Assembly (NCBI RefSeq): GCF_000150275.1 | Contig: NW_002060944.1 | Coordinates: 9,014,159-9,078,158 of the forward strand | DNA: 64,000 bases | Reading direction: 5' to 3' | From: Trichoplax adhaerens | Taxonomy: Eukaryota; Animalia; Placozoa | Part shown: one piece after another, positions 1 to 64,000 of the stretch | Position numbering within the stretch: position 1 is the first letter of the stretch | Layout of the letters: the number at the start of each line of letters is the position of its first letter | Position numbers and translations under genes: made by a program | The notes under the pieces: generated by a model | Database searches by the model: none | What the model was told of the DNA's origin: nothing | The model's input: the letters and a program-made list of their open reading frames with translations, nothing else

Positions 1-728
1 TTCAGCAAGGAAGAGTTTTCCAAACTAATATTCAAGTGCACCAGTATTTTTCATTAATCCAGAAATTTTTTTCAAACATGATCTAGAAGCTGTACTCGAG
101 TATGTATTCTTTTAAGATTTTCATTCAATAAAAAGTAATACGAAATTTATTAAATCAGAAGATTGATTAAAAAATATTTTAAGAAACTAATTTATTGATA
201 TTACTCTATATCGATTAGTTATATTTCCATCGAAGAAAATAACTATTGAATGGATTTGGATCTCCTATGTTACCGATTCGTATACAAATATGAGCACACG
301 TGAAATTATTGAGCAATTATCGATGATCGGAGTGTGATATCCACCTATAGATGCCTAGTAATCATCTGATAACACCAGTATAATTTTAAAATTTATACGG
401 AATTTAATTTTTCAATTTTATCTAAATGTCATGATTAATTGTTTTCCAGATCTCAAATTACCGACGTACACGTAGTTATGTTAGTTATACCAAAATATTT
501 CAAATTGTATATGTATCTATCTAATTTGTCTCTCTTCTAACCAATCTGTCTAATAAAACAGTTTTCAAAAATAAGATATCGATTATTAATTTATCTTATT
601 AGCATTCTCATTATATTGATCGAATTTACGTGATTGTCATATTGTATTGCATTGCACTGAATAAAATGATCACTATAAGATAACAGCACATTCGGGTAAG
701 TTTCTACATAAAATATTTTGCATGGTAT

Positions 729-1159
729 TGTCACGGTACGCCGTTACTAATTAAGTAACTGTTAATTAATGAATGCTTATGAATAGATAAGATAAGGTTA
801 TGTGTTATGTTTAATGCGCTTGTAGCTGATAATAGGATGGTAGAAATGAGACAGAAATAGAAGTTGTTAACAATTAATTTACTGTAGGTTTATAAGGTGT
901 GTTAATCTCTAAAAATTGAGCCGTATATTTAAGCGCGTGTGTTTTTAGAATAAAGTTAGTAATTACTCAAGAAACGGCAAGACTCATATCCTGAAGAATA
1001 GAGTAATAATTAGTCAGTTGTCTGTGGAGATCAGCCGAGAAATCGAGTTCTTAAATACTTCTTTCAAAGAAACTGAAAGTACTGGGAGAAATAACCCAAG
1101 TTTTAAGTAACTACACTAGAGTTCTTTACTTTCCTTTGCCACAAGTGAGGGTTGTGACA
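729..1159 (+). mobile_element. Solo-LTR-like element, family B (divergent member)
   Basis: Ends TGTCAC...GTGACA (inverted), with a perfect 5-bp TSD GGTAT (724-728, 1160-1164). Internal GTATATTTAA followed by AATAAA (about 949). The 5' end TGTCACGGTACG is shared with other family B copies. Confidence 0.75.
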
Positions 1160-2484
1160 GGTATCTCTTACTATTTCGCATGAGGTGATGTCTGCATTTA
1201 TCGCCTTGATTATACCTACGTTAATAACGTCATAATTTTTATCTAATTTTGGAAGTATTTCACAGTAGCTCGTAATGATAAGTTTACTTCCATTCTCATC
1301 TGAATTGTAATTATCTATCAATCAGCATAAGTAGTGCACTTATCATTGTAGTCCTTAACTAATTTTGGAAGTAATTCTAGTAATTATAGTATAAGCGATG
1401 CACTTATCTTCTATTCTGTTACCGTAGTTGGTCTCATTAGTTACAAAAATAAGCTTACGCCCTTGGCCGAGGAATACTAAATCTTCTTCTAGTAGTCATA
1501 GACTTGGACTATCTAATCTTCATTTTTTACCATAGTTATTCTACAGCATGCATCGTGCGTGCGATCATTTTAGAGAACAATAAGCGAACTTCATTATAAT
1601 CATTTGTTTCTAGTTTTTCACCGACATTTCAATTCTATCTCGAATTCTATGATATCATCATTACAATTCCATTACAGTAATTAATCATGAGTTCATGAAC
1701 TTCGTAAGTATAATTAGCAAGGTAAATTATAAAAGTAGCAGTTCACACAGATGCCCAAGAGATTGTATTCTATTCAAATAATCGCAACATTTTGGCTTGA
1801 AACTGTTATTCTCGCATATCTGCCAAGGCTTTTCAGTAACCTAATGATTCAAAGGTGGCTGATATAATAAAAAGCTGATCAAATTAAATGATCGGTCATC
1901 ATAACCCTAGATATCTCTTTAAACTAGAGTTATAGCAATTAGACTCTAACCCATAGCTTTCAATCTAGAATCTTTTTGTTCAATAAGTATAATTGATGAA
2001 TGGAAAAAGTAATAATGTCACTAATATCTTTGTTAATTTAGTATCAAAAACCTTTGAAGATGATGTATCATCATAGTACTATTATTTGACTTCAAACAAT
2101 CAGATTATAAGCTTGCTAAAACTTTAATTCTTGCAATTTTAGTATACTACTTAGAAAATAAGAATTGATAAAATAAGAAATTTGAATAATCTTGTTGGAT
2201 AATCAAAAGAATTTTTTGAAATCTTGAGGGTAAAAAATTATAAAGATATTGACAGTAGTGATAGCATATTTTCATGTGTAGGTATATTTAGCGTTAAGGA
2301 ATGAAAAGTATTGGTAAATGATGGTAAAATTCCGATAACAAAAATTTTATCTGATTACGTATTAGTTGCTCTAGCTGGTAATTATAAATAATCTTGAAAC
2401 AAAGCAACACTGCATTATATTTTCATTTCATTTCTTAAAATTTGATACTGTCTTCTCTAAAATTTCATTAATTAAATGTCAAAT

Positions 2485-3114
2485 TGTGACAGTGTTATAT
2501 ACTATATTAGAGTAGAAATATCTATGTTAGGATAATTCTGTTACCCTATTCTTATTTAGTTAACTTCTAATTTGGATATACTGTGTTTTAATATAGCACT
2601 GACTTTTTATGACAGTGACACTTATACACATAATGAAATTAATAGTTATAATAGGGAATGCAAATCATCTACTTACAGTTCGAATCATTGTGATTGTAAC
2701 TTACTTATGGTAGATTGTAAATTATCATGGAACTATTCTGTGATAGGACATATCGTAATCTGACTATTGTGTATTAGTCATCAGATGTCTATGTTCGTAA
2801 ATACTGTTGTCTGCATTAAGGGAACAGTAGCTAAAATTAATATCTAATTCAGTAAATGATTCCAAAGTTAATCGTACTAACTGTGACTCATAAACTATTG
2901 AGGAAGAGTATATAAATGCAGTATATCGTATAATAAAGAGGATTTTTAAACTTAGTGTTTAACGTAAAATACGAGGGGTTTAAGTCTTTATGAAGTCTGC
3001 TAGTAGAGCAAAAGTGTTTCTGATAGTGCAGATATCGTTCCTTTATACGTGGTTTAAGGAATTGACTTATTGATCGTATATTACGTTATCTTGTTGCAAA
3101 GCTGTTTTGTAATA
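2485..3114 (+). mobile_element. Solo-LTR-like element, family A copy 1 (630 bp)
   Basis: Starts TGTGACA, ends TGTAATA, TSD CAAAT (2480-2484, 3115-3119). Highly similar over its full length to 14909-15538. TATAAA at about 2911 and AATAAA at about 2932. Confidence 0.85.
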
Positions 3115-5867
3115 CAAATATATTTTATGAATATCTCTACAGAAATTTAAGCGTTAATGCAGGCATGATGTATAAGTACAATTATCTATTATATTTTAGT
3201 TGCCATTCAAATGTCACAGATGATTGCAATATCAACTCAATTTATACACGTATATAGCAATGTATAAATATCAATACGGTTGGTATGCTGCTTATACGAT
3301 ATACGATTCATAATAAGCAATACTTTGGTGTAATTAGGTTACTGTTACTTAAATTACTTGCAGTATTTATCGTAATTCTATCTACTTAAAGGCATGATTG
3401 CATTCGATCACTTTATACCGCACTAATTACCTTTATGCTAATAATATAGCATCGTACGTAATGTTACGCTATAGGCATTACTTTGACGTCAGTAATACCA
3501 TATCTTCAGAAGCAAAATAGCTGTTATGACAATGATAGAATCTAGAATTTATAGCAAATAAGTATGTTCTAAGGTGCAAAAATTAACCAATTTATTCTTA
3601 ATTTCTTCATGCCAGTGAGTGAAAAATTAATCGAATATCGGATAAACTAATCAGCTAGACGGTCTCAGTCTCGTTTTGTAGAATTTTTTACAAAATCAAA
3701 AATAAGCTATGCTAGTGATACAAGAAATAAAGATCACACTAAAAGAGCAATCTTAGCAATACATAACAACTAAATTACCACAAGAACATTTTATGATATA
3801 TTTGAAAATCTAAATTAATTTAAATTTTCCATGATAACTTGTATTTTGTTACATAAGCCATCTTGAAAACTAGATAAATTTGATTCTATAGGGAAAAAAA
3901 TTAGATTACTCTCCATAAGACAGCAATTGAAGCTATCTTGCTTCATCAAATACAGTACCGGTACGATAGCTCTCATTAACATGTTGTGAATTAAGTTCGC
4001 AAATATTCATGCAAATATTGTTAGTGCTGCTAAGTTAATTATAGTAGCTAATCTATTGTCTAGTATGACAACATATAAACATTTTTGTTATACTAGTTTT
4101 TATGCAATGACATTTTGCAATAACTGTCAAGTTATATGACGATGCAATGAATCGTACTATATCGAACAATTTTATCTTTACTCTATTTATTTTGTAAGAC
4201 TTCTAGAATCACTTCCTTAGACTATAATACACATTTTAATTGTTTACATCGTACTAAAATTATTGATATAGCTTCAATAGTTCGCGCGGATATTGGCTTG
4301 TCCAATCTTGTGCTATAGTTTATAATAAACTTCTATCTCTACGTAACTCAACTGCAACTTCATCTGTAGTAATTGAGGCTTCCTACAAAGGTAATATGCG
4401 CTGAAAGTTTAACGGTAATCTGAAGAAGGCACTGTGTGACGTCGAATAGTCAATTATGCATAATAAAGACATTGTAGATCACGGCTGGTAGACAAATCAG
4501 ATAGAGAATATCTCAAATCGGTGCGCTTCTACTATTTATACAAATTACATAATGCTTAATTCCCAAACGCTACAACACCTCGTGGTATAAAAATTAACCA
4601 ATTATTGAGTCATCAGATATTTGATATCCCACCGCTAATCTCACGCTGTTTTTATCAATAAATAATGTAAGAATTGCACGATAATTATATTTAATTGCTA
4701 TACTAAAATTGTATGTATGTCATAAAAAAGAGCATGACCTAGTTATCACGTGAGATAATTTCAGTATATTTAGTTCATTGGCTCCAAAATATTAATAAAA
4801 ATTGTGCAAAGTCACTAGATTGCAATAATTCAGCAAGGTATGGAACATTGAAGCTTTGTACACTTTGATGATTAATTCACTAGGATTTAAAAGATGATTC
4901 TAATAGACTATTCATTAGGTCATAAATCTAAGAGTCAATTCCGTGAAACTACATTCATCTTATCAAACAGATAATGAATTAATTAATTATTGTAAATATC
5001 ATTAAATATTGTAACATAATAGTATTAGTATTAAAAAGAAGACCATAGCTCCGACTTATTATCTAATCGATCTCAACTCTCTCACAACGCTTAGCAATAA
5101 AATACTTCCAATAAAATGCATATACTTATTAATAAGCAACTATTCGTACTGTAATTGGAAAAATCGGTAATGATCGTCGTATCATTTGCAGCATATGCGA
5201 TTACAGAGGCAGCGATGAAGACTATTATTGATTGCTATTAATGACTTTTAATATGTTGAGATCCTTTCGATCTAAACACTAAATTCAGTCACCAAAAAAT
5301 AGAAGATTTTTATTACATTGCGATGACAACTTTACATGCAATAAATCTTGTTATTAGTAATACTTATGAAATGAAAGATAATTCATACTTATCAAAGAGA
5401 TGTTACTAATTTTTAATCAACATAATGTAATTTTTATATGGATGACACTGGTAATTATATATTACTATACATTAGCGTATTAGAATAATAAATATTAAAA
5501 ATTAAATAATTTCTCACCTTCTTCTGAACGTGATACTATAAAATTTAAGTTGTAATCATAATTTATTGCTTTATTTATACTAATCTACGTCAGAAAATGT
5601 TTGTTTACAGCAAACATCTGGTGGATAAGGGTAAAATTAGTGAAGAGTTCACTTTTTACTGTAATTGACTTTGGGAATTCATGGATAAAACAACAATGCA
5701 AGACTCTATGGAAGAGAAAAAATACACTTTATAAACTGCCTTGCCCTCTTAGAACATTAAAATTTGTGACCTTATGAGAGTACGCTCTTCATTTAACTAT
5801 CTTGTCTAATATCATTAGCAACCGCTTGAATTAATTTTATCAGGTAGCCTTTTCTTACAATTTTACC

Positions 5868-8800
5868 ATGTCCAGAAAATTTTGGATTAACTTAACAATG
5901 GACCAGCAAGCTCGAATATACAATTTCTATGATCAATATAATTTCCCAATAGAAATTCGCATTCGGTTTAACAATTGGATACAAGAAGCGTACAAGTAAG
6001 AATATCTCATAATCTTGAAGTAATTTAGTCAAACATAGTACCAAATCTAGGTGCGAGATGTCAGTCTAAGCGGCAGTTGCAAAAATCACGAACAATATTA
6101 TTATTTAGCATATAATGCTACGAGTTGATATTCACCGTTCTTAATCTAGAAAATGTTTAAAAATCAAATTGATGTATAAAAATATCGATAATATTTCTAA
6201 TGATAAGTTTCGCACGATGCTTTCGAAATTTTAAGCTTAACTTCTAATAGCATTCATATAGATTATTTATTCATCATCTTTTTTAACAGGCACTAAAATT
6301 TGTATGCTAGCAGCATTTCGTGAACTTTACAGCTGCTTTCACAGCAAATAGTAGTTACGTTAAAAATTTTATTAATCTTTAGCTAAGTGCATACATTCAG
6401 ATTAGGATCATTGGGAAACAAACAGTTCATTTCTCTTCGAAACAGAAAAATTTTGAATACGTACGAATATTCACCTGCAGATTATTGTGAAGGAATTTTT
6501 GCTAAAAATCTTTATCAGGATTTACTGAATGAAATACAGAACACCATTTCTAATTTACAAGTAAGAAATGTATTCTAATACTATTCTAATACTATTCTAT
6601 TTAATCGCTCATAGAAACACTTTTTAATAAATGGTAGATTGTACAGATTTTTAATGTAGTAAGTCGGGCATCCATTTCAACTACATCAGAGTAGTTACTG
6701 GGAAAATTAAAAATGTTATTACATTTCAGTAGAATGGAAAATTCGATCTCAATGTGCGAGCATCGAACCATGAACTTTAGGAGTAAATCTTAGAAGTTTC
6801 TGATTGAACTTTGTACCGCTCGCTACTAACAAGAATTGACATATAGAATTCAAGCATTTAGATTTGAATAATTTGTGTGCCAATATTGTTTACATTATAC
6901 ACAGAAACTGAAGTGCTTTCATTTATTCTGTATATTCTATAACATAATATTCGAATCACCCTGCAGATGCTGCAACCGGAACAAGCTACTGAAGACCAGT
7001 TCGTTGCTCTTTATAATCTAAATAAAAATCTGAAGACTTTACAGGTAAAAATATTTTTGGCATCTCCTTACAAATAATGCGATATCGAACACTAACGAAC
7101 CATAAGAACGCGTTAAATATTTGATCTATTGCAGCTGATTTTTCAAAAAAATTAAATTTAGCCTTCATATGATGGTTTACTGGTAGTGCTGTGGCTATAC
7201 AAAGCTAACATTCTGTAGCTAATATTTCGTTATTTCCATTTAATTTATCAATTCACTTAATCTATGTAAATCGATAAATAGTTTTATTTATAATTGAAAT
7301 CCATTTATAGTAAGTATATGTCTTACTGCTTACCTCCGATACCTAAAACAAAATAATCTATTTTGAACTCCCTTTCTAGATACCTTAAATAGATTACATC
7401 GCTCCACATGCAAAATAATTGTAGATATTCGAATCCTAGAATGATCTTGCAAAAATTAATTTAATTACTATTAATAAATGAATGAAATGAATTCAATCTT
7501 TTTAAAATTGGTAGCAAAGGAGTATAAAGTAAACTTTCAAAACTTTTAATGCCAATATTGTAAATTTACAACAACTGCAAGGTATAATTCCTCACCTACA
7601 TAACACAGCACAGCATTACACTTATTGATGCAATTTCCAAAAAAATTAAGCTACTCGTATGGTGAATTATTCTCTATGCCTAAAACGGGATTAAAGCGAA
7701 ATGCAGTGAATTAAATGAATTATAACTTAATAAAAGAATTTCAAGATAACCACTATAAGATTCGAATATATAAAGCTTTAAATCGCTAATATATTTAATT
7801 TGCAAACAGGATTTATTTCAGTCCAGACCAGAGAAGCTGCTCAAAGTCATAACTGAGGGTATTCGCTATGAAGAAAGAGTTGAATATGATCTACACAGGG
7901 CTGCGGTTTGTAAAAGCGTGCCATAAAATATGCTAACTACTAAGCTTCTCTCAAATCGACTTTTATAGTATCTTCTTCTACTTTCTGGTACAGGTAATGC
8001 AGTCTCCACAGTCGCCAGAAATTCCTATACTAGATGGTTTCCTAGAACAACTCCATCAATTCATAAAAGATCAAACTAACAAAGTGGATGGACTTCAATC
8101 AGAAGTAATACAGGCTTTACAACAAATTAGCAGTATGCAATCTGGCATAGGACTTGATATCGGTAAAACTTTCATTAATTTGTAAAAAATGCAATTAGTA
8201 ACATAATGTAAATACGATTGACAGTTTTTAAACCATTTGATCGTAAACATAACTACTTAATTTTACTCAGTTGCTTCTCTCCGAATGATATCACAGTAAT
8301 GTCGATACTTATTGCATGCTGTTAATGTTGTTGCTTTATTAGACTGCGGATAAATTATTTAAACTGCATCAATCAGCTATAATTTTTGTATTTTTGTTAA
8401 TTTAATTGAGCCTTGTGGTCGAATAATATAACTGCTAAATTTTACTCTACTTAGTTACTTCTCTCAAAGATTTGACGGTAAGCTCGATGCTTGTTGAATT
8501 ATTTCTATTTTAAAATAAATTATTTTTAATCCATATAGGACGTTATCAAAATTATTCTGTACAAAATGGAATTTTTAGTCAAACAGAAATCATTAAAGAG
8601 GACATCATGGTTTGTTTTTCTTTTGTTTTCGTGACCAACTTTTACCGGTGCATAATTATTACAAGGCGATAGAGTAAGAATGAGGAGCTAGCAAAGAAAT
8701 CTTCCTATCCAAGCATTATCGTCTATCGCGCTAGGATTATGTTTGCTAATACTGTAGCGCAGTTCTAATTTTAGGCTAGATTAATGCTAAAAATAGCATG

Positions 8801-11800
8801 TTTCAGATTTTATTTTCGACATTACAGTTATTCCTAAGAACCTTTTCAGGCTTCAAATGGCCACAGTCGATATACGCTACTCATATCTTATTATCTGTAC
8901 GATTTATGGCAGTACATATAGCTTAGTAGAGTACTTTGAAATGGGAAGCCAATATTCTACAAAAAATTTCTACTTAAAATAGCATTTTTTCTTACATGAT
9001 GAGTCTCAATCAATTTCTCAACCCACATCAACTAAAATTAACTAGTAAAAATCACGACATCAAATATATCAATGCTTATCCATGCATATTGCATTAATCT
9101 TACAGTATTATTATTTTTTCTGCCCATTCAATCGTTAGATACTTTTGCAGAAAATGTCAGAACTTATCCAGAATTTCATAAGATTAAATGAAGTTATTAT
9201 CCAAAAACAATTACGGCCTTGGAAAATGAGTCAAATGACATTATTTAGCCTAAAAGAGCAAAAAGAGCATAGCTATAGGCTAGATGTCATCCAAAACAGG
9301 TTTAATTCACTCAGTTTGATTTAAATTATAAATTATACATATAAATGATAGATCGTTAAGATATTAAAAATAAATTTTAATCTCGCAAAGCGTATCATAA
9401 ATCTTTACTAATACCAATATCGCAGCATGGAAGTTTCATATGATCTACTCGAGGATGCTGGGAAAATAATTAAATCAGTGAGTTACGCTTAATAATTTAA
9501 GGCAGTAAAATAAATTTATATTGTTAATAAATAATTTTTGCTGCAGATCCTTTGTCATTACGACGCGATTTATCAATCTTGTGATATCTCGCTTGAGCAA
9601 TTACGTCAATTCGATTCCATCATCGTAAATCAGCAATATCAGCTCATCTATAAGTTAGTGAATAATAGAGACTTTAAAAGAAAATTCCCTTTATATTATT
9701 GTAACCACTGCTTTGTGTGGCTTACAATTCAGTAGCTTTATCGAAGTTTAAATCTATTAATTCTAACTTTAGGTCCATTATAGTTTCTATACAGCCTATT
9801 CGAGTTATAAAAGTTGACAACAAATTTGAAACTGCAATCACGCAAGTCATACTGTTTAAAATATGGATTAAAAACTACTATATTCTGATTAAATTTGTCA
9901 TTAACTTTATCTTCCTAAGCTACAGCACTTAAATAATTTATTTTAGATTTTTACTTGGGCATAAACTGGGCTTATTACAAGCTGAAGTGGAGGCAACTAT
10001 CCTTGGGTAATGATCAATAATGATTAATATTTATTTTAGCTTCATCTTTGCACTCAGTAAAATTTTAGGGAGAGATTGGCTTTATGCTAAGAAACGAAAT
10101 TTTGATCTAATTATTACAGAAACGATGAATTGAAGCATATATTAGCTACAAATTCGTAAGCTTAGATTTGCTATTTTAACTTGAAATATAGGCCATAATA
10201 AAATTCATACGTACTTATACTAAAATTTTCCTACCTAATTGTAACCCTCCCAATATTTAAAGTCTAATCGTTGTATAACAAAATAGAATGTCAAATAACG
10301 CCAGTGATGCAATTCAACTAGATCCAAAATTATTGCACCACCTGAACAATCAACTGCCATTTAAACCAGCGGTAAACAATTAGAACATTCCTGAAATCAG
10401 TTGCAGTATTTTGATATATATGTAAAGATTTAACGCAAATTGTACGGTATTTAATTCGAGAAACAGTAAATCGTACCGCAAACATATTCCAAGAAATAAA
10501 TACTAGATAAAATTTATCATTTAGTAGATAAGCATAATACTAAATTAGAGTTCTTCGATAACTTAAAAAGTTTGTAAATAATTTAAATTATTATACTCTA
10601 TGATCCAGTTAATAAACTGCCAAAACAAGGATAATGGGTTAACTGCTCATTTTCGTGATTGGGTAAGTCTTTCGACGTACTATAAATTAATGCTTACTAT
10701 CTAATTGGAATCAAAACTTGTTCCCAAAAATTAATTTTAGTTAGTTAAATATTATATTAAACATCATTTACTTTATCAGATAGTACAATTCTCATTAATT
10801 AGTATTAAAGATAAAAAATACTGTTAGTGCTCTTGTCCATGATTTTCACTGTACTCCTACTTATGAATTTTCAACGATAATGGTATTTAACGTTCAAAAA
10901 GTTATTCTTATCTATATATTTACCAGAATATAACAGAAGGCATAATTCTTATTTTATACTCTGTATAACTGGATCATATATATAGATATCTTCATTTGAT
11001 AAGCAATGGTATATATCCAGTCATTTTCGCGTACATATAATTTTATTTCCATGATTTATACCGTCATCATAAGCAAATTTTACCTAAAACAGACTCTAAT
11101 TATATATAAAGTGTAAGATTTCATTAATATAATATCCTAAAATTAATGTACACACTAATTACATTTTTAGAAATTGTCAAAAACAGAAAGAGGTGATAAC
11201 GGCAATGCAAGAGATAGGGTATATATAATAATTTTTAATAAAATCATTACTGAATTTACAACTAGCATGCGTGTAAATTGGTGAATAGACTCCTTTTGAG
11301 GTATAATTAAAAAATTGAAAATTGATTCTGTGAACCAACATATTCATTACTGTTTGCCACAGCTGGTAACAGAAAAGAAATGTGCGATCATATTCATCCT
11401 CAAATTCAACTTGAATGAAACTGCTATGAAACGTACAGTAAGTGATAATTCTTACAACAGCGTGAAATTCAAAAATATCAAGACTTTATTTGTAAATAAC
11501 TATAAGAAGCAATAATTTCATTCTTATCAAAGGCTGGAAAGTAATTTTTTATCATACAGATTCTTTATTAACAATTTATTACGCTGCAATAGCGTAGGTT
11601 TTATGTTTCTTAATACCTTTCTGTTATTTTCTCATAGCTGTTACTCAATATTCTCATCTTTAGATAATTTCACTGCCTATCATCCTTACAGTTAACTCAA
11701 ATCAAACCCCAAGCGCATGGGGAACGATTATATGGGACAGTTACTTTTCTGATCCGGTTAGTAATAAGCAGTCTCATTTTCTAATTCTCGTGCAAAACAA

Positions 11801-14800
11801 TCATTTATGAAATGAATTATTAAAATGATAACACTACCAATTCGAGTAATAATCTAGTACTCCTCTTTATACTGTTTTATGTAAATTTTGAGTAACTTTC
11901 TCGAGATTAAAGTGATCTCAGTAAGAGCAAGTTATACCTGCAAGCTAATATAAAACAGCATTATAATATAGCAGTATTTCAAATATTTTCAAAAGTCTTG
12001 CTCTAACGTTCCAAATATGATGAAATCCAAAATTTAGAAACAGTCTTTTAAGAAACACGATTAAAAACGCCTTAAAAAATTACGTTAGCATAACATGAAA
12101 TAGAGCTATTGTTAAGTCACTATTCAATAAGTTCATCCGATAGGTCTCGAACTTAATTCTTAAAAATTCAAATATACAATCTAGTTTTACGCATATAAAG
12201 TTATACTTACTTTTTCGTAAAATAACATTTGCATAGAGATACTATTGTTTCAGTAGGCGTAGCGTTTAAGCTAATGGCATGGAACTATGCATCCCATCAT
12301 AGGACAGAAATAATTTGGATGCTCCTGACGAGGTCCCCTGGAAAATGTTCTTCAGCATGCTTGATATGGAATTTCACAAAAGAACTGAAAGAAGTCTAGA
12401 TAACGAACATGAGCAATGCCTTCGGGAATTATACTGCAGTAAATAGAGATTAAAATTTGAGTACTATATTCAGTAACTTCATCACTCACGTTATGTGTCA
12501 CATATAGATTAGATCGTATCATAATTTAAAAGATATCAGTTATTTGCAACTTCTTATTACTAAAGGCTTATTAATCCTTCCTGCGAGGCAGTCTTAGCTT
12601 AGTAGCATAGCAATATTGATATACCAATAGTATATGTATTTTCAGGTTAATGAGTTGAATATACTTTGTGCTTGCAGATATACTCTATCGCACATACTAT
12701 TCGAAATCCATATAGTCAATTTAGGAAAAGAATAAATAATTGATGCAAATATTATATTTATTAATCTTCTCCTTTTAAGATATCAACGAAATAGCAGAAA
12801 CAGATCCAAACCAACTTCGTGTAACCCGGAAGGATTTTTATAGAGTACGTGTTAGTGATTAGTCCGTTCTAATTAGTATAGTTTCACTTAGGCAAATATT
12901 AGTAATCAAGATATTTAATATTATTAATAATATGCAATTTAAGATATGATTGAATATTTAGGGCAAAGATTTACAATTCACTATCATCTATACCACTGTA
13001 GTCATTGAAATAATACAACTTGCCTAAGAATCCTGATAATTTCATCATGATTGCTATAGTCATCACAACATAATCATCCAATAAGCGGATTGACCAGTCC
13101 TACATTTTGGAAATGGCTATATGGCATCTTAGAAATGCTAGAAAAGAGAAGCACGATAGAAATTAGGAGTTTGTGGAAAAATGGGTAAAGTCCATTAAAA
13201 AATTAATTAGTCGATTATCAAGTAAAGTACAGAACTAATAGTAACATATTTAGAATTAATCAATAGATTATCAAAATTATAATAGTCACATATCTCATTT
13301 TTAAGACATATTGTCGGATTTGTGACAAAATCCCGAGTAAGAGAAATACTACGCTCAAAAACGCCAGGCACTTTCTTGATACGATTTAGTACCAGGGTTT
13401 ATAAAGCTTTAAGTTTCTGCTTTGTTACAGGTATGAGATTTAACGTCAACAAAGTTTATTATCATAGTATAACAGTATATTGCTTGCCAAACTTTAATTA
13501 ATTTGTAAAAATTTTCATAACATGGATATGCAAAACAATAATAGAAAGGGGCGATATCCAGTTACCTGAACCTTTAGACGAGAAGATGCTTACTGTTCCC
13601 AAAAAATCATTAGCGGAAACGTAAGTACTTTCGCCACATACAAGCTTTCCAATACACAAGCACAATGGCTGTATAGGTTGAAAGATACGAGTACTTTAAT
13701 TTAATGATAGTTAATCGATGTAATCATTTTCCTTTTTAGTCGTATAATATCTTAATATGCTTCCAAGGATTTCTTTACGACTAACTATATTTTAATTACT
13801 ATTAAGTATTCAATTACGTAGCGAAACACGTTTAAAATTGCTAAAATGTTACAATATTGGCAAAAGAAAAGATCGATATTAGTTTCTGAGATCAAAAATA
13901 ATTTAAGAATTATAGATAAGTTAAAATGTCTAAAAAATATTATCTTAACTACTACATCGGATCTTAAAAATTTATTGATTCTTTACACCTCAATCGTAAT
14001 TCAAAATTTACTAAGTTTGAAGAACAGTCTTTTCTTTATAATCTTTTGTTATATCATCTAGAATTAATGGTATTCGGAACTTAGCAGTCTATTACCCTAC
14101 CATGGCACCAAAATCTGATGTTGCCGATCAATGTAAGCGAAATAGATTTATTATTCTGATGGATGGTGAAATAACGTTAATATCAAGCGATAGTAATTAC
14201 ATTATATTTTATCCATTCTTAGTAAAAACGCACTTGAACTAAATACCTTCCTTAATCCAAATGATTGTTGTATTCAATTTTATTATCTAGGATTTTAGAA
14301 AACTAGGTTAATTAATTAGAGCCAAATATAGTGAAATTTTACAGATTAGTCACAATTTTTATTGCTAGGCCAAGGCTAAGAAGATCAACTTATCCGGCTA
14401 AGTATTACTTTCGAATCCCTCTACAAATTAAATTCGGTTATAGTAATAGTAAAAGACTATTACTCGGTCATTACAGTTAGATATTTAAATTAGTTAGAAC
14501 GAAGTCTTACAATGACGAAAGGGCTATTTAAACTAATACTTATTTAAGTGGATCACTCAAAATTAATCTACTTTATCACAATCTCAGTGACAACATTTCG
14601 ATCAAGTTCTAAACGAGAATCATCATGAAATTTAGTTCAATTGTACCTTTACTAAATTCTAGAAATGTTACGTTTACGAGTTAAAGTCAATAACCTTCCT
14701 TTATTCTGTAAACTATTAGGCGGCCAAATTGATAATGTTGGATCCAGCCCTCCCTCCCATCATCCAGAACCTGATGATGGTTACGACTCAAGATTTCGTG

Positions 14801-14820
14801 TTTTTTTTTCGGTGTTCTAA
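5868..14820 (+). CDS. STAT: STAT family transcription factor, 24 coding exons, about 730 aa
   Basis: Hand-spliced, phase-consistent exons (approx.): 5868-5995, 6446-6560, 6967-7044, 7810-7905, 7994-8162, 8539-8609, 9139-9299, 9426-9477, 9547-9653, 9773-9841, 9947-10006, 10120-10155, 10287-10371, 10609-10662, 11171-11218, 11363-11437, 11664-11756, 12303-12438, 12780-12844, 13060-13184, 13306-13430, 13546-13620, 14062-14131, 14720-14820. Motifs occur in STAT order: N-domain FYDQYNFPIEIRIRFNNWIQE and EDQFVALYNLNKNLKTLQDLFQSRP; coiled coil LRPWKMSQ...LDVIQ; DNA-binding domain SIIVSIQPIRVIKVDNKF, LTAHFRDW, LVTEKK, SLPIILTVNSNQTPSAWGTIIWD; linker PDEVPW, TFWKWLYGILEML, LWKNGHIVGF; SH2 PGTFLIRFS; phosphotyrosine tail DDGYDSRFRV, then stop. 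Confidence 0.93.
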
Positions 14821-14908
14821 AAACTAAACTTGCAATGATGAGCTCATCTTAAACATCGTATATTGCTAATATTAGACACCCTTTAGTTGTTACTGCTCGA
14901 TATGGCAG

Positions 14909-15538
14909 TGTGACAGTGTTATATACTGTATTAGAGTAGAAATATCTATGTTAGGATAATTCTCTTAACCTATCCTTATTTAGTTAACTTCTAATTTGGA
15001 TAAACTGTGTTTTAATATAGCACTGACTTTTTATGACAGTGACACTTATACATATACTGAAATTAATAGTTATAATAGGGAATGCAAATCATCTACTTAC
15101 AGTTCGAATCATTGTGATTGTACCTTACTTATAGTAGATTGTAAATCATCGTGGAAATGTTCCGTGATAGGACATATCGTAATCTGACTATTGTGTATTA
15201 GTCATCAGATGTCTATGTTCGTAAATACTGATGTCTGCATTAAGGGAGCAGTAGCTAAAATTAATATCTAATTCAGTAAATGATTCCAAAGTTAATCGTA
15301 CTAACTATGACTCATGAACTACTGAGGAAGAATATATAAATGCAGTATATCGTGTAATAAAGAAGATTCTCAAACTTAGTGTTTAACGTTAAATACGATA
15401 CGTTTAAGTCTTTGTGTAGTCTGCTAGTAGAGCAAAAGTGTTTCTGATAGTGCAGATATCGTTCCTTGATACGTGGTTCAAGGAGTTGACTTATTGATCG
15501 TTTATTACGTTATCTTGTTGCAAAGCTGTTTTGTGACA
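14909..15538 (+). mobile_element. Solo-LTR-like element, family A copy 2 (630 bp), 88 bp after the STAT stop codon
   Basis: TGTGACA...TGTGACA termini, TSD GGCAG (14904-14908, 15539-15543), same length as copy 1, AATAAA at about 15356. Confidence 0.87.
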
Positions 15539-16075
15539 GGCAGCCTTGCTAAAATATCGATTACTGATATTAGATACTATTGACTACTAACGATGGTTGA
15601 TTATTCAAGTAGAAGACATCAGTCTACAATATTGTATTTATGAAGATATACTACACTTTGCTGAGTTATCCATTAGTGGAGGAGCAATTGTATCTTAACC
15701 AGGTAGACTCGTACTGAATGATCTAATAAGAATCTCTATCCATAATTTTTTCTATCAATCATTTAATTGCAACGGTAAGAAATCTTTGAGCAGTCAATAG
15801 ATTAAACAAACTATATCTAATTACAATTCTGGATCCGTCATTTCTTTGCGTTTAAGATGCTTGCATATTAGATTTTTCATTTTGTTATGATTATGCAATG
15901 CTATCATATAATTAACTAATATATCAGCGTTATGCTTAAATGATGCTTATTAACGTCCATGTAGATTTACTTCTTCTCGATTCAATATAAAGTTGTGATT
16001 ATGCGGAATCGATCCCTCTAGAAATTAATTTAGAAATTGCTAATTAATAAAGACGCTAAATAGTAGATGAATAAG

Positions 16076-16650
16076 TTTCACGGTACGAACTACCATGAAG
16101 AGTCAAATGACTAAATTTAGTGAGCTAACATTTATGTATGGCGATAACTATTAATGCCTTACAGTGTGAACCACGGTAGTTATTATTTCCTACAGTAAAT
16201 TATGTTGCACTATAGTAAGAGTTCTCATTTAGTAACTGATGCTAATTGATTATAATTATAGTGCTATGTCTTGTGACACTTATCATTAATATTGCTAAGA
16301 TATTCAATTATAGATGATAACATAAATAATTCTGTGAATGAACAAACTGTAGTCTAATTATCTGGAATCATTCTGTAAAGGTCTACGACTATAAATATCT
16401 CTGTATTAATTTAGCTGTCCAGTATAAATTATATTTCATAATCTTATGATAACTCATTCATGCTAGCTGCTGCCAAAGGGTATTTAAGCTCGGCAGATAG
16501 CTGAATAAAATCAAAATCCTTTAGTCGCTTAACGTAGAATCTAAGGCATCTAAATTCTTATGGGATAGTTAGGAGATACTGAATCCCGTAGACTTTAGCA
16601 ATTTAAAGATTATTTTTACGATATCCTCGACATGAAGCTGGTTTGTGGCA
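16076..16650 (+). mobile_element. Solo-LTR-like element, family B
   Basis: Starts TTTCACGGTACGAACTACC, ends GAAGCTGGTTTGTGGCA, imperfect TSD ATAAG/ATAAT. The 3' third (GGGTATTTAAGC..GCTGAATAAA..TTAACGTAGAATC..GATACTGAATCCCG) is homologous to the reverse complement of 48800-49000. Confidence 0.72.
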
Positions 16651-17779
16651 ATAATTCATACGTTAACCGGAGTATTTCGAGCAATTAGCCACTACCGCAA
16701 TTAAACCGATAAATATTTATAGATAGATGCAAATAATCACTAGTATCCCAGGTTTCCCGTACAACACTTATTTAACAATAAAACTACAACATGCTTACTC
16801 ATTCAAAGAGTGATTGTACTGGCTGAACACTTGAATAAACTCCTTTAAATCCTATCCAAACTTGGTCTAAAAGCTTCGATGAGATTAAAACTGCTTTCGG
16901 ATTAGCTATTATACTAGTCTGTAGTGGCTTTCGCTAATTACTTTAGCAACGCGTGTTAAAGTTCTACAGTAATTTTGAAAGTCTGCGTAGCATAAATTAT
17001 TCTGTTATAATTCATAAAGCAATTCGCGGTCGAGCTGACTAATTAGTGGATTAGCGAGTTAGTTGTTCTGAAAGTAACTTTTATGCCAGATTGAGGATTC
17101 GTGAAATAAAATTGCTGCAGTACTTATTTAAGAAGTAATTAGGGTACTGCAGCAGCTAAGCTAATTTGTCAATGGAGTTAAGAAGATTACTACAAAGTAT
17201 CTAAAGCTCCAAGTAATAATTACGAGCAGTTGTTTTAGAATCACTGTATGTATTCGATACTAAGATAGCATACTTTATACTTAGAATGGTCTTGGATGTC
17301 AAGACCAAGCTTACAATAAAGTAATTTAAAGCTATGACTGTTGTAGGTGACTACGATATAACCGATCAAGAAATTCCAAAATTCGAAAAAAATTAGAACT
17401 TTAACAGACCTTTATACAAAGACAATCCACACAACCCTCTACAATAGATGAATACAGCTACTAGAAACAAATGCTACACAATCCAAATTTGCCTGCTTAA
17501 ATACTTTTCGTATCATTTGCAGCTACAATCTGCATAGCAACTCTCTACCTTAATTTATACATCTATGCACATTATTATTAGTAACAACGTTTTGCGACCA
17601 TCTATAATCGAATATGATTACTGCTGTGTTAATGTAGATATTAATTTAACCAGCTGAAGTACTATGAAATAGCCATATCCTAATACATGAGCTACATATC
17701 TATCTTCAATAGTGATTCAACATCCTACATTATACGCGTATGTTCATCTGCATTCTAATATATAATCTTCAGTTAAAGT

Positions 17780-17920
17780 CAATGACTATGTAATGAAAGT
17801 ATCTCATAATTAACTATCGTAGTTAAACTAAGCTCAAAGGGAAGTGAAGTCTTTCCTCATATGAGGTCATCTTCGCAATTCTTGAATACATTTCGTTAAA
17901 TCCATTTTGACAATATAATT
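17780..17920 (-). mobile_element. Possible highly decayed CR1/L2-type LINE ORF2 3' fragment
   Basis: The minus strand, across frameshifts, reads QNGF-TKCIQELRR-TSYEERL, resembling the QRRFTK.IP.L..LSYEERL motif near the end of CR1-like ORF2. It is surrounded by stops, and this is a single motif only. Confidence 0.25.
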
Positions 17921-19643
17921 AATTACAATCAGGCTAGAGTCATCAAACGGAATACTTTTCTAAAATAGAACATCATTATCTTCTACAATCCGAATCATCC
18001 TACTTAAAACATCACTATTCTTCTATTAATGTCCAGCACCATTTCCACTATTATAGTATATCATGTCAAATATAACTTGTACCACAACCAGCCAATTGGC
18101 TAATATTAGTCATCAACAACTTTTAATATACTGTAGTAGTAAACAATCATCTAATATTAGCATCGCGATAATATTTATTCTTAGTAACCTGACTATATCA
18201 AATAGAGCTAGCCTTGTAATCAAATATAGGATGCCTCGCTATAGATTATGAGCTAATAAATAAGACTTTTGAAAACATAGAAAGCTACTGTATTGTACAT
18301 CATAATAAACTTGGCTAGTAATCTAAAATCCAACACTAAGTTACGTTACAGTGGTATGAATCTGTTATAGATTACTTAATATCGTACCCTAGCGTATTAA
18401 TCTTAACTTTTAGATTTTAGTATTCTTGTTACAAGCAAATAATGATGATAAAGTCTATATGTTTTGAGTTTTAGGTCGACATTTTTGTTCGTTATCGACG
18501 ATCGCTAAATCGCTGTTAAAATGTTTCGAAAGGCATTACATTATTAAACTAATCGAACTGTAGAAATATTTTACAGTATCAATGTCACAATTTCACTTCT
18601 GCAACAAGGTAACGTACAGTAAACGTCTATAAGTAGCTACTGACTTAAACGCCCTTATACTTAACGTTAAACACAAAGCAAAATACTGTAAAGATGAAAC
18701 TTTTATTAGCAAAGATACATCTACAGCTTTTTACCACACCACTCAACTCAGATGTTCCCGTTTATATAGGAACCGTCTAATTTGTAAACAACAACAGTAT
18801 TATTATTATACCTTACTAAAAGAAACATCTCGAACTGAGATGTTCCTTACATAGCTTTTCTATCAGTATATATTTTGAATCTCTTACTCATACTTAATCT
18901 TAATCTAAGCTCGTAGGTAGTCTAATTCAACTATCATCAACTAGAACTTGAATCATCTTACTGCTTTCTATCACACAATAACAATCAATATCAAATATGT
19001 AATGAACTATCACAAACAACATCCACGTTAAGGCATTACTTATCTTACCTAGCACTACAAATATGATTATTCTCCATACTAGCTACTACTGTACTTATTA
19101 AACTATCCTAATGACAAGGCAACACCGTAACAATCAACTATAGCAGAGAAATTCAGTATCTAAGTGTAGTAAAAGGACTAAAAGTAGAGTCCTTTCTAGT
19201 TTTTTTTGTATGTAATTAGTATTATTTTACTATGCAAAATACCTAGAAAGTGATAGTGTCTTTAAGTTTTACCCTGCCAAATCATCATGTCGCCATCTTT
19301 TCTTCTTCATTATTTTACAAGGTATTATATAGATTACTATAGAAGTAGCCCTATAGAGCAAATGCCTAATCTAAAGAAAGGGCGTTTGATCGTCTATTCA
19401 AATTGTAAAGAAATTTGACTTAGTAGCAAAACCCTATCCTTAGAGAAAGGGGATTTATAACATGACGATAAAGTACTGTAATGTAGTCTATGCTCGTACA
19501 GTTACAGTACAATCTGACGCTAAAACATCAACTGTCAATACTCGCGAATACTAAGCGATACTAATGTCAGAAAAGTAGTCGTAGTAGTCATATAAATTTT
19601 TTTGATAAGCGATTACTGTGATCTTCATAAAAAGCGAATTTTT

Positions 19644-19735
19644 CCGGATTTGTGTCCGATATAGTTTTCGGATTCTGGGACCGGTCGGGTTTGTGTCCGA
19701 TATAATTTTCCTGTTTTGGAACCGGTCGGGTTTAT
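19644..19735. repeat. About 39-40 bp GC-richer tandem repeat, about 2.3 copies
   Basis: GG(A/G)TTTGTGTCCGATATA(G/A)TTTTC...GG(G/A)ACCGGTCGGGTTT is repeated. Confidence 0.7.
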
Positions 19736-21859
19736 TTTTAATTTATGTCTGAATTATAATTTTTCTGTTTTAATTTTTGGATTTTTGTTCATGAAAAATA
19801 TCGTAAGAGTTGATTTTTGAGATTTGGACATTTTGTTACGAATTTGAAACTTTGGAATTTTATGACGTGACTTGAAGTCTCATTAGGAGATTTAGTGAGG
19901 AAAATAGAAAATAAGATGGAAATTGGCAGAGGTTGTGTTGATTGCTAGGTAGTTAGAATGTTGTTTTTATGACTAAATCTTGATGTTTAAAGGTTGATTT
20001 TTAGACTTTTATAGCGTATTAATGATAGAAATTATGTTAGAAATGAATTTTGATGTATTTTTATAGTTAGCTTGTTACTTTTATAGTGTTTTGTAAGGGA
20101 ATCGTAAGGTAAATTGTGTCTGAACTTTGAATGATTTTTGTTTTCTTAAATGGTGCAAAGTAGTTTTCTAAAACGGATCTTAAGAGCGATTGGTTAGCAA
20201 ATGTTTAGTTTTAAATACCTTTGACGGCTCTACGAAGCCTATAAATGATAGTGCAATTAGAAAATTTAGAGAGCGAGTAGAAGAAGATTTTATTTGAAGA
20301 ACTTGTTGAATTTAAAAGGCCTTCGGGGTCGAATTGTCGTAAGTTAAAACGTTCTTCTTTTTGAAAGGTTGTTTGGTCGTTGACAGTTTTTAAGTCTGTC
20401 ATTTATTTTAATAATACTTAAAGCTAAGTATTTGTAAGGTTGTTCGGTTTATACTTCTCTCCATTTTTGTTTTGAAATAAATTGTTGTTCGGTTATTTCC
20501 CCAAATTTTATTTGGTGTCAAAGTATTAGCGTTAAGTCGACCGGAGTGCAACGAAAGTAGAATCAAAGTTTGTTAAAGTTTCGTAGCTTGATCTCTACAC
20601 TTTTTATTTCATTACATAAGAATGTGAAAGAGATTTGCGGTTAGATTAAATCTTTTTCCTTAATATGCATTTAGATATATTAATTATCGCCTATTGCATG
20701 CCATTGATCATGATCCTATTCATGTTACATTACTTATTGCTCTAATATATGCAAATAAATTATTAGTTTATGTTGCTTCAGTTAATTAATTGCCGTATAT
20801 GTCATGTAGAGATTTAATGGAAAGTATTAAAGCTCAACAATCAAGCCTATCTGTCTCTCATCGTTTCCTCTACAAATTTGTTATCGATAATCTTATACAC
20901 ATTATCATCATTTTTAACCTACCAATCAGTCATTTGGCGCAGTAATTTACGGAATTCTGGGTTCCATCACGCTATTTTGATTCTATCACTATACTCGCAT
21001 ACGTATAAATAAGAAACGGTGAGCTTAAAGTTTATGAAATAATATACTCTGCTAGCAGTTAATTGATTCGATACTTACATTTTATCCTAACATATGATCT
21101 CAATCATATGTATAATCTATGGCAGTAATTCTTAATGCCTTCTGTACGATTTTTGGCTAATAAATACCCTTCACAGCAAGATCATTCGAAAATTATTTTA
21201 GTTATCAGTGAAAAATAATTAAGGATGACAATTAAACAGGTATGGAACGTAGTAAGAAATCTGAAATGTATTAAAATTAATGCTATCATTGTTACGCGTC
21301 TGTAACTGAATCTTATGCAATCTTACACATGAAATATGAAGAATATTAGGAGTATCTATCTGGAATAATTACTCCATAATTAGTTAGATCGGCTATTGCA
21401 TTATGAAAGAATTTAAATAATAGTTATTTGACTAGAATAGTATTATATTCTTGCTACATCTATAGTAGCAATACTAATTGTAAATAATCGCGCAGTTATA
21501 AATTATTCATAAAGTTAAAATGGTGTGATTAAGTAGAACAATAAGCCCTAAGCAGCCATGATAAATGACTCATTTATTAATGAAATGAAATCATTAGTAA
21601 CGATAGCAACTCCTTTCAAAGCAAGGTTACCGTAGTCTAACAGAATTGATATAGTGTGAACCGTATAAAGCACATATGCTATATGCTAAATTGATGAAAT
21701 GCTATTGTCTCTTTCGTCACATTGAAAACTATTAAAGGGTGTCTCTGCTTGAATTAAATCAATTTTTCAAAATCTTCTCTTGAGAACTTTCAGCAAAAGC
21801 CAGTTTTACTACCTATACTGACTTTTAATTTGACTTAGCAAAGTACTGGATGATTCATT

Positions 21860-24800
21860 ATGATTAAGCCAAAACTAGCAAGTGATGTTGAAAATAAATT
21901 TCAGCATAAAGTTGTTAGTAGTAGTAGTAGCAAAGTTATGGAATTAGAAACTATACCTGAGAAAGAGGATCGAAATTTCTTATCAAGCCCTCCAATTAAG
22001 TTAAAATTTTTTTCTAAGTTTAACAAAACTTATCCATCAACGTTAACGAGAATTACGACTAAAAATTTCGTCGATCCTGACTTGATCCCTCTTTACCAGG
22101 TTAGCCAAAATATACTGTCTATGATATCAGAATTTGTAAGCAAACAAAGTTACGCATCAAATGAGTCATTTTCATAGACTACCTATACGAGTAGTCATTA
22201 GAGACTGATAGTTATATATCTTACACTTGATATGGTAACTCCTCTAAACAATTATGAACTAATTTGCACTGAGATTTACAAATAATTTACAATTCATTTT
22301 CTGTATTTAAAATATGTTGGTAGTAATACGATAGCGAGCCACATAGCTTATTGCCTTTCTAAAACGCCTTTTGATGGATTTTTCGATGCTTTTCCTATCA
22401 ATTAAGTATTTTATTCTACAGGATATTATTTATTCTATTACTTCAGCGACTGCAAGTATGATATTGATTTCTTTAAAAACTTATACTAATTATATGGTTA
22501 AATTCCTTTTGATTGGGAAATTACGAAATAGAATTTTATCGTAACACTTCAGCTCCCCAGCTACTATATTAAATTTTCAAGCCTAATAATGAACTCGACC
22601 TTGTTACATTCAAATATTTTAATTAACAAGCAATTATGAAGTATAAGAATTAGTATGAGCTTAAGCTTGAGATAAAATTAAAGATATTAAATCAACTCTA
22701 CTGAAAGAAAGAGTCTCTTGTATATCTTATATCGATTCAGTCTTCGTTTTTCCCAATTAATCAACTAGTTTATTCTATAGGATATTGTTTCATTAATTCA
22801 ATGGCTACAATCATGATATCAGTTTCTTTAGGAGCATATACTAGTTATATGTATAACTTTCTTTTGATTAGGAAATCACAAAATATAATCTTACCTATTC
22901 AGTCCTTTAGCTGCTATATTAAATTTCCAAGCTTGACAATAAACTCCAACTTGTTACTTTCAAACATTTTAATTACCTAGTAATTGCAGAATATTATAGC
23001 TTATATGAGCTTTAGCATAAGATAATGAAGTAAAGATAACAGATGAACATTACTTAAACAGCAATCTCTTGCACAGAAGAATAGTTTTTGAAAAATATGT
23101 TTCATAGACGAACGTTCTACATACACACACTAGAACGACACGAGAAACGAAATAGCTCTCTCAGTTTTCAATCTGTTAGCAATTAAGTCAATATTTCGTA
23201 TAATCTTTGACTTTCTAATATTTAATATACCAGTGTTACAGTGTTATAGACAGTAATATCCAGATTATAGTGGAAATATATATACATACAGCATACTAAA
23301 AGTAGTAGTTAAATTTACAGAATCGAGAATAATCTTCTTACGTTATAAATCGCTATAATTTTAACGAACTTATGGTAGATTGTAGATTATCATGGAAATG
23401 TTCCGTAACAGGACATATCGTAATCTGACTATTTCGCAGTAGTCATTAGATATCTATATTTGTAAATATTGTTGTTTTCGTTAGGTAGCTGTAGATAAAA
23501 TTAGCTTTTGATTCATTAGAAGGTTTCAATGTTAAATTAATATTACCAACTAGGATGTCTAATTATTGTAAAAGAGCATAAAAATGCTGTATATCATATA
23601 ATAAAGAGAGTTCTTAAATTAGTGTCTAACGTAAAATACGAGGCGTCTAAGTCTTTGTGCAATCTACTAGTATAGGAAAAGTGGTCCTGATAGGGTAGAC
23701 ATTTCTCCCTGATATGAGGTTCAGGGAATCGCCTTATTGATCGAACATTACGATATCTTGTTACAGAGCTGTTTGTTAACAACCAGTAACTGATTACAAT
23801 TATTTGAAATAATTACAATGATCACCTCTATCAAGTAAGGGATCTTATTGGAAAAGAGAATAACTAGAAATAATTGACTTGAAAGATTTACAAAGTACCA
23901 AATGTTCATTACTTTCATAAGTCACTGCCTCTAATGTAACAACAATCATTAAGTAAGCCATTTTTCATCAATCATAAAGGTTTAGTTTATGGAAAAAAGG
24001 GAATAGAATACGAAAATATAAGGCAGAATGATTTGCGGCCTATACGATATCATCAAATTTGACTCTATAAATCAATTCTTATCATTCTAATACTAAACCT
24101 CAAAGGCCTGATAAAACTGAAGATAGTAGAGATTATCTCAGTAGTTAATTACTTTTATAGAGATTAATAGAATTTTTTTATATTTTCTTTCATAATAACG
24201 AAATATTAATTTAAAATGTTTAACAACGCTGCTATTCATATAATGTTATCAGGCCTGTAAAACCGGAAATTCAGCAGAATTAGAAGATATTATTGGAAAA
24301 AAATACGAGCATAGACGTAAGACGTTCAAACTCGTTAATACTTTGGATGAACAACTTTTAACTCCTTTACATCATGCCACCGTCAATCAAAATCTTGATA
24401 TCATGGCTTTTCTCCTCTCTAAAGGCGCTAGTAAATATAAATTAACTTTAAATAATTTTTAGTACTAGCATTTCAGTATTGTTAACTGTAATTTTAAAAA
24501 TCCCATACGAATTTTTTATACTTTAGATATTAATGCTGTAGGCGGTAAGCTAAATAGAACTGCTCTGCTAATGGCAGTCAATTCTAATCAGTATGAAGCT
24601 GTCCGCCATCTACTGGATGAAAACGCAGATATTTTCGCTAAGGACAGTAACTATCAGCATGTCCTGCATCTTGCCGCTCAACAAGGCAATATTCCTATAA
24701 CTCGAGTATGTAGCTAGCTAAAAAAATATCTATAGGTATAACTAAGCAGTGTTACATAATTCAATTCTGCACTACCATAAATATTGTATTCAAATGGTAT

Positions 24801-27800
24801 TGAACTATATTGACTAATAATCGTAAAGTACCAGTACTAACGATAAGTTGACTTACTAGTTGATTTTCTGAAATTACTTTATAGCTTATCCTTGGTCACC
24901 TAAAGCAATTTGATCTATCCTTATTAAATACCTGTGATAACGAAGAAATGGTTCCGCTGCATTATGCAGCAGATCATTGCCATTTAGAAATTTGTCAGCT
25001 GTTGGTAAGATCTAAGTAATAATGGTTAAGATGATATCGTAATAGATTAAAATCTAAAGTTTTCAGAAGTTTTATTAAGCGTTTTTAACCTAACACTGCT
25101 TTCAAATGTAAGATTCAGCATGGAAGTGAAATATCACTTCAGGCCAAGGATGGCAGTACACCTTTACATTTAGCCGCTTATCGTAAACAAATCCATATTT
25201 CAAAGTTCTTATTATCCGTCGGTAATTATTACTCGACTAATCAATCGTGCATCATTTAATACCTTCAAACCATCAATTGACAGCTATATTTCTCTCTGCT
25301 TTATTCCTTTAGCAACTAAGCATAAAAATAATCATTTTGTGGATATTCGCGATAACGATGGTAAAACTGCTCTCTATATCGCTATTGAAATGAATCATTA
25401 CGAGGTTATAACGCATTGCTAGTATTAATACATTATTAAACAACATATTTTAACTTATTAACATTTTCTGTGGAGTAAAATATTCAATAAATCAAACGTA
25501 AATGAATGGAATATGTTTCTTTATAGATGATAAAATTATGTCTGGATCATGGAGCTAGTCCAATACAAATACAAGATATGGAAAATTTGATGTTTCAGCA
25601 GGTGAACAAATCTTTATTATTCTCATGAAATTATTCATATTAGCATTCCTAATAAACGTATACCAGCTGTTGTTTTTTGGATTAACAATAAGCATTTTAC
25701 TTTTATATTTTATATATCTAGGGCAAAACAAAGCCAATGCTACACCTTGCTGCTAATAATGGAAATATTGATATAGCCAAGTTACTTCTGAATCATGGCG
25801 CAAAAATAGATAGTCTAGACGAGGATAATTATACAGCAATGCATTATGCAGCCTTAGGAAACCATGCAGACATGATTACTTTCTTACATGAACAGGTAAT
25901 AAAGTAAACACTCTACTGTACAAATAAAATAAAGCAAATATTCCAGGGAAAGATTGAACTTTTGCTATTTTCATTTTCATTACTTATAACTCAATAGATA
26001 GCAATTTAACTATCAAAATACAGATGAAGCAATATTCACTTATAAAAATTAATTACTTAAACTGTAAGAAACTACTCTTGACTTGTTTGTTGCCCATAAA
26101 TATTTATTGATATAGAATGCGCAATGCGTATTTGTGTATGGGTTAGCTCAGAAAGTCATCCAATCATCTTTATAAATTTTACCTTTATTCCTGATTGCAT
26201 GTTTGAAAGTATTCAGGAATAGTATCTCATTTCTAATTTATTCCATTCTTCTACCGGCATATGGTACAGTAAAGTCAATCATCCATAAATATTGCCATTT
26301 GAAACACGAATCGACCCTCATATTCGTTATATAACACAATATAGCTAGAATTTAGCTGTAGGGACGCTTCCAAATTTCTTTTAAATTTGGTATTAATATA
26401 TGAAGATTTAATTATTTGCGGTATATTTGGTAGGAATGAGAATACGAATATTCCTTCACATATCTAGTATGAAAATATTCGCGATCTCAAGCTAGAAAAA
26501 GACCGAAATAATTATATTACAATTCAGCAAGTTAAATTCTAATGCAATAATCTATAATACATTATACAGGGTCTATTTTTGGATCATATCTGCAATAAAG
26601 GGACGACTCCGTTACTTTTATCCATCCAGAAGGGATACATTGAAGTATCTTGCAAACTATTAAATTTAGGTGCTAATATATCAGTGGTTGATACAGAAAA
26701 GAGGACATGCTTGCATTTCGCAATTTATTCTCCGGATACAAATATTTTGCAGATGCTGCTCAAGGTCAGTATTATTCCCTATGAGCTAGCTCTTAGCTTA
26801 CTAATTTATTTTAAAAGACAAAAAATCATTTAACCAAAGACAAATTTCTTTTCATCATATTCTAGAATGGTGCTGCATCTCTTATTAATAATCAAGATAG
26901 TAAAGGCTATACTCCTTTTCTTGCATCAGTTCGTAATAGAGATTCAAAAGTTAGTCATATTCTAGGTGGAATCTTTCGGGCTAATCGAAATAATTTTATA
27001 GTGATATTGAATCCAAATTCTCTTTGATTCGTAATTATCAATTATCGTAGGTTATGAATCTACTACTTGATCATGGCGCAAATGCAGCCACGCTGAATAA
27101 AAATGGCGATAATTTTTTGCATCTCTCTGCTATCCATGATTGTCATCATCTAATCAAACAGTCAATAAAATTTGTTAAAACTACTATTAATGTTAAAAAT
27201 AATGATGGAAAAACTCCATTACATATCGCTGCACGCCTAGGTTACAGTAAAACAGTCGAAGTTCTTCTAAGGTGTGGTGCTTACGTCAATACTTGGTGAG
27301 TATATCAAGAAAAATGCATCGTTTAAAATTTGTCAATAGATGTCAATATTTAAACTCTTTATAAATAAATTTTTCCTAAGTACAAATTGCTGCTTTTCAA
27401 TTTTACAGTCATATCATATAGTAAGCTATAATTATGTTACCCATTTAATTCTAGTGACATTATGGGGAATACTCCATTGCATGATGCAGCAGAAGCCAAT
27501 CAAATGGCCGTCGTCGAAACATTGATAGACCAGAAAGCAGCAGTTAATTACACGAATCGGAAATTGGTAAGTTTGCACACGACATAAAATTTATTCGTAA
27601 TTCTTAATTACTTAAATTAAATATTTCATAAAAGTGAAATTACACCTAGTGACTCTCAATTCATTACTCACAGAAGACTATAAATTAATTAGAACTAAGC
27701 AGAAAGTTTTAAAACGAGATCAGCGTCAGATACTGAGAGCAACTAATTTCAAAATAGTGGCTAAAAATAACTTAAGATTTGTAATTTATCTCATACTAGT

Positions 27801-30800
27801 TAGATTGATAACAGCCTCATGCATGTACTGTATATAGAATATATTTAAATGATGTTAAAATAGCTACTAGATAAAATAATATTTGCTCGTTTTGTCTAGA
27901 TATTTTTTAAGAACTCAGTGATTCCCTAATAACTAAGTTTCCTGATAAACTCTTTAATTAAATTCAACCAAATATAAACTTATAAGTCTTAAAACTTCAA
28001 TCAATCGCATTTTATTATTTAAATTTCTCCAGCTTTACAGAAAGTATTGTTATCTAGAACTTACTAAAAAGGCTTTGTATTTGCAATTTAAAATAACATT
28101 TAAAATTTTTAATTATATTTTAAGTATTTACAAATCAATTACCTATTGACTTATTAGGAAACACCTCTACACTTGGCTTGTAAGCAAAATGCTCTTAACG
28201 CCGTCAAAATCTTGATAGCAAATCATGCAGATATTTCTATCACAAATACAGCTGGGCATACCTGCTTTAATATTGCTATTGAAAACAGTAACACAGAGGT
28301 GGCACTTGAAATGATAAACAGTGATAAGTAATTAATCTATCCTCCAAATTACTGCTAGAACATTATTATTTACACAATATCTCCTGCAACTAAAATATTC
28401 TGATCAAGTTTCTGCTATAACTTTGTTAACTGCACTAATTGACACATATAGTTGGAAGGCAGTTATGGAGCATCGAGGCGCTGATGGTTATACACCTATG
28501 AAACGTTTAATTGAAAAGATACCTGAAGCAGCACAAGTAAGATTGAATATCAAATACTAAATAGAGTATATACTATATCTCTGTTCATTCAATAGCCCAA
28601 AAATGATCAGATATAATTGTATACTGTATCTTTAGAATCAAAATCCTAACTATTTTTATAAGCTTTTACATCAAATACTTTTCAGGCGGTATTGGATCGA
28701 TGCATAGTGCAGTCTAATCATTCCGAAACTCATCCTGATGCTTTTGTATGAATTTATGTATTTGTAAATGTATATATTAATTTTATGTATTGTTTTTCCA
28801 TTTGATTTATAAAAACATATATTATAGCGAAGTTAATCAATGCAACTAATTTTAGTAAAGCCATTTATGACACTCAAGGATCTGATGATTTTACCAATAT
28901 AGTACTGAAGTACATATAATTTATGTAATCATTTAGATCACATTCAATTATGAATATATTGAGTCTTCTCCAGAAAAAACTGAATTAAAAGAAGTTCAAG
29001 ACAACTATTTAGCAATTTCGGTAAAAAGCCAAATGTTTTAAAATTGCAATAGTTAAAACCCGATAATATGAAACATAAAATCATAAATTTAGATTATTCT
29101 ATCTAGTTTTCTTATATCTATGATAAATGCAAATGATTACTTATAACTTGATACAGTCGCAAATACCTTAGCTTCGAAATTTTAGTTTGTTAAAAATAAT
29201 CAATGAGTTAGCGTCTATAATATTCGCTAACCCAATTTATTTTGTAAGCATTTAAATGCAAAGATATTAATATTAAAGATATATGTATGTAGTTCTTTAT
29301 TCTAGATTATTAATCATTATAGCTGAAAAAGTAACAGTAGTAAATTAGTAAAGCATTAAATAGCAAATGATAGTTTTATGCATTTATAGATATTCAAGGC
29401 AGTTATTCTGTACCTTCTGTATAAATACCATACTCGTCCGAAAATTGCTTTATTTAGCTCACAATTTCTATGATAAATTTACAGACTATCCTGTGGCTTT
29501 TAAATATAGCGTTTAGGAACGTATAAAGATCAGTAATATTTAGTATTGGCAATCAAGAGTTATCGGCCCTTAATTAGAAAGGTTAAAGAAACAACTATAA
29601 AATCATAATTCATTCACTGCATTGCACATCAATGTAGTTAGACCAAATAGTATATTTACTTGCCTTTTCCTTAATTTCATGAAATCAAACCATTTAATTT
29701 TATAATTATTATGTATGTCAGCAAGGAAACAGATCTTATCAACATTAATAACTATTATTTTTCCTCAATAGAGTATGGTCGAATATAACCGAGATTCCCT
29801 GCTGTGTCATCCACTCATTATGGCATACAGAATGGATAAATGGTAAAAAAGTTGCCTTTTAATACAACAAAATTTCAATTGAATATTTCTACTGAAACTA
29901 TTAATTTCATTTATAAACCTCTTACAGGAAAAATGGTATAGGTGCCACTTTCTACTTTCAAATACTCTTATATATCATTTTAATATCCGCATATGTAGTA
30001 ACTATGGGAATTGACCTACTTTGCAATTCACCCAATGCAACAAACAACTCCTATCTGGTATTTGTTTACATCAAAAATAAAGATTATTTTATACATTAAT
30101 GAGGATCTCTATTGATCACGTCCTTTCTTCCTATACAGAATCGCACATATATAAAAAAATTTATCTATTACAGATCTTTCGGAATAAAAATCAATAGCCC
30201 AATATAAGTTGCATTTATCTTTTCGTAGGATTGCAAAACGGTTCCTCCAGGAGTGGTCGAAGCTGCACCAATATTAGTCCTAACGTTTGGAGCAATTGTA
30301 TTCACAACTCATAGTATCCACTTCTATTTAAGAGTAAGCAGTATAACATATTATTTACTCCACGATCATGATAAAATTTAGTTAATAATTTTTAGAGACC
30401 TGTATTAAAACAGAAAAAAAGAAAGTTATTTCAGTCGTTCAAATAAGAAATACATTTCAAAGTAATAAATTTTATGGCTTATAACTTTATTAAGCCTAAT
30501 AAATATCTTGGAGCAATTCTCCAGTTTACTATATGTCTACGAGATACTAAGACTTAGAGATAAAAAGTTCAGGGATAAATTATATTAATTTTACAGTTCA
30601 AATTAAAATTGCATGAATATTTAGAAATATAAATATCTTTTATTATATTCTGATAGCATTTTAAATAGATTACAGATAATATTTTAACTTTTATGTCTAA
30701 GACTTGTTACATTTAAACCTCGTAGCCAATGGAGGCCCTGAAAAGTTCTTCTGTCAACATTGCTGAAACTATGATTGGGTTTTGTTCAGTTATATTTGGT

Positions 30801-33225
30801 ATTTTATCGTTAGTCTTTGGTAGTAATATAATCAACTCACAGGCTGGTGCTTTACTTATATTTGCGTCATTAATGGTCATAATAGTTCAATTACAGAGGT
30901 AAATTTTAATTCCCTCTCATTTTTTGTTATAATTTCAAATAATGCAATCTGCATCCATGAAATGGCTATATCTTACTTTCAATGCCTTTATAACTAGAAC
31001 ATCACTTCTTGGTAATTATATTCTCATGTTTTTAACCGTCTTGAAGACGGTGTGTAAAGTCATGGTATTAGTTTTTATGATTCTCATCATATTTGGAGTA
31101 TCTTTCCAGTTTGCGTTTAATGCTGCTGAAGTAAGTATACTATATAAATTATTAGATATTACTTAAATGACAAAATTTTAATTCTGATGATATAAAGAAT
31201 AATAATGCTAATGCGTAAGCCACAATCAATCGATCAATAGGTTACTCCATTCAACGAACTGATTAGATCAGCTCTAAGTATCATAGTTATGTTCCTTGGA
31301 GAAATTAATTTCTTTGAGATATTTGAACCAAAACTTCGTGGACTACCAGCTGCTCATCTAATAGCTATAGGACTTTTACTAATTGCCTTTATTGTACTCC
31401 TGAATGTTACTCTTACCAACTTATTGGTAAGTTCGCTTCTATTTTACTTCTACATTGGACAAAAAATTTTCTGTCCTCTCTAAGTAAATCTTATAGCGTT
31501 CAATATTGTATTATAGCGCCTGAATTACGTAGTTTAACAAGTCATGAACTTTTTTATTTATTCCAGTCGCTTATGCTCAAAAAGGAATTAAATTTTGTGC
31601 AAGCTTTCAATTTAGTTTCTGACTGCATTTGAATAGTATCAAACAAGTAGGATTATGATGAAATTAAATTAGAAGCCCAAGTATAAATCTTCGGATCTTA
31701 ATTTGTTCGTGACAAACATTGCTGTTGCATTTGAGTCAACAGCACAGCAAAATATAACCGAATGAGCTATAATTCCCGTATTATCATTTACTATAATCTT
31801 GAATAAGTAATACATAAATTAATTTTAACTAATGAAACTTAATTTAAAACACAACCATAAATTTTCTTATCTTAATCTAGTTTTGACAGGCATCACAAGT
31901 ACATTTGCGTCAATAGCTTAGAATTTTATGTAAATTTCAAGCTAATCGTTACTTTATACTGTACTGTGACTGAGCTAGTGAAAAAGAGCAGGTGATAAGA
32001 TTGAACTAATAACGGCAAAATTGAGCCGAATTAGACAACAATCCCGTAAGATCATTGGCTGTAATTTCTAATAAAAACACATAAATTAATTTGTAGCAAA
32101 ACCAGAGTAAAGATTATTTTTCTTCCACTACCACTACAATAACTATTTTCAACTTAGAAACTACTTTACGACAGTGATCAACTAATCTAATACCACGTAT
32201 TAAAATAATATATCCTTCATGCTACTAAAATTGCTTCTATACAACATATTAAATTAACTATTTTGAACTATTCCTTTAAAAAAAATTAGAGTCACAGAAT
32301 TAAATTAAACAATCTTTTCTCTTTCTTTAAAAACAATAATTTTAACATCCCAGAATGAAATTGCACGGTCTTGGCTCTTTCTTAAAAAAAATAATTCAAA
32401 ATTACAGAGTGAGAATACTTATCATTTGCTCTTTAATTTCTTTTAGACTGCTCTAGCTGTTGGCGATATCAACGAATTGCAGCAGACTGCTAAAACAAAT
32501 GGTATTATCCATGCGTTGGTGCTAATTGATGAGGTGAATAAACATTCTCTAACATTCTTAAGAAAAAAACTCTACAAGCCGCTTAGTGTTTATCGGATTC
32601 AAGGACCGAAGGGTAAATTTAGAAATGTAAGCAGCGTAATATTTTTATTCAGACATATATCAATAAGTTTATATAGCCTATTGAGTTTCCTGATACATTC
32701 AATCCAAGGTACTGTACACACTGTAATACTCATAGTCATATTGTTACAAATGAAACTGTGTCAAGAGATATTCCTTCGATATTCTCCTAATTGATCCTAG
32801 CATAACTACCCGGATATTGTGCTTAAATTGTCAAATATTATTGTCTTATGCTAATTCTTTACAATTATTCTCGATAGTACTTATGGAGCAGCATGTCAGA
32901 AAGTGCAGCTCTTGTGAAATGTACTCAGGACAGATTTTCAACGATTCGAAATAAAAATCGTCCATTAAGCAAATTGCAATCAAATGATGAAGGAATTGCC
33001 TGCAACGATGTGTATGTAGACTGAACATAAATGAAATTCTTTCGGCATTAATTTATGTTCATTTTATCTAACTATGATTGATCTACATATTACCTTACAT
33101 ATATTAACATTAATATGAGATAAATTTTTAAAATTAGGCATGCGAAGCTGAACGAATCTATTTCTGAGCTAAAGCAGATGATAGATAACTTAAAGGCTAA
33201 GTTTGATGCTTTAGCAAGACCTTGA
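21860..33225 (+). CDS. TRPA1: TRPA1-like ankyrin-repeat cation channel, paralogue A (25 exons, about 1130 aa)
   Basis: Exon 1 21860-22099, exon 2 24253-24430, pore/S6 exon 31241-31426, TRP-like helix exon 32447-32626, last exon 33138-33225 (TGA). About 16-17 ankyrin repeats (TPLHHA, TPLHLAAY, TPLHIAA, TPLHDAA, TPLHLAC). Linker WKAV...LIEKIPE..AVLDRC...FNYEYI; pre-S1 MVEYNRDSLLCHPL...KW; six hydrophobic segments; filter MFLGEINF; S6 TNLL-TALAVGDINELQQTA; C-terminal coiled coil ISELKQMIDNL. This matches TRPA1 architecture; the symbol means TRPA1-like and orthology was not tested. Confidence 0.92.
22395..23071. repeat. Old tandem duplication, about 350 bp unit, intron 1 of TRPA-A
   Basis: Colinear blocks TTTTATTCTA(C/T)AGGATATT, CTTTTGATT.GGAAAT, GCT.CTATATTAAATTT.CAAGC, CTTGTTAC.TTCAAA.ATTTTAATTA, TATGAGCTT and TCTCTTG each occur twice. 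Confidence 0.75.
23234..23781 (+). mobile_element. Solo-LTR-like element, family A copy 3 (diverged, in intron 1 of TRPA-A)
   Basis: TGTTACAGTGTTATA...GTTAACA termini, TSD ACCAG (23229-23233, 23782-23786). Shares blocks such as GGACATATCGTAATCTGACTATT and CTTATTGATCG with copies 1 and 2. Confidence 0.8.
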
Positions 33226-33652
33226 ATGATTCTAACCAAGAAAATTTTAAAGCAACTACATTCATTGAAGCATGTACCGTACTTAGTGCATCTTATTTCT
33301 CGCAAAAAATTGTAAATATTTAGATAAATACATTGATGATATGAAATAATATATGCTTGTAAATCAATAAGTACATGACTCTACAAATTGGCGAGGACAA
33401 ATGATGACTTTAATGTAGAAAATCAAATACATGCTAAGCTATTAATCCATTTCAATGATTTATTCATGTTTAAATTAAAATATATGAGCGAACATAAATG
33501 TACCAAACGCAAATTTTTTAATATTTTCATATTCCAGATCAATAATTTCATTATATGCCTCTTATTGATCCAGAAAGATGAGGCAAGTGCTCTTGATTCA
33601 AATTCCGTATTTTATCTTAATAAATTAGTGTTTTTGTTACGACAAAACCACT

Positions 33653-33910
33653 AAGAATATGAGATCAACGAAAACTATCTCTATTCTTTCTTTAAGCTAC
33701 CTATCATAATTAGAAAAAAAACATGGAATATAAAAAACACTACAGTATCCGATTGCATTGCTAATATTATTTTTATTCTTGAAAGAATATGAGACCGATC
33801 AGAACCATCTCTAATTATTCTCTAAACTTTATATCATAATTAGAAAACAGAAATGACGTAGACAAACACTACTTATACAATGATGTATTCGACTGCAATA
33901 CTAATACTGC
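33653..33910. repeat. Diverged tandem duplication, about 130 bp unit
   Basis: AAGAATATGAGA...ATCTCTA...TATCATAATTAGAAAA...AAACACTAC occurs at about 33653 and 33783. Confidence 0.65.
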
Positions 33911-34973
33911 TATTATCACTACATGACAATAAGCTATGTCATATTATTACTAACTATGTCATTATCCAAGCAATAAAAAATTGTTATTTCTGAAGCTATA
34001 CTATAAATGGGTTGACTTTTAATTATACTAATGTTCCATAATATAGCCTAAGATAGTGGTTACAGTCTGTACTTAATGGTAGGACATCTATGGTCAGTGT
34101 CTAAGTTGTGCTGTAGGTAATTGTGGACGAGGAAAGACCTTAAGATATCTTCGCAGGTTTTATTTCACGTTGAAATTCTCAATTTATGACAAGAAGATTG
34201 AGTAGGACCAAGGATTAAGTGAAAGTATAATTACTTGAAAGACAGAAATAATTCTGAATAGAAGACTGCAACACTCATTTACAGTAATGATCTGCGTTCA
34301 TTGTAAAGTAGATTTAAATTACAGTTATTTCTTCGCTTAATATCACAAACATCAATTTTTCACTTTAATTCTTTAGAAAAATAATCTTAAACATTACTAT
34401 TATGATCTAGCTTTATAAATGCATATCAGGCAAAAGCAAGAGATCGCAACAATCTGTTACTACGGGTAATAACAACAATTATCTATCAGTATGCCGTATA
34501 TTATACCCACAGCGTAAATTAAAATCATGTTATTCATGCGAGATGTTGATTTCGTTATAAAGCTACAGTAGCTGTTGAACTACCGATAACATTGAGATAC
34601 CAATCACTGAAATTGTTCCTATTGAATGATTTAGATAATAATGTGACTGCTTAAGAATGTAACAAAATGAATTATTCATTATGATATCACAATGAGCTAA
34701 TTAACTTTAACAATAATTATTAATGGTGACAATTACTTTATCTTTGCATTGGACTTATTTATTGTTCTGAAAAGTAAATTGCTATATCATATAAGATTGG
34801 GGTAATACTATAGTTGATTTCATCACATTTTTAGTCCTTTTAATATTCCTTACGGACCAAAGACGGACTGTTGTAAGCTGTGTTCTAAGGAGATTTTATT
34901 TAAGTTTGATTGCATCTGCTACTATTCTCTTTATTTTGAAGTCTGTATACGGCAATTTTCTTAGTAATAAATC

Positions 34974-37900
34974 ATGATTAAGCCAATCTTATCAAGAAAT
35001 AGCGAGGACAAATTATTCTATCGACGTGACGTTAGTTATAGAAACAATCGAAGTATGGAAATGGGAACTATACCCGAGCAAAGCAATAATTACACTTCAT
35101 CAGCAAATCCTTTTAGCTCGAAATTTGTTGGAAAAATCAGAAAAACCTATCGACCAACCCTGTCTAGAACAGCGACAACTAACTTTGTCGATCCTGACAT
35201 GCTACCACTATATCAGGTCTGTCTTAACTGAGTAATTATTAATTTAAAAGTATTTCAAGTACATGTAATCAATGCTCGTTTATTTCAGTCGTAATTTTTC
35301 GATTAATTAGACGATAATGGTAGAAAAAACATTTTCATATGGAATTTATCGTCTTATTTGAAGTCAAAGTTCTTTTCACAGTTCAGTTACCTTTTAACTC
35401 TTAATTGGAACTGTTTATATGCCTTAATTTGCGCTAGATTTTACCCTTTAAATTTTTTATAACATATCCTCTGACTGACTTATAAAGTAAAAATCCATCT
35501 AAAAAGTAAAATCCCACCAAGATGGCTTCTAACTACATAAAAAATAATTACGAGGGTTTATAGCCGATTTCTAACTCTATAATATTCTAAGAATTTAATA
35601 ATCGGAAAGAAATACAGTTTTGTTAATTATAAATTTCTTTCAAAAGCCTTGATATCAGCCTAAATGAATAGATGGATTTCAGTGCGGTACTCAATTGAAG
35701 TCTAATTTTTAAGACTGTACAGTACTAGCAACGGCAATTATAAAAGTTTATATTCTTTACCTATCACTAAGAGTAGACAAGCTACTCTCTACAATATTTT
35801 GAAATGGTGTTTAACCTAAATTTGTTTCAGTTGCTAAGTTTTTGTGCTATGTAATTATACATTTGTTAGTAGATACTGTAGATAGAATTTATCAGTTTGG
35901 AGCTAACTGAGTTTGTAATGCTTATAGTTTACATTTGCACATAGCGATAAATATAATGGTCGTTTACTACATTCTATGCAGGAACGACTTTATAAACATA
36001 AACTTTTAGTTTAATAACCACTTACGTTATCTAATTTACTTAATAGATAAATCGAAGCGATCAGTCTGAATCCACTTCAGTTTTAACCCTGTCACTAGGA
36101 ATTGACTGATAGTCCCCGTTTACTAGCTCAAAATATCAGATCATTTCTTCATCATAAATAAAGTTCAACTTAATTGAAAATACCGCCCTAAATATAGATT
36201 AAATAAAAATTTTTAATTTAATAATTATGCTATCTAGTCCATTTAATAGATAATTCGAGGCAATCATTCCGAATCCAATTTAGTTTCTGACCCTATCACA
36301 AGGAGTGGGATTAATAGTCAGGTTTTCCAGTCTAAAACATCAGATCTTTTCTCATGATATTGTTATATCAATGCAGGTCAATTTAACTGAAAAAATTGCC
36401 CAAACTACAGGTTATTGCCGTCGTGAGCGAATTCTAATGTCATTGCCACGCCTTGATAATTACATTAAACATCTGTCATTTACAGTGCAAGCAGTTTTTT
36501 TTATATCCTTCCGTATTGTTATTATTATTAATTAGTTCTAGTTCTAAAAGTACATATCTTTGACATATTCTATCGTTAACATTATCGAATTAAAACCACA
36601 AGTATTTCTTTGTTTCGATGATGATTATCACTCAGTATTCATTTATTTTGAAACCATTCTTAATAGCTTTAGCCTTTTAAATTTTATGAGAAAAGATAAT
36701 CGATTTATTATTCTTAAAGTTCTAAAAGTCAACATTTAGCATGTACCTTGTCTTTTATGATTCTACATATAGCACGTACGTAACTGCGAACTTAAGTGAT
36801 CCTTCTAAATTGAATCAACTTTAGCAGCATTCAATTAATTTTAAGACATTGATAATGATAGCGAGATAATATAAAAATTGTCAACAATTAGTAGATGTAA
36901 TTAACTTCTATCCTTAATTAGTTAATCTGTGTCAGTAACATCCTTAATTAAAGTCATCAGTAGCTAGAAAATGGCTTTTGCATTTCGTTTTACACTTAAT
37001 TTAAAACAAATGATAATAAACTTTACTTCTTTTCACGACGGTCAATTTCATTATCCTACCCTTGCTCCTTCATTTGAACCTTCATAATGGCTTGTTAACG
37101 TGATTAATCTTCAACTTTAAGACTTTTTGAAATCGATATGATCACACAGGCTTGTAAAATCGGGAATTCAGAAAAAGTAAGAGCAATTCTAGGCAGGAAA
37201 TACAAGAAATCCGATCGAAAGACTAACAAACTCATTAACACCTTGGATGAACAGTTGTTAACTCCAATACATCATGCAACCATGAATCAACATATTGATA
37301 TTATAACATATCTCTTATCCAAAGGCGCCAGTAAATTCTATATTTAATCAACGTTTATATGGTTCAGTAGACTTTCAATTTAGCCCTGTTGTCTATCTTA
37401 AATTAAAGAAATTTAATTATTTCAGATATTGATGCTATCGGTGGACAATTAAATAGAACACCTTTACTCATGGCAATCGAAGCAAATCAATCTAAAGCTG
37501 TCCGTCATCTACTCGATAGAAATGCAGATATTTTGGCCAAGGATTGCAATAATCAGCATGTGCTCCACCTTGCCGCTCAGCAAGGCAATATCCAAATAGC
37601 ACAGGTAAGTAGCGTTCTCAAAAATTAAATATCGTCTGGTGGAGTGGCCTCCAACTAGATCAAATGGTCACTGAGCTATTACACCATGTTTTAATATCAA
37701 ATACGAACATTAAAATGTATTTATTGCTCAATCTTATCGTCTAAGGTATAACTAAAAGATCTTTATGCCACACGTACCCTGTTTTTATTTTCTAGGCTAT
37801 TCTTGATCACCTCAAACACTATGACATTTCCTTACTAAACGATGGTGATAATTATGACATGACGCCATTGCACTATGCGGTTGAAAATGGTCATTATGAG

Positions 37901-40900
37901 ATTTGCCAGCTCTTGGTAAGTTGTTTATTAAATTAATAAGTACTCGCAAATAATCAATTCATTATATTGCAACTACATATAAGCAACACTTCGAAAAATT
38001 AAGCATAAAACTTCTTTCCTTCCTATGCAAGTTAAACTATAGATGCAGAATAGCACTGACTACTAAAGATGGGAGTACACCTTTACATTTGGCAGCCTAT
38101 CGCAACGATATGCGTGTTTTAAGGCTATTGCTGTCTACTGGTAAAGTTCAATCAGACTCTATTCTTAATGACATCCAGTTATTAGCTATTTATTAATGCT
38201 AATTTCACCTAAATGTGATCTATAGCTTCGCAGCAAAATATTAAGAATTTTGTGGACATTCGAGACGATGACGGCAAAACTGCTCTCTATATTGCTGTCG
38301 AAATGAGCCATTACGAGGTTTGATTACGTCTATATCCAGTACGAAATATATTGATTTACTTACTCAAATATATCGTATCTTCTTTTCCGTTAAGGAATGT
38401 TTATCACAGCATCAATATCATCATTACGTAAATATTTATCAATAAATTTTTTTCAGATGGCGAAATTATGTCTCGATTATGGAGCAAGCACGGCACAAAT
38501 TCAAAATATTACAAATTCAACATTTAAGCAAGTAAATATACTTTCAAGTCGATCATTAGTCGGAAATTTTCGATATTTTTGTTACACATTGCGTAACAAT
38601 CCTTAACTAAACTGAAATGGATTGAATATGTAGACTATCCTTTGTCTTGTAATATAAAAATAGGGGAAAACGAAATCCATGCTACATATCGCGGCTATTA
38701 GCGGAAATATTGACATAGCCAAACTACTACTGAGTCATAAAGCACAAACTAATACTCTGGATGAAGATAACTACTCAGTGATGCACTATGCAACTTTAGG
38801 GAAAAGCAAAGATATGATTCAATTTTTGCATCAAGAGGTAAATGAGCATCTCTTAGGCTATTTTTAGGACTGTGCCGCAGGTGTTTACTAAATTTCGAAA
38901 CCGGATCTATGCTTATCACTTGATTATACTTATATTTCGTAGGGTCTACCCTTAAATTGCGAAGGTCATGATGGCATGACTCCATTACTGCTATCAGTTC
39001 AGAAAGGATATGTCGAGGTCACTAACAAACTGCTAGACCTGGGAGTTGATATCACCGCAACCGATCATAATAACAAAAATTGCCTACATTACGCTACATA
39101 TCATCAAAATAATGCAATTTTATGTACACTATTGAAGGTGATTCTCCATAAATTAATAGAATTAATGACCAGCGTACGAATTTTTCTAAGACTTTAAGGC
39201 ATTCATCAGAATTTTATTTCTTTTTACCATAGAATGGCGCAATATCTCTTATTAACAATCAAGACTATGAAGGACATACTCCTTTGTTAACATCTATTCA
39301 TAGAAGAGATATTAAGGTTAGCTACGTACCTAATCTGCAACAAGCAATTCAAATAGAAATGGAATCATACTTTGTCGGCTAAAATTTCATTGCCATCGAT
39401 GTAGATCGTAAGAATTTTATTAGATCATGGGGCTGATACAGCCATTCCCAAGAACAACGGCGATACAATTTTGCACCTGGCAGCTATCCACAACAGTCAT
39501 CATATCATTCAATCTGCAATAGACAGCCTTAAAACTACAGTGGATATTAAAAATAATGATGGAAAAACACCGTTGCATATTGCTGCACAATTAGGCCATC
39601 GAAAAATTGTGCAAATCCTTCTAGAATCAGGAGCATATGTCAATAACTGGTATATATTTCATAGCACTCTATTCATTTTTGCGGTAGTAAGCCTAATTTA
39701 CTGAAAAATTATTGATTTTCTGCGGGCAGTAACTAATTTAAAACTCTATGAAAGTAGCCATGATGTTCAATAGACAATATCTATCCATTTAAACTTAGTG
39801 ATACTACGGGAAATACTCCAGTCCATGACGCAGCGGAAAATGATCAGAAAGAGGTTATTGAGTTATTGATTCAACATAGAGCAGCCGTAAATTATACAAA
39901 CCGGAAAAAGGTACAAATATTTGTTTTAGAACTGTAGCTCATTCGTAGTTTAAATGAACTAATTTATAAATATACAATTTTCGACTCCAGCAAATGCATT
40001 AATTTCTTTTGTTCAAGTCTATAATATGCTACAGATATTCAATCTAGTCTAGGAGTGCGTAATCGAAATTTTAGAAAATAATAGCGCTAGGCTACATAGT
40101 ATCTTATAAAAAAATCTTCGATCACGTTATGCGTATTAGAATAGTAAAATTTGAATGCCTTATTAAGAATTTAAGGTTTCATTAGCTTTATTAATCACAA
40201 GCTCTATCTAGTGGCTCTTACATAGATATTTAGCTCAATCTAATTGTAGCAAAAAAGTTGTTTGTGATTACTATTAGATCATCGATAGAACGCTTCTCTT
40301 CGAATAGCTACTATATCCTAGCGCACGAATCTATATACTTAACATATAGCTAATCTTCTATTAATATCCAACAGAGTAAGTTATTAGGCAGTGGGGCATC
40401 TATATAACAACAATTTTTAAAATAATGTAATATAATTAAACACCTTATTCGATTATTAATTATCAGTAGTCAATAATAAATAATACTGATAATCAACATT
40501 TTCTAATTAAGCAATACCGTAATAGTAAATATTAGTAGCTCAACAACATCAAATATTGAGTACATTAGTACAGTGATAGTTGTAATTTTGTATAAAATAA
40601 ATAGTCTGACGAACAATTACCCATGCTTTATGCCAGTTTCTTTAATAGTAGCAGATTCATTTTTGCCTTTCATTGTCATCAACAAGTTACTATTGCAGTA
40701 AGCTGTGCACTTACGGTGCACAGCAATTCTCCTGATTTAGCAGACCAATATCAGCAGAAGATGATTCATTTTTGACTTCAATTTTAATCAATCTATCTGT
40801 CATTTTAGGAAACTCCTTTACACTTAGCATGCAAGAAAAATGCTCTTAATGCCGTTAAAACTCTAATATCCAATAATGCGGACATTTCTATAACGGATTT

Positions 40901-43900
40901 TACTGGAAATACATGCTTCAACATTGCTATCGAGAACTGCAATACAGAAGTCGGACTTGAAATGATACGCAATCAGAAGTATGTAATAAATTATTTGCTT
41001 TACCGCCCTAATATCACCGTTCTTAATACCGAGCAATGTTGTTACCCTATTATTAAATTATGATACCGTAAGAAATAAATTCATACTAACTAAAAATTAT
41101 CATTTTCTAATCTCACATTCTGTAACTCTTATTAAATTACTAAAGCTGGAGAGCAGTCATGGAGCATCGAGGTAGCGACGGGTATTTGCCGATGAAAAAG
41201 TTAATTGAAAAAACTCCTAAAGTAGCCGAAGTAAGAGAATAAAATATCATTAGATTTTGTAGCACTAATTTACTATTGCAATATTACCTAATATTACTAC
41301 TATTGCCTGTACTTATTAAACACCTTTGCAAAGTAAATATGAAGACGTTTAAATAAGCGAAGAATCCAGCATTACTATGCACATGTAATCATTATCATGT
41401 TTGCCAATTAAGCGCCGAAAACTTTCATAACTATAGTCACAATTTAAGTTACAAGCAATCAAAGCAAACACTTCTCATAAAATTAAACAGCACTATTGTG
41501 CACATTTTATATATTATCATTATCCTGTTTGTCAATCAAGCGCCGAAAAATTTCTATAATTTTAGTCACAATTTAAGTTAGTACCAATTGAAGTAGAAAC
41601 TTCTACTAAAATTAAATAGCACTATTATGTATACCCAATCATTATCATGTATTTATTTTCAGGCCGTGATGGATAGATGTGTTGTATTATCTAATCATTC
41701 TGAAAATCACCCTGACGCTTTCGTAAGAATTAGCTTTAAATAGATAAGTTTTAATTTGCATATCTTTAAAGTATGTAACCTATATTTTTACATCATTATT
41801 GAACTTCATACCTAGTTATAATAATAACCTCAAAATTACAGCTACTCTGAGAAAATTTTAATTATAGCACTTAAGTAATTTCACTTCAATTGATAGATCA
41901 CATTCAATTATCAATACATCGAATCACCGCCTCAAAATTCTGAACTGAAGGAAATTAAAGATAAATATTTAGCAATTTCGGTAAAGAGATCTATGTCATT
42001 AGCCTTTCTCTCTGCTATTAATCGGGATTTAGTTTGCAGAAGCTTGTACATATTATTTCCAAATTTACAACACAATATTTCTATCAGGTTTTAAGTCATA
42101 ACAGTTTTTCTATATTAAACAAATCTTTTCAATTTTAAGTTATCTTTTTCTATCTATCTAAGTGTGCATGAAAATAAAGTAACGTATCTTCTTAAATACT
42201 ATACGGAGCCTATATTATCTTTTTAAAGCTATAATCGCTTTCTGCATTGGATAAATATTTCAATCTTAAATTATCTTTCTCTATCTATTTAATTATCAAT
42301 GCAAAATGAAGCTAATTCTCATCTTAAACTATCTTATTTCTGTGTGATTAATTTTAACAGTTTGAATGTAGCTACCATATTACGGCCTTAGTAAGGCAGA
42401 TTATATAACTTTTTATTATTCTAGCAGTTCTAGCTTAGTTTCCGATATATCTCATCTATAGTGTATCCATACCATACTAGACATCTATGTTTGTAACTTG
42501 ACCTAATAATATGCAAACTATTTGGCTAAGAAAATAACTTATATTATTAGAGTATGGTTGAACATAGTCGTACTTCTCTACTATCTCACCCATTGACGAT
42601 GGCATACAGGATGGACAAATGGTACTATAAAATGATTACTTATCAGCATTATTATAGTTATTTTAAGAAACTGTTTAAAACAAATACTCCAATTTTAGGA
42701 AAAACGGTATAGGCCTGGCTTTCTACTCCGAAATATTAATTTATTTTATATTAATATGCGGCTATGTCACAATCATGGGAATTGATCTGTTTTGCAATTC
42801 TTCAGAAAATACTACAAATAATGCATCGATGGTAATTTATGTAAAATTTTAAGTTGGCTCTATGGTTTTTCGGCATAAAAATATTAGTATATAGCGTACT
42901 AGTTAATTTATTATGAGAAAAAAACGTATTCGTAAGGTTCTTTGAGAATTAATTCATATACCTTTAACTTAAATAGGATTGTGAGGTAGTTCCAACGGGC
43001 ATTATTAATGCGGCACCTGTAATAATACTGATTATAGGAGCATTGGTATTTATATTCCACTGTATTCACTTCTATATAAGAGTAAGTATTGAAAAACGAT
43101 GGTAGTCATATAATTACAACATCCTTCAACACACAGCTAGTCTAATAATTCCAGTTTTATTAAAATTTGGTAGTTTTACTCTCTACTTGAAACGTAAATG
43201 TTAATATGATGATTCCAGATTTATTAAAATTTGGTTATTTTATTCTTTACTAGACTCAAAAATTAGCAAATATTAGTACGCTATAATTTCAGTTGCTACT
43301 GACCATAAATTTTAATAAATCGAATATTTTAAGTACAGATATAAATGTTCACATTTTAAATTTAAATCTTATTATTTTAGTACTCTAATATAGCATAAAA
43401 ATTCATATCTTTAGCAATCATGTTTCTATCTCGGTTATACTTCATAGTAAATTAGATGTAGCTTTTGTATCACTTTATGTCTTCTAAGATGATATTCCTG
43501 CTACAATTATACGTATTATATAGCCAACAGAAGCTATTAAGAATGCATTTGTCAACCTCGAAGAAGCGATCATAGGACTTTGCTCGATTATATTTGGCAT
43601 ATTATCCTTAGTATTCGGCAGTAACGTGGTTAACTCTCAAGTGGGCGCTCTATTGGTATTTTTATCGTTGATGATTATCTTAGTCCAGTTACAGAGGTAA
43701 ATATTGTAACTAATTAATAGTTTATTCAGACATCTTTTGATATCCATAATCTTCACAAGAATTCCTAATTTTAATGTACCGGCTTTCATGAATAGAACGA
43801 AATTTTTTGGACCGTACATCCTCATGTTTATCACAGTTTTCAAGACAGTAATCAAAGTTATGGTATTGGTTTTTCTCGCCCTTATTATATTTGGAATATC

Positions 43901-45886
43901 ATTCCAATTTGCTTTTAATGCAGCCAAGGTAGGTTGAGCTGTTTAGTACTTCCATGATTGCTATTTTGCAAGAAATATACGAAAAAGCGATATCTAATGG
44001 CGATATTTTAATAGATTGCTCCATTTAATGAATTCATTACATCCTGCCTCAAGATTTTGGTTATGTTTCTTGGTGAAATTGATTTCTCTGCAAATTTTGG
44101 ATCTAGAATTCAGGGATTACCCCCCGCTCAAGTGGTAGCGATAGCCCTGTTACTAATCGCTTTCGTTCTTATCGTCAACGTTACCCTAGCGAATTTACTA
44201 GTAAGTCGGTTCGATAAAATAACCGAATTTATAGAGCAGTATTTCATATCTATGAAAACATCTATATTACCATATAGCCTACCACACAACAAAGTATTCT
44301 AAAATTATCTGATTCAAGAACAGCAGTGACTAGAATAGACATATATGGAAATACATGATATTACTCAAGTATAATGATACAGGTGCAGAAAGAGTAAATA
44401 CATATTCGTAAGATGGACACAGATCAATTGTAGGAGTGGAAATATCTCCTGCAGATTCCAAGAACATTTTTCAGCTTAACCAAAAAATTTCTCTTCATAA
44501 TTAAGAACTGTGATACCTCTAATTTACTATAGAAATGGATCTTAGTGAATGACTAGGATAGCAGATAAGATACGATTTTGGGCTACCTTCCAGCTACATT
44601 CTTCATAGATTCCAATATTTTTTCAGCTTAACCCAAATATGTCTCTTTAAAATTAAGAGCTACTAATAATTTAGAAACAAGATCAATCCCGCAGAATACC
44701 ATACGTAGTAAGAATCAGTATGATATAGGTTTCGAATTCCCTTGAAGCTTATTCCGCCAGCAAAACTACTCCAAAATTTAACTGAAAATATCCATTACAT
44801 CATCATAATGTTTTATAAAATGAATTGGAAAACAAAGACTAAATCAATCCTATTCTTCTTCTACTTTCTCAGACTGCTCTTGCTGTCGGCGATATACATG
44901 CGTTACAGCAAACTGCTCAAATAACAGATATCATCCATGCGCTTGTATTAATAAGCGAAGTTAATTGCGAATTGCCACTAATTATAAGGAAAAAATTATA
45001 CACACCTATAAGTGTTTACCGAATGCGAGGACCACGTGGCAAATTTAGACATGTATGTATGCGTATATTGTATATAGCATTTATACTCGTATACATATAT
45101 GTATATCTGTATCATTTTTTAATATGGATACCAGGGAAATTTAATATGATATCCATGAGCATTAACCTTTACTAATTTCATTCCTAGAATTTGATATAGT
45201 AGTCTTCATACTGGTCAATAAAGCATTAGTAGACCGCAACAAACTTTTCATATAGTTCTTAATGCATTTTAGATACTATACAGTAAACATACAATCATAA
45301 TTATAAATTTACAATCAGCATATACCATCATTGCAAAGTATAAGATTACGGAAAGTGTAAGGAGTCAATTTCTTAGTTAAACATAGTGCATTACATAAAC
45401 TGCAATATCCTCAGACTGATAATGATTGTAACGCAATTTTGAAGGTTGTTAATCGGTACTTTAGTTATTTTTTACATTTATTCCAGTATATTTGGGAGAG
45501 TACTTCGCAGAGAGCAGCTCTTATAAAATGTGTCCAGGACAGACTTTCGCCAGTGCAAAATGAAAGTAACTTATCCTATGAACTTCAAATAAGCGCGAAA
45601 GATAAAGATTTACATAATTCGTACGTAAAACTAAGAGTAGATCCGGATTTATCGGAAAAAGTAACAGTAAAACATAGCTGATACTACTAGGCAAAGTTCC
45701 ATCCATAAATAGCTTTCTAATGTTTTATAAAATATGCTGATAGCATTCCAGAATACCATGACCTTAGAAATGAATTTTCTTGTTTCAAATAGGAACGCAA
45801 AGCTGCACAAGTCAATCGCGGAACTAAAGCGGATGATAGAAAAAGTAAATGCTAAAGTTGATGCAATAACAGAATCTCAGACATAA
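34974..45886 (+). CDS. TRPA1: TRPA1-like ankyrin-repeat cation channel, paralogue B (25 exons)
   Basis: Exon structure matches paralogue A at the junctions checked. Exon 1 34974-35216 (MIKP...NFVDPDMLPLYQ), exon 2 from 37150, pore exon 44015-44200 (MFLGEIDF...NVTLANLL), exon from 44873 (TALAVGDIHALQQTA), last exon ends TAA 45886. Ankyrin repeats, AVMDRC and LLSHPL...KW motifs are present. No stops or frameshifts seen in the exons read. Confidence 0.91.
41370..41650. repeat. Diverged tandem duplication, about 130 bp unit, TRPA-B intron
   Basis: CATTATC.TGTTTG.CAAT.AAGCGCCGAAAA...TAGTCACAATTTAAGTTA...AAAATTAAA.AGCACTATT occurs twice. Confidence 0.75.
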
Positions 45887-46649
45887 AAAAGGACTTCAAG
45901 GCTCTAAAACAAAAGCGGAAATATTATCTGCCGATCAGATTACCTATAGTAAAAGTTTTACGATCGTAGTATCTTAACGGCCAGAATATATGATATTCTT
46001 TAAGAAATTTACATTCAATAAGCTAGAATAGACCGAATAGAACTCTTTAATACACTTACTATATGTACAATCTTCATAAATAATACCAATATTCAAATTT
46101 AGCTTTGTCATTAGTATACCATCATCAAGGTACCTTATTCATTAATTTGCCATGGATAACCATATCACTCCAATAATAATGTAATTTTCCTCAATTTTAA
46201 TATTAGTAACGGTCGGTTTCATCGACCAATATAGCAATAATTACAGCCAAAACGAATGTTTAATCATAGCATTTAATTTTTTAAACTGTACTTTACTGAA
46301 TGTGGTAACAAATAGTGATTAACGTTTTAAATATTCATTGAATTTTAAACTACCTAGAATCGCATTGTATTTATACTTAACTGCCAAAATCATTTACCGC
46401 TTCTTTAGCAGATTAAATTAAATTCTCTTAAAGCGTATAGCTTGAAAATAAATATCTAACCTTAGGTATAACAAACTATATTATTCATTCATAATGTAGG
46501 ATTATAACAATTTGCATTCTCTCTAAATACGAGCACATTATGACGATTCAGGGTTGCATTAAAGGTTATTTAAAGATTATAAACTACAAACTGGTATCTG
46601 AAATAGTATTCTTTTATAATTTTTACGAATCCGAGAACTTTTCAATTTG

Positions 46650-46985
46650 CTTCTATATTAAACCGCTGGAGAATTCCGATTTTATTCAGCTATTTGCCGA
46701 GCTTAAACACCCTTCGGCAGCAGCTAGCATGATTGATCCATCATAAGATTATGAAATTTAATCCATATTGGATAGCTAAACTAATACAGAAATATTGATA
46801 ATTATAGACATATACCGAATAATTCTAAATGAACAGACTACAGTATGTCTATTCAGTGAATTATTTATAGCATGATTTAACGTAATAAATAATAACTACC
46901 CTGATTTTTACTGTAAGCCATTAATATTTATCACCCAAGTAAGCGTTTATTCAGCTATTTATTCACGATAGTTCGTATCGTGACA
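46650..46985 (-). mobile_element. Solo-LTR-like element, family B, 3' end eroded
   Basis: The minus strand starts TGTCACGATACGAACTATCGTGA. 46677-46870 is the reverse complement of about 16320-16520 (TTTTATTCAGCTAT.TGCCGAGCTTAAA.ACCCTT.GGCAGCAGCTAGCATGA). The left boundary is approximate and no TSD was recovered. Confidence 0.65.
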
Positions 46986-47701
46986 CCAATACAACTAATT
47001 AACTCATCAAGATTATCATGACAAGTCAAGGCCCAAGGCCTCTAAATCCTAACTATAATGCGAATTGTTACATAATACCCCGGAAATTAGTCTCATCTGT
47101 TACATTATCTATTATCGCTACTGTAACTGCTGTGCCATTATGACGTCAAAAAGAAGAAGAGGAAAAATTATTAAAAATATCCAATGCTATCAATCACAGT
47201 CGTTATAACGGTTAATTAAGATTGATTTATGTAATCATAATCACGGTATCTATCTAGTCAAGTGCAATGTTGTAATTTCTACCATCTGATTGTGCGCATT
47301 AATAATTATATATGTATTACCCATTGTATATCAGTCGTTAAGATAAAAGGGAATGCAAATTAATATTAGGCTTTAATTAATTCAATCAAGACATCTTCTT
47401 ATATTTAATGGATCTTTAAATTGACCTTTTCTTTATAATCGAATTTTCGAAGGAGTTTGGACTCTTCGTTAACTGATGAAATAATTTCATTGTTGAATGT
47501 AACAAAATATCACCAGAATTGGCTTTCGTCTACATTTTGTTCCCTTCTTACCACTTAATAACTTTCAATCATAGTTTCGACACCGTACTAATCTAGTCAC
47601 TTAAGAAATAATTTTGAAAGTCGTTAGCAATCAAAGTTTGATCAGTATAGGGCGTAAAATATCAGTCTAAGAGGTAGCCAAAAAAAAGTTCAAATTAAGA
47701 A

Positions 47702-50700
47702 ATGATTCAGCCATATCTAGCAGAAGATGTCAAAGAGGCAGAAGTGGCAGATAAAAAACAAAAGAAAAAGAGTAAAGAAGAGAAAGATGTCGAATTACAA
47801 AGCCTAACAGACCAGAAAGAAAGTCGGTTTCAGCGGACTCCAATTTTATCCTTTAAATTTCTTCAAAGTCTCAGGGCGCCTACAACATCGATTGCTAGAA
47901 GAGCTTTCACAAGGAATAAAATTAATTCTGAAATGCTACGAGTTTATAAAGTAAGTTTTCCCCGTAGAAAGTAAACAATAGACATTGTCAGTGCATCATA
48001 AAACTATTGTAAGCCATCAGTTTCCTACAGGAGGGTAGAGTAATGATGCCATTGATGGCTATTTTAATGCATATTCGGCAATTATCAGCAATCTGTGAGA
48101 TAGGTATACAAATCAATTACCACTATAACAATCTATAAAATTTAGCAGTCTTAATTAAAATATTTTCTTTACTGATCCTTTACGCTATAATGGTAACCAA
48201 TACGAAAGTATCCTATTTTGGGCTAAATTATCAGTATTAAATTCATTTCCTGTATCAATACTTTACTAGATTTATGGCACTGGTTTAAGCGATATTATAT
48301 CAGTAAATTCTGTGATTAATAATAAAGAACATGCAAAAATAAGCAGTATAATCGCATTTCATAATGATGTATAACCGAGATTAAAGTCGTATTGTCCTAC
48401 TATGAATAAAGGTTTCTTCACTCTTAACTAGTTATGCAATGAATCCGATAATAATCTGCTATCATGATAGTTGTTCTTCAAGGTATGCCAACAATTCGGT
48501 CCTGTGACATAAATAGCAGAATGAAGAAATTTGATTTAAATCTATAACTATAAGACAGTTTAATCATATCTAGCAATAAATATGATTTTTGCTGCAATTA
48601 GTTCATGGCAATGAACTTTAGTCATTACTCACTTTGGAGTAGAATAGGAGCATATTCGCCTATTTTATTCTCGAGCGTTTTTCAAAGATCGTCAAACTAG
48701 CACATTTTTAATATTATTTAACCATTAATCACTTATAACTTCCATGCTTCCTTGTTTATTGTTATTACTATGATACTGGTAGTAGTTTAAAACACTGTTT
48801 GTCATAAACCAGCTTCGTGACAAAGATAACGTAAAACAAATCTCTAAATTACTATAGCCTCCGGGATTCAGTATCCCTTAACTACCTCACAAGAATTTAG
48901 ACGTCTTTGATTCTACGTTAAAACAACTATACAATTGAGAACTGCTTTATTCAACTATCTGACGGGCTTATATACCCTTCTACAACAGCTAACATTCACG
49001 AGTCATCTTATAAAAATACTTAGGTGAGAACGTCTACTAACTAATTTTTCACAGTCGGACTACAATATGTTCATTCACAGAATCATTTCAGTACACAGTA
49101 CAGCACAGCATTAAATTTACTGTAACACATTTATAATTAGAGTAATTCCTACTGTAAGTAACTAGTTGTAATATATTATCACTATATTACATTAACCAAA
49201 TTTAGATGGCTATTTCTTCACGGTAGTTCGTACCGTGACACTCTTCCATCGATCTATTCAACAAGCAACTTTAAAAAGGTTGAGTTTACCGAAATTCTGT
49301 CCGATAACATAAGTAGCAGAATTAGGAGATTCAGCTTAAATCTATGAGAAAAAACACAGTTTAGGTAAATTAAAGACTAACAATAATTTTCCTATAATTA
49401 TTTCATATCCATAGCTTTTAGTCATTGCATATTATGGAGTAGGATAGGAACGTATTTGAAAATATCATTCTCCAATATTTACCAAAAAAATTTAAACTAG
49501 CCCTTTCATGGTTTTTTTAAGTCTTGATTCAGTTATGATTTCAATGTTTGCTCGTTTATGGCTATTATTATGATCGTAATTTAAAAGTATTATACCCTAT
49601 ACATATTCAGTAAGTAACTTTAAAAAAGCTGAGTGATATCTTTCAATTCTTAACGAATGAAAATATATTATTTAAAATTTGTGATAGGCTTGCGAAACTG
49701 GAGATCTAGCAACCTTACAAAATATTATTGACGACAATTATGAAAAATGTGAAACCTACACAACGGAAATGATCAATTCCGCCGATGAAAATCTTTTGAC
49801 TCCTTTACACTATGCCAGTATCAATAATCAAGTGGAAGTGATTACTTACTTGCTATCAAAAGGCGCAGGTATACGTTGATCATAGAATAAGCAGCATAAG
49901 TATTTGCGTCGACATAAGATACAAATTCCAATTACCTAATTAAACTTTCTGGCCGTAAATTAAACTAAGTTCTACTTTATTCATCCAATACCATTCAAAA
50001 AGAAATCGATGCTGTTGGTGGTAAATTAAATAGAACACCGTTGATGATGGCGATCCATCTCAATCATTACCAGGCTGTGTGTACATTACTAGATCATGAA
50101 CCCGATGTTTGTGTAAAAGATAATCATTTCCAACAGATATTGCACATCGTAGCACAGCAGGGTAATGTTGAAACAGCAAAGGTTTGTTGCTATGCAACTT
50201 ATAGTAATATGCCAACTTCAGTTTTAAAGTCCTACAACATTTCCAGTGATAAGTGTTTGAATTGATTGCGTTCTGTATCAGTCACGTTCTTTTCACAAAT
50301 ATCCTTAATTTTTTAAATAAGCGATGTGGAAAATGAAGTAACATTATTTTATCTCTGTAATCGAATTATAGCTCCTACTTCAATATTTAAAGGAATTGGC
50401 TATACAAGCATCATTCCTAGATGATGTAGATAATGAAAACATGACAGCTTTACATTATGCCTCAGACAAGTGTCATTATAATATCTGTACGCTACTAGTA
50501 AGTCGAGAGGAAAGATTGGATATAAATGAGCCATAGAGTGATTTTTAATTATAATTTAATGAAATTGGCGATCATCAATCTTATCTAGATTGAGCATGGA
50601 TGCCAGCTTTCTTTGGCTGCGTTAGATGGATCTACGGCACTTCATTTAGCTGCATATCGGCAAGATGTGCGATTAGTACATCTATTCCTAAGTAAAGGTG

Positions 50701-53700
50701 ATTTATATCTTAATAGTTTGTCTGACACTTTGATAAATTTTTATAAAATCAATTGCTTAATTTTAAAACTAATTCCAAATTTTTCAATAGCAAATAAGCG
50801 AGGAAAATCATCACTAATTAACTGCCAGGATAAAGATGGTAAAACAATATTGCAAATTGCAGTAGAAATGAACAACTATGAGGTATTTTTAATGCAAATG
50901 TGACTGTTGTTCTTTACTATCACAGCTAAATATAAGTGCTTTACTTAGTTTATAAAATATTGATCCAACTAAAGACCTAAAAATATTTATAAATTAGTAT
51001 ATGAAATCATTCTACAAAATTATAGATTGCTAAATTGTGCCTGAGCTATAACGCCGATCCAAACTTTCGCAATAGTGATGATTTCCAAACTTCCGATTTG
51101 GTATTAAATCGTTCTGATTTCTAAGTTAATCAAGTCCCCTACTTTCATCAACAAGTGCATCCCTATCTAATCAATCTTTACAAATTCAATATCAATTGCA
51201 TAGAATACAGTAAGATCAGTCCTACATGTAGCCGCCATTAATGGGCAAATTGACTTGGTAGAACTACTTCTGCAGCATAAAATGCCCATAGACACCGTTG
51301 ATAGCACAGGAAGAACAGCAATGCATGGAGCTGTTATAGGCAAGAATGTCGAAATGATTGACTTTCTTCATGCAAAGGTATTTATAAGATAGTGTAAAAG
51401 AACTCTATTGATGCCATTATTCAGCAACCATCTTTTGCAATCTCTCAATAATTAGTGTAATTTACCAATAAATTGTATTGCTTCAGATGAGTTTATAGTG
51501 TTGAGGGAATTCATTAATTTTACAGGACAATAAGTATGGTTTAATAGTGTCATCGAAGTGCATTGAATTAGAATTTATTTTAACTTTAACGTAGATACGA
51601 GTTGTTCTCCATAGCACATTAAAAGGTATGACATTATTGATTTAGTAGAGCGCCTACTGAGGCCACTGAAAGCAATATATACAAGCGAATGCTAGTACAT
51701 ATTACAAATAATTAATTAAACAATCTTTGCTAATCTGTTTAGTTACTCTATTCATTAAAGAGCTTATTTTTACTTAACTGATTTATCTTATTTGTTCTTA
51801 AAAAATCAATCGTCATTATTAGGGTCTTTACCTAGATTCGATATGCCAGCATGGTCTTACTCCATTGCTAACTGCAGTTAAGAAAGGATTCGCTGACATA
51901 ACTAATAAACTATTAGAGCTTGGAGCAAATATTAAAGTTCTAGATAAGAATCAACAAACTTGTCTACACTATGCTATTCAGCATGAGGATTCTTCTATAT
52001 TACAACTCTTACTAAAGGTGGGTAATTCTTCGCTCCATTAAAATGGATAATCCTGCATAAATAGGCAGCACTAGATTCTAACCACCCTTCAACATCTACA
52101 TACTACGTACTCGTATATTTCATTTTAGAATGGTGCTAAGCAATTAATCAATTGTCACGATGATGAAGGAAATACCCCATTATTGACATCTGTTCACAGC
52201 AAGAATAGCAGGGTAGGCAAATTACCTTCTTTTACGATAGAATTCCAGCAGTATCAGCTATTACTATTCAGAATTTTCATTCGGAATAGCAATCTTAGAG
52301 CGATATAGCTTACTTGCAGTACAACAGTTCTTGATCAACGTCTTACCTTCTTGAAAATAGGCAATTGAAATCCTATTAAATAATGGGGCTAATTTAGCGA
52401 TTGTTAACAATAATGGCGATGGATATCTGCACATCGCTGCTGCTAGAAATTTCCATAATCTCATCAAAACCTACTGTAATATTGGTAGCATTAACGTTAA
52501 CGTTAAAAACAAAATTGCCAAAACGCCGCTCCATATTACTGCTGGTCTTGGCCATTTGAAAACCCTGCAGACTTTGCTTGATCTTGGAGCAGATGTTAAT
52601 AACTGGTTAGTCTTCTTCTATCTAAATTAATTAATGAGAATAGTATTAGATGTCCATCAGAATCGGTAGCACATATTTAAAATCGTCTTCTTTCCGATAT
52701 ATCCAAATGCAGAAATTGAATAAAAATGATATAAAGCAGCTAATTTTGAACAACTATTATTTTAGTGATATTTTAGGAAATACCCCTCTGCATGAAGCCG
52801 CCAAAGCTAACCAAACCGAAATCGTTAAAATTTTGCTAAAGCAAGGCAGCTATGTCAATACAACCAATAGAAAAAGGGTATGTTAACTGCAATAGACTTT
52901 CCATTAGCTTTACTTAGGTAATCACTTTCTTATTCAATTCAATCTTATTGAACAGGAAACGCCTATTCATTTAGCTTGTGCTGAAAATGCAATCCAAGTA
53001 GTCCAGATTTTATTAGCAGCAAATGCTGATATATCTATCAAAAATTTAAGAAGCCAAACTTGCTTTAATACAGCAGTGGAAAATAATTGCAAAGAAGTAG
53101 CATTCCTATTGATCGAAGACAAGAGGTAAAAATTTTTTTAAAGTTACTGCTAATAGGCTCCACTGTAATAAATCGAAAACTATACCCTAATAAAATATAC
53201 TAGCAAAACCCATGGAAATCTCACAGATTATATTATAATTTTAAGTTAATAGAATAATCTCATTATTATGATTTGATAATTGAGTTGATTCTAATGACAG
53301 TGGACAGTTCCAATTTTTAACGATTTACGCATCGATTCGCGTATATCTAGAATTATTTCCACCACACTCGATTTTACTAGGGTAGCTTCAATTTCGATTT
53401 TCGCTATGCTTGATATAAGAAACACTATAAAAATGATATTTTTCTTAACTAACCTCAAACTCTTCAATGCATTGAACAAATATTCATTCAAAGTGAACCC
53501 ATAACTAAACGTAATATTTCAGATGGCAAACAGTGATGGATTGCCGCGGTGAAGATGGATATACACCCATGAAACAGCTAATAGAAAAGATGCCCGTAGT
53601 TGCTGAGGTAATGGAAGCAGGATAAATCTAAACACAGCAATTACAATTACTCGAATTCAGATATAGTTATGGTATATCGGTGGTCTAGGATAGCCAATAG

Positions 53701-56700
53701 AAATCGAATTCAACCTCTCTTTTCAAGTATAATTTCTAAGGATGCAAACAGTTTCACTAAAATATAGTCATAATTGGTCTTAAATGTTAGCATTTGGACT
53801 ATTAAGTAATGCATGGATCTAATATATACTCTATAATTCTCCCAGTTTGCACGTTCAACCTACTTGACATAAATTCTATTTTTACATCCTTTCCGTCTAG
53901 TACAACAGTTTCGTTCTACTATTAAAAATTAATCTATCTTGAATGTTAATATTTTACTTTTAGTTTACGTCAAGATAAAATTTATTTTTATAATTTTTAT
54001 ATAGCACAACAGTCTCCTTCTACTATTAAAGATCAATCGGTCCTGAATATTAACATTTAGACTAATAAATAATGCACACATGCATTATATAGTCTACAAT
54101 TTTTCAAGTTACCTCTAATTTACTTGACACCAAATCTATTTTACAATCTGTGGCCTAGTACAACAGCTTCATCCTGCTATTGCACTAACTCTTAATCGAA
54201 GCGGTAACAATATTTGGAATCTACTTATACGTATCATTTTTTAACTAGGCTGTTCTGGATCGATGTGTAATTTTATCAAATCATCCAAGAAATCATCCAG
54301 ATTCCTTTGTAAGCTAACCTACCTACTGTAAATAGGTTTATACTAATATCTAATAATTTTCTTTTAGCCATTGAGATAACTGTTATGATACGAGGCTCCA
54401 ATTATTATGCATCTTGATTAAAGCAAAAAATAAAATTGGCATGGAAATTGATATGTTGTATTATTTTTTAATCTACTCCAGGTTACTTTTAATTATAAAT
54501 ACATTGAATCGCCACCCCAAGAGACACAATTGCGAGAAGTTAAAGATTGCTACTTGTCCATTTCGGTAGGTTAATATAACCTATTCGTCAAATTTAATTT
54601 AGTATTCAAGAGATCGGCCACAGCATCACCTAATTTTAATTGATTATTGGATCAATAAATAAATGATGTCCAGCCTTAAATGATATTTTGACTAAGCAAA
54701 CAACAAAATATCACTGTAAAGTTTAAGCCAATAGAGTAATGCTAATTGCATCCATTTTTTATACTCTTTAGAGTATGGTTGAATATAATCGTGAAAAATT
54801 ATTTACTCATCCCTTAATCATGGCTTATCAGCGACATAAATGGTTCGTTACAATTAAACTGCATTTTAAATTACTGACACTATCCAGCAGACTATATAAT
54901 ATACCTAATCATCATATATAGCCATCGCTAGTTTACTTGAATAGTTTTATTTCCTCTAATGGTCAAGATACCGTAGCTACTTTATTAAATCTATGCCTAT
55001 TCAGCAAATAATCTACCATTTATCTATAGTCTATTTCCCAGTATTGATTCAGGCAGAAATACTAAAATCATCTTGCTATTCTTAATCAAAGGAACAGCGG
55101 GCTAGGATTACGATTTTATATGGAATTAGTTAGCTACTTTATCATCGTTTCATTGTTTTCTATCGTTATGGGACTTGATCTAATCTGCAATACAAATAAT
55201 AACGCAACTTATGTCAATAATTCATACTTGGTAAGAAATTAGAGAGAATAGTAATTATATTACCGAGTATTATATAACTTATATAGAGATAATGTCAAAA
55301 CTATCTAGAGACAATATTCTCGTGACCAACCATTGCATTTGTGCTATTTAATTTAATCGCATCAGAGTTTCCAAATTAAAATGTTCAAAATTTTAAAATA
55401 CTTCATCTTTTTGTTGATAGGATTGCAGAACTGTCCCGCAATCTGTAATCAGCAGCTCACCAGTGGTTATTGTAGTTCTTGGTTCCTTAGTTTTCATTGG
55501 TCATTTAATTGCTTTTTTGGCTCGTGTAAGCTATAAAATTCATCCTGATTTATATCTGCGAAAAGAATAGTATCTCTACTAAAGATTAATTTTTCAGCCG
55601 TTTCACTGTAGCTGTACTTCTATCTTCAATGAACATTTTTTTATCAAATTAAGTTTCTCCGTTACTACTTTAAAATTGTTATAGCCATACGAACGTATTA
55701 AAAATTTCTCCATCAACTTTATGGAAATGTTCATTGGGCTATTCTCCGTTGTTTTTGGCATACTAGCTATGGTTTACGGAAGCAATGTCATTAATTCGCA
55801 GCTAGGCGCTGTGCTAGTTTTTTTGGCATTAATGGTTATTGTCGTTAGTTTGCAGAGGTAGACAGTCCTATGAGTTGTAAATGCTAAAATTAAATATGTA
55901 TAGCACTTGTAACATGTATTTGAAGACTAAAGTGAAATATATGTTGATATTACCTATTGACGATTACATTCTGCGTTCTAGAGCCGATTTTTTAGGTCAA
56001 TATATTGTCATGTTCATAGCGGTGCTGAAAACTGTGCTCAAGGTCATGATTTTGGTCATGATTATTTTAATAATATTCGGTATTTCCTTCCAACTTGCCT
56101 TCAACGCAACAAATGTTAGTCATATCCATAACTTCTAAGCAAATTTCTGTATTATTTATAATTTACATGATTGCAATACAACATAAATTAAGTCGATAAA
56201 CGTAGACAGATATTGAGTTTAATTCCGGTATGCGAGCTATCTCTAGGATAGTATTTGATACTGATCATATGGATAGCATAAGTTAAACCTAGGTAATTCT
56301 ATATGCTTTTGGGAACCTTTTCAAATGTGATCTTAATATAAGTTTTACTAGTTTCTAGCCAAATTTATAAACTTTATCCGTTGTCATTACTCTAGCTAGT
56401 ATTGCTCTAATAATTAATGTCGTGATCGCCTCATATCAGGCAATCCTATCTATACCGTAGTCTGTTTTTGTTATAATAAGCAACGTGAATGCAATCCACG
56501 TGCTTTAAAAATTTTCCTTATCAAGAGTTTACAATCAGAATGGGCTAAAGCATAAAATTTTACATAGCTATGGCCGTTTATTTAATATAGTGTGTAATTA
56601 CAGTATGTGTCTGCATTAACATCACGGTATACTATGTCATTGACATAATTGCAATTCCATTCATTCTTACTAATAACATAGCATAACCTAGATCTTTGAA

Positions 56701-58075
56701 GTTTAAAACAATTTATATTATCAATCTACAAGATTGCTCCATTTAATGAAATTGTCACGGATTTCCTTGGCCTATTTGTCATGTTTACTGGAGAAATTAG
56801 TTTTTACGAAATATTCGCTCCAAAACTGCGTGGTTTACCAGCTGCACACCTGTTAGCACTAAGCTTTCTCCTGATAGCTTTTGTAGTCCTTCTAAATGTC
56901 ACATTGGTAAATTTATTGGTTAGTAAAGTCCTGCTTGCAATATTGAATTGGCACGATTTATATCAGCATATGTAGCAACTTGCGAATCGATTTATAATCT
57001 AAACTTTGCAAGACTAATTTCAGTAACACGTTAAGTACTGCCAGTAAAAAATCAATAATCTTAGAGTGCACCTATTATCCATTAAATTATATAGCCTTTA
57101 TCAAATTTGCTATCTATATGTCTATAAATAAGCAAGAAGCTTCTGCAAATGTTACTAATGCTAGCATTTAATACAAATCAGCGTGCTATTCCGTCTAATA
57201 ACGTTAAAATTCTACTTGTAAAAATTTTACTATACTAAAATATATCCGTTGTCTATTAATTGCATAGCCTTTATTCGAATTTACCATTCTCACCACTATG
57301 ACTTAAGCAAAAAGCTTCTTTGAATGTTACTGATAGTAGCTTTGTAACTTAAATTAGCATGCTATTACATGCTTTGCTATGCAGGATTTATTGATAACCG
57401 ATGACTAAAATATAATTTCGCTTCTTTCACCCTATAGATTGGCTTAGCTGTCGGTGATATTCACGAACTACAAATGCGAGCTAATTGCTCCCGCATCATT
57501 AATCAACTTGTCATGATTTATGAAAAGAATAATGATGAGATCGATTATTTCAGAAAATCTCTCTACAAACCGATGTCAGTTTATCAAGTTCGTGGGCCAA
57601 AAGGAAAGTTACGAAATGTGGGTTATTCTAATATGCATCAAATACTTCAAATTATCATGCAAATTCTATTTTAATCTAGCTGACAAGGTCTTACACTATT
57701 TTTTATATAGTTTATTTGGAGAAACATATCAGGCAGAGCGTTGATTATAAAGCGCGTATTTGATCGAATTAAAGAAAAAGAAAGTAGCAAAGAAATGTCC
57801 TATGACTGCTCAGGAGATCATGACTATGACATGCATGACGCCTATTATGAGTAAGTTGTAGCATATCTACAAGCTAAAGCTAATTATAACAAATTTTAAC
57901 TATACAAGAATTCATTCCAAATTAAACAGAAATTACATATTATTCACGTATGGACTTATTTTCATCAAATTTTAATTATTATTCTTACCTTAGACACAAG
58001 CAATTAAAGGAATCGATTACTGAATTAAAAAAGATGGTGCAATCCATTGCTGCTAAAGTTAATGCCGAAAATTAA
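47702..58075 (+). CDS. TRPA1: TRPA1-like ankyrin-repeat cation channel, paralogue C (25 exons)
   Basis: Exon 1 47702-47950 (MIQP...NKINSEMLRVYK), exon 2 from 49688, pore exon 56733-56918 (MFTGEISF...NVTLVNLL), exon from 57438 with the canonical TRPA1 motif IGLAVGDI, last exon ends TAA 58075. Exon structure matches A and B at the junctions checked. Confidence 0.92.
48800..49240 (-). mobile_element. Solo-LTR-like element, family B, in intron 1 of TRPA-C
   Basis: Minus strand TGTCACGGTACGAACTACCGTGA...GAAGCTGGTTTATGACA, imperfect TSD CTGTT/CTCTT, homologous to 16076-16650. Confidence 0.75.
53830..54190. repeat. Diverged tandem repeats (2-3 partial units), TRPA-C intron
   Basis: TAG(T/C)ACAACAG...TCTACTATTAAA occurs at about 53898, 54002 and 54156; TACTTGACA..AAATCTATTTT occurs twice. 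Confidence 0.6.
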
Positions 58076-60043
58076 AGAAAATACCTAGTACCTTATCTAA
58101 AGTTTTAAAATTTGTAAATACTCAAAGAAGCATTAAAAAATTTCCATATTTTTAACGATTACCAGGAATTAGCAAAAAAATGAAGTTGCAGTTATCTTTA
58201 GCACCGTGACAACATCATATTCGAAATAACTCTAAGCTAATGAAAGATACCGCCATATTGCGTATTATAATCTATATCTAAAAACTGGAATCAAAGCAGC
58301 TAGGGCAATAACGTGTTTGAATTATAAAATAAGCAAACACTGATGTTTGCTACTTTAGTAATTTAAGGTTATCAACTTTCACAGGCCTGTGAAATATTAT
58401 ATTCAATATTCTATATTACAAAGTTCCGGTTTAATATACAGTAAAAGGAATATTTTATTAATCATTGAGCAAAAGTTACGTATAAATTAATCAAAGATTT
58501 CAATCATAGCATCTACTTCTAGAATAGCTCTGAATATATATTCCAGTATAGAGAATGATACTACGCTACAAGCTCTACATATCTATCGAATAAAAATTTT
58601 AAACACGGCCACTAAAAAATAAATATTTTTGGGTGTTCAGATTTCCAAAATTAAATTATCCATGAATACTATACCTTCGATAGTTTATTTCCCACCTCTT
58701 GGCTATCACCTACTAATCTTTAATTACAATCCATAGAGACATCTACATATGATACGTTAGAATTTAGTCATTAATTGGTTATCATTTGATTTTTGCACCC
58801 ACTTAAAAACAATTTATTAAGGTAATATATATATATAGTAGATGATGCAAACAAAGTATGACCATGATTGCACTACATGCGTAGGGAGCCTTAACTAGAC
58901 TTTGATTTGATAGTTAGTAGTCTATATCAACATGTATACTTTGTTGGAAGAGGATACAATGAAGTAGTAGATTACTTGAGTACTTATTTAACACTAATTT
59001 GATTTACGGAGTCTTACATCAACGTATTTGTTATACTATAAATAAATTATTCGGCTGCATGGACTGTTTATTACGTTTTCTTTCCTTTCTATTACATATT
59101 TTTATATCTATAAGCCCGCTAGTAATAGTTTCGTATTCTCGTAGCGATCATTAAACTAAATGAGGTTTGCTTAAACCAATATTTAATCATTTTAAATGGT
59201 TATCCGAAAGTAAATATCTGTTTGGTGACAGGTTATAGGTGATACCAATCATTCAAAGTTCATCTAAATATACAGCTACGATGCCACTTTGAACCATTCA
59301 TAAATTATGGATTCTAGGCAAAGGTAAACGATATTTTCTCCTTACCCCATACAGTAGAGTGTACATTGGTAGGAAACAACGACTCGTGTTCATATTTATT
59401 TATACAACAATAATTCGAACTTTCTTACACACCTAAATGTATCTAAAGTAATAAAACAATAAGAAATTAATATTCAAGAATGATTGGTCTCAGATGAATT
59501 GTGGTCGGATGGGTGCTTGCAAAGAAAACTTTCATCTTAAAGTGTATTAAGATTGTAATTGCCTGTTGTTTATACTAGCAATCAGATAGACTGCTATGAT
59601 CTAGGTTATATTTATTGCTACAATCTTTATCTCTACATGTATTCTATCTCTAATAAATTAATTTAGTTGTAATAGTGACAGCGTTAATTATTTTATTTTA
59701 CTTTACGATAGCTAACACGCTGCTCTACTGGAACTTTTTAGCACTTATAGTCTATAATAAAGAATCTATTTTCTTACTCAATGCACTGGTGCAAATCTCT
59801 AAGTAGCTGCTCAATTTACTTCCGCTGAATCATCAAACCATCCATCATACATCCATCCAATGATATACTTATGTACATGTGTTGATCCTCTTACCTTAAT
59901 GAGTGCACGGGTTTACTTATCGTAAGCTGTTCCAACATTATTTGCCGGCCATTTTACCATCCAATATGATTCGATATCCCTCACTAAATCACCAAGATTC
60001 TCAAAAATTATACGCTATCAGACGAGATAGAAATAAAGTTTTG

Positions 60044-60222
60044 ATAATCCAACCCAATCAACAACCGGACAAAATGATAGATGATAGCCAAGATGATGAT
60101 GAGAATGATGAATTTACCGTTCAATATTCAATGCAGCCACAGTTGAATAAACCAAAAAAGTCAAACGTAATAAGTGCTTCGATTAAAACAGCATAGATTC
60201 AACAGTCCTACTAATCTATCAG
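60044..60222 (+). pseudogene. Disrupted first exon of a probable fourth TRPA paralogue
   Basis: Begins ATA-ATC-CAA-CCC (IIQP; compare MIQP and MIKP in the paralogues). Ends ...NSIDSTVLLIYQ followed by gtaag, matching the exon-1 ends NFVDPDLIPLYQ|gt and NKINSEMLRVYK|gt. The two halves are one frame apart at the A-run 60185-60188. It lies about 2 kb after paralogue C, similar to the A-B and B-C spacing. Confidence 0.55.
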
Positions 60223-61683
60223 GTAAGATAGGGAGTTTCCATTGATTAGTATATCCGGGCCTTAGTCTGTACAGCATCAAATTATAATTGATCCTATGCA
60301 TATATATAATAAGTAAAATAAACTAGATAGTTTAGGTTGGGCTGACTGTATTCCTTTCTGTAATTATTGAAGTAAATTTATCTTTTCTTCTATAAGAGTC
60401 AGTAATTCAAAGGCAAACCTTCACATTTTCTCGCAGTACTTATTTCTAAACATCAAAATGTTGTGTAGTTTATTGACTTGCTTCCAACTCATACGCTTAA
60501 GGTGCTTTTAGTCAATAAAGTTTCTAATAATTTCCCATCCAATGCCTTCATGATTATAATCTATCCTAATTCGAGGGGAAAAACTCATTATTACAAACAA
60601 ACTGATGACATACTAGTTTATCTCCTTACAATTCATTCTCGACTCCTAATAATTTAATAGTAAAGTATGATCATAAAAACTTTTAAACTGATTTATTCTC
60701 AAATCTAATGTTGATAGCCCAATACTATTAAATGAACCTCAATATGAAACTGCTCTATTTTTTCAAAATAAGTTGGAATTACTTCAATTTATTAATTTGT
60801 AAACCAGTACTTATGACTTAAAGTAAACCATAATCATGATCATAATGGATTTCATGCAGCTATAGACTTCTCAAGTATATAAGGCTAGCTTGTAATTTTA
60901 TATACTAAAGTAGAATACATTCTGGTGAAAACTAATTTGATTTCCATCACATATCATGCTCATGATATTTTGTCTACTAAATCATTTATCTTTGTACACT
61001 ATATAAAAAGCACAGTTACTTGTTGGAGAAGTACAATTAACACTTTATAAGCTTGTGTTATTAATAGCTTGAAGCACACTGGATTTAATTATTAATCCGC
61101 CCTATAAAAGTGAAAATTTTACTCATATATAATACCTAAAAGACAGGCTTTAACAATTTCTATTTTTAATTTATAAATATTGACTTGAGTTGCAAATTCT
61201 TTGATCACAGATAGGATACAAAGCCATGAAAATTATTTATCTGTATAACAACATCTAGATGATGCTTGAGAAAGTATAGTGAATTTTTGCACTTTGACTT
61301 ATTTGATAACTTGAGCTGCCTCCTTTTAATAATAAATTACCTCTACAGAAGTGAAATTAGCTCATGTCGTCCAGGTCAAAATAACAGTTATTAAGAAAAC
61401 GTAAACATACTAGTTTTTCAAGCTGTGTACCAAGAGCTTGAATTATATTTTATATTTGTAAATGAAGACAACATGCATGAAAATGATTGATTTATTCTTT
61501 TTAAACTATGTTATGAGCAAACAGGGATAATCCGACGTTTAATTTGATCAAACAAAAATCGAGAACTATTGCACCCCTCCTTACTACACTAAGATAGCAT
61601 TTTATTTGAAACCTAAGCCTAAAAGGATAAAATTGTGAAAGGCAACCCATAAAATTAGACGTACTATATGGTTCTAATAACAG

Positions 61684-62020
61684 GTAGAAACTCTCTTACT
61701 TTAAGCCAGATTGACAAGTTCTCAATCATAATGGTAGGCTATTACAAAATAACAATTTTATTTCAGTAATTATATTAGATAATGACTTCATCGATGTCTA
61801 CCTTATTTGATTATGAAATAAATCCGTATTGATCTAAAGTGGATGATAGTGCTATACTATGCGATTCTAATACCTAGTAGAAACTCTCTTAGTTTAATAT
61901 AGATTAACAAGTTCTTAATCATAATTTTCGTAAACTAAGAAATAGCAAGCTCTATATTAGAAGATACGTACACATTTATCGTTGTCTAGCTTAGTTGAGG
62001 ATAAAACTTCATATTTATCT
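61684..62020. repeat. Diverged tandem duplication, about 193 bp unit
   Basis: GTAGAAACTCTCTTA.TTTAA...AGATT.ACAAGTTCT.AATCATAAT occurs at 61684 and 61877. Confidence 0.7.
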
Positions 62021-64000
62021 AAAGGTGTATTTATAATAAATTAATTTTATACGAAAGCGATACTTGCTACATAATTTAAATTTAAATCTCAAATCCTATA
62101 ATGTACTCAAGCTGTTTAGCTTACTGATATTATATTATAACTGGAAACTACAAGTAAGACTTAGCAAAGGAGAGCAGTGGCAACAAATGTTATCAAGAAG
62201 TGAATGAGTCATCAATTTACTATATAATCTAATAAAGTTTATAACGAATTCTTTAGGAAAATTTCAATGTGAAATATGAAAGTTAAATAACCATATGGCT
62301 ACTGCTGATAAAAACATATGAATATGATAGATTCGATTCCTACATGATTTTTTATACTGATAATGACTCAAGTTGAAAACGCGGGTAGCATGCAATGTAT
62401 CAAATATTTAAACTCGATTTTCATGTCATCTCAAACAGGTTTCAATGCAAGGTTAACTGTCAATCCTATTATGTACTGTGAATGGTCATATAATTTCATT
62501 AAGGATTTTTGGCGATCCAGTATAGAAGTGCAAATCTTTTATAATGCAAAAGAATTTCAATAGATTGTTCATTCAGATATTATGCATATCAGTAATTTCG
62601 TAATACAAAGTATACAATCCATTTGAAATTTCAAGATTCATTCTAACAGAATGGAGCTCTATATAGGTTAACCTAACCAATAATCATCTATATATTTCGT
62701 GTATGAGCTAAGAAATTTTTAGTTAGATCAAGAGAAAAGGAAGAACGTTAACGTAATATGAAAAATTAATATGATGTTTAGCGTATTAAATACACAAACG
62801 CTAGCATTTCATAGAAGTTAATATTTTAGCTATGAAATATTGTAGATAAGATTAGGAATTACCGTTTGGGAGCTACTCAATTATTTTTATGTATCAAAAC
62901 GACCAATCAAGCATCTTATAGATATAAACAATCTGTTTGCTAATATATGTTCACCTAATAAGATATAGCATATCCCAATCTACGTAGTCTAATATGTATT
63001 AGAACCAGTTTAAACGGATTATGCAATCCCTCCTATACCATATAATTCACATTTCTATGGCAGATATCTATGAAATTATATTTAGAATTTTATTTCTGAA
63101 ATATTTACTTTTTAAGCTTATAAATATTACACCAATTATAGAATGTTATTATAATGAAGCAATACATGCTTCGAGAATCCAGCATACGGTACTGGTGTGA
63201 CAAAATATCGTTCGATGAATACTGTAAAATATTTTAAATACTATCCATTTTCTGACTTAAACGGTTTGTCTGCAATCTATGTAATCTACTACGAATTAGA
63301 GCCAGTTTAAACGGATTGCACAATCCCTGTGCCTTTGAGTTTAACATATTCATGCTAGCTATCCCATGAGTTGACATTAGAAATTTTATTTTTGAGACTT
63401 TTACTTTATAAGTTGACAAATACTACTTTAATTGTGTTACATTATTGGTTAAAGGGAAATATTAAATGTTATGACATTAGATTATACAGCACTGCCAGGG
63501 CAAAGCGTGAGCGTCGTTTAATAACCGTAAAATTTAAAATACATTTTCTGATACCAATAATATCCAATGACCTTATAAAATTTTAACTAAATTAAACTAG
63601 TCTAATTCATCACTGCTATCTGACTAGTCATATATTACACCCTTCGTAAGGTACCGATTTAAATCATGATCTCTATTGTAACATAAATGAAATAGATTTT
63701 AAAATTATCTTTACACATTCGGAAGTGACATCATAGAATAAAGTTCTCATAATTTAATATCATTCGATTACGTATCCATCAGTTTATTGCCTAAATTCGA
63801 TTTATTCTGATCCACTGATGATTATTTAGGCTATGCCATCCTAATCGATTGTCATAATTATTAATAGACTGATTTAATTTCAGATTTTCTTATAGACTAT
63901 TGCAAACACTGAGTAGTACTTATAATCTAGAATTTTGTTTGTTTATACTGATAGATAGGAGAACTAATCTGTCGAACATTGCTTACAACCTGTAAATGTA

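What the first reader, a model, noticed from the sequence alone, without database searches (positions are those of the whole stretch)
21860..60222. Tandem array of 3 (+1 damaged) divergent TRPA1-like channels: a possible lineage-specific sensory receptor repertoire
Seen: three full-length 25-exon TRPA genes head-to-tail with about 1.8 kb gaps, matching exon structure, clearly diverged introns and proteins, plus a fourth start. Known: TRPA1 channels are tetrameric chemo- and thermosensors and are single-copy in mammals. Inference: an old local expansion whose copies differ at gate, filter and ion-binding residues suggests functional specialisation or heteromeric assembly, possibly in an animal without neurons if the source is placozoan.
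Basis: partly seen in the sequence, partly recalled or inferred. Interest (0 to 1): 0.8.

Follow-up and report, generated by a model that had tools for sequence, protein, structure and literature searches.

The report
Tandem TRPA channel genes in Trichoplax
The window holds three intact neighbouring genes for TRPA-type sensory ion channels in the nerveless animal Trichoplax adhaerens. They belong to a row of five, within a family of about fifty such genes. They are real and conserved, but their role is untested and the supposed damaged fourth copy does not exist.

Summary
Observation mostly confirmed. Three head-to-tail plus-strand genes lie at 21860-33225 (A), 34974-45886 (B) and 47702-58075 (C). 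Each has 25 GT-AG exons, the same intron phases, near-identical exon lengths and no internal stop. They encode 1133, 1138 and 1142 aa and sit 1748 and 1815 bp apart.

The "fourth, damaged start" (59903-60196) shows no similarity to exon 1. The real fourth gene (D) starts 879 bp past the window end and a fifth (E) follows; both are intact.

The genome is Trichoplax adhaerens. Gene C is the fragmentary model TRIADDRAFT_53924, and its Trichoplax sp. H2 orthologue, named TRPA1 in GenBank, equals my 25-exon model exactly.

Human TRPA1 is the best solved-structure match (E=3e-91, ankyrins through the TRP-like helix). The electrophile-sensing cysteines C621 and C665 are absent, so these are TRPA-family genes, not TRPA1 orthologues.

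The copies are old: synonymous sites are saturated, and C and D have orthologues in a divergent placozoan. They are under purifying selection. They differ at pore positions 913 (L/L/T) and 957 (T/T/I).

Expression, ligands and heteromer formation were not testable here. This scan already reported another TRPA array on other DNA of this genome (s1-756259). I count 53 TRPA-type pore exons genome-wide.

The parts
21860..33225 (+). Gene A: 25-exon TRPA-family channel gene, 1133 aa (ATG to stop)
   Evidence: Model; exon table. No internal stop; all introns GT-AG. 99% orthologue RDD41572.1, named 'TRPA1', in Trichoplax sp. H2. Ankyrin Pfam hits on exons 2-13.
34974..45886 (+). Gene B: 25-exon TRPA-family channel gene, 1138 aa; closest paralogue of A (62% aa identity)
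   Evidence: The ORF is also intact in Trichoplax sp. H2 (4 aa differences), although the gene lists returned for the two H2 loci show no model there.
47702..58075 (+). Gene C: 25-exon TRPA-family channel gene, 1142 aa. The reference model TRIADDRAFT_53924 (XP_002109669.1, 425 aa) covers only its 3' part and skips exon 21.
   Evidence: My model mapped to H2 DNA equals RDD41571.1 exactly. Human TRPA1 match E=3e-91.
24253..28327 (+). Gene A exons 2-13: ankyrin-repeat domain, about 580 aa or roughly 16-17 repeats. Same layout in B (37150-40978) and C (49688-53125).
   Evidence: Pfam Ank families on single exons. The C orthologue has 8 Ank_2 stretches. It aligns to the human TRPA1 ankyrin domain.
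28452..29842 (+). Gene A exons 14-17: pre-S1 linker (coupling domain), the most conserved part at 60-75% aa identity. It holds the equivalents of human C621 (Thr), C641 (Cys), C665 (Ser) and K710 (Lys). B: 41146-42621. C: 53523-54842.
   Evidence: Alignment of P0003 to human TRPA1; residue table; per-domain identity.
29928..31426 (+). Gene A exons 18-22: S1-S6 transmembrane domain. B: 42699-44200. C: 55092-56918.
   Evidence: Hydrophobic segments. Ion_trans Pfam hit on the C orthologue at 862-1022. Alignment to human TRPA1.
31241..31426 (+). Gene A exon 22: pore helix, selectivity filter (MFLGEINF) and S6. B: 44015-44200 (MFLGEIDF). C: 56733-56918 (MFTGEISF).
   Evidence: A profile of the five exons hits only TRPA1 in the PDB, at residues 897-956. 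G914 is kept, D915 is Glu in all copies, and L913 is L/L/T/V/S.
32447..32626 (+). Gene A exon 23: lower gate (TALAVGD, with Thr at human I957) and TRP-like helix. B: 44873-45052 (Thr). C: 57438-57617 (IGLAVGD, Ile).
33138..33225 (+). Gene A exon 25: C-terminal heptad-like helix, placed where human TRPA1 has its coiled coil. B: 45793-45886. C: 57994-58075.
   Evidence: Sequences. The coiled-coil character is inferred from the sequence pattern only.
33226..34973 (.). A-B spacer, 1748 bp
45887..47701 (.). B-C spacer, 1815 bp
59903..60196 (+). It is not related to the TRPA genes.
   Evidence: No tblastn hit below E=6. The exon-1 HMM gives no hit even at E<=100. No Pfam family. No gene listed here in the H2 locus.
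23333..23812 (.). Diverged copy of a roughly 555-bp interspersed repeat inside intron 1 of gene A
   Evidence: The family has at least 40 copies at about 94% identity in the genome.

Best explanation
The region holds the first three genes (A, B, C) of a five-gene, head-to-tail array of intact TRPA-family cation-channel genes in Trichoplax adhaerens. D and E lie just beyond the window.

Shown by the analysis:
- Each gene encodes the full TRPA architecture. This is a short N-terminal exon, about 16-17 ankyrin repeats, the TRPA1-type pre-S1 linker, six transmembrane helices with a pore loop (filter x-G-E), a TRP-like helix and a short C-terminal helix.
- The array arose by old tandem duplications within the placozoan lineage, and the copies have been kept by purifying selection.
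- The five genes form a placozoan-only subfamily, one of several arrays that together hold about fifty TRPA-type genes.

Inferred, not shown:
- The proteins form tetrameric, non-selective, Ca2+-permeable cation channels that transduce physical or chemical stimuli in placozoan cells.
- They lack two of the three cysteines that make bilaterian TRPA1 an electrophile sensor, so they probably do not sense electrophiles by that mechanism.
- The differences at pore positions 913 and 957, and in the N- and C-terminal tails, are the likeliest basis for different conductance, gating or assembly among the copies.
For: Gene structure and intactness:
-.
- Independent confirmation of model C by RDD41571.1.

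Family assignment:
- The C orthologue (P0013) matches human TRPA1 at E=3e-91, aligning 343-1060 with 276-1009. Drosophila TRPA1 scores 1e-70. NOMPC matches only the ankyrin part.
- The linker-plus-TM fragment P0003 hits TRPA1 entries only.
- The pore-exon profile hits TRPA1 only.
- For the same fragment, human TRPA1 scores 70 bits against 34-44 bits for arthropod pyrexia-like proteins.

Selection:
- A-B: dN 0.25, dS about 1.8.
- All other pairs: pN 0.33-0.36 against a saturated pS of 0.74-0.80.
- Between T. adhaerens and Trichoplax sp. H2, exons change less than introns in A, B and C, and pN/pS is 0.25, 0.37 and 0.04.

Age and lineage specificity:
- Metagenome contigs L011/L012 and L013 carry a D orthologue and a C orthologue of a divergent placozoan. 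In the tree, (C,L013) has support 89/91, (D,L011) 89/92, (A,B) 97/99 and the placozoan clade 99/98.
- Among 1.84 billion representative proteins, only placozoan sequences score 76-107 bits; the next best scores 45 bits.
- In the own genome the five copies score 110-114 bits and everything else 32 bits or less.

Key residues are tabulated.
Against: - No transcript evidence could be obtained for any copy. The word searches returned only annotated proteins.
- The gene lists returned for the two Trichoplax sp. H2 loci show no model for B.
- In H2, gene A carries a 1-bp deletion in exon 11. At least in that strain one copy may be decaying, or the assembly may be wrong at an AAAA run.
- Channel function, tetramer formation, ion selectivity and any sensory role are inferred from homology only.
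- Placement inside the TRPA family (TRPA1-like versus basal TRPA) was not resolved, because no broad set of named TRPA sequences could be retrieved.
- The H1-H2 substitution counts are small (7-21 per gene).
Confidence: 0.82

Rival explanations
1. One or two of the three copies, most likely B or A, are unexpressed or decaying duplicates rather than working genes. The array would then be partly a gene graveyard.
For: The gene lists for the Trichoplax sp. H2 loci show no model over B. The H2 orthologue of A has a 1-bp deletion in exon 11, and its GenBank model skips about 35 residues to get past it. The H1-H2 pN/pS of A (0.25) and B (0.37) is higher than that of C (0.04).
Against: In T. adhaerens all three ORFs are intact across 25 exons with canonical splice sites. 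B is also intact in H2. With pS saturated, an unconstrained copy would not keep 3.4 kb open. A-B dN/dS is about 0.14. Exons evolve more slowly than introns in A and B. The H2 deletion lies in a 4-A run and may be an assembly error.
Confidence: 0.12
2. The genes are true TRPA1 orthologues, as the GenBank name for the H2 proteins says, and work as electrophile and irritant sensors like bilaterian TRPA1.
For: Human TRPA1 is the best solved-structure match along almost the whole protein. C641, K710, N805, E808, G914 and V961 are conserved. The GenBank name is given.
Against: The equivalents of C621 (T/L/T/R/T) and C665 (Ser in all) are not cysteines. There are five paralogues here and about fifty TRPA-type pore exons in the genome, so there is no one-to-one orthology. 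Another array on contig C1410 has a filter (MMVGDISYRETF) much closer to the human MMLGDINYRESF. The GenBank name is automatic.
Confidence: 0.06
3. The proteins are channels with a housekeeping or intracellular role, such as organellar cation release or osmotic or mechanical homeostasis. They would not be receptors of an environmental 'repertoire'.
For: Nothing here shows where or when they are expressed. The aligned Ca2+-site residues and the pore are conserved among copies, which fits a shared basic function.
Against: Housekeeping genes are rarely kept as five old diverged tandem copies inside a family of about fifty. The tails and pore-lining positions differ between copies. All studied TRPA channels are stimulus-gated sensors (reviewed in PMC11526382).
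Confidence: 0.1

Closest known systems
Human TRPA1 (PDB 6PQQ, 6V9V, 3J9P and others)
   Same: Same overall architecture, alignable from the ankyrin domain through the pre-S1 linker, S1-S6, pore and TRP-like helix (E=3e-91). C641, K710, N805, E808, G914 and V961 are conserved. Length is similar (1133-1142 versus 1119 aa).
   Different: C621 and C665, the main electrophile sites, are replaced. The filter Asp915 is Glu. Position 913 varies (L/L/T/V/S). I957 is Thr in A and B. The S2-S3 linker is about 6 residues shorter. TRPA1 is a single gene in mammals; here it is one array within a family of about fifty.
Trichoplax sp. H2 proteins RDD41571.1 and RDD41572.1, named 'TRPA1' (GCA_003344405.1, contig NOWV01000072.1)
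   Same: Orthologues of C and A. The DNA is colinear at 99.4% identity. RDD41571.1 equals my model of C when that model is transferred to H2 DNA.
   Different: RDD41572.1 lacks part of exon 11, where there is a 1-bp deletion in H2, and it uses another start for exon 9. The H2 gene lists show no model for B.
Other TRPA-type arrays of T. adhaerens, for example contig C1410 at 6.68-6.85 Mb (13 copies), contig C1413 at 0.56-0.65, 5.36-5.41 and 5.63-5.69 Mb, and the earlier scan finding s1-756259
   Same: Tandem, same-strand rows of genes with TRPA-type pore exons. All pore exons are open.
   Different: Only 22-31% identical to A in the pore exon. The A-E profile scores them 32 bits or less, against 110-114 bits within the array. 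The C1410 copies carry a G-D filter like human TRPA1, whereas A-E carry G-E.
Arthropod basal TRPA channels (pyrexia-like, e.g. Orchesella cincta ODM88205.1)
   Same: Best non-placozoan hits of the pore-exon profile. They share an 'M-x-T/S-G-E-I/F-x-F' filter and 'NLL-x-G/S-L-A/V-V' in S6.
   Different: Far more distant (45 bits versus 76-107 bits). For the TM fragment they score below human TRPA1 (34-44 versus 70 bits).
TRPA expansions in molluscs, e.g. eight TRPA1-like genes in abalone (PMC12980990)
   Same: Lineage-specific multiplication of TRPA genes in a marine invertebrate.
   Different: The placozoan family is larger (about fifty pore exons) and occurs in an animal without neurons or sensory organs.

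Membership tests
TRPA subfamily of TRP channels | Long N-terminal ankyrin-repeat domain (about 14-18 repeats) | tested here: met
   Pfam Ank families on exons 2-13. 8 Ank_2 stretches in the C orthologue. About 580 aa, aligned to the human TRPA1 ankyrin domain.
TRPA subfamily of TRP channels | Six-TM channel domain with a pore loop between S5 and S6 | tested here: met
   Ion_trans hit at 862-1022 of the C orthologue (25.6 bits against a cutoff of 25). Hydrophobic segments. Pore helix, filter and S6 align to human TRPA1 897-956.
TRPA subfamily of TRP channels | Closer to TRPA1 than to any other TRP subfamily outside the ankyrin repeats | tested here: met
   The linker-plus-TM fragment P0003 hits only TRPA1 entries (human, Drosophila) in the PDB at E<=1e-3; there are no TRPV, TRPC, TRPM or NOMPC hits. 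The same holds for the pore-exon profile. A full phylogeny with named TRP subfamilies was not made.
TRPA subfamily of TRP channels | TRPA1-type pre-S1 linker (coupling domain) and TRP-like helix after S6 | tested here: met
   Exons 14-17 align to human 621-711 and exon 23 to 957-984 ('LAVGDI..Q'). The linker is the most conserved part of the proteins.
TRPA subfamily of TRP channels | C-terminal tetramerising coiled coil | tested here: inconclusive
   The last exon encodes a heptad-like helix in all copies. No coiled-coil prediction or structure model was made.
TRPA1 sensu stricto (electrophile-sensing orthologue group) | Reactive cysteines equivalent to human C621, C641 and C665, plus K710 | tested here: not met
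   C621 is T/L/T/R/T and C665 is Ser in all five copies. Only C641 and K710 are kept.
TRPA1 sensu stricto (electrophile-sensing orthologue group) | Placement in the TRPA1 clade of a TRPA phylogeny | not tested
   No set of named TRPA1, TRPA1-like and basal TRPA sequences could be retrieved. The word searches returned only the Trichoplax proteins.
Processed or decayed pseudogene | Frameshifts, stops, or loss of introns or splice sites | tested here: not met
   A, B and C each have 25 exons, GT-AG at every intron and no internal stop. dN/dS is well below 1.
Tandemly expanded sensory-receptor repertoire (functional sense) | Many diverged, selectively maintained paralogues in arrays | tested here: met
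   Five genes in this array at 44-62% aa identity. 53 open TRPA-type pore exons in the genome, mostly in arrays.
Tandemly expanded sensory-receptor repertoire (functional sense) | Cell-type-specific expression and distinct stimulus tuning | not testable with these tools
   No transcript or functional data were reachable.

The most novel reading that the evidence does not exclude
Placozoans, which have no neurons, use a family of about fifty tandemly arrayed TRPA channels as their main environmental receptor repertoire, much as other animals use GPCR or ionotropic chemoreceptor families. In this reading the A-E subfamily (Glu filter, Thr or Ile at the lower gate, no electrophile cysteines) is a placozoan-specific sensor class. 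Its members would be tuned to different stimuli, or would assemble into heteromers.
Probability: 0.2. Interest if true: 0.8.

Novelty: new member of a known kind. Interest (0 to 1): 0.5.

Why it matters
Trichoplax shows thermotaxis and chemotaxis without neurons, and the sensors are unknown. The one paper that discusses candidate sensors lists TRPM, TRPML, TRPP and TRPV homologues in this species, and no TRPA (PMC10498350).

Correct full-length models of five intact TRPA genes are given here, where the reference annotation has only a 425-aa 'uncharacterized protein' for gene C. The genome-wide count is about fifty TRPA-type pore exons. Together these provide concrete candidates to test by expression mapping and electrophysiology.

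The natural variation among copies at pore position 913 and gate position 957 is a ready-made set of variants for structure-function work on TRPA channels.

The finding is not a new kind of system. It is a real, well-preserved and poorly annotated branch of a known family.

Tried and rejected
1. 'Fourth damaged copy' at 59903-60196. Rejected: no similarity by tblastn or by an exon-1 HMM and no Pfam family.

2. Single-exon searches. phmmer of the stop-to-stop exon-23 segment against the PDB gave nothing. A five-sequence exon profile and the database proteins P0003 and P0013 were needed.

That was too few named outgroups for a TRPA phylogeny.

4. Word searches with P0001 (TM region) and P0003 returned only the Trichoplax proteins themselves. 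They gave no transcript-derived fragments and no outgroups. The third allowed search was not spent on a B exon, because the chance of success was low and the cost high.

5. Paper searches for the gene and protein identifiers found nothing. The orthogroup table of Najle et al. (OG_16) lists many placozoan genes together with fly TrpA1, painless, pyrexia and water witch. It is a broad ankyrin/TRPA group, and I could not map it to these genes.

6. A regex count of ankyrin repeats was unreliable. The repeat number is an estimate from domain length and Pfam hits.

7. Pairwise dS could not be estimated for most pairs because of saturation. I report pN against pS instead.

8. Joined spliced proteins were not sent to any search, fold or family tool. 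External searches used single exons by reference, or database proteins. The joined models were used only in local scripts.

Full report
**What is in the sequence.** The window is AT-rich (about 30% GC) and has only short ORFs, as expected for intron-rich eukaryotic DNA. An all-against-all comparison of stop-to-stop segments showed three colinear series of similar segments on the + strand, 45-77% identical at the protein level. Pfam placed ankyrin repeats on the upstream segments and a weak Ion_trans hit on a downstream one.

**The array extends past the window.** I fetched the flanks from the same contig. The window is G000:C1413:9014159-9078158. The series continues beyond the window end with two more copies. 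A sixth, more distant TRPA-like gene lies on the minus strand 2-8.5 kb before the window start.

**Gene models.** Using paralogue-supported cores, GT/AG sites and frame consistency, I built models for all five plus-strand genes (table).

| Gene | Window coordinates | Length |
|---|---|---|
| A | 21860-33225 | 1133 aa |
| B | 34974-45886 | 1138 aa |
| C | 47702-58075 | 1142 aa |
| D | 64879-74921 | 1150 aa |
| E | 79132-89261 | 1150 aa |

- All five have 25 exons, no internal stop and the same 24 intron phases.
- Exon lengths are nearly identical between copies.
- Splice sites are canonical, apart from one GC donor in D.
- Spacers are 1748, 1815, 6803 and 4210 bp.

The joined proteins were used only inside local scripts. 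Those tools received single exons by reference, or database proteins.

**External validation and species.**
- The search of 1.84 billion representative proteins with a profile of the five pore exons (A1) returned 12 hits.
- P0003 is XP_002109669.1, 'uncharacterized protein TRIADDRAFT_53924 [Trichoplax adhaerens]'. It sits on a contig of 9,739,543 bp, the length of the window's contig. It is identical to the 3' part of my gene C except that it skips exon 21.
[quoted passage not shown] H2]'.
- The H2 contig is colinear with the window at 99.4% identity.
- My model of C, transferred exon by exon to H2 DNA, gives exactly RDD41571.1.
- Model A agrees with RDD41572.1 at 22 of 24 junctions. The two disagreements trace to the H2 model: a 1-bp deletion in exon 11 of H2 that the model splices around, and a different acceptor for exon 9 that breaks an ankyrin repeat conserved in all five paralogues.

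**The 'fourth start'.** The ORF 59903-60196 is unrelated to the first exons. tblastn of all five proteins against the whole C-D spacer gave only chance hits. An HMM of the five first exons, run without filters at E<=100 over 138 kb, found only the five real first exons. The ORF has no Pfam family, and the gene list for the H2 locus shows no gene there. The real fourth gene starts 879 bp beyond the window end and is intact.

**Family assignment.**
- The C orthologue matches human TRPA1 with E=3e-91. It aligns 343-1060 with 276-1009, that is, from the ankyrin domain to the TRP-like helix.
- Drosophila TRPA1 follows at 1e-70. NOMPC and the ankyrins match only the repeats.
- The linker-plus-TM fragment P0003 hits only TRPA1 entries, as does the pore profile.
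- For the same fragment, arthropod pyrexia-like proteins score 34-44 bits against 70 bits for human TRPA1.

These are therefore TRPA-family genes.

**Key residues.** I read positions against human numbering from the alignments and transferred them to all copies.

| Human residue | A / B / C / D / E |
|---|---|
| C621 | T / L / T / R / T |
| C665 | Ser in all |
| C641, K710 | kept in all |
| N805, E808 (S3 half of the Ca2+ site) | kept in all |
| G914 | kept in all |
| D915 | Glu in all |
| L913 | L / L / T / V / S |
| I957 | T / T / I / I / I |
| V961 | kept in all |

The S2 half of the Ca2+ site cannot be aligned with confidence, because the S2-S3 linker is about six residues shorter. A and B carry H-x-x-H there, and C only the first His. 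That was the subject of another note (s1-778820). The genes fail the cysteine test for TRPA1 in the strict sense.

**Age and selection.**
- Protein identity is 62% for A-B and 44-50% for the other pairs.
- The linker is the most conserved part (60-75%). Exon 1 and the C-terminal tail are the least conserved (20-53%).
- Synonymous differences are saturated (pS 0.68-0.80) while pN is 0.21-0.36. For A-B, dN/dS is about 0.14.
- Between T. adhaerens and Trichoplax sp. H2, exons differ less than introns in all three genes:

| Gene | Exon difference | Intron difference | pN/pS |
|---|---|---|---|
| A | 0.62% | 1.22% | 0.25 |
| B | 0.20% | 0.77% | 0.37 |
| C | 0.23% | 0.35% | 0.04 |

The substitution counts behind these figures are small.

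- Two short hits of the big search come from metagenome contigs. L011/L012 carry a gene that is 59-81% identical to D exon by exon and much less to the others. L013 carries one that is 67-79% identical to C.
- A tree of exons 20-23 groups (D,L011), (C,L013) and (A,B), with all placozoan sequences apart from the arthropod outgroups. E and the minus-strand gene are unresolved at the base, and the outgroup branches are long.
- The C/D and (A,B)/C splits therefore predate the divergence of that placozoan lineage from Trichoplax.

**Context in the genome.**
- The A-E pore profile scores the five copies at 110-114 bits and all other loci at 32 bits or less.
- After adding those distant loci to the profile (A2), 53 open pore exons were found at E<=0.01. 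Most lie in same-strand arrays on contigs C1410 and C1413.
- This partly tests, and somewhat exceeds, the 'about 40' of the earlier scan note s1-756259, which described another array 3.6 Mb upstream. The weakest hits were not checked individually, and two may be allelic scaffolds.
- The C1410 copies have the filter MMVGDISYRETF, much nearer to the human MMLGDINYRESF than the MF-x-GEI of A-E.

**Literature.**
- The thermotaxis paper states that TRPM1-4, TRPML, TRPP1-2 and TRPV1-2 homologues had been identified in T. adhaerens. It does not list TRPA (PMC10498350).
- A 2024 review says TRPA predates animals and describes TRPA1, TRPA1-like and arthropod groups without mentioning placozoan TRPA (PMC11526382).
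- The orthogroup table of Najle et al. 2023 puts many Tadh, TrH2, Hhon and HoiH23 genes in one broad group with fly TrpA1, pain, pyx and wtrw.
- No paper holds the identifiers of these genes.

The genes thus exist in public annotation under an automatic 'TRPA1' name in H2 and as a fragment in the reference. I found no description of this array or subfamily.

**Mechanism.**
- Shown: intact genes with the full TRPA architecture, old tandem duplicates, purifying selection, and differences at two pore-lining positions and in the tails.
- Inferred from the family: tetrameric, non-selective, Ca2+-permeable channels gated by physical or chemical stimuli.
- Because C621 and C665 are missing, electrophile sensing by the bilaterian mechanism is unlikely.
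- Thr at the lower-gate position in A and B, and Leu, Thr, Val or Ser next to the filter glycine, could change gating or conductance. This is speculation until tested.
- Heteromer formation cannot be judged from sequence.

**Verdict.** This is a real, well-preserved and under-annotated TRPA array, of which the window shows three of five genes. The damaged fourth copy is not there. It is a new member of a known kind, of moderate interest mainly as part of a large TRPA expansion in a nerveless animal, which this scan had already met on other DNA.

Noticed in passing
window 2560-3110 and 14984-15540; diverged copy at 23333-23812: A roughly 555-bp interspersed repeat with no coding signal. At least 40 copies at about 94-95% identity were scored, out of 654 first-look candidates in the genome. 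It is probably a non-autonomous transposable element, and one old copy sits in intron 1 of gene A.
   Followed up: partly
window about 11860-15862 (+), by transfer from L010:1-4003: The upstream neighbour of the array is a STAT transcription-factor gene. The H2 model is 708 aa with STAT_int, STAT_bind and STAT_linker domains.
   Followed up: no
window 27177 (gene A exon 11); L010 about 15320: In Trichoplax sp. H2 the orthologue of gene A has a 1-bp deletion in an AAAA run plus five substitutions in exon 11. The GenBank model RDD41572.1 splices around it and loses about 35 residues of ankyrin repeat. This is either a real frameshift in H2 or an assembly error.
   Followed up: partly
window 34974-45886 (gene B); L010 and L009: The gene lists returned for the Trichoplax sp. 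H2 loci show no gene model over the orthologue of B, although its 25-exon ORF is intact there with 4 aa differences.
   Followed up: partly
window 53600-58075 (3' part of gene C): The T. adhaerens reference protein TRIADDRAFT_53924 (XP_002109669.1, 425 aa, 'uncharacterized') is a fragment of gene C. It lacks the first 700 residues, the end of exon 20 and all of exon 21.
   Followed up: yes
G000:C1413:9005688-9012171 (-), i.e. 2-8.5 kb before the window start (L007): A sixth, more divergent TRPA-like gene on the opposite strand. It has ankyrin, linker, S5 and TRP-like exons at 27-52% aa identity to A-E. No full model was built.
   Followed up: partly
G000:C1410:6683932-6854816 (+); L016, L018-L020, L022-L024: A tandem array of 13 TRPA-type pore exons spaced about 12-19 kb apart. 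Its selectivity-filter motif MMVGDISYRETF is much closer to the human TRPA1 MMLGDINYRESF than that of A-E. These are better candidates for TRPA1-proper relatives.
   Followed up: partly
whole genome G000: 53 open TRPA-type pore exons at E<=0.01 with a broadened profile. Most lie in same-strand arrays on contig C1413 (0.56-0.65, 1.46-1.50, 5.36-5.41, 5.63-5.69, 6.91-6.95 and 9.0-9.1 Mb) and on contig C1410. The weakest hits were not checked one by one.
   Followed up: partly
L011, L012 (ENA ERZ23499115, ERZ27263980) and L013 (ERZ27263980): Metagenome assemblies contain 30%-GC contigs carrying orthologues of genes D and C, about 75% identical in exon DNA to Trichoplax. A divergent placozoan was therefore present in those samples.
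   Followed up: partly
L001:7131 (gene D, first intron, window coordinate 65131): The best-placed donor of intron 1 of gene D is GC rather than GT. The same GC is present in Trichoplax sp. H2.
   Followed up: no
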